A stretch of 64,000 bases of DNA from Dendrobates tinctorius (Eukaryota). Made by a program: the position numbers and the translations under genes. Below are positions 1-64,000 of the stretch, piece by piece. The stretch's first letter is position 1, and each line of letters begins with the position of its first letter. Where the stretch lies: contig NW_027361696.1 in NCBI RefSeq assembly GCF_039654945.1, positions 47,616,001-47,680,000 of the forward strand, in the 5' to 3' direction. The notes below the pieces were generated by a model that worked only from the letters and a program-made list of their open reading frames with translations, did no database searches and was not told where the DNA came from.

Positions 1-2103
1 TGCAGTCACTGTGTACATACATTACTGATCCTGAGTTACATCCTGTATTATACTCCAGAGCTGCACTCACTATTCTGCTGGTACAGTCACTGTGTACATA
101 CATTACATTACTGATCCTGAGTTACATCCTGTATTATACTCCAGAGCTGCACTCACTATTCTGCTGGTACAGTCACTGTGTAAATACATTACTGATCCTG
201 AGTTACATCCCGTATTATACTCCAGAGATGCACTCACTATTCTGCTGGTGCAGTCACTGTGTACATACATTACATTACTGATCCTGAGTTATAACCTGTA
301 TTATACTCCAGAGCTGCACTCACTATTCTGCTGGTACAGTCACTGTGTACATACATTACATTACTGATCCTGAGTTACATCCTGTATTTTACTCCAGAGC
401 TGCACTCACTATTCTGCTGGTACAGTCACTGTGTACATACATTACTGATCCTGAGTTACATCCTGTATTATACCCTAGAGCTGCACTCACTGTTCTGCTG
501 GTGCAGTCACTGTGTACATACATTACTGATCCTGTACTGATCCTGAGTTCCATCCTGTATTATACCCCAGAGCTGCACTCACTATTCTGCTGGTGCAGTC
601 ACTGTGTACATACATTACATTACTGATCCTGAGTTACATCCTGTATTATACCCCAGAGCTGCACTCACTATTCTGCTGGTGCAGTCACTGTGTACATACA
701 TTACTGATCCTGAGTTCCATCCTGTATTATACCCCAGAGCTGCACTCACTATTCTGCTGGTGCAGTCACTGTGTACATACATTACATTACTGATCCTGAG
801 TTACATCCTGTATTATACCCCAGAGCTGCACTCACTATTCTGCTGGTGCAGTCACTGTGTACATACATTACATTACTGATCCTGAGTTACCTCCTGTATT
901 ATACCCCAGAGCTGCACTCACTATTCTGCTGGTGCAGTCACTGTGTACATACATTACATTACTGATCCTGAGTTACATCCTGTATTATACCCTAGAGCTG
1001 CACTCACTATTCTGCTGGTGCAGTCACTGTGTACATTCATTACATTACTGATCCTGAGTTATATCCTGTATTATACTCCAGAGCTGCACTCACTATTCTG
1101 CTGGTACAGTCACTGTGTACATTCATTACATTACTGATCCTGAGTTACATCCTGTATTATACTCCAGAGCTGCACTCACTGCTGTGCTGGTGCAGTCACT
1201 GTGTACATACGTTACTGATCCTGAGTTACATCCTGTATTATACTCCAGAGCTGCACTCACTATTCTGCTGGTGCAGTCACTGTGTACATACATTACTGAT
1301 CCTGAGTTACATCCCGTATTATACTCCAGAGCTGCACTCACTATTCTGCTGGTGCAGTCACTGTGTACATACATTACATTACTGATCCTGAGTTATAACC
1401 TGTATTATACTCCAGAGCTGCACTCACTATTCTGCTGGTACAGTCACTGTGTACATACATTACTGATCCTGAGTTACATCCTGTATTATACCCTAGAGCT
1501 GCACTCACTATTCTGCTGGTGCAGTCACTGTGTAAATACATTACATTACTGATCCTGAGTTACATCCTGTATTATACCCTAGAGCTGCACTCACTATTCT
1601 GCTGGTGCAGTCACTGTGTACATACATTACTGATCCTGAGTTACATCCCGTATTATACTCCAGAGCTGCACTCACTATTCTGCTGGTGCAGTCACTGTGT
1701 ACATACATTACTGATCCTGAGTTATAACCTGTATTATACTCCAGAGCTGCACTCACTATTCTGCTGGTGCAGTCACTGTGTACATACATTACATTACTGA
1801 TCCTGAGTTACATCCTGTATTATACACAAGAGCTGCACTCACTATTCTGCTGGTACAGTCACTGTGTACATACATTACTGATCCTGAGTTACATCCTGTA
1901 TTTTACTCCAGAGCTGCACTCACTATTCTGCTGGTACAGTCACTGTGTACATACATTACTGATCCTGAGTTACATCCTGTATTATACCCCAGAGCTGCAC
2001 TCACTATTCTGCTGGTGCAGTCACTGTGTACATACATTACATTACTGATCCTGAGTTACATCCTGTATTATACCCCAGAGCTGCACTCACTATTCTGCTG
2101 GTG
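1..2103. repeat. 81/86-bp tandem satellite (continues beyond window start)
   Basis: Unit TGCAGTCACTGTGTACATACATTA(CATTA)CTGATCCTGAGTTACATCCTGTATTATACTCCAGAGCTGCACTCACTATTCTGCTGG, about 25 copies. Confidence 0.97.
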
Positions 2104-2284
2104 GCCAGGTTGTGGGATATTTTGGGACTTCCTGTGTCTCCCTTATTTCCTAACCCTATAGTCAGATCCTCCTTAGCCATAACGGCTGATAAGAGGGAGC
2201 ACTAGCTGACATTCATCTCACAGCTGTTCCTTTACATCTGCTACTGTCTGAACTGTACACACAGCTCGGTATTTGGAGCTGCTG

Positions 2285-2905
2285 ATGAACCACAAGTCCC
2301 AACAAACCCGCAGGAGCCTCCCTGCCCCCTGCACTCACCTCACATTCCCAAACTGATCCCTCCAGGAGAAAGTCACACAGAAGACGAACATGTGACCTGG
2401 AAGTTGTAAACAGAGCATGCTGGGATATGTAGTCAGGAAATCTACCACAACCTGAGCAGTACTACATTTCCCAGCATGCCAAGGATCGCCAATCGCAGAG
2501 AGACAGTGGCTGCTGAGGGACACATTTGTGCAAAGGAGACCGTATAACTGTTCGCCACTTTTAATGCAACGTGTAGTACAGGAGCGGGATCCGCACTGCG
2601 CGCACCCACTCATCCTTCCCGCTTGTATCACCTACACGTCTAGGAAGCTCCGCCCTCCTCTGTCATGTGACCGTCACCAGACTTGTAAGGTTTCCTATTT
2701 TCTGGTTATTTTAGTATAATCAAACATTTTTATATTTACTTTATTTTCCTTTTGTTGTTTTTACGATTTTGACGAGAATTTGAAGAAAAATACATAAGGG
2801 TATAGGGAGCAGTTTTACGTTTGGCCATCGGATGGCAGCACTGTGACTATCTACGCTTTAACTCTGTTGCTATGGTGACTGATAGGAACCTTTCACTCCC
2901 GGAAC
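2285..2905. promoter_or_regulatory. SMG9 (probably bidirectional) promoter
   Basis: Two ZNF143/THAP11-type ACTACAnnTCCCAGCATGC motifs in opposite orientation (2415-2433 on -, 2461-2479 on +), GTCATGTGAC E-box 2662-2671, RFX X-box GTTGCTATGGTGAC 2866-2879, ETS CCGGAA 2899-2904. Confidence 0.7.
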
Positions 2906-2980
2906 CTCCTGCGCGTCCTGTGTTTCCTGGTCAGCCATTTGCTGGTTTACTGATGATGAACAGACGAAAGGAGAGAGCTG
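2890..2980 (+). other. SMG9: Probable SMG9 non-coding exon 1 (5' end approximate)
   Basis: Strong donor CTG|GTGAGT at 2980/2981, downstream of a CpG- and motif-rich promoter region; exon 2 has an acceptor upstream of the ATG, so an upstream exon is required. Confidence 0.7.
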
Positions 2981-3134
2981 GTGAGTGACAGCGGGGACTC
3001 GGGGGAGTGGGGACTCCATGTGAAAGGCTGGATGTGCAATGCTCCTATTCTAGGCAGAAGACTATCATGGTGTGTCCTGAAAATGTATTCCTCTCTGTAG
3101 CTGTGCTGAGCAGTGTCCTAAAGAACCCCCCCTG

Positions 3135-4200
3135 CAACGTTGCCGTTCGGCGCTGCCCCCCACTAGGACGCTGCTGCCCACCCTCTCCAGGACATTGCCG
3201 ACCTGGGCTGTCCCCCTGCTAGGACGTTGCTGTCCGGGGCTGCCCCCCCCCGCTAAGACGTTGCTGTCCGGGGCTGCCCCCCCCCCTGCTAGGACGTTGC
3301 TGTCCGGGGCTGCCCCCCCCCTGCTAGGACGTTGCTGTCCGGGGCTGCCCCCCCCCGCTAGGACGTTGCTGTCCGGGGTTGCCCCCCCCCGTTAGGACGT
3401 TGCTGTCCGGGGTTGCCCCCCCCGTTAGGAAGTTGCTGTCTGGGGCTGCCCCGCCGCTAGGATATTGCCGTCCAGGGCTGCCCCCCGCTAAGACGTTACC
3501 GTCCGGGGCTGCTCCCCCGCTAGGACGTTACCGTCCGGGGTTGCCTCCCCCATTAGGATGTTGCTGTTCGGGGTTGCCCCCCCGTTAGGACGTTGCCGTC
3601 CGGGGCTGCCCCCCCTGCTAGGACGTTGCCATCCGGGGCTGCCCCCCCCCCTGCTAGGACTTTGCCATCCGGGGCTGCCCCCCCCCTGCTAGGACGTTGC
3701 CATCCGGGGCTGCCCCCCCCGCTAGGACGTTGCCATCCGGGGCTGCCCCCCCCGCTAGGACGTTGCCATCCGGGGCTGCCCCCCCCCGCTAGGACGTTGC
3801 CATCCGGGGCTGCCCCCCCCCCCGCTAGGACGTTGCCGTCCGGGGCTGCCCCCCCCTGCTAGGACGTTGCCGTCCGGGGCTGCCCCCCCCTGCTAGGACG
3901 TTGCCGTCCGGGGCTGCCCCCCCCTGCTAGGACGTTGCCGTCCGGGGCTGCCCCCCCCTGCTAGGACGTTGCCGTCCGGGGCTGCCCCCCCCTGCTAGGA
4001 CGTTGCCGTCCGGGGCTGCCCCCCCCTGCTAGGACGTTGCCGTCCGGGGCTGCCCCCCCCTGCTAGGACGTTGCCGTCCGGGGCTGCCCCCCCCCTGCTA
4101 GGACGTTACCGTCCGGGGCTGCCCCCCCCCCCGCTAGGACGTTGCCGCCTGGGGCTGCCCCGCCGCTAGGATATTGCCGTACGGGGCTGCCCCCCTGCTA
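3135..4200. repeat. GC-rich ~31-35-bp minisatellite in SMG9 intron 1
   Basis: GCTAGGACGTTGCCGTCCGGGGCTG(C)n unit. Confidence 0.95.
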
Positions 4201-4433
4201 AAGAGGTATCTCCCCCCGCCATGATGGGGAAGGGCTCTCCTTTATAACGATGGCGGCCACGGCTCCCTTCCCCCTGCTGCCTCGGTAATGACCAGAGAAT
4301 AACGATGTTGACCACAGGACGCTGTGAAACCTCCTTATTGTTTTCAGGATCTCTGCTGTCAGTGACTGATTTTGAAAAGAACGAGAAATCAGAAAACTCG
4401 GGGCAGAAGAATCCGTCTCTGTACTAACTAATC

Positions 4434-4589
4434 ATGTCTGACTCCGGGCACAGCCAGCCCAGCATGTACGTCCCCGGGCGCACCAGAAGACGACGCTGGA
4501 TGGACCAGGGCCCACCGGGGAACCTCAACCTGTCTGAGCCCGGCCGGGAGCGGGACCCCATGCTGCGAGACCGGGAGCAGGATAAATGG
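4434..4589 (+). CDS. SMG9: SMG9 coding exon 1 (exon 2; acceptor at 4347, 5'UTR from 4348)
   Basis: ttttcag|4348; ATG at 4434, MSDSGHSQPSMY...DKW|gtaagt. Confidence 0.93.
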
Positions 4590-6143
4590 GTAAGTGTAGA
4601 GCCGGAGTCACAGGGTGCTGACCATTGGCATGTGCAGGGCTGGACTGACCCCTACTGGCAGCATCCGGTATTACATAATTGTGACAACTGTAAGGCGTAT
4701 TACAGCTTTCCTTGGGTCCTGACAAGCAACCCTACAAAATTGTAGCAAGATTTAGCCTTAAATCTATTTTTCTTTATCAGAGTCTGTTACTTTCCTTATT
4801 TTCAGGATGGAAATGAGGACAACTCCGCCTACACCATGCAGAAAACCCCCATCATCCTGGCTAAGCCCGCTGCCGAGCGTGTGAGTGGATGGAGCTTAAC
4901 ATTGCCTTGTGCCGTTCCTCTGTTATTCCTCCTGGTGCTTTTTGTTGTTCATTTTATTTTTTTCCCCATTCTTTTAGCCAAAAAATGCCACGTCCGCTAC
5001 CCCCGCTCTGGAGAAGCCCATTGTACTTATGAAGGCCAGAGAAGAGGGAAAGCCGCAACCGACGGCAGAGGGCACAAGCCTGACGCCCACTGCTACCGCC
5101 ACCGCCAAGGTAGAGAAAGAAGGGCAACGCCCCACGCAGCCTGTGTACCAGATCCAGAACAGAGGCATGGCGGCTGCAGCGGCAAATGCCGGCGGTAACG
5201 TGGATCGTAAGTGCTGGGTCATGTAGTTCTCCACATCCAGTTATTGTGCAGTCGCCTTACAAGTTCTTCTTCTCTTCTGTCCTCACAGCCGTGGTCGGGC
5301 AGGCGAAACTTCTCCCTCCACAGAAGATGAAGCACAGCATTAAGCTGGTTGACGAATACATGAACTGGTGCGACAGCGCCATCGAGGTGCGGCTTCTCAT
5401 TTTGGGGTTTTATTATGGCTGGATTGGGTGGTAAAAAATCTATATATTTTTTTTTTTATGGGACTGACTCAATCAGATTTTAAGACCCCCATCAGATAGC
5501 TGCCCACCAGCTGGCTCTAGTTCGTTTTTGCCCCTTCCGGCTGGCTGTACCCAGCAGTATATTCACGCTCTGTACGTTTATTGCAGTTCTTGCTGGATCA
5601 GACAGACGTCCTGGTCGTCGGCATCCTCGGCTCACAGGGCACTGGCAAGTCCACCATGATGTCTCTTCTGTCCGCCAACTCTCCAGATGACGACCAGAGG
5701 TGAGGACCCCCATGTTCTAATGGTAGTCTACAGGTGACATCTATAGTAGAGCCGCTGAAAGATCAAGACAGGAAACATGTCTAATTGTTGATCTTCATTT
5801 TTCATGAACTTTCGATTTTGCGTTTCCGTTTTTTTTTTTTACCTCCTTTTCTTCCCAGAGCCATAACTCTTTTATTCTTCTGTCCACACAGACATACTGT
5901 TTCTTGTTTATTGGAGGGTGATTTGTGCTTTTGATTGACACGGTTCATTTTACCGCATAGTGTGCTTGAGAATGGGAACAAATTTCCAAGTTCAGTGAAA
6001 CTGTGAAAAACAAACACAATTCTGACATTGTTTTATGGGAGTTTTTTTACTGTGTATATTTTGTGGTAAAAATGACCTCACGATATTGAGGATATTCTGC
6101 TCATCAGTACGATTATAGTGACACCTAACATGTCCAGTATTTA

Positions 6144-6213
<70 letters not shown>

Positions 6214-9200
6214 TTAATGGTGAAAAAAAATCTGAAGTTTGCAAAAAATTATTTTTGGGTCGTGTCGCCATTTTCCAAAACATTTTTATTTTTTGGCCGA
6301 TGGAGCGGTGTGGTGGCTTATTTCTTGAGGGATGACACCAGATTTTTATTAACAGTATTTTGGAATATTTGTGACTTTTTTGATCGCTTCGGGGGGGAAG
6401 AAAAGTCAGATCACCACTTTCAGATGCAGCTTGTCTCAGTATAGTTCATTGCACGGAGCCGTCCTAGTCTGGGGACGTGAACACCAAATGCCAAAAAAGA
6501 CGAGATTTTCAACCAGCGATGACGGAATTGAATGTATAGTAAAATAATTCACATTTATTGATCCAATATTAAAAACCCCTTTGTAAGAGCCATGTAGAAT
6601 GGCTGATGTGTTTATTCCCTTGGAAATAGCTGGGGAAAGGATGGTACCTAATGTAGGTGGCTTTTTCACTACAAATCTAACGTCCAATTTTTTTTTTTTA
6701 ATTTTTTTTTTAGATTTTTGCAAGTCTTGCTTTAGCATTGGCAGGTATTTTTTTCTTTTTTTTTAATTAGATTTACTATATCCATAATATCTGCATCCGT
6801 GCTAGACTCCATGTTATCATTTTCCTGGGATGAATGTGTGTGTACATATAAATAAATGTGTGTGTTAAAAAAATAAATAAATAAATATATATATTAGCTG
6901 AAGAGCCCGGCGTTGCCTGGGCATAGTAACCAACTGTGGTTAGTGGTAACAAATTATAATGATTATATTGCACATAAAACCATTTCACATCATATATTCA
7001 ACACTACAGATTTGCAACACAAACTAAATGATTACCCAAGTATCCTCTCCTGTGTGATACTTTCTGCTGAGCCGTGTATCTAATCCTATCCTGTGTGATA
7101 CTGACTGCTGAGCCGTGTATCTAATCATCCCGTGTGATACTGACTGCTGAGCCATGTATCTAATCCTATCCTGTGATACTGACTGCTGAGCTGTGTATCT
7201 AATCCTATCCTGTGTAATACTGACCGCTGAGCCATGTATCTAATCCTATCCTGTGATACTGACTGCTGAGCTGTGTATCTAATCCTATCCTGTGTGATAC
7301 CAACTGCTGAGCTGTGTATCTAATCCTCTCCTGTGTGATACTGACTGCTGAGCCGTGTATCTAATCCTATCCTGTGTAATACTGACTGCTGAGCCATGTA
7401 TCTAATCCTATCCTGTGTGATACTGACTGCTGAGCCATGTGTCTAATCATATCCTGTGTAATACTGACTGCTGAGCCATGTATCTAATCCTATCCTGTGT
7501 GATACTGACTGCTGAGCCATGTGTCTAATCATATCCTGTGTGATACTGGGCTCCCCCTGCAGTCTGTGTCAGAGGGTGGTCTGTGTCGGCATGGTAATAA
7601 ATTGTGTTATTTCCAGTTTTACAGAAGGACGATAACACCATAGAAATGATAAGAATAATAGGCCTCAGTTACCACAGCTGTCTACAAAGAAAACTGTTGC
7701 TGATAGCAACCAATCACAGCTCATTTTTCATCTTTTAAACAGCACTGGGACAGCGTGGCGAGTTTTGAGTGGTGACTTTTGTGTGTCGACTTTTATGTGG
7801 CGAGGTTGGTGTATGTGTGGTGAAATGTGTGCTGAGGGTGGTATATGTGTTGAAGCACGTGGTAGTGTGTGGCGCATTTTGTGTGTGTGTTCATATCCCC
7901 GTGTGTGGTGAGTATCCCATGTCAGGGCCCCACCTTAGCAACTGTACGGTATATACTCTTTGGCGCCATTGCTCTCATTCTTTAAGTCCCCCTTGTTCAC
8001 ATCTGGCAGCTGTCAATTTGCCTCCAACACTTTTTCTTTCACTTTTCCCCCATTATGTAGATAGGGGCAAAATTGTTTGGTGAATTGGAATGCGTGGGGT
8101 TAAAATTTCGCCTCACAACATAGCCTCGGGGTCCAGACGTGTGACTGTGCAAAATTTTGCGGCTGTAGCTGCGACGGTGCGGATGCCAATCCCGGACATA
8201 CACACACACACACACACACATACCCACATTGAGCTTTATATATTAGATATATATACCGCTGCTGCCGGCGGCCATATGTGCCACTACTTAAGAGAAATGA
8301 ATATTCTGAATATTCGTTTCTCTTAAGTAGCGGCACACATGACCGCCGGCAGAAGCAGGAAGATGGTGGCTGACACTGCGCGCTACTGAAGAGCGATGAA
8401 TACTCACTGCTCTCTGTGATGAACAGTCCCGGTGAGTATTCCGGCAGCTGTGCTCTGCTTGTGAGCAGCGCATAACGTCCCTGCCATGTGATGCTTACAA
8501 GCATTAAGCGGCTACTGGCACCGGAGCAGGACACTGAGAGGGAACGGAGGAAGGTAAGTGTAATGGTTTTTTTTTTTTTAATCTTTTCTGATGGGGACAA
8601 TCATACCAGGATCAGGATGGGGCCAGTCATAGCAGGACTGGGATGGTGACCAATCGTACCAGGTTGAGGATAGATTCCCTGCATACCAGGATAGAGATGG
8701 GGCCATGCATATAAGGACGAGATGGGGACCCTGCATACCAGTATAGGGATGAGGGTGATCATTCCTGCCAGGACCTGGATGAGGGGGGCCATGCATACCA
8801 GGATCTGGATGAGGGGGGCCATGCATACCAGGATCTGGATGAGGGGGGCCATGCATACCAGGATCTGGATGAGGGGGGCCATGCCTACCAGTCTCTGGAT
8901 GAGGGGGGCCATGCCTACCAGGATCTGGATGAGGGGGCCATGCCTACCAGGATCTGGATGATGGGGGCCATGCATACCAGTATCTGGATGAGGGGGGCCA
9001 TGCATACCAGTATCTGGATGAGGGGGGCCATGCATACCAGTATCTGGATGAGGGGGGCCATGCCTACCAGTATCTGGATGAGGGGGGCCATGCCTACCAG
9101 TCTCTGGATGAGGGGGGCCATGCCTACCAGTCTCTGGATGAGGGGGGCCATGCCTACCAGTCTCTGGATGAGGGGGGCCATGCCTACCAGTCTCTGGATG

Positions 9201-12200
9201 AGGGGGGCCATGCCTACCAGGATCTGGATGAGGGGGGCCATGCCTACCAGGATCTGGATGAGGGGGGCCATGCCTACCAGGATCTGGATGAGGGGGGCCA
9301 TGCCTACCAGGATCTGGATGAGGGGGGCCATGCATACCAGTATCTGGATGAGGGGGGACATGCCTACCAGTATCTGGATGAGGGGGGACATGCCTACCAG
9401 TATCTGGATGATGGGGGGCCATGCCTACCAGGATCTGGATGAGGGGGGCCATGCCTACCAGGATCTGGATGAGGGGGGCCATGCCTACCAGGATCTGGAT
9501 GAGGGGGGCCATGCCTACCAGGATCTGGATGAGGGGGGCCATGCCTACCAGGATCTGGATGAGGGGGGCCATGCCTACCAGGATCTGGATGAGGGGGGCC
9601 ATGCCTACCAGGATCTGGATGAGGGGGGCCATGCCTACCAGGATCTGGATGAGGGGGGCCATGCCTACCAGGATCTGGATGAGGGGGCCATGCCTACCAG
9701 GCTAGGGACGAGGGGACCATATTTACCAGGATAGGGGATATTAAGTACAGAATTGACCATATTTTTGCTTCAGTTTTTTTTTTTTCTCTTCTAAAACCTA
9801 GGTGCATCTTATGGTCCTGTACGTCTTGTAGTCCAAAAAATACGGTGTATATTATGAAATGATACCGCTAAGAGAACATCATATATTTCCCTTATATATG
9901 TGCTCTGTTTATCTAGAAACTACTCTAAACTGGAATTGTCGGGCATAGACTTATTATATTGTAGGAGTAGTAGTATGGGAAGAGAAATTCCTATTTTCAG
10001 ATGTGTGTTTTTTTTTTTTTTTTTTGTAAAAAATACAATTTTATGGTCGATACATTGATGATTATTTGGAAGGGTACAGAAAAAGAATATAATAAATTAG
10101 TCTGTTACATCAACAATAATGAATTGAATTTCTCCATTACACGTGATCCCTGACAACCATCAGTCAGTTAGATATGACATTATACAATTCCACCTGTGGT
10201 TCTAATTTCCTCCTGCAGAAAACCTATGGATAGTAATTCTATGTTAGAAGGAAATTCAGGTCACCCCTCACATGCAATAAATAATATCTCGGCTGGAGAA
10301 TTAATCAGAACAAAAAGAAAACTGTTCATCCCAGGAAAATGATAACCTGGAGTCTGACAGAGTTGTAGATAGATGATAATAACATGGAGGTTATTGATGT
10401 CGTACTCTTTAAAGGAGCGGACTCCATTGTGGAGAATATAGAAATGGAACGTAACAAGTAAAAACCAAAACCAAACCTCCATGACGTTACCAACTCAATA
10501 CAGCCCACGGTATTTGGAAATAGTAAATCTAATAACAATTACCTGCCAACATGAATCAAGACAGTAAGCTTGCACTTCTGTCCTCAAATATCAGAAGTCA
10601 TATTTATAGCAAAAAAGGCAGCTACGTTAGGTACCATCCTCTCCCCCAGTTATTTCCAAGGCCATTCTACATGGCTCTTACAAAGGGGTGTTAAATGTGG
10701 GTTGTGCTTCAGGGCCATCACAAGGCTCCTGTCCACTGCGATCAGCACTACGACTGTGACATTATCCGCAGTTTCTAAACGTTTCTCCCAAAAACAGAAT
10801 GGTAATACTAAATCATTAAAAAACGCTGGAATTGAAATAGTATTTAAACCTCGAAGACTGGGCGATGAAAAGAAAAATTCTGAATAGGGAATCAAATTTT
10901 TAGCTTTATGCTCTATTCCGTCATCGCTGGAGGAAAGGCTCTTCTTTTTTTTGGTTTTTGATCACTTGTTACAGCATTATTTTGGGAATTGTATCGACCC
11001 AAAAAAACCATAATTTTGGCGTTTTTTGATCTTTTTTTTTTTTTTTTTCTCCCCCGATTTACAGTGTTTACCAATCGGTTATTTGTTTTTATATTTTGAT
11101 AGATTGGACTTTTCTGAACTCGGTGTTACCACGTGTGTAATTTTTTTATATTCTTATTTTCAATGGGCGGAAAGGGGGTTGATTTGAACCTTTTTTTTTT
11201 TTTTTTTTTTTTTTTATTAAATACTTATTACTGATTTTGTGCGCCCCCTTAGGGGTCTTGAAGCTGCAATCATCTGATCACTCGTGCTATATACAGCAAT
11301 GCTTAATAGCATCACGGTCTCCTTTGATTTTCGTCCACAGGCAGGGTTTCAAAGGAGCTCCGTAACGACAGTCACGGGGGTCATGTGCTGATCCCCGGCT
11401 GTTATGACAACCCAACGGCAACCCACAATCACGTTATGGGCGGAGTTAATGACGCACGTGCACGTCGGTGCGTGTTAAATGCCGCTATCAGAAATTGACA
11501 GTGGCATTTAACGGATTAACAATCTCAGGCGGAGCTCTGCCCATGATCGATAGCGGAAGGTCCCGGCTGTGATACACAGCCATCACCTGTCGTGTATGGG
11601 GCATGTATATATACGGTGAATGTCGTGTAGGGGTTAAAGGAATGGACCCCTCAATCTTTGATACTCCTCAAATGACGGCTCTGCTATTCCGAACTGATCA
11701 GCCACAGCCTTTACTATTTCGACAAAGAGAATGTCTGTAGAATATTGATCAGCTGCAACCGATCATTGGCTGCAGCTTTCAAGTGATTTTTTTTTAATTC
11801 TATATTGGACACTTCGTCATTTAACTGCTTCCGGATCACTCATAGGCTACAGATATCAGGTGGTCTGTGCTCTATTCCCTATTGACGTTCTAAAACGTTA
11901 CTACATAGTAGAGAGTAGGAGCAGGGAATCGGTTGTCGGACACGACCCAGCTGCACAGAGAAGGCAGAGACGGCTAATCACCATTTCTGCCTTCCCAAGA
12001 GCAGAACAAACCTGTATGTCTACAGTAATTGGGTGGGCTGACAGCGCGTTCCTCTCCAATCCCAGTGATGTTTTTAGTCCCTCCTTGGTGTCTTGACCCT
12101 GCAATCATTTTACTATTGCAGCATGTACTGCACTCTGCAATAGTTAAATGTACAATCTCCAATGAGGCCTAACCATGGGCTATGGGGGACCTTCTTAAGG

Positions 12201-15200
12201 AGACCCCAATCGCCATGGTAAGCCATCAGTACCCCACAATTGAGATCACCTTTCCCCAACACACTCACATAGGGCACACAGACAACATTTTACAGACTTT
12301 TCATTTTAGCCCGGATAACTCCTTTAATGCTGACAAACTCCACTTAACCTTTTCTCGCCTGCTTATCTCCTCTCCCTATGGTGGTCTCCAGGTCGTACGT
12401 CTTCAGGATGCAAAGCCAAGAGGTGAGAGAGCGAGCCGGGAACCAGACCAGCGGCATTGATTTCTTCATCAGTCAGGAGAGGATCATCTTCCTGGACACT
12501 CAGGTAAGCGACGGACGGAGCATCGAAGGTGAAGTTGCCCGTTCTGCAAATAATAATAAAAATAATATTTTTTATTTTTCCAGCCCATGTTGAGTCCGGC
12601 CATACTGGACCATCTGATCAATAACGACCGGAAGCTTCCCCCAGAATACAATCTCCCCCACACCTACGTGGAGATGCAGGTGAGCGCAACTTCCAACCAG
12701 CACACGGCATACACTCCCTGACAGAAGTTATGTCACTTATCCATGTTATGTACATAAAAGCTTATAACCTGACGTTAAATTCATCCATTGGTTGTATAAA
12801 TTCTCTTGAAAGCTGAAACCCTCCGAAATGTGGTTTAGGTTAAGAAAATAAATTGGCATCAGTGCAGAAATATTGATCATTTAATGAACACAGAATGGTC
12901 AGATTTTGGCAAGACAAAAGTTTTGTCGCCTGCTCATATAATGCACCCAATCCTAGTTTACATCCTCACCTGTGTTCAGTAAATGATCGGTTAATTAGTG
13001 GGTGTGTCTAAAAAGAAACCCAGCACCCCAGACCTTCACTTGAGCTGCAACTTGAGCTCTGACAACATGCCAAAAATCCACCCTGCGACCAAAGCCTGGA
13101 TTATCAAGAGGCTGAAGACCAGATCCACTGCAGAGGTGGCTGGCATCTTTAATGTGTCTCAGGGTCAAGTACAAAGAATTAAAAAAGATTCGAAGAGACT
13201 GGATATGTGTTTGCCAAGCCCAGGTCTGGCAGACCCCGCAAGACAACTGCTCAGGAGGAACGTTTGTTGGTTAGAAAATCCAAAGCAAGCCCCTCTTCCA
13301 CTGCAGCAGAGCTCCAACATGTCACCTCAAGTCCCTGTGTCAACTAGAACAGTTTGTAGAATTCTGTCTTGAAATGGCCTCCATGGTCGAATCAGTGCCC
13401 ATAAGCCAGCACTAAACAAAAGGCAAATAAAAAACCGTGTGGCATTTGCAATGTCCCACAGCCTGCTAAACAGATGGACACTGGAAAAGTGGCAGAAGGT
13501 GGATTCCTCTGATGAGTCTTCAGTAGAATTACACCACGGCCGCCACAAATAGTGCAGGAGACCTACTGGAGCCTGTATGGATCCAAAATACAAGGTGGAA
13601 GGCAATATCAATAGCCTAAAATATCAAGAAGTATTAGCTCTTATATTCCAAATCACCAAAGGGGTCAAATTCTGCAGCAGGATAGTGCTCCATCTCATAC
13701 ATCCATCTCTACCACAAAGTTCCTCCAGGCAAAAAAGATCAAGGAAGCTTGGAAGACAAAACCAAAGAATCTAGATGAACTCTGGGAGGCATGTAAAGCC
13801 CCCGTTACACACTGCGATATCGCTAGCAATATCGCTGTAAAGTCACCGATTTTGTGACGTAGCAGCGATATTGCTAGCAATATCGCTGCATGTGATACTT
13901 ACCTCCGACCGGCTCCCCCGCTGATTATCGCTGATCGCGCGAGAAGCTCCTGGACCATTCCTCGTCGGCCACTTCCTGCTGGGCTTCCTGTGGCGCCGAC
14001 GAGCGACGTGTGGACGCAGGCGGGAGGACGTCAGGATCGCCTCGTCTGACAGGTAAGTAGCAATCCCTGTCCCCAGCGATGTTGCTGGTGAGATCTGCCT
14101 GTGTGGCAGCTCACTAGCGACCACCTAGCGATGTACCAGCGATCCTGACCGCGTCATATCACTAGTCGGGATCGCTGGTGCATCGCTAGGTGTAACGGTA
14201 CCCTAAGACTGCATTCTTTGCTATTCCTGATGACTTCATTAATACATTGTATGAATCATTGTTGAACCGCATGGATGCAGTCCTTCAAGCTCATGGAAGT
14301 CACACAAAATATTAAATGACTAATAGCACCACAACTTCATTCACCAATGTTATGTAACATATATTTGTATTTTAAGGTAATTATTTGTTTGAATATCACA
14401 TTACTTTCTGTGACCGACAAAACTTTTGTGTTGCCAAAATCTGACCATTCTGTATCCATTAAATGATCAATATTTCTACACTGATGCCAATTTATTTTCT
14501 TAACCTAAACCACATTTCGGAGGGTTTCAGCTTTCAAAAGAATAATTTATACAACCGATGGATGAATTTAACGTCAGGTTATAAGCTTTTATGTACATAA
14601 CATGGATAAGCGACATAACTTCTGTCAGGGAGTGTAGTAGCACTAGAAACCAGGTTTTGCAGAACCTGTGCTTATAGCTTATGGCCACCAGATGGCGCAT
14701 GGTGATTTTATGGCAGAGTACTTAGTACAGAATCACCATGTGCCATCTCGTGGACATAAGCTGTAAGTACACGTGTACAAGTTCTGCAAAGCTGAGGATT
14801 CATTTTCCCCCAAATGGAATATTTGTTGGTTTAAAAAAACACTTAAAAGTTGCTCTCCGTGGTAAATTCATTTTTTTTTTTTTCAGTCTTTACAAATAGC
14901 TGCCTTCCTGTTCACGGTGTGTCACGTAGTCATCGTTGTCCAGGACTGGTTCAGCGACTTTAACTTATACAGGTAAGAATTTAAAGGGGTCCAGTCATAC
15001 ACCACAGTACTGGGGGTGATAGATGTATTATCGCTGGGGTTGGGAGGGCTACTCCTGTCACAAGTTTCGCATCACCGTCGCTCCATTCACTGTCTATAGG
15101 ACTGATGGAGATCGCTGGGTTCGGTACTTGACAGTGAATCTATCGTTTTGTTTTTTTTTTTTTTCTCCATCTTTTGAGATCTCAGGCATGCGATGGATGC

Positions 15201-17823
15201 ACGTGTGATTTGATCGGTACAAGATGTAAAAAACCGAGCTGATCCAGTCCATGTGACCAGGACTGATTATTTTATTTTTCTCTTACCCCTAAAAGTAAGC
15301 AATAACATTTTCTTGTTATATCCGGGTATTTAGGTTTTTACAAACGGCCGAGATGTTAAAACCGTCCACCCCGTCTCCCAGCCATGAATCAAGCGGATCG
15401 TCTGGAGGCGATGATGGCATTGAATATTACCCGCACATAGGTAAGTCCTTGTATCTGGAGACATCGCCGGCTTTTAGTTTCTTAACTTTTGTCTCTTTAT
15501 TAACTTCTTAATGGCCAGACCTGAAAGATCCTTAATGGCAAGCTTTTCCCATAATAGCGTCCATGAAGTTGAGGAGGTGAATAAAGCCCCCGTCACACAC
15601 AGCGATCTCGCTGTGTGTGACACTTACCAGCGACCGGCCCCCCTGCCGGGTATCGCTGATCGTCCTGGAATGGCCAGGACATTTTTTTGATTGCTGGTCT
15701 CCCGCTGGCCCGCATGCATCTCTGCGTGTGGCAGAAGGGAGATCAGCGAGCTGGTGCTGGTAACTAAGGTACACATCGGGTTTCTAAGCGGCGCGCGGCG
15801 CTTAGAAACCAGATGTGTACCTTAGCTACCAGCTCTCTGGTGCAGGGAGCTGGTAACCAAGGTACACTTCGGGTTTCTAAGTGCCACACGCCGCTTAGAA
15901 ACCCGATGTGTACCTTGGTTACCAGTTCCCTGCACCAGCGCGCTGGTAACTAGGGTACACAGTGGGTAACTAAGCGACGTGCGTCGCTTGTTACCCACGT
16001 GTCGCTGGTGCTGATCGCTGGTGAAGCCGCCTGTTTGGCAGCTCACCAACGATCATGTAGCGACACACCAGCGATCCTGACAAGGTCATATAGTTGTCGG
16101 GATCGCTGGTGCGTCGCTATGTGTGACGGGGCCCTAAACCACCAGACCGACCAGCAAGACCACCTAGGAAAAGCCGCATTATCCTCAACCACTAGGAAAT
16201 CGATTATTATCCTTTTACCTGATTTCCATCTAACCTTCATTGATGTGTTTTTTTTTGTTTTGTTTTTTAAAGTGTTTCTACAGAATAAAGCCAAAAGAGA
16301 AGATTTCTGTCCCCGATCCTTGAAGCAGATGAACCTGGTGGTAGACAAGCTGATGCTCCACTCGCGGCTACGCTACAAAGGTAACGGACACCTTAAACTG
16401 ATACCAGAGACGGTGGATGTAGTCCTGCGCTGAGGCCAGAGGATGAAAATATGGAGAAAATAAATATTGTTTTGCTCTCCTGGCCAGATACGTGGCGAAA
16501 CAGCTCATCTGTAGAGTCGACTGTGTGCCCCGTAGCTCCCGTAGTTCAGCGCGATTAGGGGCAGACGTGGCACCCAGGCTGTGCCTGCAGGATGATGTGT
16601 GCCTAATGTCATCCTCCTTATAATTGCTCTCTTCTCTTTAAGGCACTGTCTCCATGTTGGACTGCAACATTTTTTCTGGATTATCCTATGATTTCCTGGA
16701 ATCGGAGGTGAATTTATTTTTAATACCAACCATGGAGAATGATACTGATGAGACAGTGTCCAAATCAGGTATGTTACTTCCCTCTCCCAGATATCATTCA
16801 CACTATTCTTGGTTTCTCACGCTCTCTTTCTCATGCTGTCACTTTTGATGCCTTTCATTATCTCAGTAGCTCCCTCCCTCTCCTTCTCTCTCTGGGCCCA
16901 CCCGCTTTCCCTCATGTGGTGCATATCATTCCCTCTCTTCCCCCTCGCTCACCTTTCCCTCTCCCCCCCCCCCCCGCTCACCTTTCCCTCTCTTTCCCCC
17001 TCGCTCGCCTTTCCCTCTCTTTCCCCCTCGCTCGCCTTTCCCTCTCTTTCCCCCTCGCTCGCCTTTCCCTCTCTTTCCCCCTCGCTCGCCCTTCCCCCTC
17101 GCTCGCCTTTCCCTCTCTTACCCTCCCTCACCTTCCATTCTCCAGGCGCCGCCATCTTTCCTCTCACAGAGCTCCTGGGCTCTCTCTGTCTCACACACTA
17201 CCTCATGCTGTCTGTCGCACACCCTCGCGCGCTCTTAGCAACCTCGCACTCGTCTTCATTTTCTGTTGCTCCCCTTCCCTCTATTCCATTTTCTCCCTCT
17301 CTCCTTTCGCTCCCTTTTCCCTCTTGCTCTGTCATTTTCTCTCCTTACTTACTCTGGTGCTGAATTAGTGATATTTTGTCTGTTTTGATACTAAAGCTTT
17401 ATGTATATTTCTATGTTCTTTAACAGGGTCAGGAGGAAATTCTGCGCTTCCTCCACTCCTGCCGGGTTACAAGGGGCACCCCAGCTTCCACACCATGATC
17501 AGTAAGCTTCGCAGCCAGATGATGTCCATGTCACGCCCGCAGCTGTCGCACACTATCCTGACCGAAAAGAACTGGTAAGGAGACCGCTGAGCAGCAGTTG
17601 TGCCCCCTAGAGACCGTGCAGGGACATATCATATATCTCAGGCTTTCTTTCTTATTAATGCCCATGAGCACTGTCAGCACCGGCCAAACGCAATGGGATT
17701 TTTTTTTTGTATTTTTCTTAGTTTTTAAATATTTTTCCTTTTAGGTTCCACTACGCCGCTCGTATCTGGGACGGGGTGAAGAAGTCATCAGCACTTTCTG
17801 AGTACAGCAGATTACTGGGCTAG
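4434..17823 (+). CDS. SMG9: Nonsense-mediated mRNA decay factor SMG9, 13 coding exons, 510 aa
   Basis: Coding exons, all GT-AG with consistent phase: 4434-4589, 4806-4880, 4978-5206, 5289-5386, 5587-5699, 12392-12503, 12584-12679, 14887-14972, 15334-15440, 16273-16380, 16643-16768, 17427-17574, 17745-17823 (1533 nt). Translation matches SMG9 as recalled: MSDSGHSQP..., MQKTPIILAKP, QRPTQPVYQIQNRGM, P-loop GSQGTGKS, FLDTQP, ...WFHYAARIWDGVKKSSALSEYSRLLG*. Confidence 0.97.
4806..4880 (+). CDS. SMG9: SMG9 exon 3
   Basis: ttcag|DGNEDNSAYTMQKTPIILAKPAAER|gtgagt. Confidence 0.93.
4978..5206 (+). CDS. SMG9: SMG9 exon 4
   Basis: ttttag|PKNATSATPALEKPIVLMK...QPVYQIQNRGM...VD|gtaagt. Confidence 0.93.
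5289..5386 (+). CDS. SMG9: SMG9 exon 5
   Basis: cacag|PVVGQAKLLPPQKMKHSIKLVDEYMNWCDSAIE|gtgcgg. Confidence 0.94.
5587..5699 (+). CDS. SMG9: SMG9 exon 6 (P-loop)
   Basis: ttgcag|FLLDQTDVLVVGILGSQGTGKSTMMSLLSANSPDDDQR|gtgagg. Confidence 0.95.
6151..6213. repeat. (ATT)n microsatellite
   Basis: About 21 ATT units. Confidence 0.95.
6894..8247 (-). mobile_element. Non-autonomous Helitron in SMG9 intron 6
   Basis: On -: 5' TC, 3' hairpin GCCCAGGCAACGCCGGGC + CTAA (degenerate CTAG), A|T target; same family as 40233-42105; carries a 41-bp minisatellite (about 7040-7547). Confidence 0.85.
8775..9700. repeat. 30-bp minisatellite
   Basis: GGATCTGGATGAGGGGGGCCATGCCTACCA, about 30 copies. Confidence 0.95.
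12392..12503 (+). CDS. SMG9: SMG9 exon 7
   Basis: ctccag|SYVFRMQSQEVRERAGNQTSGIDFFISQERIIFLDTQ|gtaagc. Confidence 0.95.
12584..12679 (+). CDS. SMG9: SMG9 exon 8
   Basis: ttccag|PMLSPAILDHLINNDRKLPPEYNLPHTYVEMQ|gtgagc. Confidence 0.95.
12712..14634 (+). mobile_element. Tc1-family DNA transposon (internally deleted) in SMG9 intron 8
   Basis: About 220-bp TIRs (CACTCCCTGACAGAAGTTATGTC...), TA TSD 12710-11/14635-36; transposase remnant from ATG 13067 (MPKIHPATKAWIIKRL..., WQKVDSSDES, ...NRMDAVLQAHGSHTKY*). Confidence 0.92.
13797..14203. mobile_element. PIF/Harbinger-type MITE nested in the Tc1 transposase
   Basis: TAA TSD (13794-96/14204-06), imperfect TIR ..CCGTTACAC; removing it restores the Tc1 frame WEACKTAFF. 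Confidence 0.88.
14887..14972 (+). CDS. SMG9: SMG9 exon 9
   Basis: tttcag|SLQIAAFLFTVCHVVIVVQDWFSDFNLYR|gtaaga. Confidence 0.95.
15334..15440 (+). CDS. SMG9: SMG9 exon 10
   Basis: tttag|FLQTAEMLKPSTPSPSHESSGSSGGDDGIEYYPHI|gtaagt. Confidence 0.95.
15585..16134. mobile_element. Harbinger-type MITE in SMG9 intron 10
   Basis: TIR AGCCCCCGTCACAC / GTGTGACGGGGCCC, TAA TSD. Confidence 0.85.
16273..16380 (+). CDS. SMG9: SMG9 exon 11
   Basis: ttaaag|VFLQNKAKREDFCPRSLKQMNLVVDKLMLHSRLRYK|gtaacg. Confidence 0.94.
16643..16768 (+). CDS. SMG9: SMG9 exon 12
   Basis: tttaag|GTVSMLDCNIFSGLSYDFLESEVNLFLIPTMENDTDETVSKS|gtatgt. Confidence 0.93.
16975..17115. repeat. 27-bp polypyrimidine repeat in SMG9 intron 12
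   Basis: CGCCTTTCCCTCTCTTTCCCCCTCGCT, about 4-5 copies. Confidence 0.85.
17427..17574 (+). CDS. SMG9: SMG9 exon 13
   Basis: taacag|...LLPGYKGHPSFHTMISKLRSQMMSMSRPQLSHTILTEKNW|gtaagg. Confidence 0.95.
17745..17823 (+). CDS. SMG9: SMG9 exon 14 (last coding exon)
   Basis: ttttag|FHYAARIWDGVKKSSALSEYSRLLG TAG. Confidence 0.95.
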
Positions 17824-18166
17824 TAAAGACTGGCGGAGCCTCGATGGGTGCAAACGTTTTGTGTGCTGCTCGACAGACAGGACATAAGGCCAGAAGTCAC
17901 AGTGTGAGGAGTCCAAGATGAGCAGGTGCCTAATTCCTACCAGCAAGACACTCGGAGGACTTAGAAGTTATGGCCATCATACCTGTCTGATCGAGGCAGC
18001 GTGACCGCAGATTACAGTGCAAGACAACTTGTCTTTACCGGTAAATTGCCTGCAATAGACGAATGCCAAGATATCATAATCTGTACTGATCACGAGACGT
18101 TGTAAATGCCTTCCAGAGCTGGCGGGGGCGCCACTGACTGAGTATATCCCAGCGATCATGGTGGAC

Positions 18167-18172
18167 AATAAA
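18167..18172 (+). terminator. Candidate SMG9 polyadenylation signal AATAAA
   Basis: First AATAAA seen, about 345 nt after the stop codon. Confidence 0.6.
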
Positions 18173-20010
18173 AATGCAACAACCTGAACAAGCGTTGTAT
18201 TTAACTTACAGAAATCGTCTCTGTTCTATACGGATGGCCACGGGATGGACTTTTTTTTTTCTGATGCTTGTGGAATTACCCTAAGACTGACAGCTACAGA
18301 ACCATACATTTCTACTCGAAAACAATTATGAAACTACAATTTCCAGCACGCCCCAATAAGCATCAAAGTATAGTATGCTGGTAGTTAGATCATCTACGTC
18401 TGTATAAAGCGTCACCTCTGTTGTCCTGATGCCAAGGTACACATTGGATACTATCCAAGCTGCATTCACCATTTTGCCGGACTCCCGTACACCTCTGCTG
18501 CCTTCAGTTGAAGGAGAACCGATTTACTTTGTCTCGATCTTGGGTTACAGCGTTCTCCCACAAAAGCTGCTGGCACAGGACTGCTAAATTTTGTCAATTC
18601 TACAGCTGCAGGTTCTTCACATAATCTGCCGTTCCAGTCACTAAGAAATCATGAGAATTGTAAATGCAGCTCTGGATGTGACTGGAGAAGACTTACAAGG
18701 CATTAATTATCCGGGGAAGAAGTCTGATATATCAATGTCACAAGCTACAGTATTTAATAGGTGGATGGCAGGACAAGCACAAATATGTCTGGGTCAGAGG
18801 TCCTTCCAGCCTTGGCTCATTCAACTGTTTTTTTTGAAGATCACCTTTCATTTTTAGGTGTGATCCCATCCTGAAGTGCAGCAGATTAGTGAGGGTCCTG
18901 GTTTTGAGACCCTCACTAATTGCTAGAAAAAAAAAAGCGTTTTTACAGGGTTATTCCCAAAAGAGTATAATGAAACACTTGCTGATCATTGGAGGTCTGA
19001 TCGCTGGGACCTCCAGCATTCACAGTGTTGGCAATCTGGAACCCTGAAAACGGGATCTACGGCCCCGTTCTGTAGTGCAATTGCTCATGCTCCTCATCTA
19101 TTCTATTCATTGTGTACGGGACTGCCAGATATAGCTGAGCGATGCAATCCCATAGACTGATTCGTGCAGCGCATACGCATTTCCACTGCAGAACGCCTGT
19201 TTTCTGGTTAACAGACCGTCAGCAAGCATCAAGTTATCCCCTATCCTGTTTTGAGAATAACCCTTTAACTTAATTTCCTTTTCTTTTTTTCAAACTAAAG
19301 ATTAAAGCTTCTTAAACGCAAGATTTTATTTCCCAACCCTGGATTAAGGATTTATAAAATGCATCAGATTCACTAGACTGTTTCATTCAGTAAGGCGTTT
19401 AGCTACAGCTGGAGAGCCACTTGGAGAACGGGACCTCCAGAACTCTAAATTCTAAAGGACCGCTTTAAAGGAACTTCTCACCAGAAGATTTTGGTTGCGA
19501 GGTGCCATGCACAAGCATCGGGTATTAGCAGGTAATTTGGAGCTGCATTATGATGTCTATGACCTTACTGTGCTATTTATCTTGCACCCAAAATTAATAA
19601 AAAGGCAAAAAACAAACAATCGTTCTGATAAAAACATTTATATTACATATGATTTTTTTTTTTTAATATTTCCAGTGACCGCATCGTAGTTGTACGTAGT
19701 TGTAAAATGATGCCCATAGAAGTCTTTGGCACATAATATAGCACCGTCTTAATGTGTTATGGAGTCACAGGAAACTTTGCCTCCTGGATCGTTGCATTAT
19801 GAAGATATTCTCATCTAAATCCTTGCTGCATGAAACAGAGACACCATATAACGGAATGTAAGATTGCTTTTTCATGTGTATGGTGGGTTTATAGATGATG
19901 TAACGGGAGATAAAGTTTTACATCCAGTTCTGAACTTTCACCAAAAGGATTCATACAACTTTTTTAGACACCACCAATGGTTAAAAGGTCACTTGGTGAA
20001 CATGCGAAAG

Positions 20011-21240
20011 TTAGTCAGAAGTCGCTAATGCCATCGTTACCACCCTTGTAGCATCTTCTGCCATAGCAGATAGGAAGCTGCTGAGTGTCCAGTAAGTCGT
20101 CCCAAAGGCGACCCCTCCACTTGCCAATGTGCCAATCTGCGGAACAAACTGATTTACACATGCTGTCACTATACGACCCATATCTGTCAGACCCTGACTC
20201 TTTAGATGATGGAAAACCAATTCATGAGTTATCTCCTCCAAAGCCATTGTGGTTCTGATCATTGATCTCAAATTTTCAAGATCTTTCCCAAAGGTATCCG
20301 ATAGCATTTTAAGGGACCTCGCGTCCAGGCCAAAAGCTTTCTTGTACTCTTCCAATATGTTGACCATGAGGGTGAGGTCACCATTGGCGGATAAATATGG
20401 AACACATGACATACTACTCGTCCCCAGCCTTTGTGACGTCGCAACGTTCATAGCGGAGATGATGGCCCATTTCCAGATTTGCGATAGAAAGGCCTTTTTC
20501 TTCTTCTCCACGGCCTGGTGGAAAAAATTGGGCTGAGACAGAAGAAATACATGTCTCTTGTGACTCTGAAGTTCGTCCTCTAGCGTTTTCTGGATCAAGT
20601 AGTAGTCATACTTTTCAGGTTCCAGACTGGAGATTAGAAACACTTGAGGGTTCTCGATACCTCCAGCTCGGAGACCATTTACACAGTCCTCGTGGATTTC
20701 CTTCAATAGATCTTCATCCTTGCAGTAGTTTGTCCTTCCTCGTCGACATCCTTTTAATACCGAGTCTATTTTGGATCTCAAAAAATAGAACTTCTTCCCC
20801 ATGGACTTGATGGCTTGTGCCAACAGGATGTGACATTCTCTGAAGCGTTCGGTTGTGATGATCAGAAAAAAATCATATTGGTGGAACTTCACCAATTGCA
20901 GATAATCCTTCGGTTTAAATACAGGACTTCCGATCCCGGGAAGGTCCCAGTATTTCACGTTTTTGTGATGGGGGTGTAAATAAGGTGATGGGACCGTGGT
21001 CGTCTCGACCACACCTGTCTTGGCAGAATCTTCTTCTTCATCGCCAAGGCCTCGGATTACATTGATAAAAGTTGACTTTCCAGATCCTGATTCTCCAGTT
21101 ACAGCAACATTCAATGTGACTTTGTCAATGTCTGCCAGGCATCTCTTCACACCTTCTACGGCTTCTGCAAGATCTCTATTTTCAAAGTAGTTCTTCATCT
21201 CCTGCAGTTCAGTTTCAGGAACTAAAAATTGGGAATCCAT
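20011..21240 (-). CDS. IRGC: Immunity-related GTPase (IRGC-like / interferon-inducible GTPase 5-like), copy 1, 409 aa
   Basis: Single coding exon. G1 GESGSGKS, switch I AKTGVVETT, G3 WDLPG, G4 RSKID, IRG C-terminal helices. Splice acceptor cccttag| at 21271-21270; in-frame stops upstream of the ATG. The symbol rests on family plus synteny, not a tree. Confidence 0.92.
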   Translation of the reverse strand: MDSQFLVPETELQEMKNYFENRDLAEAVEGVKRCLADIDKVTLNVAVTGESGSGKSTFINVIRGLGDEEEDSAKTGVVETTTVPSPYLHPHHKNVKYWDLPGIGSPVFKPKDYLQLVKFHQYDFFLIITTERFRECHILLAQAIKSMGKKFYFLRSKIDSVLKGCRRGRTNYCKDEDLLKEIHEDCVNGLRAGGIENPQVFLISSLEPEKYDYYLIQKTLEDELQSHKRHVFLLSQPNFFHQAVEKKKKAFLSQIWKWAIISAMNVATSQRLGTSSMSCVPYLSANGDLTLMVNILEEYKKAFGLDARSLKMLSDTFGKDLENLRSMIRTTMALEEITHELVFHHLKSQGLTDMGRIVTACVNQFVPQIGTLASGGVAFGTTYWTLSSFLSAMAEDATRVVTMALATSD

Positions 21241-21943
21241 ATGTTTTATCTTTCTTCAGTCTCAAGTGCCTAAGGGAAAAAAGATGACACGTTAAAAACC
21301 ATGGTGGGCAAAGTAAAGGCAAAAGTAAAAAATTTGCTTTGGGTTTGACCTTTTGAATCAAGCAATGTTGTCCTATAGCAGAAAATGTCCACTAATTGCT
21401 ATTTATTCTGGCCCTATACACATCCACACTTTGGCCAAGCATGCATGTGTTTTCAATAGGGTAAGACAAGTGAGCCGCTGCCGGCCACCTCTTTTAGGGG
21501 ATTATCTCTTCTGCTAAGAAAAGGATTGGACTTTGAAATGTATCATCTTTCTTTCCCGCCGACAACAACAACGTGGTGGCTTGTCCTAAGCCCTCATACA
21601 TATAAGATGACCGGTCCTTATGACATTTGTGTATGAATACATAGAAGCTGCAAAATTACTCCATTTGTTTTTAGTCACTGGATCATTTAAAAAAAAAAAA
21701 GGTACACATATCTGCACGCCCTTTGTCAATGAAACCTGCCAGTTTTATAAAAGGTGAGACTAGGATCACACGATGACTCTAGCAATTCTTTGACAAATTA
21801 CCCGATCAAAGACAGTAGCAACTAGTGATGAGCGAACATACTTGCCTCTCGATCGAGCATCAGGGTTCTGAGGTACGCATCGAGTATCGTGGGTGCTCAA
21901 GTGCCATGGCAGGCAATATCTGCATTTTTATTTACTGTCTTAA

Positions 21944-22549
21944 AGGGAATCTGTCACCCCATTTTTCGACTATCAGCTTCCGGCACCGCCATCAGGGGCT
22001 TATCTACAGCATTCTGTAATGCTGTAGATAAGCCCCCGATGTAACTTGGATGGTAAGAAAAAAAGAGTTAGATTATACTCACCCTGGCGTTTGGTCCGAT
22101 CCGATAGGTGTCGCCATCCCGTCCGGCTCCTCCTATCTCCATACGATGCTATCCTCCTCCTTGCTTCTCCCTCGGCTCCTGCGCAGGCGTACTTTATCTG
22201 CCCTGTTGAGGGCAGAGTAAAGTACTGCAGTGCGCAGGTGCCGGGACCTCTCTGACCTTTCCCGGCACCTGCGCACTGCAGTACTTTACTCTGCCCTCAA
22301 CAGGGCAGATAAAGTACGCCTGCACAGGAGCCGAGGTAGAAGCAAGGAGGAGGACTTCATCGCTAGAAGATGGGAGGCGCCGGACCGCGACACCCACCAC
22401 CTCCCGGTGATTATAATCTAACGTGTTTTTCTTATCTTTCCGGTTTCAATCGGGGGCTTGTCTACAGCATTTATTACAGAATGCTGTAGATAAGCCCCTG
22501 ATGGCGGTGGCAGCAGCTTATAGGCAGAAAATGGGGTGACAGATTCCTT
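21944..22549. mobile_element. T2/Kolobok-type palindromic MITE
   Basis: TTAA target, TIR AGGGAATCTGTCACC / GGTGACAGATTCCTT, long internal inverted repeats. Confidence 0.8.
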
Positions 22550-22628
22550 TTAGCAGCCAGAAAACATGCGTGGCAGGGACTCGAGCACCCTGATGCTCGA
22601 TCAAGCGCTGAGCATTCTCGCTCATCAC

Positions 22629-24885
22629 TAGAGATTGGGGAACCCCTGGATGTTCGGGTCCGGTCGAACAGTTAAAAATAAAAGTTTGGGTACCAGAACA
22701 GCACCTGACACCATTCACTTGAATGGGGGCCCCGAACATCCAGTGTTTGTCACGCTGGGATGTGTATGACAGCGCGGCAAGCACTGCTTCTGATAGGCGG
22801 TAAAATCAGCTTGAGCCCGCAGCTGTGATCAGAGGTAAAAGGTTTACCTCCAGTCACTGGCGTCAGCTGATGGGACTACATCAGCCTATGCCTGCTGCCG
22901 CTAATAACAGCAAGAGCCAATTCTGTCGCTTTGGGGTCCTGTTTGTAGGGTTGATGTCACCTTTGTATTGGCCGGTGACATCAAGCCCAAGGCTTAGTAA
23001 TGGAGAGGCGTTTATAAGACACCTATCCATTACTAATCTTAGTTATATGGTAAATAAACCCACAACCTGTATAAAGTCATTTATGTGAAAGAATGACACA
23101 CTCTTTAATATTAGATTCTAAATTAAACCATGCTCGCGTTATCACCCATTCTATTGAAGCAATCGTCTCCTGTAATAAAAAAAAAACAATCATATCCCTC
23201 ACCTGCCCTTCATTCTGTCCCATGCCGTAAACCATGTCTGGAGATAAACCGTTTTCAACCTCGACGGTGCCAAGATGCAACCGTCCAGGCTGAAAACCAA
23301 TGATGAATTAACTTCTGTGAGCGCAGTTCAGTTACTAGTGGTGACATCATCGAAGTTACTGCAGTTCACTGATGCTGTGTTTCCAGCCGGTCCAATGAAC
23401 TGCGGTGACCTTGGTGAGATCAGAGCTGAACCGTGAGACTTTTTTGTGCTAGCGGTGATCACGATAGTTCAGTGGCCTGTTCGATGCAGCTCATTCTTCC
23501 CTGCTTCTCAGCATGAACAGTCGCATGATGCCACCATTCATGCTGAAGAGCACATGTACAGATGGATTACGGCATAGGAGACTATGGATTCCAGCCCCCC
23601 CTCTATCCATTCCTCATCCCGCCATCCATCCTTATTCCTGCCATCCATCCCTCATCCATCCAGCCATCTATCCGTTCCTCATCCAGCCAGTCATCTCTCA
23701 TCCAGCCATACCTCAATCCATCCATCCCTCACTCATCCATCCAACCCTCATCCAGCCATATCTTCATTCCACTCATCCTCATTGACCGTCGGTAACCTCA
23801 ATGACATCACCATCTCATTCATTGGTGGTTCTCAGCCTGGACGGTCACATCTTGACACCGTCCAGGTTGAAAACTTTATCCCCAGACGTGGATTACGGCG
23901 TGTGACAGAACGACGGACAGGTGAGGGATTTTTTTTTTTTGTTCTTTTATTACAGGAGATGAGGGCTTCAATTTAATGATTTGATAGGTGTGTTTTGTTT
24001 TTTATTTCAAACGAAAGACTTTATACTTGCTGTGTCTTTACTTTCGATACCACTCTAGGATTAGTAATGGATAGGTGTCCTATAGATGCCTCTCCATTAC
24101 TAAGCCATGGGCTTGATGTCACTGGACAGTGCAAAGGTGATATCAACCCCACAGATATGAACCCCACTTGCCACTGATACAGGGCAAGTGGGAAGAGCCG
24201 TGCAAAGAGCCAGAATTGGCGCATTTAATAAATGCGCCTTTTCTGGTGCGGTTGGGGCGGACCAATATCCATTGCCCCTTACTAGCCCTCAGCTGTCTGT
24301 TTTAGCATAGCTGGTTGTCAGAAATAGGGGGGACCCCCACCCCGTTTTTTTAAATTATTTAAATTTAACAAAAAAGCGTAGGGAACCCTCTGTTCTTGAT
24401 ATCCAGCATTGCTAACGCTGACAGCTGAAGATTGCACTTTTTTGCTTGGCTGATCATCAAAAATACAGGGGAACCCATGCCGTTTTTCTTTTGTGCAGGC
24501 GGCTGCTGATGAATACTCCCATCAGCCACTGCCTACTCTCTCTGTTATTAGCGGCAGCAGGCAAAGGCTAATGGAAGCAATAGTCCCATCAGTCAACGCC
24601 AGGGACCGAAAGTAAACTTGTTACCTCTGATCACAGCTGCGGGCTTAAGCACTCATTTGACACCGTGGGAACCGCAGCTGTATGACTGGCTGTAATGATC
24701 TTACTGCCGATCAGAAGCAGTGTTTGCTGCGCTGTCATGCACATGACAGCATGAGAAACACCCGGTGTTCGGGGGGCGAACAGTAACACGGACTTCCTGG
24801 TGAACTCCGTGTTCGGTGTCTGTACCCGAGCAGCAGATGTTTGGTATGGACACCAAACTTTACTGTTCAGGTTCACCCATCTCTA
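22629..24885. mobile_element. Non-autonomous hAT element
   Basis: TIR TAGAGATTGGGGAAC / GTTCACCCATCTCTA, 8-bp TSD CTCATCAC (22621-28/24886-93). Confidence 0.85.
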
Positions 24886-25254
24886 CTCATCACTAGTAGC
24901 AACCTATAGAGATTAAGTGCAACTTGCTATCAAAATTCCAACAGTTGGGATTTAGTGCGATTTTTGTCAAAGTGACCATATTGGCAATCAATAGATATGG
25001 TATTACGCGTGGTCCTATCCTGACCGTACGTACACAACCACATCTCTATAGCTCCAGCTCACTCTTAGGATCGTAGCTAACATTTCAGATTTGTGTATAA
25101 CTTATTAAAGCTGTTCTTCTTGGGACAACCAAGAAAATATCCGATTCTTTGATGCACTCATTGTTGGAGACCTTGAAAACAATAATACAAAAATATAAAG
25201 TTGAAATTTTCTTGCTGTTGAAGTCACAAGATATCTGCAACAGCAAAGCGATAA

Positions 25255-25340
25255 CCAGTGAAACTGAAAGTGCAGAGTGTCGGAGATGTGTGTTATAAGC
25301 TCTGACCCTGCACATGGAGTTGCTTGCTTTTTATACCCTG
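25255..25340 (-). promoter_or_regulatory. Candidate promoter of IRG copy 1 (IRF-E/ISRE + TATA)
   Basis: AGTGAAACTGAAAGT 25258-25272 and minus-strand TATAAAAAG at about 25327-25335, in unique sequence about 4 kb upstream of the copy-1 acceptor. Confidence 0.55.
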
Positions 25341-25843
25341 TTTCTTCTCCCTTTTCCCCCCTTCTATAGACAGATCCGCCGGAAAAAGTGCTCTCTTACG
25401 TACCTTGCTCTCCGCTCTTTCTTCCTATTTATTGAAGTTCTAGATGTGATGTCATAGGGAGGTGCTTGTGCATAATGTGAATCCTAGAAATTGTGAAAGA
25501 GGAGATGTCACTGGGCGGGAGAGGATGTGATATAGCACAGAAGCTGCTGAGTGCAGGACAGACTATAAATAGTGGTCAGATCAAAAAGTATGAAAAATGT
25601 GTAAACATCATAACTAGGAGGCCAAAGTCTGAGGGTTTTCTTTCCACTCCCACCCAAAGAAAATGCATCCAGTATCTTTCTCTGCTTCGCCCCTCCTGGC
25701 CCTACAGCGGCTGCATGGTTTTTTTTGTCTTTGCAGGGTGGAAGTACGGCATTGATTTGCAACAGCGGAAATGTTTTTTGCAGATATCATGACTGATAAC
25801 TTTAGAGAATTAGCAGCCGGAAGGATGAGGATCCAAGCACTAA

Positions 25844-27965
25844 GGGTATGTTTCCACGGTCAGGATTTGACGCAGGTAAAATCTGCACCAGATCTGCATC
25901 AGAGGTCACTGGCAGGTCACCTGCCTTTTTGATGCTTTTTTTTTCATGCAGATTTGTATGCATTTTTTTGTAAGCTAAATAAAGCTATAATATTTAACAA
26001 AAAAAAAAGAATTGTGATGTAATTTCCTTGTCCAACCTCTTCTTTTACATACTCCATTGAAGAATGTTTACACACACAGATAGATAGATAATAGACAGAT
26101 AGATATGGGTTAGATAGACGGCACTCAGGACCGGAGCGTTCAGCTGCATAGAAATACATTCAGCTGCACATTCCGGTCCCAAGTGCAGTGCCGAATACAG
26201 AGGTGCGAGACTCATGCGAGTTTCTCGCATGTCTGACCCCGGTCTAATATGCAATGTCCTTTTCCTTTTTTTTTTTTTTTTTTTTTAATAATTTAAAAAA
26301 AAATGGTGTGGGCTTCTGCGCAATTTTCTGCGCCAGAGAGGGAAAGCCAGCTACTGGGGGACAATATTTATAGCCTGGGAAGGGGTTAATTCTCATGGAT
26401 ATTCCCAGACTTGGAATATCAGCCCACAGCTGTCTGCATAGCCTTTACTGGCTATTAAAATAGGGGTGCCCCCCAAAAATTAATAGCCAGAAAGACTATG
26501 CAGACAGCTGCGGGCTGAAATTCATAGCCTAGGAAGGGCCCCCCCCTGGTTACAAACTCCAGCACACAGCTGCCCCAGAAATGGTGCATCTGTAAGATGC
26601 GCCAATTCTGGCAATTATCCTCTCTCTTTCCACTGCCGAGTAGCGGTGAGCTATGGGGTAATAAGGGGTTAATGATTGTAAGGTAACATCAAGCCCGATT
26701 AGTAATGGAGAGGCGTCAGTAAGACGCCTCTCCATTACTAATCCTATAGTATGTAACGGGTTAAAAAAAAAACCAGCCAGAAAAAAGTATTAAATAAAAT
26801 ACCACACAGTTTTGCCATTTTATTATACGCCTAATTCCCCGAAGCCCTCGATCTAAAAAAAAAAAATAATAAACACAAATACTTTCTGTCCGACGTAGTC
26901 CTTAGGCCTCTTTCACACATCAGTTTTTTGCCTTCAGTCGCAATCCATCGTTTTTAGGGTCCAGTGACTGACGGTGGATCCGTTTTTTTCTCATAGACTT
27001 GTATTAGTGACGGATGGCCTCACGTTTCGTCCGTCGTTCACTGGATGAGTCAGAAATTTTGTGTCCATCGGGCGGGGATGACGGACAAAGTAACTTTTTT
27101 GTCTCCGTCGAAAAGTTGGACAGCGACGGATCCACCGTCCATCGTTGGCTATAATGGAAGCCTATGGGCACAGGATCCGTCACTGTCCATCAAATGATGG
27201 AATCCAGTGACGTATTCTGTTTTTTTTTTTTAAACTGTGCATGCTCCAATTATTATTACCAGGTAGGGCAGTCGAATCCAGCAAAAAAACAGATCCGTCG
27301 CATCAGTTTTTCACAACGTATCTGTTTTTTCCCAAAACTGCTGGATTGCGACTGATGGCAAAAAACTGATGTGTGAAAGAGGCCTTAAAAACGAGTGTCC
27401 CACGACGAGTCCAGCTCTGCTACATCTGGATGCATGACATCCAGACATAGCAGAGCTTGTAGATGACCGTCGGAGATCTCCAGCGGTCACCTGCACTGTA
27501 GTTATAATGGTAAGCTGACCGGGAGAACTAGCCTAGTGACCGGAGATAACCTCCGGTCATGTGCATGGCAGTTCTCGCAGTAACCTATCTCGAAAACTGC
27601 AGTGGACAGGGACTTCTGGCATTAGGAGGAGGTAAGACCTTATTTAAATTAGTACACATGGGTAGTAAGCTGCGTTTACGCAGTTATTACACGTGTGACT
27701 AATCATCAGATGCGGTTTTACCGCATCTAATGATAGTCTATGGTAAATTTACGGTGTGGAGACGAAGTGTTGCCGCATTGAAAACAGACATGCGTTCTGG
27801 AAAGACGCGCCACGTGTCCGTTTACGTGGGTCTATCGCCTGCGTCTTTATACGCATAGTGAAGACGAGATTTCATGAAATCCCCTCCACTATGCTGTAAT
27901 ATCTGGACACTGCGGCTGTACGCAGCGTCAAACACGCAGCGTTTCTTGACTGTGGAAACGTACCC
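25844..27965. mobile_element. Non-autonomous Harbinger-type element
   Basis: TIR GGGTATGTTTCCACGGTCAGGA / TCTTGACTGTGGAAACGTACCC, TAA TSD. Confidence 0.8.
26905..27384. mobile_element. Harbinger-type MITE nested in 25844-27965
   Basis: Perfect TIR GGCCTCTTTCACACATCAGTTTTTTGCC, TTA TSD. Confidence 0.88.
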
Positions 27966-28374
27966 TAACTGTTTTCAATGTAACCGAGCTAAAATATTTG
28001 CAAACCCAACAATAATCCTTTTGCAGAGAACCCTGCAAAACTCCTAATACCTGCAGCATCCCCCTCGCTTCTTCTTATCAGTAGGCACTTGCGATATTTA
28101 TGTGCGTGTCACTGCAACTTAAGCTGAGGCCTACACATAAGAAGGAGCAGATCCTGCAGATCTTTTTGCTCAACTCTAATAACCATTTCTTATCCACACT
28201 TCTTGAAAGTGCATTTGGACAAAAATCAAAGCCTCCAGATAACTTCCATTCCGGGAAAATTTTTCATTCTCAAGAAAGTTTTCCAACTCCTCAAGGAGTT
28301 TGGTATGTCTTCCTTTATTCCGGTCAGTCTGAAATAATTGATAAGTATGGCGGTGTGGATTTCTCAAACCTTAA

Positions 28375-28691
28375 GGGTACGTGCACACGCTGTGGAATGC
28401 TCTGCGGATTTGGCCGCGCAGATTTTGAAAAATCCGCAGGTAAATCTGCAGGTCAAAAGACCTGCGGATTGGCCTGCGGTTTTGCCCTGCAGTTTATCAT
28501 CTCTACAATGGAGATGGTAAACAGCAGCGGAATCCGCAGAAAGAATTGACATGTCAATTCTTTCTGCGGTTTAGAAACCGCAGCAAATCCGCGCGGAAAA
28601 ATCCGCACCGTCTGCACCGCGGTTTTTTAATATCCATAGGATATTATGATGCTGTACACCGCAGCAGAATCCGCAGCGTGTGCACACACCC
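28375..28691. mobile_element. Harbinger-type MITE
   Basis: TIR GGGTACGTGCACACGCTG / CAGCGTGTGCACACACCC, TAA TSD. Confidence 0.82.
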
Positions 28692-29520
28692 TAACATGTC
28701 GATTTTTGTAGCAGATCAGTCGCAGATTTGTTGCTGATTTTCCCTATTCAATAGAAAAGAAATCCACAACTATTTTCAATTGCTTTGAATTACCATTAGA
28801 TCCAAAGCAAAATCTGAGCCCTGAAATAAAGCCTTAAAAAATAAATACAAAGATCTTTGTCTTTCATGGTGGGTTGTAAAGAATCCTATATGGAATTGGG
28901 CAGTGAAGTAATGAAACCACCCACAAGTGACTTTAGAGTCTTTGATCCTTTGTTCAGACTCTGCAGAAATCACCAGCTAACAATAATTTTTGCAATTGGG
29001 TTTCATTTAAAATGTTACACCATTTACTTTCTATAGTCTGCGTATTGCACTGTCTAGTGCTTGCTGCACAGTGAGTTCACTGAGAGTCCATCAATCAGAT
29101 CATTCAGATTGAATGATGACAGCATTTGAAATTCTTTAATTTTTACCTTTTTTTTCCGGAGCACCTCTTAATTTAAGTTGAATGCTCACAAACACGAAGC
29201 CTGTAAGAGCCAAACGTTACAAATATTTTCTTTAAACCCAATTTTCTAAAAAGAAAAAAAACTGCAGATTTTATGCCCTAATTTGCGGTAGAAAACCTGT
29301 AGCGATTTTCAGTCGCACCAAAGAGCATGAGATTTGAACACATCTCATTTACACACAGAAAATACGCTGTGCAGAATCGACAGCGAAGGAGGATAGAAAC
29401 CTGCAGAATTTTGTTTTCTATTGCATTGCATTACATTTTCTATTACATTATTCTTTTTTATCATGTCCCCAACATCACTTTCCCCCACCTCTTCATAGTG
29501 CATGTGGACACTTGCTTTCC

Positions 29521-30673
29521 TTAACCCATCCACGACCAGAGGTATTTATGTTTTTTGAGTTTTCGTTTTTTATATGGCCATGTGAGGGCATGTTTTTTTG
29601 CGGGACAAGTTGAAAAAACACCATTGGTTTTAACATATCATGTACTGGAAAATGGGGAAAAAAATTCCAAGTACGGTGAAATTGCAAAAAAGTGCAATTC
29701 CACAGTTTTTTTTTTTACCATGTTCAATAAATGCTAAAACTGACCTGCCATTATGATTCTGCAGGTCATTGAGTTTGTAGACACCAAACATGTCTAGGCT
29801 TTTTTTATTTAAGTGGTGAAAAAGAAATCAAAATTTTGTTGAAAAAAAAATGGTGCCATTTCCCGAGACTTGTAACATCTCCATTTTTCGTGATCTGGGG
29901 CTGGGTTGGGCCTTATTTTTTGCACGCCGAGGTGATGTTTTTATTGATACCATTTTGGTGAAGATACAATTATTGATCGCCTGTTATTAAATTTAATTAC
30001 AATGTAGCGGCGACCAAAAAAACGTAACTGTAACATTTTGAATTTTTTTCTCATTACGTCGCTTACCAATCGGTTTAATTCTCTTTTTATAGTGATTGGG
30101 CGATTCTGAACACAGCGATACCACATGTGTGTGTATATTTGATTTTTTTTTATTGTTTTAGTATGAATGAGACGAATAGCGGGTGATTTGAACTTTTTAT
30201 ATTTATTTATATTTTCAAAAACATTTTTTTTTACTTTTGGAATGCTTCAATAGTCTCTATGGAAGACTAGCAGCTGCACTGCTTCAATCACCTCTGTTAC
30301 ACACAGGCGATGATCAGATCGCCTGTGTGAAGAAAAAATGCTCACTTGCTATGAGCGCCAACCACCAAGCTGCACTCATAGCAATCCGGCAGTGACAACT
30401 ATAGAGGTCTGCTTCAGATCTCTGGTTGTCACACCGACCCATCATTGACCCGCATTCACGGAGTCACCAGTGGGCGGGATTTACGACACGTTTCTGGTTT
30501 TGTGCAAGTTAAATGCCACTGTCAGAGATTGACAGTAGCATTTAACTAGTTAACAGCCGCGGATGGATCGTGATTCCACCCGCGGCTGTAGCGGGCACAT
30601 GTCAGCTGTATATGTCAGCTGACATGTGCCCGGAAAGGTGTGTACTATTACACCCGATGTCGAAAATTGGTAA
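29521..30673. mobile_element. TTAA-targeting (piggyBac-type) non-autonomous element; a related copy is split across about 5800-6390 and 10950-11637
   Basis: Starts TTAACCC, right end degenerate; internal similarity to the SMG9 intron 6 segments, which end GGGGTTAA at 11637. Confidence 0.55.
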
Positions 30674-31856
30674 CGTTTTGGTGGATGTGAGTGTCCCCGG
30701 TGTTTTCTAATACCTTCAGGATTCTAGGAGGTTTTTTCACTGTTTGGGAGACTTCTGGACATTTAAAGAGAGTTTTTGAAATAATATTGACCTGCGATGT
30801 GGATTTTTCATTCCTCAAATGTCGATTCTTGTAGTGGATTGTTGCTGATTTTTCACATTAATCTAAACAGGAAAGAAAATAAATTCATAAAAAACAAATT
30901 ATTTCAAATTATCAGAGGATCCACATCTTTGAAAAAATAAAAAGTTCCTAAAAAAAATAAATAAAAAGAACTCTAAACCCTCCTCCACTGGTGCTTTCAT
31001 GGCTACTTTCCCATTCCCTTCCCTTTTGTCTCTTGAAGTCAATGCAAGACATTGTAAGGTAGCCTTATAGGAAGAAACCTGTCAATCAGTGTTTGGGTGA
31101 TGGGTACTCAGAATTCATAGATGCAGAAGGCTCTTTACTTAGCTAATTTCAAAAACTGCATGGAATACAGTGTAAATTTCTCAAAAGCTGCACCACGGAT
31201 AGACGTTTATCAACATAAAGAAGTGTCCTTATTGACTGCCAACTAGTTTCTTGACCTTGGTAAGGAATTCAAACACACAGAATGGAATAATTCATTGTTT
31301 TTGGTCTTTTTGGTGTTTTTTTTCTTTTGTGGTTTTTGCCTTTCTATCTTTAGTTTGTGCCTTTTGGTATTTGTGTCACTCCCTTTTCTCATGTATTATT
31401 ATGGACAAGTTTTGGACCATATTATTTTCTTTGGCAGTTCAAATTTTGTGTAGTTTTACGCCAGGCAAAAAGTGACCAAAAATTTTTCCAGTTACAAGTA
31501 GCCAACGAAATCTGATGGCAATTGCCATATCCATGTCTCCCCTTCCAGACCCTCTCGACGGTCTTTCATCAGCAAATTGTATCAATTAAACTTTGGAATG
31601 TGATTCAGTAAAGCGCCAACTGAAATTTTCAAGTGCAGAAATAGAGGATTATGCTGCTGTCTATCATCATCCATCCTGCCAACTGTTCCAAGTGTAAAGT
31701 GCAAATAAATAGCAATAATGGTACTCAGATGGGTAGATGCAATGACCTCTCCATCTGACCAATCCTCCTATCTTTGGTGCCAGTCAGTCTCGGCTGTTTC
31801 TATAGCTCCATCTTCAGTGGTCGGAGTATGGACACTCCACCTGAGCGGGTCAAAAT

Positions 31857-32043
31857 TCATCCTGGAGCATAATCTCTTCTATTTTAAGTATGAGCTTTGC
31901 CTGCAGTGGCTTGGCAGGACAATAGGGACATGGGTCGTCCCCAGTCTTGCAGATTTGTTTATGGAGCGTTTTGAGTCCGTCGCTGGTCTTGTCTAGTGCC
32001 CATGTCGGGCACATTAATGTAACCGTCGATATTTCGACGACTT
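31857..32043 (+). mobile_element. Penelope-like retroelement RT fragment
   Basis: FILEHNLFYF...LQWLGRTIGTWVVPSLADLFMERFE...RRYFDDL resembles the PLE RT motifs (Q..G.AMG...APS.ANLFM; RYIDD). Confidence 0.7.
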
Positions 32044-32044
32044 A

Positions 32045-32740
32045 CCGTATTTTACTGATTATAAGATGCACTTTTTTTCCCTAAAATTTGGGGGGGAAAT
32101 GGGGGGTGCATCTTATAATGCGTATATCGGTACTGTTGATGCAGGCTGGGATGAGGGGGTGCTTCTGGGATCTCCAGTGCTGCTGTGGGGGTCTCCGATG
32201 CTGCTGCTGCTGGGGTCTCCGGTGCTGCTGCTGCGGGAGTTTCTCCAACATTTTGGGAAAGGAAAGGCCAGAGCCCTCGCAGTCCCGTGGTTTCCTGTGT
32301 GGTGGATGGAGATCTTGGCACCAAGCGCTGAATTCTCATCGCCATATTCCCGGAGTCCACCGCACAGGAAACCACAGGACTGCGGGGGCTCTGGCCTTTC
32401 ACAAAATGTCAGCAGAGCCCCCCTGCAGCACCGGAGACCCCCGAAGCACCGCCGGGCACCTGCAGCGCCGGACACCCCCGCAGCACCGGACACCTGCAGC
32501 AACGCACTGCACATCGGACACCCCCTCCTCCCAGCCTGCGGCCTGCAGCATCACCCCACTCCTGCCTCCTCCAGCAGTGACCCTGGGAATCTGCTTCACC
32601 GCAGTCACCACCTCCGGTAAGCAATAAGACGCATGGGTTATAACAAGCACCACCATTTTAAAAAAAAAATTCCTATTTTTCTCCTCAAAATTTGGGGTGC
32701 GTCTTATAATCCGGAGCCTCTTATAATCTGAAAAATACGG
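32045..32740. mobile_element. TA-targeting (Tc1/mariner superfamily, pogo/Tc2-like) MITE
   Basis: TIR CCGTATTTT.C.GATTATAAGA, TA TSD; a related right end occurs at about 9800-9846. Confidence 0.8.
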
Positions 32741-32766
32741 TAGATATTAGAAAAAACTTTTTAAAA

Positions 32767-32958
32767 GTGAGGGTGATCAGTGAGTGGAATATTCTGTCAT
32801 TCATGAGAGGTTGTGAGTTCTCCTTCAAAGGAAGTCCTCAAACAGAGGCTGGACAGACACCTGTCTGAGATGGTTTTGTGAATCCTGCTTTGAGCAGGGG
32901 GTTGGACACGATGACCTTGGAGGTCCCTTCCAACTATAACATTCTAGGATTCTATGAT
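32767..32958 (+). mobile_element. CR1 LINE 3' end
   Basis: ORF2 tail EVVSSPSKEVLKQRLDRHLS, GGTCCCTTCCAAC, terminal ATTCTAGG/ATTCTATG repeats. Confidence 0.85.
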
Positions 32959-34033
32959 CTTCCATGGGACTGACTGAATCGGGCACTCTGGTCTGGTACA
33001 GGGTAACAAACTGTATAAAATCTAAAAATTCATTTGTATGATTTAAGTCTCCAAACTTTTCTGTGTAGAAAATACAGTTTGCCTCAACAATTGTTATGAA
33101 GTGGTTAAGGCAAAAAAAAAAGTCATCATCCTAGAGAAGCTCCATTTGGCCATAAGTGTCTGTTGCAGGAAAAAATGTAGTAATACATTCAAATGAAAAT
33201 CCAACCATATGTATCATGGACGGGCCATGTGTTCCAAGGTGGTGTCAAAATGTCTATTGAGAATCATTAGATGCAGTGTCCCAGCGTCGCCTGCTTGTAG
33301 CACTAGCTCTTTTCTAGGCTACGTCTGCACAACAGGTCCAAGTGCTGACTGTGGGAAAAACTGAGCTCACATGGACTGCACCAGAGCCAATGTCATTCAA
33401 CTTGCCTGTCCAAATGACAGTTTTTGACATGGACTGATTGTTCATGTGAAAGAATATACACTATTCTCTTCCAGATTTTGAATGAAACTTCAAATCTAGG
33501 TATGTACAAAAATATAAAAAATCGGATCCCAAAGCAATCATGCGAAGAGCATTCGATTTTTACATTTATATTGCATTTCTTGACATAGTGAATTGATTTT
33601 GGTCTTGTAAATTTGGTGCATAATAAACAACGGCATACAGGTGACAATAGAGATGAAAAAACTTCTGATTTTTTTTCTGGATGAAGATCGGACAGTTTTT
33701 TGGGGGCATGAACTTAGGCTTAGAATATCCGGGGATCGTAGGTGTCCTTTCAGACGTTTATAACATATCAGACTTGAGTATAATGTTTTATAGTTATCTC
33801 GAGGACAAACCCTAAAAGATCGTATTGGCTTCTGCATTGTACCAGGTTTGCTTCTCTGTGTGTTATGAGCTGTGGCCCTTCACATGGAGACGCTTCCTTT
33901 TCATATCCGTTTTTTTCCCCATCTATGGACAGATCTTCTAGATACGGAGACCTCGTGTGTTGTATTTACTTATTCAAGTTGTTGGTTGGACCTCATAGGC
34001 AGGTGCTTGTATGTAATGTGAAAGATAGAAACT

Positions 34034-34120
34034 ACAGTTGTGTGAAAAAGTGTTTGCCCCCTTCCTGATTTCCTATTCTTTTGCACGTTTGTCACACTTA
34101 AATGTTTCAGATCAACAAAC
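34034..34120 (+). mobile_element. Tc1 left-end fragment
   Basis: TA|CAGTTGTGTGAAAAAGTGTTTGCCCC typical Tc1 TIR start; no partner end seen. Confidence 0.6.
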
Positions 34121-34878
34121 AACTATTTGTAGCTAATAAAGATATCATTTTTTTATGGAATTCTATGACTGCTTCTAGTTTTTTCTTAAGCATGCTTTAT
34201 GCAGTTTTCCCGGTATGCTTCCATTAAATACACGAGTGAGTGGTAGGTGGCAATCTGCATTGATATTGTTGAAATCGTTTCCTTTCCACATGTGTTATGT
34301 TTACAACTATCTACTTATACTTTATAACTATGGGTTTAGTAATGGGGGCGTCTTATAGACACCTCTCCTTTACTAATCCCATGGGCTTGATGTCAGCGGC
34401 CATAAAAAAAGCTGACATGAACCCCAAAACTATTTTCCCACTTGTCACCGCACCAGGGCAAGTGGGAAGAGTGAGGTTAAGTGCCAGATTTGGTGCATCT
34501 TATTGATGCAGCAGTTTTGGGGCCACTGAGGGCTCATGTTATTAGGCTGGGAGAGGGGGACAATATCTATGACCCCTTCCCAGGCTATTAATATCAGCCC
34601 ACAGCTGTTAATTTGGCCTTTACAGTTTAGAATTTATAAGGAGACCCTACGTCATTTTTTCTGGAGTACCTCTCTAAACTAACCAGTAAAGGTTATGCAA
34701 ACAGCTGTGAGCTATTATAAATAATCCTGGCAACATTTAAGGCTAATGGACCCTTTTTCAGATTATTAATATTAGCCCCCAGCGGTCGGCTATTCAACTG
34801 CTGGTTATGAAAATTACTTGAGAGCACACACAGATTTTTTTTAAGTAATTTATTTATTTAGAAATAAAAAAACAAGTA

Positions 34879-35075
34879 CAGAGTGGGCCATTTATATGGT
34901 TAAACCTGGGTTGGCCATTTATATAGATACACCTAAATAAAATGGGAATGGTTGGTGAAATCAACTTCCTGTTTGTGGCACGTTAGTATATGGGAGGGGG
35001 GAAACTTTTCAAGATGGGTGGTGGCCATTTTATAAATGGCCCACCCAGGTGTATCCATATAAATGGCCATCCCTG
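34879..35075. mobile_element. Short TA-flanked MITE
   Basis: TIR CAG.G..GGCCATTTATATGG, TA TSD. Confidence 0.65.
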
Positions 35076-35471
35076 TATAGAAAAAGAAACATACAAAGCA
35101 CTGATTATATAGCACACATACATATTTCTTTCTATGTATCTATCACATTCCTCATCGCTATTTCTATCTTTGAACATCTTTGATACATAACATTCTTTAA
35201 TTTTTATGCTGCATTTCATTCCATACGGGTAACACGGACAGCACACTAACACATGCACATATTTTCGGTCAGAACGAGTTCTTGTCCAGCAATAAACAAT
35301 TCATCTCAAAGGCAATAACCGGCAAATAATGCAACACAAAGATAATGTCAATACTTTGTCTCACATTTATAAATCATTGAATCAGTTCTTAATTTCTTTG
35401 TCAAAAATGTTTTCATTGTATCCAATAACTAGAAATGTTTTGTATGCTTTATTACTATAGGATAAAGATGC

Positions 35472-36668
35472 CTAAACGGGTGTCTCCAAAGCTTTCGTAA
35501 GAACACGCACTGCATCTTCAGCAATCTCTTTCAGAAAGCCATAGAGCATCCAATAAGTAGTAGCAAAGGAGATGCCCCCTGCTGCTAGGCTACCTAGCAT
35601 TGGGACGTTACTAACAACATACTCCACTATCATGAGACCTCCTGTGGCCCCTCTAGTAAGTAAAGTGGTGACAAGCTCTTTATTTATCTCTTTTATGACC
35701 AAAGGGGACTTGATCACAGATTTTAATTCACTGACGTCTTTACCAAGCTTGTCAGCCAACTTTTCCAGAGAGTTTTCATCCAAGCCAAATGCATTCTTAT
35801 AGCTTGTCATGGCGTTCACCAGAATTCCTATATCACAAACAACAGACAGGCCTGGGACTGGGACTGCAGCCACTCCACAAGAAAGAGAGGCCCACTTCCA
35901 TATGTCCTTTCTGAAAGCCTGACGCTTCTTCTCAAGGACTGGCAAAGAAATGTTGGGTAGAGAGATCAGGAATATGTGTCTCTTGTGTTCTGGAAGTTCC
36001 TTTTCTAGAGTGTCCTCCATTTCATGGAAATCGTACTTGTCCAGGTCCAGAAATGAGAGGAGAAACACTTGGGGCTGTGGGATTCCCCCATCTTTAAGAC
36101 TTTGAATGCAGTTATTTCTAATTTCATTGAGCACATTCTCTTCATTGAATGTCTTCTTCCTTCGGATCATGGAAGCATTCAAGTCGGAGTCAACTTTGGA
36201 TCTCACAAAGTAGAATTTCTTGTTCATAGCTTGAATCGCCTTCGCTAAGTCAATGTCGTTTTGCTTAAAACGTTCTGATGATAAAATGATGAAAAAGTCA
36301 TAACGACTAAATTCAACAGACTGGAGATAACTGTCTGCCACAAAATTTGGAGTTCCTATTCCTGGAAGATCCCAAACAGTTACATTAGGATACTGAGGAT
36401 GGACGTATGGAGTTGGCACCTTTGTTGTCTCCACAACACCAGTTTTGGCTGAGCCTTCTTCTTCATCATCCATGCCACGGATGGCATTGACAAATGTTGA
36501 CTTTCCTGTTCCTGATTCTCCTGTAATGGCAATGTTCAACGGTGCATTTTCTATTTCCCTGAGAGACTTGCTGAGTCTTTCAGTTGCTGTACAGAGGTCA
36601 CCATCTTCTAAAGCTGACCGAATGTCCTGGACTTCTTCATCACTGATGATGTCAAAAGAGGAATCCAT
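35472..36668 (-). CDS. IRGC: Immunity-related GTPase (IRGC-like), copy 2, 398 aa
   Basis: G1 GESGTGKS, AKTGVVETT, WDLPGIGT, RSKVD, VAAVPVPGLSVVCD. Acceptor tcttcag| at 36684-36683. AATAAA at 35453-35448. Confidence 0.93.
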   Translation of the reverse strand: MDSSFDIISDEEVQDIRSALEDGDLCTATERLSKSLREIENAPLNIAITGESGTGKSTFVNAIRGMDDEEEGSAKTGVVETTKVPTPYVHPQYPNVTVWDLPGIGTPNFVADSYLQSVEFSRYDFFIILSSERFKQNDIDLAKAIQAMNKKFYFVRSKVDSDLNASMIRRKKTFNEENVLNEIRNNCIQSLKDGGIPQPQVFLLSFLDLDKYDFHEMEDTLEKELPEHKRHIFLISLPNISLPVLEKKRQAFRKDIWKWASLSCGVAAVPVPGLSVVCDIGILVNAMTSYKNAFGLDENSLEKLADKLGKDVSELKSVIKSPLVIKEINKELVTTLLTRGATGGLMIVEYVVSNVPMLGSLAAGGISFATTYWMLYGFLKEIAEDAVRVLTKALETPV

Positions 36669-37329
36669 TTTCAGTTATTAGTCTGAAGAAAAATAAGAAA
36701 GAATTTATGAGAGCAAAACCTTTACCCACTAACAGCTCAACTGATATCACTACATTCTCAGGAATATATTAGCTCTGGTAGAGTCTGACGGGACCACCAG
36801 AGTAGTTGAGGATTCTCCAGTATAGAAACCATGCTCTAACAAGTCATAATGATGTGGTCTCCCAAAATTTTGTTTCAAGATATTGATCAAACATTGGTTT
36901 TAGGACCTTGTTTAAGGAAAGACCTGGTCTGGTCAAAAAAGGTCTGACCACAGTGAACTCCACAATTCCCGAGAATAGAGGAGCCGATCAACTTAGATGT
37001 GTCTGCTGTTGAAATACAGAAATGTTTCCATTCTTATTTGGAAAAGCAGCATTGAAACAAAGTGAGAAGTTGGTTGAGTGGCGCACATGTGGAAATTTGT
37101 GGTTTTTTCCAATGCAACCCTCAATTCATCATTGGCCTTCTTCAGTCTAATCCTTATAAAGTGCTTCTCCATCAATATAACTTTAGTTTTTTCAGGAATA
37201 TTTCTGTTAATATTCTCCCAATTCCTCCTAGTTTTCACAGTATTCACTCTACAGTTCTTTATATTTGAACCAGGAAGGAAGGTTCAACAATTGTTAGACA
37301 TTTTTGGAAGCTTAAGGCAATGATCCTTA

Positions 37330-37736
37330 AGGGCCTGTCACACTAAGCGATATCGCTAGCAATATCGCTATAACGTCACTGGTTTTTGTGACGTTATAGC
37401 GATATTGCTAGCGATATTGCTATGTCTGATACTTACCTTCGACCGCTCCCCCGCTGGTTATCGCTGATCGCGCGAGAACGTCCTGGGCCGTTTCTCGTCG
37501 TCAGCTTCCTGCTGGACTTCCTTCTGTGACGAAGAGCGACGCGTGGACGCGGGCGGGAGGACGTCAGGATCGCCTCGTCTGACCGGTAAGTAGCGACCCC
37601 CGACCCCTGCGATGTCGCTGGTGAGATGTGCCTGTGTGGCAGCTCACTAGCGACCACTTAGCGATGTACCAGCGATCCTGACCGCGTCATATCGCTGGTC
37701 GGGATCGCTGGTACATCGCTAAGTGTGACAGTACCT
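37330..37736. mobile_element. Harbinger-type MITE, close relative of 13797-14203
   Basis: TTA TSD, TIR ..CTGTCACAC, near-identical internal sequence. Confidence 0.88.
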
Positions 37737-37869
37737 TTAGTCATCAAGTTACTCACAAACTCTTAACATGCTCACTCCTAATTCTTTTCCTTGTCTACCG
37801 CCATGTAATTTGCATATCCTTGCCTTTAGTGCTTACTTTGCATAATACACAAGAAAAAGAAGTGCTAAA

Positions 37870-38187
37870 TAGTAAATAATGATGAGCGAACGTGCTCGGA
37901 TAATGTATTATCCGAGCATGTTCATTTACTAACCGAATGACTTTGTCGTGCTCGAAAAATATGTTCGAGTCCCCGTGGTTGCATGTCTCACGGCTGTTCG
38001 ACAGCCGCAACACGTACAAGGATTGCCTATTTGTTAAGCAATCCCTGCATGTGTTGCAGGTGTTAAGCAGCCGTGAGACATGCAGGCGGGAGGACTCCAA
38101 CATATTATTAGAGCACGCCAAAATCACTTGGTTAGCACACGAACATGCTCGGATAACACCTTATCCGAGCACATTCACGCATCAATA
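37870..38187. mobile_element. Palindromic hAT-type MITE
   Basis: GATGAGCGAACGTGCTCGGATAA arms, GTGCTAAA on both flanks. Confidence 0.7.
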
Positions 38188-39200
38188 GTGCTAAACAGAA
38201 ACACCCACACGACAGCCCACGTAAACCCAGAGAGCTTGCACAGCTGTAATTTTACTATTAAGCTTTGAACATGCCTCCAGCAAATATCTAGAAATAAATA
38301 TAATTTAATATAAGTTTACATGTCATAACAATATATCGCAAATGCATTTAGTAGAAATTACAGTAATAGAACGGTAGGTTGTCACCATCTCATCAATGTT
38401 GACATCGATGTAATGCTAAAAATCAAAAACTGATGACCATCAAAAAGGGGACATTTAGCCTGAGACATACAGTGAAAGTCAGTGTCAATTTTCTTGAAGA
38501 TTACTCGTGTACCTACAGGGTGGTTGTCAGGGGCAGACAAAACAGTGGTGCAACTTGTATAGCCGCACAGTGCCCAAGACGGTAAGGGGACTACCTCCAC
38601 CTTCGAAGGAGAAGAAATTGTACATTATGAGGAGCTCTTGGTCTGCAAAGTTCCCATATATTTTTTCTTGCACAGGGGCCCTCTTCTGTTTATGTCTGCT
38701 ACTAGAAGTCAAGGTGGCTAAGATAGAAAAAAAACTATCTGCGACATCAGAAGACACCAGTATGACATATGCCACTCGCAGATCCTAGTATCGCAATAGA
38801 AGAGGTTTCATCTTTGTCTCTACTTAATGATTTAAAGCAGTGTCCACTTTGGCAACCATTATTATCCAGTGGATTTCACCATAAACAATTGATTCAATAT
38901 TTTTTCTATTGAGATAACTTACAATTAGTTATTGTTGGCCTGAGAGCTGATTATTGAATGGCTTTATTGCCTTTGTCTGGAAAATAAATCATACGTGTCA
39001 ATACATCATGGGACTATCAGACAGAATGATTGCTTATTTTTACAGCTCCTTTTATGGCCCCACTGTATTAAGGTTTGATATTGAGTCTCTCCATATGTTG
39101 GGAAACTACAACGCCCAGCATGAACACTGTAACTCCCCAACAGTTGGAGAGCCTTAGCCCATATAGAAAAGGTTGAGTCCAAAAAGACCAACTGTCCTTC

Positions 39201-39884
39201 TCAAAAACGCTCTTTTTCTAGGGTCTTCTTCAAGAGTTCAAAGTCATATTTGTCCATTTGTAAGCAGGACAAGAGGAAGACAATAGGTTCCTCCACTCCG
39301 CTGTCTCTAAGACCTGTGATACAATTATCTCGTATCTCATGCAATATTCTCCTCTCGTTGTATGTCTTCCGTCTTCGAAGCTTGCTGGCTCTTAAGTCAG
39401 TGTCTATTTTGTTCCTTACAAAGTAAAACTTCTTCTTCATAGAACAGATCTTCTTGGCCAGTTCCATGTCGGAGTGTCTCACCCTTTCAGAAGCTATGAT
39501 AATAAATAAGTCATAGTGATCATAGTTGATTGATTGGATAGTCCTGGTAGTTCCTGTACCTGGAAGATCCCAAAATAGCAGATTTCTCAGCTTGGGATGT
39601 GGATAGGCGGTGGGCTCCATTGTGGTCTCCACTACTCCTGTTTTAGCAGCATCTTCTTCTTCGTCATTGTGAAGACCACGGATGGCATTAACAAAGGTGG
39701 ACTTTCCAGAGCCCGACTGTCCCATTATGGCAATGTTTATTATGGTATTTCTAAGGTCACAAGAGTTACTTTCCTGAGTGGTATCACTACACGCTGTGTC
39801 GCACAAGGTACTCTCATGTAGCGCTCTTATGATGTCTTCCACTTCCGCTTCACAGGAAGCACAGAATATTTCATCGGTGTACAT
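39201..39884 (-). CDS. Truncated immunity-related GTPase, copy 3 (N-terminal region + G domain only, 227 aa; functional short form or pseudogene)
   Basis: GQSGSGKS, AKTGVVETT, WDLPGTGT, RNKID, VFLLS; stops at LEKERF* just after the G domain. Acceptor ctccaaag| at 39904-39903. Confidence 0.85.
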   Translation of the reverse strand: MYTDEIFCASCEAEVEDIIRALHESTLCDTACSDTTQESNSCDLRNTIINIAIMGQSGSGKSTFVNAIRGLHNDEEEDAAKTGVVETTMEPTAYPHPKLRNLLFWDLPGTGTTRTIQSINYDHYDLFIIIASERVRHSDMELAKKICSMKKKFYFVRNKIDTDLRASKLRRRKTYNERRILHEIRDNCITGLRDSGVEEPIVFLLSCLQMDKYDFELLKKTLEKERF

Positions 39885-40232
39885 AATCCCTTGTTAATCA
39901 GACTTTGGAGAGAAAATAAGATTCAGTGTTTTTGAACTGTTCGCTTTAAATACATTAAAACTTATAGTGAACCTGAGTTGCAAACTGTATTTTGCTTTTG
40001 AGTTGCATTTACAATTCTACAGCCTTCAGAGCCGAAATCAATCAGCACTTCCTGCTTGTATAGTGCCTGAATAGAGCTTGTTTTGGTGATAAGTATTTAT
40101 CTAATTGTACAGTCACTATGCTGACACCCCCAAGCTGTTAAGGGTGTGTATAAAGACAGAGCAGAATAGTGAATGCAGCTCTAGGTATAATATAGAGGGT
40201 AATTCAGGATTCATGCAAAAATAAGGATGCAA

Positions 40233-42105
40233 TCTAATACATAAAGCTGAATATGTGTTTGTATGTATGTTTTCATGTATGTATGTATGTATGTGTGTAT
40301 GTCCGGGATTGGCATCTGCACCGTCGCAGCTACAGCCACAAAATTTTGCACAGTCACACGTCTGGACCCTGAGAGCGTCATAGACTATGTTGTGAGGTGA
40401 AATTTTAACCCCGCGCGTTCCAATTCACCAAACAATTTTGCCCCTAGGTACATAATGGGGAAAAAGTGTAGGTATGTATGTGTGTATGTCTGGGATTGGC
40501 ATCTGCACCGTCGCAGCTACAGCCACAAAATTTTGCACAGTCACACGTCTGGACCCCGAGAGCGTCATAGGCTATGTTGTGAGGTGAAATTTTAACCCCG
40601 CGCGTTCCAATTCACCAATTTTGCCCCTAGGTACATAATGGGGAAAAAGTGTATGTATGTATGTGTGTATGTCCGGGATTGGCATCTGCACCGTCGCAGC
40701 TACAACCACAAAATTTTGCTCAGTCACGCGTCTGGACCCCGAGAGCGTCATAGGCTATGTTGTGAGGTGAAATTTTAACCCTGTACGTTCCAATTCACCA
40801 AACAATTTGGCCTTATTCTTATCATTTCTGTGGTGTTATCGTCCTTATGTAAAGCTGGAAATAGCACAATTTATTACCGTGCCAACACAGACCACCCTTT
40901 GACACAGACTGCAGGGGGAGCCCAGTATTACACAGGATAGGATTAGATACACGGCTCAGAAGTCAGTATCACACAGGATAGGATTAGATACACAGCTCAG
41001 CAGTCAGTATCACACAGGAGAGGATTAGACACATGGCTCAGCAGTCAGTATCACACAGGATAGGATTAGATACACAGCTCAGCAGTCAGTATCACACAGG
41101 ATAGGAATAGATATAAGGCTCAGCAGTCAGTATCAAACAGGATAGGATTAGATACACAGCTCAGCATTCAGTATCACACAGGATAGGAATAGATAGACTG
41201 CTCAGCAGTCAGTATCACACAGGATAGGATTAGATACACAGCTCAGCACACAGTATAACACAAAATAGTATTAGATACACGGCTCAGCAGACAGTATCAC
41301 ACAGAATAGGATTAGATACACGGCTCTGCAGTCAGTATCACACAGGATAGGATTAGGTACACGGCTCAGCAGTTAGTATCACACAGGATAGGATTAGATA
41401 CACTGCTCAGCAGTCAGTATCACACAGGATAGCGTTAGATACACGGCTCAGCAGACGGTATCACACAGGACAGGATTAGATACATGGCTCAGCAGTCAGT
41501 ATCACACAGGATAGGATTAGATACACGGCTGAGCAGTCAGTAACGCAATAGGATTAGATACACAGCTCAGCAGAAAGTATCACACAGGAGAGGTTTAGGT
41601 ACACAGCTCAGCAGCCATTATCACACAGGATAGGGTTAGATACACAGCTCAGAAACAGGATGTGCCAAAGGAGAGGACATTTTCATTGCAAGAATTCCAC
41701 TCATTCCATCTGATTTGTTTTTTAATTTTAAACGCCTCCAGTTTCCAGTTCAAATCCTATTTGCAATGTCCATTAACAATGCTCAGGGACAGTCCTTGAA
41801 AGTATTAGGGATCAATTTGCAATCTCCATGCTTTTCTCATGGTCAACTTTATGTGGTCTGTTCAAGAGTTGGAACTGCCAAAAATCTGTTCATCTTTGCA
41901 TCGAAAGGAAAAACCAAAAATCTTGAAGGAGTTGAAAATAAAATACTATCAATACTTGGGTAATTGTTTAGTTAATTTGTGATGCAAATCTGTAGTGTTG
42001 AATACATGATGTGAAATGTTTTTATAAGCAATATAATTATTATAATTTGTTATAACTAACCACAGTTGGTTACTATGCCCAGGCAACGCCGGGCTCTTCA
42101 GCTAG
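40233..42105 (+). mobile_element. Helitron with Pif1-helicase remnant, in the intron upstream of IRG copy 3
   Basis: A|TC...hairpin...CTAG|T; helicase C-terminus at 41655-41922 (IARIPLIPSD..FKRLQFPV..FAMSINNAQGQSL..FSHGQLYVVCSRV); about 180-bp segment triplicated at 40290-40810; 41-bp array 40926-41652. Confidence 0.9.
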
Positions 42106-42879
42106 TATATATGCAAAGTTGAGGTTTTCTGCAATATACTTTATTTGCATTGTCGGGGTCAACCCTGTAACATGTCCTTTATTTCCATTACAGGATTCCG
42201 TATTTCTAGTCATAAAATTCAGAGGTTTATCGACAGTGCCCCATTATAACCACAGTGCCTCCTATCCATCTACAGTACCTCAATCACCTCCACAATGTTC
42301 TGTTCACTGTCTACCACTATTAAAGTTCCTTTGATTTCTTCCACAGAGATCCCATCAGTGTCCCAGTGCTACTGATAAAGTTACAATACTCTCATTGCCC
42401 TATAACCATCTACAAAGTCATAATACCCTTCTCATAACCACATGTGTCTCCAGCACAATGCCCCCACACCATCATTATACCCTCCCCATAACCACATGCA
42501 TCTCCAGAACAGTGCCTGTAAACCATCATAATACCCTCCTAATAACATTTGTCTCAAGCACAGTGCCCCTACACAATAACCTCTTCATAACCACATGCGT
42601 CTCCACCACAAGTGTGCCACCTACAGCATTATAATATTCTACTTATAATCACAGTACCCCTGTTGAAACTACCTTACCCCAACAACATAATAATATCCTC
42701 ATAACCATTGGAACACCATCGCTGCCACAGTGCCCCATCATAATACTCCCTACACAGCAATAGTACCCATATTACTGCCACTGTGGCCCATATAAAATCA
42801 TAATACTCTTTTCATAGCCACAGTATCCCCATGACCTCCATAACAAACACCTCTCGTTACCGCCACAGTACCACAACAA

Positions 42880-43985
42880 AGTCATAACATCCTCCACCAT
42901 CACCACCACAGGACCCCAGGAGTCATAACATCCTCCACCATCACTAACACAGGACCCCAGGAGTCATAACATCCTCCAACACTACCACAGGACCCCAGGA
43001 GTCATCACATCCTCCACCATCACTACCACAGAACACCAGGAGTCATAACATCCTCCACCATCACTAACACAGGACCCCAGGAGTCATAACATCCTCCAAC
43101 ACTACCACAGGACCCCAGGAGTCATAACATCCTCCACCATCACTAACACAGGACCCCAGGAGTCATCACATCCTCCACCATCACTAACACAGGACCCCAG
43201 GAGTCATAACATCCTCCAACACTACCACAGGACCCCAGGAGTCATCACATCCTCCACCATCACTACCACAGAACACCAGGAGTCATAACATCCTCCACCA
43301 TCACTAACACAGGACCCCAGGAGTCATAACATCCTCCAACACTACCACAGGACCCCAGGAGTCATAACATCCTCCACCATCACTAACACAGGACCCCAGG
43401 AGTCATCACATCCTCCACCATCACTAACACAGGACCCCAGGAGTCATAACATCCTCCAAAACTACCACAGAACCCCAGGAGTCATCACATCCTCCACCAT
43501 CACTACCACAGAACACCAGGAGTCATAACATCCTCCACCATCACTAACACAGGACCCCAGGAGTCATAACATCCTCCAACACTACCACAGGACCCCAGGA
43601 GTCATCACATCCTCCACCATCACTACCACAGAACACCAGGAGTCATAACATCCTCCACCATCACTAACACAGGACCCCAGGAGTCATAACATCCTCCACC
43701 ATCACTAACAGAGGACCCCAGGAGTCATCACATCCTCCACCATCACTAACACAGGACCCCAGGAGTCATAACATCCTCCAACACTACCACAGGACCCCAG
43801 GAGTCATCACATCCTCCACCATCACTACCACAGAACACCAGGAGTCATAACATCCTCCACCATCACTAACACAGGACCCCAGGAGTCATAACATCCTCCA
43901 ACACTACCCCAGGAGTCATCACATCCTCCACCATCACTACCACAGAACACCAGGAGTCATAACATCCTCCACCATCACTACCATG
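42880..43985. repeat. 38/41-bp minisatellite with 120-bp higher-order period
   Basis: CAGGACCCCAGGAGTCATAACATCCTCCACCATCACTAACA variants in 41+38+41 order. Confidence 0.92.
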
Positions 43986-44386
43986 GTACCCCTAAAATCA
44001 CAACATCCTCAATCATCTCTATTACAGGACCCCAATATTCACAACATCCTCTACCATCACTATCGCAGGACCCCACAAAGTCATAACATCCTCCACTATA
44101 ACTGCAGGATCCAAGAGTCATACCATCCTCCACCATCACTACTGCAAGACCTCAAGATTGACAACATCCTCCGCTATCACTATCGCAGGACCCCAAGAAT
44201 CATAATATCCTCCACCATCTCTACTGCAGGACTCCAAGTCACAACCTCCTCCATTATCAATACCACCGGACCCCAAGAGTCATAACCTTCACCACCATGA
44301 CTACCACAAGACCTCAAGAGTCACAACAGCCTCCTCACTCCCTACTAATGTCTCACAAATCCCCAATAAAGAGCGCCCATATTTAC

Positions 44387-44672
44387 CTCTTGGTGTTAGA
44401 GTAATGGCGTCTTGTCCTCTGAGTTCTGGAACTTCTACTGACTTTTTTTTATCTGTGCAAAGGATCAAGTTTCTGTTCTAATTATCGAAAACTGAAAGCG
44501 AAACTGCCAAAGTTTCTTGTTTCCTTTCTCTCTCTTTTTTCCATGAAGGAAATGAAATCCTTCACCTCTTGCACCATCTGCTGCCCAACTACATACAATG
44601 CAAGGGAATGCTATTACCCTGTGACATATATGGGAAATTCCTTTTAAATACTTAACCCCTTAAGGACTTTCC
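44387..44672 (-). promoter_or_regulatory. Candidate interferon/NF-kB-responsive IRG promoter with short non-coding exon 1
   Basis: ISRE GAAAACTGAAAGCGAAACT 44487-44505; AGTTTCTTGTTTCC 44511-44524; Ets-IRF-like GGAAATGAAA 44548-44557; NF-kB GGGAAATTCC 44632-44641; TATA-like GATAAAAA on - at about 44446-44453; minus-strand donor AG|GTAAAT at 44387/44386. Confidence 0.7.
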
Positions 44673-44968
44673 AGTTTTGGCCTTCAGTGGGGAATGGGAA
44701 TTTGAGTTTTCAAAATGAGTTGTAATTTTTAATGTTACTATTTTGCTTCATTTTGATACAGAAAAGATGTATATCTTTGTACCATGTTAGCCAGTAGATA
44801 GAAAAATATTCCGAATTGAGAATCCTCAGTGGTTGAAAGGTTAAAAGGTATCAACCACTGAGGACTCCATTCTGAATATTTTTCTATTTTGCTTCATGTA
44901 ATGTATTATCATATTAGTTTTACATTTTAGGGGTTGAAAAAGTAATTATGGGGGTCTGTTCTGGAGTC

Positions 44969-46013
44969 TGTGGGAGGAACGGCCCCCGTCGAGTGTCCGG
45001 GCCGGAACCAAAGGAGCCGTCATCTGGGTTCTGGGGGAAACTGTCCCCGGGGGACAGAATTCAGGAATGGACCGTTCTGACAGACAGATGGGCTGGGGGA
45101 GGGACCAGTATAAAGGAAATGGGGAATTCCCCGGGCGATGAGTCAGCAGACCAGGACAGAGACTGCAGGAGAGCATGGGAGCGACTGGAAGCTAGAGCGA
45201 CCCACCAGTGCCAGAGAGGACGCTCACCGAGGACTCCAGAGGGACGGTGCCAAGGCGACCGGCCGAGACTTGCTGCCCCGCTGCTGCCCGCGGCCACTAT
45301 GGCCTCAGCTCAACCCGCGGCCGCTGCCGCCTCCTCCCAGCCCGTGGCTGCAGCCTACCCGCGGCCGCTGCCGCCTCCCCTCAGCCTGTGGCCTGTTCCC
45401 CGCCACCCGCAGCCGCCCCACTCTCGCCCGTGGCCGCGGCAAGTACCATGCTGTCAGCAGCCACCACTGTCCTGCTCCGGACCGCAGCAGGGGCCGGGCC
45501 TCTGCTGACCGCGGACTCCCCATCGCAGCCGCTAGCTGCGCAGGTGGCCTGTCATTCGCCACCACCCATCACCACCGCTTGCCCCAGTCCGGGGCCTGCG
45601 GCCCACCCGTCCAAGGACTCCGCCGGGGCCTGTGGGGCTCCAGTGTCACCAGCGCGCCGGAGGGTGCGAAGACTCCATCAATGCCTCAGAAACTGGGCCC
45701 AGCAACTACTAGGCCGAAAGACCACCAACCCGAACAGCGAGGGACGTCTGGATAGCTAAGTTGACTTTACAATTAAGGACCCGTAGTCGGCCATACCGCA
45801 GCCCAATAGTGACCGGCTATTGCCGGGAGTAGTCGTGTTCTACCCATTTGTGTTTGCTGGTCTAGAGCCCCTGCCAGGGCAACCCGTGTTACCCCTGTTG
45901 GCGATAAGGCCGTGACTGAGGAAGGTTTCCTCTAGTCTTATAAACGTTATTTTAGAAAGCACCAAATTGTCTCGCAACTCATCACTGCATCCTGCGTACC
46001 TGCAAACACCACA
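44969..46013 (+). repeat. 5' LTR
   Basis: Direct repeat of 50979-52041 (about 16 mismatches in the first 220 bp by eye); TATAAA 45109-45114. Confidence 0.93.
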
Positions 46014-46031
46014 TTTGGCATAGTCGGCAGG

Positions 46032-46895
46032 ATGCAGTCTCCGAGCGCAGATGGCGGTGCGCTTGATCAGGGTGGGGCTGCGGTCTCAACGGATGATGGG
46101 GGTCCCTGCTCCAGCATCAACCTGGGGGCTATGCTGAGTAACCTGCCCCGGTTTTCTGGCTCAGATATGCTGTTGTGGAGCTGGACAGAACGTATGCGGG
46201 GCCTTTTCCGCATGCACCCCTTGACCCCCGATTTAGAGGCTGAGGTGGCCCTTATGGTGCTAGATGGGGAGGCCCGGAAGTCGGTAATGTTGAGACCCCT
46301 GGGGCGTCGTAACACCTTCGTCAGGGTCCTACAGATCCTGGAAGAGACCCACGGGGATTAAGCAGACGTGGGAGAGTTGAGAACCCGGTTGTTCAGTCAG
46401 ATGCAGGGGGAGGGGGAGACCATCACCCAGTATATGAATGCCCTCCAGGAGCTACACACCGCCATAGAAAGGAAGGACGGAATAGGGGTAGGGCCCATCG
46501 ACATTACCCTGCGTGACTTGCTAGTGACTGGACTCCGGGACCCGCTAATCAAGCAGTCATTGCGGGAACAGGTCCGAGTGAACCCACGTTTAGCCTTTTC
46601 CAAAGTGGGGAGTCAGGCCCGGGTGTGAGAGCAAGAGCAGGGGATGACGGCTCCTGTGGGGAAGGCCCGGAGCATGGAGTCCTCCGTAAGCGTTGTCAAA
46701 GAGCTGGCCGAAGTGAAGAAAAGAGCGGAGCCCGCGCCTAGCCGACCTGGCTACAATTCCGGGCCCTGGGGGCCTCGCAATACCCGGGGTGGCCGTGCCT
46801 CACCGCCTTGGTGCTATGAGTGTGGAGAACTGGGCCACTTCGCACGGGAGTGTCTGTGGCATGGGAGATGCCCACCCCGGTGGGCATTAAACTAG
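46032..46895 (+). pseudogene. Gypsy gag (PNMA-like capsid + CCHC knuckle), disrupted
   Basis: LPRFSG...; Q..GETITQY...LQEL; CYECGELGHFAREC; in-frame stops at 46359-46361 and 46626-46628. Confidence 0.88.
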
Positions 46896-49800
46896 AGGGC
46901 TCCGGGCATGGGGATGCCGCTCGGAGCCAGAAGCCACAACGAGGGGTGGTGGAACTCCCGAAGAACTGGTCGCTAAGTGCCCAATAGTATGGGCCGAAGT
47001 TGAGGGTCATGCTGTGCGGTGCCTAGTGGATACGGGGTCGCAGGTGACGACCATACCGGCAACGTACTTCCGGCAGCATTTCCTGGAAGCGGCAAGGCCC
47101 CAGTGGGGGCCCATGATACGACTAGTGGCCGCAAACCAACTGCCGGTACCTGTCGCTGGGGTGGTGTGGCTTCAGATGACATTGTGTGGTAAATCCCTCG
47201 GTCGCCGGGGAGTGGTCCTGACTCAAGGAGAGACTAACGACCGTCATCCGATCATCTTGGGCATGAATGTACTGCCGGGAGTTTGGCAATCTACTCCTCA
47301 ACGATTCCACGCAGGAGACCCTAAGTCAGTGGGGTCCTCGCACGGCCCAGGGGCAGGTCTTCCAGCGGTTGGTGCGGGAGGCGCGAGTGCTCCAGGAGTG
47401 TCAGGAGGGTGAGGCGCTGGGCAAGGTCATTGTGCCGGCGGCCCCCCTGCTCGTGCTTCCTCCGGGGCAGACGGTGGTGGCTCTGCCGATCAGCGCCCCG
47501 ATACCACTAGAGGGCGTGGAGGTGCAGGTGGAACCATGTTACTCAGAGTGCCTGCACCCTGGCATCCTGGTGGCCCGCTCCCTGGCCACAGTGCGGGAGG
47601 GGACCGTCTTGGTACGTTGTGTCAAACCTGGAAGATCAGGATATCACCCTGAAGCCCCGGGCCGAAATGGCCAAACTAGTTAGGCCATTGGAGGAGCTGC
47701 TGCCGGACCCTGCAGTCCAGTTGCGGGTGCAACCCGAAGACCCCTGGGCAGTAACGGTACGAACACAACAGGCTGCCGCGTCCGCGGCCCAAGAAAAGGG
47801 TCGAGTCATTCTGGAGAGAATACGGGCTGAACTTTCTGGCCTAGCACCAGCCCAGCTTCTCCAAGTAGAGACACTCCTTGGGCAATTTTACAGTGTCTTC
47901 GCCAGCCACGCAATGACTTCGGATGTACCACGGCCATCACGCATGGGATCCCCACGGCAGGAGCGGCCCCCATCCGGGAGCGGTATCGGCAAATACCACC
48001 GCAGCTATATCAGGAAGTGAAAACTCTATTAGCCCAAATGCTCCGGAAGGGGGTCATACGAGAAAGCCAAAGCCCTTGGGCGGCCCCTATTGTCCTGGTT
48101 TGGAAGAAAGATGGCACTCTACGTTTTTGCGTGGATTACCGGAAGTTGAACGCCTGCACCATCAAGGATTCGTATCCACAGCCCCTCATAGAAGAGTCTC
48201 TCTCCGCCCTGGGGAACGCAACGTACTTTTCGACCCTTGACCTGGTCAGCGGGTACTGGCAAGTGCCGATGTCGGAGGAAGACAGAGCCAAGATGGCATT
48301 CATCCTTCCCATGGGACTGTTCAAATTCAATCGGATGCCCCTGGAACTTTTCAGCGGTTGATGGAGCGGTGTCTAGGAGACCGCAACTTTGAAGCCACGT
48401 TAATATACCTGGACGATATCATTATCTATTCCGCCACGCTCGAGGACCACCTGAGGCGGTTGGGGCAGGTGCTCGGCCGGCTGCAGAAGTATGGGTTAAA
48501 GGTAAAGCCCCAGAAATGCCACCTGTTCTGCACCCAGATCGAGTACCTGGGGCATACCATCTCGGCAGAGGGTGTTCGACCATCCCTGGAAAAGGTCGCT
48601 GCCATCCAGGGGTGGCCTACCCCCGAGACAGTGACGGACGTGCGGGCCTTCTTGGGGTTGGCCGACTACTACCGTCGGTTTGTGAAGAACTTGCACGCCG
48701 AGCCCGAGCCCTGCAGGACCTGCTGAAGGGGGCTCCTGCCGGGGTGAATGGACGGAAGATCCAGTGGCAGCAACCGCAAGAGGATGCGTTTCAAGATCTC
48801 AAAGCTGCTCTCTCCGACGCCCCGCTACTGGCATATGTGAATTTTTCGCAACCGTTCATCCTGCATACCGACGGGAGCCTCCAGGGGCTAGGAGCTGTGT
48901 TGTCACAGGTGCAGGATGGCCGGGAGAAAGTGATCGCCTATGGTAGCTGGTCGCTGCACAACTCAGAACGCAACCCGGACAATTATAGCTCCTTTAAGCT
49001 TGAGCTCCTCGCGGTAGTGTGGGCAATGACGGAGCGATTCGCAGAGTATCTGGCGGGCTCCGAAGTAGTAGTGCGGACCGATAACAACCCGTTAGCCCAT
49101 TTGGAGAATGCCAAACTGGGGGCCCTCGAGCAGCGGTGGGTGATTCGGATGGCCAAATTCAATTATAAAATCATCTACAAACGGGGAGCTTAAAACGTGC
49201 ACGCCGACGCGCTCTCCAGAATCCAACACACCACCCCAGGGAGAAACCGAGATGACGAATTAGAAGCAGATGAGACGCTGTTCGCTCTCACCACCGCCGC
49301 GCTTACAGTCAACATGCAAGAAGTGCCTCATCCGGGACTCCTTGGAGGGATGCTGGGACAACCCCGCAACAACTGGATCCAGCAGCAACAAGAAGATACA
49401 GAAATTAGACTCCTGCGCCAATGGGTGGCCACCGGTAAATTTCCCACCGGCTCGCAGAGACAGACTTTGACCCAAGATATGTTGCTGATGCTGCGCCAGT
49501 GGGAAAAACTAGTCATCAAAAATGGACTTTTATATCGAAAGGCCATGTCACGAACCACGTCAGCTATGATATGGCAAGTGATCGTGCCCGGAGCCCATCT
49601 CAACCAACTGGCCCGGGAAGCCCATGAAAAGGGGGCTCACTTTGGTGCTCAAAAGACTTTACAATGGTTGCAGCAGATAGTGTACCACCCACGCTTGCAC
49701 GCTGCCGTAGAAGAAGCTTGTCGAACCTGCCGCCCGTGCGAGCTCGCTAAATCCCCTGCGCAGCGAACCCCCGGTGCAAACGATTGTAACATCAGCCCCT

Positions 49801-50890
49801 CTGGAGCTTCTTACGGTGGATTATCTGACCATAGGTCCTGCCTATCAGAGGTATGAACATTGTCTCGTTATGGTGGACCATTTCACCAAGTTCGCCGTGG
49901 TTACCCCCACCCGAGACCAAACAGCTGAGTCGGCCGCTTATGCGATTTGAAAGAACTTTATTCAAGTGTACGGCTGTCCACAACAAATACATTCGGCCAA
50001 GGAGCGTGCTTCCTAGAAAAAGTCATGGAAGAGCTACACCATCTTTACGGTATCGATAAGTCACGGACTACGCCATACCACCCACAGGGAAATGGAGCCT
50101 GCGAGCGATTCAATTGTACACTAATCCAAATGCTGCGCACCCTGGAGAGTGACTGCAAGGCCCGCTGGCCTGAATATGTCCCCGAGCTAGTGTGGGTATA
50201 TAACAATCGGGTGCATCGAGTGACTGGTTACACCCCCTACTCATTGCTGATCGGACGAGAAGGCAAAGGAATTACGGAGGTGGAATTGAACCTGGAGGAA
50301 CCACAACTCTGGACCGGGTTATCCTCATGGGTCTGAAACCACCAGCATCGGCTGCAGACTCTCCACCGTATCGTCCATACGAAGCTCCAGGATCTAGAAC
50401 ACCAAGGGGGAGCACTGCCCCCACCCATTGACTTTCAAGTTGGGGATCGGGTACTCGTACTTGACCAACACCCCCAAAACAAGTTAGAACCCCGGTGGGA
50501 GGTGAACCCGTACCGAGTGTTACGCCGAATAAGTCCCGACGGGCCTGTGTATGAAATACAATCCGAAGTAAACAACGCGCCCCTCACTCGGGTTGTGCAC
50601 CGTAACATGTTATGACCATGTACGTCTACCAATCCCCCATGGCCCGAACCGACCCCCCAGGTCCCTGACCCCCTGCCTAAGGTCTGGGACCTGGATGACG
50701 AAGAGGACTTCCCCGTCAAATCTGCGGAGCGCACCAGTAGTGGCACTCGAGTAGACCCGGAAATCCCACCAGAACCAACTAGTCGACCACCCTCCACCAC
50801 CCCAGAAGACTCCACTACACCCGAGCTTCGACGCTCCGAGCGGTCAACAGCTGACAAACGCCCTGAACGTTACGAACAGGACCAGTTTGT
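46896..50890 (+). pseudogene. Gypsy pol (protease, RT, RNase H, integrase), frameshifted
   Basis: LVDTGSQVT; SPWAAPIVLV..KDGTLRFCVDYRKLN; YLDD; FILHTDGS..GLGAVL, YSSFKLELLA, TDNNPL; H-H-C-C zinc finger; TTPYHPQGNGACERFN; several stops and frameshifts. Confidence 0.92.
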
Positions 50891-50978
50891 ATGGTGACAA
50901 GGACTGTCGTCTCAAAAGACTAACCCAAGTTTGCAAAAACCCTCGCCCGAGGATTGGCGAGCATACAGGGCGGGGGAG

Positions 50979-52041
50979 TGTGGGAGGAACAGCCCCCGTC
51001 GAGTGTCTGGGCCGGAACCAAAGGAGCCGTCATCTGGGTTCCGGGGGAAACTGTCCCCGGGGGACAGAATTCGGGGATGGACCGTTCTAACAGACAGATG
51101 GGCTTCGGGAGGGACCAGTATAAAGGAGGCAGGGAATTCCCCGGGCGATGAGTCAGCAGACCGGGACAGAGACGGCAGGAGAGCGTGGGAGTGACTGGAA
51201 GCTAGAGCGACCCACCAGTTCCAGAGAGGACGCTCACCAAGGACTCCAGAGGGACGGTGCCAAGGCGACCAGCTGAGACTTGCTGCCCCGCTCCTGCCCA
51301 AGGCCACTACGGCCTCAGCTCAACCCGCGGCCGCTGCCGCCTCCTCCCAGCCCACGGCTGCAGCCTACCCGTGGTCACAGGCGGCCGCTGCCACCTCCCC
51401 TCAGCCTGCGGCTGCTGCCTGTTCCCCGCCACCCGCAGCCGCCCCACTCTCGCCTGTGGCTGCGGCAAGTACCGTGCCGTCGGCGGCCACCACTGTCCCG
51501 CTCCGGTCCGCAGCAGGGGCTGGGCCTCTGCTGACCGTGGACTCCCCGTCGCAGCCGCTAGCTGCACAGGTGGCCTGTCATTCACCACCACCCATCGCTA
51601 CCGCGTGCCCCAGTCCGGGGCCTGCGACCCACCCGTCCAAGGACTCCGCCGTGGCCTGTGGGGCTCCAGTGTCACCAGTGCGCCGGAGGGTGCGAACACT
51701 CCGTCAACGCCTCAGCAACTGGGCCCAGCAACTACTACGACGAAAGACCACCAACCCGAACGGCGAGGGACGTCTGGACAGCTAAGTTGACTTTACAATT
51801 AAGGACCCGTAGTCGGCCATACCGCGGCCCTATAGTGACCGGCTATTGCCAGGAGTAGTCGTGTTCTACCTATTTGTGTTTGCTGGTCTAGAGCCCCTGC
51901 GAGGGCAACCCGTGTTACCCCTGTTGGCGATCAGGCCGTGACTGAGGAAGGTTTCCTCTAGTCCTATAAACGTTATTTTAGAAAGCACCAAATTGTCTCG
52001 CGCGACTCGTCACTGCATCCTGCATACCTGCAAATACCACA
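50979..52041 (+). repeat. 3' LTR
   Basis: Follows the PPT and ends CCACA; direct repeat of the 5' LTR with small indels. Confidence 0.93.
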
Positions 52042-54350
52042 TCTGTATAGATGGGAGGTTTGAAATAGAGTCTTCTTAAATTGAAGGCTGGTCTGAAGCC
52101 AGAACAGATAATCTAGAGTCTGTATAGATGGGAGGTCTGTGAGCTGTATAGATGGGAGGTCTGCTCTGAGTGAGGTCTGTATAGATGGGAAGTCTGCTCT
52201 GAGGTCTGTATAGATGTGACGTCTGCTCTGTGGCCTGTATAGATGTGACGTCTGCTCTGAGATCTGTATAAATGGGAGGTCGGCTCTGTGGCCTGTATAG
52301 ATGTGAGGTCTGCTCTGTGGCCTGTATAGATGGGAGGTCTGCTCTGAGGTCTGTATCTATGGGAGGTCTGCTCTGAGGTCTGTATAGATGGGAGGTCTGC
52401 TCTGTGGCCTGTATAGATGTGAGGTCTGCTCTGTGGCCTGTATAGATGGGAGGTCTGCTCTGAGGTCTGTATCTATGGGAGGTCTGCTCTGAGGTCTGTA
52501 TAGATGGGAGGTCTGCTCTGTGGCCTGTATAGATGTGAGGTCTGCTCTGTGGCCTGTATAGATGTGAGGTCTGCTCTGAGGTCTGTATAAATGAGAGGTC
52601 TGCTCTGTGGCCTGTATAGATGTGAGGTCTGCTCTGTGGCCTGTATAGATGTGAGGTCTGCTCTGAGGTCTGTATAAATGGGAGGTCTGCTCTGTGGCCT
52701 GTATAGATGGGAGGTCTGCTCTGTGGCCTGTATAGATGGGAGGTCTGCTCTGAGGTCTGTATAAATGGGAGGTCTGCTCTCTGTGGCCTGTATAGATGGG
52801 AGGTCTGCTCTGAGGTCTGTATAAATGGGAGGTCTGCTATGTGGCCTGTATATATGTGAGGTCTGCTCTATGGCCTGTATAGATGTGAGGTCTGTATAAA
52901 TGGGAGGTCTGCTCTGTGGCCTGTATAGATGGGAGGTCTGCTCTGAGGTCTGTATAAATGGGAGGTCTGCTTTGAGGTCTGTATAAATGGGAGGTCTGCT
53001 CTGTGGCCTGTAAAGATGTGAGGTCTGCTCTGAGATCTGTATAGATGGGAGGTCTGCTCTGAGGTCTGTATAGATGGGAGGTCTGCTTTGAGGTCTGTAT
53101 AAATGGGAGGTCTGCTCTGTGGCCTGTATAGATGTGAGGTCTGCTCTGAGATCTGTATAGATGGGAGGTCTGCTCTCTGTGGTCTGTATAGATGGGAGGT
53201 CTGCTCTGTGGCCTGTAAAGATGTGAGGTCTGCTCTGAGGTCTGTATAGATGTGAGGTCTGCTCTGTGGTCTGTATAGATGGGAGGTCTGCTCTCTGTGG
53301 TCTGTATAGATGGGAGGTCTGCTCTGTGGCCTGTAAAGATGTGAGGTCTGCTCTGAGATCTGTATAGATGGGAGGTCTGCTCTGTGGCCTGTATAGATGT
53401 GAGGTCTGCTCTGAGATCTGTATAAATGGGAGGTCTGCTCTGTGGCCTGTATAGATGTGAGGTCTGCTCTGAGATCTGTATAGATGGGAGGTCTGCTCTC
53501 TGTGGTCTGTATAGATGGGAGGTCTGCTCTGTGGCCTGTAAAGATGTGAGGTCTGCTCTGAGGTCTGTATAGATGTGAGGTCTGCTCTGTGGTCTGTATA
53601 GATGGGAGGTCTGCTCTCTGTGGTCTGTATAGATGGGAGGTCTGCTCTGTGGCCTGTAAAGATGTGAGGTCTGCTCTGAGGTCTGTATAGATGTGAGGTC
53701 TGCTCTGTGGTCTGTATAGATGGGAGGTCTGCTCTGAGGTCTGTATAGATGGGAGGTTTGCTCTGTGGCCTGTATAGTTAGGAGATCAGGTCTGTGGTCT
53801 GCATAGATGGAAGGTCTGCTCTGAGGTCTATATAGATGTGAGGTCAGGTCTGTGAACTGTGTAGATAGGAGGCCTGGTCAGGGGTCTGTATAGCTGGGGT
53901 CTGGGGTCTGCATAGATGTGAGGTCTGGTTTGTGATCTGTGTATATTTGAGGTCTGGTCTAGGTTCTATACAGCTAGGGGGTCTGATTTGGTGTTTATGT
54001 AGAGGAGGGGGTTTGTTGTGGGGTCAATATAGATGGGGGACTGGTGTGGGCTCTATATAGATGGGGTCCGGTCTGGGGTTTGTATAGATGGGGCTTTAGT
54101 TTGGGGTCTATAATGATGGGGCTCTGGTTTGGGGTTTATATAGATGGGGTCTGGTTTGGGATCTATATAGATGGGGGTCTGGTTTGGGGTCTATATACAT
54201 GAGGGTCTGGTTTGGGGTTTATATACATGTGGGTCTGGTTTGGGGTCTATATAGATGGGGGTCTGATTTGGGGTCTATATAGATGGGGGTCTGGTTTGGG
54301 GTTTATATAGATGGGGGCCTGGTTTGGGGTCTATATAGATCGGCAGTCTT
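52042..54350. repeat. ~29-bp minisatellite grading into a degenerate variant
   Basis: CTGTATAGATGGGAGGTCTGCTCTG(AGGT/TGGC), then TATATAGATGGGGGTCTGGTTTGGGG. Confidence 0.92.
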
Positions 54351-57300
54351 GTTTGGGTTCCACATAGCTGGGGGCTTGTATTTGTTTTAGCGCTTTGGTC
54401 TGCGGTCTGATTTTGTTGGGGGGGTCTGTATTTCTGTGCACTATTTGTAATGCTAATGCCATAGATTAGGGGCTGGGTCTTATGTGCAAGGGTGGGGCAA
54501 AAGAAAAAAATCCTGTTTCCAGAATTTTCCTAATGTCCCTTTTGGCACATCTGTCTATGACTGGGATCACAGTTGTCCCCCATAGTCTTTTGGCATGGAC
54601 ACATGGGGACTCAGCATTATTGGCTGAGCAGCGCTACTACTCCAATGTCATCTTCAGCTTCTAAATCTATCCAGCCGTAATGTAATATCCTGCCTTCTCT
54701 CCGGATCAGATTCATCTCTGTTGCTAATTTCCTTCTGTTTAGTAGTTAATCTGCGTCTGTGCTCAAGACGTTGTGACCAGGACGGAGCGAGGCCGATCCT
54801 TAACCGCAGGGTTTATATGAAGAGCTATAGACTAAGCCCCCGCACCCGGCCCACCACCGGTCACCACCACCTGTGCATCTGAACTCCAACATTCAACACC
54901 TCTAAAGAAAACCCAAGATGGTGTCACCTCTTAAAAATAAGCTCTCGCATCATTCTGTAATTTGCTGGCGCTTCTCCACTCACCACCATGAACATTGGCC
55001 ATATTATCCAAGATTTGAACCCAAAACTATGGAACATTTAAGCATTGCCCTGTTCCAAGATGTGCCATGTAGGGCCAACACAGAAATCATAGGAACCCAT
55101 GGCCAAAACTTGCTTACAGCCCACCCCCGCTTAGAGCTGCGTTACCCCAAAAATCTAATCTTTAAATCAAAGCTGTACAAATTAAAATCCCCTTGGCTAG
55201 AATATAGTAAGACTTGACAGTAAGGACGTACACTGAAATAATAGGGACCCATAGCCAAAATTTGAATAAACCCCACCCCCGCTTAAAGCTCAATTTTCCC
55301 CAAAATCCAAACTTTAAATCAAAGTTGTATAAATCCCAAAAAATTCTCCTTGGCAAGAATGCAGTACAACTTGACAGTAAGGGCATATACAGAAATCATA
55401 AGGACTTATTGTCAAAATTTGCATAAGCTCACCCCCGCTGAGAGCTCCAGTTCCACCAATTAAAGACTCAAAAGTGTAATCTTTAAATAAAAGCAGAATA
55501 AACTCAAAAAATTCTACAAAAATCCATTTCCTGTCTCATAACTAATGGTAAGAAACGGCATCGAGGGCGCACCTAGAAAAAAAATTGCATAAGCCTTACC
55601 CCAGCTGAGAGCTCCATGTAACACACTTCTGCTCTAAATATGTAATATAGTAGGATGTATGATTCTGGCTTCCTACAGTCACCACCAGGGGGAGCTCACT
55701 GCATACAGATAGATACAGCTAGTCCTCATATGTTGGCTGCTCCATCTAGTGGCAGTTGCAGGGAAGGCACCTTTGCAGCAATGCTTGTGTGAGAAGGTGA
55801 TCACTTACAGATATTTGTGGTTATTACCAGCCGTCCCCTCGCCTCCAAAACAATTAATAGATGTAGCAGAGCTGAATTTATTTTTTTCATTGCCTCAAAT
55901 CCAGAAAGAACCTGACATATAACTCACCTGCTAACATGCAGGAAAGGGATTTTTCTTTTTCTTTTTACTTGAATACCTGTATTTTGTGTTAAAAATAATA
56001 TTCGCCGATGGGTTCTTATTAAAAACGTTACACCATTTTGCTTTTACAGGCTCTTAACTTCCTGCACATTCCACGCTGATGCGGTCTGTGGTCATCAATC
56101 AGCCGAGAGGAGCTTGGAAAAAGCGCGATAATGAGCTCACTGACTGATTCTCAGTTGACTCAGATGCTGCAGAAGGCAAATGGTGCAACATTTTTAACGG
56201 AATCCAATTGCAAAAAATTATTTTTAGCCCAAAACACGTAAGAAAAAAACCCCGTCTAACTTTGAGTTTTCACTTTTTCTGCTTTGGATGTAGATGACAG
56301 ATTCAGCTCTGCTACATCTGTAGGATCCCAGTACTTTTCTCTCTAGGACAGGGGCCTCGCTTGTGTTCTGCATAAATTTTCACGCCGCGCAGCCTGTTAT
56401 GCAATCTATGGGTAATGGAGCCAATTTGGGCGTGGAGACTATTTTTGACAGATGGATGCCAAAATCCAGAAAATTCTCTTCTCGTCAGCTGGAGTGGCCC
56501 TACCTCCCTCTATCTGTGCCTGCGTGACTGCCAGGCGGTGAAAAGGGGGGCAGCAGAGGGAGGGAGGGTGGAGAGGAACAGGGACATCTAGAAGCTTCTG
56601 AATCCTGTGACAGCTGTGCAGAGCTAGGCGGCCCTGTATATAGAGGGAGTCCGCAGGCACACAGCAAGCCATATCTGAGGGCACTGGCACAGGTGAGGCG
56701 CACGGGGTATGTAGGGCAGGCGGACTGGATGGGTCTAAGTAGGGGTCCAAAAGAGCTGAGTTTGTCATCTCCCGTGACGAAATCTGTGGATTTACATAGG
56801 ACTGCGCAAACGAGTTAAATGACAAATCCAGCTCTGCTACATCCAAAATTGACTGGCCATGCTGCGTCACCGTTAACCCCTAAAATGCTGCCTCGCATGC
56901 TGCGTACGTACCTGACCTTGCTATGTGGCTGTCTGTCGACTTTTTTTTTCCAACCTAAAATCTGACATACTGACTGCGTCGTTGTTCTCTGTTATCAGCC
57001 GCCGTTCTAAAATTCAGACTATGGTGTTATGGATTCTTTAACTATAGAAGGAAAGTGCTCCGCGCCGCACATGACAACGGACAGGCGGCGGGGGAAAGTG
57101 GCATCACTGCTTTATGTAAATGCGCGGACGGGGTTAATGTAATATCATTATAATCCTTAAATGTGCAAATGTTGCAGAAGCAAATTGGTCATCTGTTTAC
57201 AATAGCAAAGCCAAAGAGGTCATCTGGTAGAGAACATTGTGTGTTTTGATATTGCGTTACATAGGACTGCAGATTACCTAACTATAACAAATTACCACAT

Positions 57301-58776
57301 CTCAAGGAGACAAACTAACTTTTCCATCCAAAAACCTTGGACAAATTCAGCTCTGCTACATTGTTCTCATGATTGTATACATTGCTTTATGTCTACATAA
57401 TAAAATAAAGTCACATTCTTTTTCACTGTGATTACTTTTCCAGATAGTGCAGTCCTATGTAAATCTATACATAACACATCATGTTGTTCTAAATGACTGT
57501 GTAATCTCAGATCATTCTCATAATGTCAGACTAACTGTGACTGGTCAGTACATATACTGGTGGTTTATTGGCATATGCTTCATGGCACAATGCTCAAATA
57601 AAAAACGTCCTGTACTCAATGTGACATGAGGACCGTCATGTGCTATTAGCGGGGAGATTGGCCTCTGATATTACAACGTATCAGAAAGTATATATCCGAT
57701 GATTTGGAAAAATATAATACTGCCCCATGTACAAGAATGTAACTACAATAATACTGCCCCTATGTACAAGAATATAACTACTATAATACTACTCTTATAT
57801 ACAAGAATATAACTACTATAGTACTGCTCTTATATACAAGAATATAACTACTATAATACTACTCTTATATACAAGAATATAACTACTATAATACTACTCT
57901 TACATACAAGAATATAACTACTATAATACTGCCCCTATGTACAAGAATGTAACTACTATAATACTGCTCCTATGTACAAGAATATAACTGCTATAATACT
58001 ACTATTATTTACAAGAATATAACTACTATAATACTACTCTTATATACAAGACTATAACTACTAAAATACTGCCCACTATGTACAAGAATATAACTACTAT
58101 AATACTGCTCTTATATACAAGAATATAACTACTATAATACTACTCTTATATACAAGAATATAACTACTATAATACTGCCCCTATGTACAAGAATATAACT
58201 ACTATAATACTGCTCCTATGCGCAAGAGTATAACTACTATAATACTGCCCCTATGTACAAGAATAACTACTATAATACTGCCCCCTATGTACAAGAATAT
58301 AACTACTATAATTCTACTCTTATATACAAGAATATAACTACTATAATACTGCCCTTATGTACAAGAATATAACTACTATAATACTGCTCCCTATGTACAA
58401 GAGTATAACTACTATAATACTACTCTTATATACAAGAATATAACTACTATAATACTACTCTTATATACAAGAATATAACTATGATAATACTACTCTTATA
58501 TACAAGAATAAAACTACTATAATACTGTCCATATGCAAAAGAATATATCTACTATAATACTGCTCCCTATGTACAAGATTATAACTACTATAATACTACT
58601 CTTATATACAAGAATATAACTACTATAATACTGCCCCTATGTACAAGAATATAACTACTATAATACTGACCCCATGTACAAGAATATAACTACTATAATA
58701 CTGCCTCTATGTACAAGAATATAATTATTATAATACTGACCCCTATGTACAAGAATATAACTACTATAATACTGCC

Positions 58777-59823
58777 CAGGGCCAGCTCCAGGTTTTTGTG
58801 GGCCCCAGGCGAAAGTGTCTCAGTAGTCCCCTTTAACACATACCACAATTCATGATGCACAGATACGGCAAAGAAATATAGGTATAGCACAATGCCAAAG
58901 ATATCACTTACTTCTTACATTACATGAGTGATCTCTATTGTACATTCTACAATAGCTCAGAAACCAGCAAATCCTCGCAGAGCACAGTGCGTGCCCCAGT
59001 GGGGATTCAAAAGTTTTCATTTAAGATCGGACAGTATAGAACTCCATACAGTATTCTAGGCATCACATAGTCTTCCATACAGTTTATTGGGCACCACATA
59101 TTGCTACAGAATAATGAGCCTCATATAATGCTCCATACAGAATAATGAGCCCCAAATATTGCTTCATATAGAATAATGAGCCTCATATAATGCTCCATAC
59201 AGAATAATGAGCCCCAAATATTGCTTCATACAGAATAATGAGCCCCATATATTGCTCCATACAGAATAATGGGCCCCATATATTGCTTCATACAGAAAAA
59301 GGGTCCTCATATAATGCTCCTTACATAATAATGGGCATCATATAATGCTCTATACAGAATAATGGGCCCCATACAATGCTCCATACAGAACTCCATACAG
59401 AAAATGGGCCTCATATAATGCTCCATACAGAATAATGGAAACCATATAATGCTCCAAACAGGATAATGGGCCTCATATAATGCTCCAAACAGGATAATGG
59501 GCCCCATATAATGCTCCAAACAAGATAATGGGCCCCATATAATGCTCCATACAGGGTAATGGACCCAATTTAATGCTCCATACAGGATAATGGGCCCCAT
59601 ATAATGCCCCATACAGGATAATGGGCCCCATATAATGCTCCAAACAGGATAATGGGCCCCATATAATGCTCCAAGTGGGATAATGGGCCCCATATAATGC
59701 TCCAGATGGGATAATGGGCCCCATATAATGCTCCATACATATAGTATGGGCCCCATATAATGACCCATAGAGAATAATGGGCTCATCTCCCTCGCTGGGC
59801 TCATTCTCATCTCTGCTGGGCTG
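58777..59823. mobile_element. Probable hAT-derived insertion carrying a 31-bp minisatellite (about 59100-59785)
   Basis: Interrupts the 35-bp array; starts CAGGGCCAGC, right end degenerate; unit AATGGGCCCCATATAATGCTCCATACAGGAT. Confidence 0.5.
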
Positions 59824-60420
59824 ATAATACTGTCCCCTATGTACATAAATATAACTACTATAATACTGCCCCCTATGTACAAAAATATAACTATATAACT
59901 ACTATAATACTGCCTGAATGTTCAAGAATGTAACGACAATACTGCACCCTATGTACAAGAAAATAACTAATATAATACTGACCCCTATGTACAGGAATAT
60001 AACTACTATAATACTGCCTCTATGTACAAGAAAATAACTACTATAACACTGCCCCCATGACAAGAATATAACTACTATAATACTGCTCCTATGTACAAGA
60101 ATATAACTATGGTACTATAATACTGCCCCTATGTACAAGAATATAACTACTATACTAGTGCCCCTATGTACAAGAATATAACTACTATAATACTGCCCCT
60201 ATGTACAAGAATATAACTAATATAATACTGCCCCTATGTACAAAAATATAAATACTATAATACTGCCCCATGTACAAGAATGTAACTAGTATAATACTGT
60301 CCCCTATGTACATAAATATGACTACTATAATACTGCCCCTATGTACAAAAATATAACTACTATAATACTGCCTGTATGTACAAGAATGTAACTACAATAC
60401 TGCACCCTTTGTACAAGAAT

Positions 60421-60878
60421 TGTGATAAAACACTCCGGGATCGCCTTTGCTGGGGTCAAAGGTCACGTGCGTTCAGCATGAAACTCAGGCGCACAGCCGG
60501 GTTCCGGGTATAACTGACACTGGGTCAGGTGTATTAAAGGTGAAAGCAATGCATAAAGGAAAAAAACATAAAACAAATCCTTGCCTGTCCGGCACTAACT
60601 AAACAAGGTACAACCTAATTACCAACTGGCGGGCTTCTCCCGTCCAGCCAAACCACAGTTGCAGTGGGCACTGCTTTCATTCACGTGTGTCTCTCACACA
60701 GACAAGCTCTCTGTGTCCCCAGGCTGAGACACTCACACAACCACCTGGCATCCTTTTATATCCTCCTCCCATAATTCATTAGTAACCAGGTGAGATACTG
60801 ACCAGACTAGGCCACATAGGAAAGGTATCTGGGCGAGATATACCTGCCCTCATCCACTATTCCCACATGATTCTCACA
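60421..60878. mobile_element. Solo LTR inserted in the 35-bp satellite
   Basis: TGTGA...TCACA ends, 4-bp TSD GAAT, 458 bp, no internal coding region. Confidence 0.8.
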
Positions 60879-61315
60879 GAATATAACTACTATAATACTG
60901 CCCCTATGTACAAGAATATAACTACTATAATACTGCCCTCTATGTACAAGAATATAATTACTATAATACTGCCTGTATGTACAAGAACATAACTACAATA
61001 CTGCACCTTTGTACAAGAATATAACTACTATAATATTGCCCCCTATGTACAAGAATATAACTACTATAATACTGCCCCTATGTACAAGAATATAATTACT
61101 ATAATACTGCCCCCATGTACAAGAATATAATTACTATAATACTGCCCCCTATCTACAAGGATATAACTACTATAATACTTCTCCAATGTACAAGAATACA
61201 TCTACTATAATACTGCCCCTATGTACAAAAATATAAATACTATAATACTGCTCCTATGTACAAGAATATAACTACTATAATACTGCCTGTATGTGCAAGA
61301 ATATAACTACTATAA

Positions 61316-61509
61316 GGGCTCATACTCACTTGCGAGAGTCTCTCGCATGAAAACCTGGCACTGCCGCCGGCACTCGGACCGGAGCATGCGGCTACATGTA
61401 TTTCTATGCAGCTGCACGCTCTGGTCCAAGTGCCGGCGGCAGTGCCAGGTTTTCATGTGAGAGACTTGCATGACAATCATGCGAGTTTCTCGCAAGTGAG
61501 TATGAGCTC
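61316..61509. mobile_element. Palindromic Harbinger-type MITE in the satellite
   Basis: TIR GGGCTCATACTCACTTGCGAGA, TAA TSD. Confidence 0.85.
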
Positions 61510-63092
61510 TAATACTGCCCTATGCACAAGAATATAACTACTATAATACTGCCCCTATGCACAAGAATATAACTACTATAATACTGCCCCTATGCACAAC
61601 AATATAACTACTATAACACTGCTCCTATGCACAAGAATATAACTACTATAATACTGCCCCTATGCACAAGAATATAACTACTATAATACTGCCCCTATGC
61701 ACAACAATATGACTATTATAATACTGCCTCTATGTACAAGAATATAACTACTATAATACTGCCCCCATGTACAAGAATATAACTACTATAATACTTCCCC
61801 TATGTACAAGAATATAACTATTATAATACTGCTCCTGTGTACAAGAATATAACTACTATAATACTGTCCCTATGTACAAGAATATAACTACTATATTACT
61901 GCCCCTATGTACAAGAATATAACTACTATAATACTGCCCCTATGTACAAGAATATAACTACTATAATACTGCTCCCTATGTACAAGAGTATAACTAATAT
62001 AATACTGCCCCTATGTACAAGAATATAACTATTATAATACTGCTCCTGTGTACTAGAATATAACTACTACTATAATATTGCCCCCTTATGTACAATAATA
62101 TAGCTGCTATACTATTGGCCAATCTGTTTCATGAGAGGAGTGGGAAGTTACCGTGGTCTACGTCTAAGTGTCACTGTGTTGTAATGTATGGAAACAAGTT
62201 GCAATTATTTTGCACTAGGTGTCACTGTTTTCCAGTCTTTTTATATTATCCAGGATAAAAGAATTGTGGTTATGGTTGTAAACTTCCATGATTTTCCTAC
62301 TAGTGTCCTTTACCTGGTGATTGAACTGAAGCTAATTCATTGCTCAGTGCAAAAGTTTCCAACCTTCTCCCACGTCTGATGTCACACACAGGCCAAGTGG
62401 GTGGCGATACTCTGACCGGCTATAGCTGAACTTTACATGATGAGATTAACATGTGGGTTAAAGGAACCGAAACCCAAAAATTTGGCGGGATGGTATCGGA
62501 AGCACTTAGGTGTTTTGATGCAGCAAGTTCTGACTTTGGTCACTTTTACCATTTAGAATATGGGTAGCCTTGGGTCAGCTGACTAACACTGCCTGTTACG
62601 GTACTTTAAACAATTGTGCCAAATGCCATCCTATAGTGGATACGGGGCATGTAGGGGAGTCACTTCTACAACGCTCAACATATCTAATATTTAAGATATT
62701 TAAAGGGTAACCGTTGCTTTCATTTTTTTATATATATATTAATCGTACACGTTAAAATAAGAAACTTTATAATATATCTTATCAGAGAAATCTTTATTGA
62801 TTCTCAATTCACAGGTAAAATCTATCTTTCCTGAATACCGTTTCTACCCATGAATTAAAAGTGAAAGTTCAGTCCAGGAGGAGAAAGAGGCAGATTTCTC
62901 TGATAAGATATATAACAATCACATGCACTATTGATTTATGAAATAACAATTTTATTACATTTTTTTTAGAAGCACCTGATCTTTATTTTGTGCCGGTGAT
63001 TCTCAAGGCAGATCGTCTTCAGCTTAGCGTTGGGGTATAGCATGTTGTATCCTTGCACCAAGTAATGACCATTTTACAGTACAGTTCTTTCA

Positions 63093-64000
63093 CAGGGGCG
63101 TAACGACCACAGTTGCAAAGGTCGCGACCGGGCCCGTGCGGGTGATGGGCACACCAGTGCCAGCACAATCTTCAGCTGGGTGTGCGTTTTCGGATGCACA
63201 TTCAGCTGAAGTGTATTGCGATGCAGAGACCCCCGTAGCGTCCGTGATTATCAATACAGGTGCCGGCCAATCAGAGGCCAGCAGCCAGTGACTGTGGGAG
63301 CATGGCAGTGACGTCATGTGCTGTCATCACTTACCGGCTTGTGAAGAGAATGCCGCATGGTGGGAAAGTGGGTATAATGGTTTATTTTTTTCTATGCATT
63401 AAAGAACAGCAGCAGAATGGAGGACATATTTCAGGATGGGGGATATACATACCAGGAACAGCCCAGGATAAGGGACATATACAAGAATGGGGCCCAGAAT
63501 AAGGGACATACATACCAGGATGGGGATATACATACCAGGAAGGGCCCAGGATTAGGGATATATACAAGGATGGGGCCCAGGATAAGGGACATGGATTCCA
63601 GGATGAGGGATATATATACCAGGATGGCACCAGGATAAGGGACATATTTACCAAGATGAGGCCAGGATAAGGGACATATCTACCAGGATGGGACCAGGAT
63701 AAGGGACATATATACCAGGCTGGGGGATATATATACCAGGATGGGGCCCAAAATAAGGGACATATATACCAGGATGGGGCCAGGATAAGGGACATGCATA
63801 CCAGGTTGGGGGATATATATACCAGGATGGGGCCCAAAATAAGGGACATATATACCAGAATGGCACCAGGATAAGGGACATATATACCAAGATGAGGCCA
63901 GGCTAAGGGACATATATACCAGGTTGGGGGATACTGTATATATACCAGGATGGAGCCCAAAATAAGGGACATATATACCAGGATGAGGCCAGGATAAGGG
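63093..64000. repeat. hAT-like left end (CAGGGGCGTAAC) with internal ACCAGGATGGGGCCCAGGATAAGGGACATATAT minisatellite; runs off the window
   Basis: Repeat array 63420-64000. Confidence 0.7.

What the first reader, a model, noticed from the sequence alone, without database searches (positions are those of the whole stretch)
20011..44672. Expanded, apparently interferon-inducible IRG cluster at the ancestral SMG9-IRGC locus
Seen: three same-strand GKS-type IRG paralogues, each a single coding exon behind a splice acceptor, tail-to-tail with SMG9, with ISRE motifs upstream of copies 1 and 3. Known: human IRGC lies tail-to-tail with SMG9 on 19q13 and is single-copy, testis-expressed and not IFN-induced, while mouse IFN-inducible IRGs sit elsewhere. 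Inference: in this frog the IRGC locus is a diversified cell-autonomous immunity cluster, so IFN inducibility may be ancestral and lost in mammalian IRGC. No copy has an N-terminal MG myristoylation signal or the GMS P-loop.
Basis: partly seen in the sequence, partly recalled or inferred. Interest (0 to 1): 0.72.

Follow-up and report, generated by a model that had tools for sequence, protein, structure and literature searches.

The report
Frog IRG immune GTPase cluster beside SMG9
Next to the SMG9 gene, where mammals keep the sperm gene IRGC, this poison frog has two complete immunity-type IRG GTPase genes and one short GTPase-domain-only copy, with conserved interferon-type DNA motifs at their 5' ends; they share IRGC's position but not its branch of the family tree, and interferon control is untested.

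Summary
On the minus strand lie c1 (20011-21240, 409 aa), c2 (35472-36668, 398 aa) and c3 (39201-39884, 227 aa). All three have GKS P-loops, no Met-Gly start, and one coding exon behind a splice acceptor. SMG9's last coding exon ends at 17823 on the plus strand, 2.2 kb from c1's stop. c3 is a G-domain-only copy. Its stop sits at the same place in Phyllobates, it is spliced and transcribed, and its dN/dS is 0.26, so it is probably functional and not decaying.

A strict IRF-E/ISRE pattern occurs only twice in 64 kb, each time in a conserved 5' block. One lies 133 nt past c1's non-coding first exon. The other lies about 100 nt upstream of a conserved splice donor at 44387.

Turtle and lizard IRGC-type genes also lie tail-to-tail with SMG9, so the shared position is real. 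In the trees, however, all frog copies form an anuran radiation outside the amniote IRGC-type clade. An exclusive c1+IRGC clade is rejected; a single amphibian clade is not.

Interferon induction is plausible but untested. c1 and c2 are already annotated in relatives as "interferon-inducible GTPase 5-like".

The parts
5581..5700 (+). SMG9 exon encoding the P-loop region (matches human SMG9 residues 195-234)
   Evidence: phmmer against PDB SMG9 chains, E 7e-14
17432..17575 (+). SMG9 penultimate coding exon (human residues 448-495)
   Evidence: E 5e-19 against PDB SMG9
17746..17823 (+). SMG9 last coding exon with its stop codon (human residues 496-519)
   Evidence: E 8e-9 against PDB SMG9. The public gene call of 510 aa ends here.
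20011..21240 (-). c1: complete GKS IRG GTPase of 409 aa, the SMG9-adjacent copy. Its coding exon begins at 21269.
   Evidence: PF05049 E 2e-89. E 4e-73 to mouse Irgb10. Orthologues occur about one per anuran species. dN/dS 0.12-0.13.
25404..25467 (-). c1 non-coding first exon (the 5' end is a minimum), donor GCAAG|GTACGT
   Evidence: The 5'UTR of cDNA contigs L004/L005 from another hyloid frog maps here (local alignment score 49 against a background of 26) and is joined directly to the coding exon. The block is conserved in Anomaloglossus and Rhinoderma.
25259..25276 (-). IRF-E/ISRE-like element TCTGCACTTTCAGTTTCA, 133 nt downstream of the exon-1 donor. A TATA-like GGGTATAAAAAG lies at 25327-25338.
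   Evidence: Strict motif hit. Sixteen bases are invariant across three hyloid frogs, and one half-site is changed in Rhinoderma.
35472..36668 (-). c2: complete GKS IRG GTPase of 398 aa. The transcribed exon runs from about 35039 to 36682.
   Evidence: PF05049 E 7e-116. E 2e-93 to Irgb10 and Irga6 over the full length. RNA contigs in four runs from four studies end at the acceptor. dN/dS 0.076.
39201..39884 (-). c3: G-domain-only IRG ORF of 227 aa. The exon begins at 39902 and the transcript continues to about 38310.
   Evidence: PF05049 profile positions 5-216. No C-terminal half in the window. The Phyllobates orthologue is 235 aa and stops at the same place. Spliced RNA contigs exist. dN/dS 0.26.
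44387..44483 (-). Candidate shared non-coding first exon of c3 and c2 (inferred), donor CAAGAG|GTAAAT. The 5' limit is approximate.
   Evidence: The donor and its block are conserved in Phyllobates. The c2 and c3 contigs carry 16-96 further letters that fit nowhere in 34800-40250, and both overrun their acceptor by the two letters AG.
44487..44505 (-). ISRE AGTTTCGCTTTCAGTTTTC. A kB-like GGAATTTCCC lies at 44632-44641 and a TATA-like element at 44641-44650.
   Evidence: Strict motif hit. Conserved in Phyllobates. Coordinates.

Best explanation
What it is. The interval is a real cluster of IRG (p47, PF05049) GTPase genes on the 3' flank of SMG9 in a dendrobatid frog.
- c1 and c2 are complete GKS-type IRGs. 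Their G1-G4 motifs are intact, and the sequence carries a Glu in the VVETT stretch where, from memory, Irga6 has its catalytic Glu.
- c3 is a G-domain-only copy that is transcribed and kept under selection.

Gene structure. Each gene is one coding exon spliced to a non-coding exon several kilobases upstream. IRF-E/ISRE elements sit beside those 5' exons, and c2 and c3 probably share one ISRE-flanked first exon.

Likely mechanism (inferred). IRF/STAT complexes raise transcription after interferon or infection. c1 and c2 then act like mouse Irga6, Irgb6 and Irgb10, as GTP-dependent oligomers on pathogen-containing membranes. c3 may modulate c2 through the G-domain interface.

Evolution. The locus is positionally homologous to amniote IRGC. 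The frog genes are nevertheless an anuran-specific radiation and not members of the IRGC clade. They are at best co-orthologues of IRGC, and on the maximum-likelihood tree they are an older paralogous lineage.
For: - Domains and motifs.
- SMG9 adjacency in the window, Anomaloglossus, Rhinoderma, turtle and lizard.
- Exon structure from RNA: c2 and c3; c1, from another species.
- Purifying selection: dN/dS 0.13 (c1), 0.076 (c2), 0.26 (c3).
- Only two strict IRF-E hits in 64 kb, both in conserved 5' blocks.
- Strict IRF-E hits upstream of the turtle and lizard IRGC-type genes.
- Trees and AU tests.
- Toad 'Irgc' transcripts are expressed in spleen and differ between populations (PMC6580278).
Against: - No induction data exist. 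The tissues of the RNA runs are unknown.
- The strict motif was chosen after the sites were seen. The loose motif is only weakly enriched.
- The c1 element lies in intron 1, or in an alternative first exon, and not upstream of the mapped first exon. One half-site is altered in Rhinoderma, and no strict hit lies within 10 kb upstream in Bufo or Rana.
- The shared first exon of c2 and c3 is inferred, because the unmatched contig letters were not printed.
- Deep tree branches are short and shift with sampling.
- The only mammalian IRGC available was a truncated, long-branched part of a merged Myotis gene model.
Confidence: 0.6

Rival explanations
1. c1 is the frog's working equivalent of IRGC. 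On this reading it is a conserved housekeeping or germ-line GTPase and not an interferon effector, and only c2-type genes are immune.
For: - c1 holds the exact IRGC position beside SMG9.
- It occurs about once per anuran species and follows the species tree.
- It is under strong purifying selection, dN/dS 0.12-0.13. [quoted passage not shown]
Against: - An exclusive c1 + IRGC-type clade is rejected.
- A 16-base IRF-E-like element beside exon 1 is invariant in three hyloid frogs.
- Kaneda et al. link IRGC1 to the sperm fibrous sheath, which they say Xenopus and zebrafish sperm lack (PMC9232189).
- Ranitomeya imitator has two c1 copies.
Confidence: 0.15
2. The ISRE-like motifs are not working interferon switches. 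The genes would then be expressed constitutively, and the motif conservation would reflect other factors or recent common ancestry.
For: - The loose ISRE pattern is not clearly above chance: 3 hits against 1.09 expected, and 10 of 100 shuffles reach this.
- The 44.5 kb block is compared only with Phyllobates, at 88% overall identity.
- The c1 element lies downstream of the mapped first exon.
- c2 is well represented in all four RNA runs, with no known stimulation.
- Mouse Irga6 has a dedicated constitutive liver promoter (PMC2848866, abstract listed).
Against: - Both strict hits in 64 kb fall within about 130 nt of 5'-exon donors of IRG genes.
- The c1 element is one of the best-kept stretches in a 72%-identity alignment of three species.
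- Comparable strict hits lie upstream of the turtle and lizard IRGC-type genes.
- Bekpen et al. found ISRE and GAS elements at most transcribed mouse IRG promoters (PMC1297648).
Confidence: 0.25
3. c3 is a decaying pseudogene, transcribed only because it lies inside the c2 transcription unit.
For: - It has a premature stop relative to full-length IRGs, and the C-terminal helical domain is missing.
- Its contig depth is low, 4-9 against 30-115 for c2, although contig depth is a poor measure.
- Its branch is long.
- Neither the window's c3 protein nor the Phyllobates one is in the public protein collection by exact sequence.
Against: - The 227-235 codon frame is open in the window, in Phyllobates and in organism B. 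All length differences are in frame, and the stop is at the same codon.
- dN/dS is 0.26 at dS 0.18.
- The G1-G4 motifs are intact.
- Contigs are spliced precisely at its own acceptor.
Confidence: 0.2

Closest known systems
Mouse GKS-type IRG effectors (Irga6/IIGP1, Irgb6/TGTP, Irgb10)
   Same: c2 and c1 align over their full length, G domain plus helical domain, at E 2e-93 and 4e-73. They share the GKS P-loop, the DxxG and (S/N/T)KxD motifs, a single long coding exon behind 5' non-coding exon(s), and ISRE-type motifs near the 5' exons, as Bekpen et al. describe (PMC1297648).
   Different: The chromosomal locus differs. Bekpen et al. place the interferon-inducible mouse genes on chromosomes 11 and 18, and these frog genes lie beside SMG9. 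There is no Met-Gly start for N-myristoylation. Interferon induction and membrane targeting are untested.
Amniote IRGC (IIGP5, CINEMA)
   Same: c1 has the same position and orientation relative to SMG9 as the turtle and lizard IRGC-type genes. A preprint gives the mammalian order as Kcnn4-Smg9-Irgc. c1 is conserved and close to single copy. RefSeq names c1 and c2 relatives 'interferon-inducible GTPase 5-like'.
   Different: The frog copies lie outside the clade holding the reptile IRGC-type and Myotis IRGC sequences, and the exclusive grouping is rejected. Bekpen et al. found no ISRE or GAS within 10 kb of mouse or human IRGC, no interferon induction, and strong testis expression (PMC1297648). 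The frog genes carry conserved IRF-E/ISRE motifs.
Human IRGM (truncated G-domain IRG) and the mouse GMS regulators
   Same: c3, like human IRGM as described by Bekpen et al., is little more than a G domain of the IRG family and is transcribed.
   Different: c3 has a GKS P-loop, not GMS. It sits within the anuran radiation near the c2-type genes. No regulatory role has been shown.
Predicted 'tandem' IRG proteins of turtles, geckos and teleosts (G-only unit followed by a full unit)
   Same: The order is the same as c3 followed by c2 on one strand: a roughly 200-270 residue G-domain unit directly upstream of a full IRG unit.
   Different: In those proteins the two units are each other's closest relatives, which points to separate, lineage-specific duplications. 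In the window an in-frame TAA lies between the c2 acceptor and the c2 ATG (read from the sequence), and RNA contigs keep c3 and c2 apart.

Membership tests
IRG / p47 GTPases (Pfam PF05049 IIGP) | IIGP domain covering both the G domain and the helical domain | tested here: met
   c1 covers profile positions 5-339 and c2 covers 1-374 of 375. c3 covers only 5-216, the G domain.
IRG / p47 GTPases (Pfam PF05049 IIGP) | G1 P-loop GxxxxGKS (GKS subclass) with G3 DxxG and G4 (N/T/S)KxD | tested here: met
   The P-loops are GESGSGKS, GESGTGKS and GQSGSGKS. DLPG and (S/N)K(I/V)D are present in all three copies.
IRG / p47 GTPases (Pfam PF05049 IIGP) | Whole ORF on one long exon behind 5' untranslated exon(s) | tested here: met
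   Acceptors lie at 21270, 36683 and 39903. RNA contigs end there with further unmatched letters. A cDNA from another frog joins a 5' exon to the c1 coding exon.
IRG / p47 GTPases (Pfam PF05049 IIGP) | Interferon-inducible transcription through ISRE/GAS elements | tested here: inconclusive
   There are two strict IRF-E/ISRE hits in conserved 5' blocks. No expression data after interferon or infection were available.
IRGC (IIGP5) orthology group | Lies tail-to-tail with SMG9 | tested here: met
   The c1 stop at 20011 faces the SMG9 stop at 17823. The same arrangement holds for the turtle and lizard IRGC-type genes.
IRGC (IIGP5) orthology group | Falls inside the clade of amniote IRGC proteins | tested here: not met
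   A 100/97 split separates all frog copies from the reptile IRGC-type and Myotis IRGC sequences. The exclusive clade is rejected at p 6e-51. A single amphibian clade is not rejected, p 0.32.
IRGC (IIGP5) orthology group | No ISRE or GAS near the promoter; testis-restricted and not interferon-induced | tested here: inconclusive
   A conserved IRF-E-like element lies 133 nt past c1 exon 1, unlike the absence reported for mouse and human IRGC (PMC1297648). The tissue pattern was not testable here.
IRGM-type (GMS) regulators | GMS P-loop | tested here: not met
   All three copies are GKS.

The most novel reading that the evidence does not exclude
The SMG9 flank was already a multi-gene, IRF/ISRE-driven IRG immune cluster in early tetrapods. 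Mammals kept a single gene there, which lost interferon control and was re-used in sperm as IRGC. Frogs and reptiles kept the immune wiring. In poison frogs, one promoter would drive both a full effector (c2) and a selected G-domain-only partner (c3). c3 would act as a built-in regulator or decoy, a role that GMS/IRGM proteins fill in mammals.
Probability: 0.25. Interest if true: 0.65.

Novelty: new member of a known kind. Interest (0 to 1): 0.42.

Why it matters
IRGC is the odd member of the IRG family. [quoted passage not shown] Kaneda et al. also state that IRGC1 was not found in Xenopus or zebrafish and suggest it arose with the sperm fibrous sheath.

This window shows that in hyloid frogs the IRGC position beside SMG9 is filled by a conserved IRG gene carrying a conserved IRF-type element, with further IRG genes next to it. 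Reptile IRGC-type genes at the same position also carry such motifs. That makes the hypothesis [quoted passage not shown] directly testable by expression assays in frogs and reptiles.

The finding also offers a natural pair, a full IRG and a selected G-domain-only IRG probably sharing a promoter, for studying how IRG activity is regulated in animals without GMS proteins.

It is not a new kind of system. c1 and c2 are ordinary IRG family members already annotated in related frogs.

Tried and rejected
1. Further IRG copies, or the missing half of c3, in the window: tblastn down to E 50 found none.

2. Mammalian IRGC sequences for the tree. The first two word searches listed only frog, reptile and fish proteins. 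A profile of the reptile clade brought back one merged Myotis model, whose first 365 residues served as the only mammalian IRGC.

3. Mapping the 5'UTR of a c2-type cDNA from another frog (L007) onto the window or onto Phyllobates: no hit above background. L006 turned out to be genomic.

4. Laying reads across the ISRE exon itself. I avoided this because the intron between 40.3 and 44.3 kb is full of long tandem arrays and the reads tool turns such stretches away. I laid 34800-40250 instead. As a result, the letters that join the c2 and c3 exons to their 5' exon were not seen.

5. SMG9 within 10 kb of the c1-type gene in Rana temporaria and Bufo gargarizans, and of the Group I gene in Microcaecilia: not found. 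This is uninformative, because those genomes are large and the flank is limited to 10 kb.

6. c3 as an orthologue of the N-terminal G-only units of 'tandem' IRG proteins: rejected, because those units cluster with their own C-terminal units.

7. c3 and c2 as one fused reading frame: rejected. An in-frame TAA lies between the c2 acceptor and the c2 ATG (read from the sequence), and no contig joins the two.

8. GAS (TTCNNNGAA-type) sites: too frequent by chance to carry weight, and the one beside the 44.5 kb ISRE is not kept in Phyllobates.

Full report
SOURCE. The window is from a dendrobatid frog assembly (GCA_039654945.1). c2 is 96% identical to a Phyllobates terribilis protein and 93% to a Ranitomeya protein. 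Earlier notes of this scan call the species the dyeing poison frog; I did not check that name.

WHAT IS THERE. Three IRG-family ORFs lie on the minus strand.
- c1: 20011-21240, 409 aa.
- c2: 35472-36668, 398 aa.
- c3: 39201-39884, 227 aa.

Pfam IIGP (PF05049) matches c1 at E 2e-89 and c2 at E 7e-116, the latter over profile positions 1-374 of 375. It matches c3 only over positions 5-216. tblastn of the three proteins against the whole window finds no fourth copy. After c3's in-frame stop, weak similarity runs on to 39144 and then ends, so the C-terminal helical half is absent.

c1 and c2 are 48% identical, and c3 is 50-53% identical to c2. All three have a GKS P-loop, DLPG and (S/N)KxD. They also carry a Glu in the VVETT stretch, where from memory Irga6 has its catalytic Glu. 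None begins Met-Gly. c2 and c1 align over their full length to the solved mouse Irgb10, Irga6 and Irgb6 structures, with best E-values of 2e-93 and 4e-73.

NEIGHBOUR. Plus-strand exons at 5581-5700, 17432-17575 and 17746-17823 match human SMG9 residues 195-234, 448-495 and 496-519.

GENE STRUCTURE AND TRANSCRIPTION. Each ATG lies 14-29 nt behind a polypyrimidine-AG acceptor. The coding exons start at 21269, 36682 and 39902.

I laid contigs of four runs from four studies on 34800-40250. They cover the exons and leave bins such as 36802-37165 empty, apart from a few highly repeated stretches, so they behave as RNA.
- c2 contigs run from 35039 or 35356 to 36684 and then carry 27-96 further letters.
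- c3 contigs run from about 39228 to 39904 and then carry 16-28 further letters.
- No well-supported joint places those letters inside the stretch.

Both sets overrun the acceptor by the two letters AG, so the upstream exon ends in AG. c3 transcripts continue past the stop to about 38310.

For c1, two cDNA contigs of the orthologue from another hyloid frog (L004, L005) have a 5'UTR that maps to window 25467-25404. That 5'UTR is joined directly to the start of the coding exon. This defines a non-coding first exon with the donor GCAAG|GTACGT.

INTERFERON-TYPE MOTIFS. The loose ISRE core GAAANNGAAAS occurs three times against 1.09 expected. The stricter IRF-E form GAAASYGAAASY occurs only at 25260 and 44494, against 0.13 expected; 1 of 100 shuffles reaches two hits. 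That pattern was chosen after the sites were seen, so the figure is optimistic.

Position and conservation carry more weight.
- The c1 element lies 133 nt past the exon-1 donor, in intron 1 or in an alternative first exon behind a TATA-like box at 25327-25338. Sixteen bases, TCTGCACTTTCAGTTT, are invariant in the window, Anomaloglossus and Rhinoderma, within an alignment of 72% mean identity. Rhinoderma changes the last half-site.
- The second element, AGTTTCGCTTTCAGTTTTC at 44487-44505, lies about 100 nt upstream of a consensus donor whose last exon base is 44387. A kB-like GGAATTTCCC lies at 44632-44641. All of these are kept in Phyllobates.

The donor ends in AG, and it lies in one of only two non-repeat blocks upstream of c3 that are conserved with Phyllobates; the other is 42233-42660. 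I therefore infer that c3 and c2 share this first exon. This is inference, because the joining letters were not printed.

SELECTION.
- c1 against Anomaloglossus gives dN/dS 0.13, and against Rhinoderma 0.12.
- c2 against Phyllobates gives 0.076.
- c3 against Phyllobates gives 0.26 over 227 codons at dS 0.18.

The Phyllobates c3 orthologue is an open 235-codon frame that stops at the same codon. Organism B differs from the window in c3 by in-frame insertions of 15 and 3 nt only. c3 is thus a maintained G-domain-only gene, not a fresh pseudogene. Neither c3 protein is in the public protein collection by exact sequence.

IS THIS THE IRGC LOCUS? By position, yes.
- In a turtle (Chelonoidis, L008) and a lizard (Podarcis, L009), the 412-435 aa IRG lies tail-to-tail with SMG9. 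RefSeq and Ensembl name members of that clade IRGC: 'Interferon-inducible GTPase 5' in Pogona and 'Immunity related GTPase cinema' in Salvator.
- A preprint states the mammalian order Kcnn4-Smg9-Irgc.
- The c1 orthologue is SMG9-adjacent in Anomaloglossus and Rhinoderma.
- Rhinoderma has another IRG 8 kb upstream, and the turtle has a 1269-aa multi-IRG gene 7 kb upstream. Extra IRG genes at this locus are therefore not special to this frog.

IS IT THE IRGC CLADE? No.

In a careful tree of 80 proteins, a branch with 100/97 support separates two groups.
- Group I holds the reptile IRGC-type proteins, Myotis IRGC, a 598-aa squamate clade, lungfish, coelacanth, caecilians and one salamander lineage.
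- Group II holds another salamander lineage, some teleosts and every anuran sequence, including c1, c2 and c3.

Within the anurans:
- c1-type is a clade (100/99) with about one gene per species that follows the species tree;
- c2-type is a multi-copy clade (98/95);
- c3 is a long branch near c2-type.

Forcing c1-type together with the amniote IRGC-type costs 81.7 log-likelihood units (AU p 6e-51). Forcing all amphibian sequences into one clade costs only 6.9 units (p 0.32). A second, broader quick tree keeps the anurans together (100) as sister to a salamander lineage (95). It leaves that group in a polytomy with the IRGC-type clade.

The frog genes may therefore be collective co-orthologues of IRGC or an older paralogous lineage. 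They are not IRGC itself.

Caveats: the only mammalian IRGC available was the first 365 residues of a merged Myotis model with a long branch, deep branches are short, and both constraint groups were named after a tree had been seen.

WHAT IS KNOWN. Bekpen et al. (PMC1297648) found no ISRE or GAS within 10 kb of mouse or human IRGC, no interferon induction, and strong testis expression. They found ISRE/GAS elements at most other transcribed mouse IRG promoters. Kaneda et al. (PMC9232189) state that IRGC1 was not found in Xenopus or zebrafish and propose that it arose with the sperm fibrous sheath. Strict IRF-E hits lie 870 and 610 bp upstream of the turtle and lizard IRGC-type coding starts. 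A cane-toad spleen study lists five differentially expressed 'Irgc' isoforms (PMC6580278). c1 and c2 orthologues are already annotated in RefSeq as 'interferon-inducible GTPase 5-like'.

VERDICT.
The locus homology is real and interferon control is plausible, with conserved elements to test. The proteins do not fall in the IRGC clade, copy 3 is only a G domain, and no induction has been shown.
- This is a new member of a known kind. Interest is moderate, and rests on the testable origin story for IRGC and on the selected G-domain-only partner gene.

Noticed in passing
window 45000-52000 (+): GC-rich remnant of a Ty3/gypsy-type LTR retrotransposon. Protease, reverse transcriptase, RNase H and integrase pieces lie in several broken frames. 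Described only.
   Followed up: partly
window 40280-40812, 40923-41652, 42418-42636, 42880-44334: Long tandem arrays fill the presumed intron between the ISRE exon and c3: 183 bp x 3, 41 bp x 18, 54 bp x 4 and 41 bp x 36. The 41-bp array is also present at the same place in Phyllobates.
   Followed up: partly
window 34800-35163 and 37166-38257: RNA contig depth runs in the thousands here, with many small joints and loose ends. These look like transcribed, highly repeated (transposon-like) sequence flanking c2.
   Followed up: no
window 1-2150, 3080-4200, 8700-9730: Long runs of repeated translated units in SMG9 introns suggest tandem repeats, including a GC-rich one (seen in the translations and the composition profile).
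   Followed up: no
P0028, P0036, P0045, P0086, P0105, P0194 (turtle, gecko and teleost proteins): Many predicted 600-700 aa 'IRG5-like' proteins consist of a 200-270 aa G-only unit followed by a full IRG unit. The two units of a protein are each other's nearest relatives. They could be real tandem proteins or merged gene models.
   Followed up: partly
P0192 (Myotis lucifugus 'Immunity related GTPase cinema', 709 aa): This gene model merges two IRG genes. Residues 1-365 are IRGC. Residues 400-709 are a second IRG that is slightly closer to the reptile IRGC-type proteins (52% against 49%). This hints at a second IRG beside IRGC in this bat.
   Followed up: no
L008 1-2932 (Chelonoidis) and L012 1-2020 (Rhinoderma): Further IRG genes lie 7-8 kb from the SMG9-adjacent IRG in a turtle (a 1269-aa multi-IRG model, head-to-head) and in Darwin's frog (409 aa, same strand).
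   Followed up: partly
P0245 and P0246 (Ranitomeya imitator): Two c1-type proteins at 90% identity or more occur in one species, so c1 is not strictly single-copy in dendrobatids.
   Followed up: no
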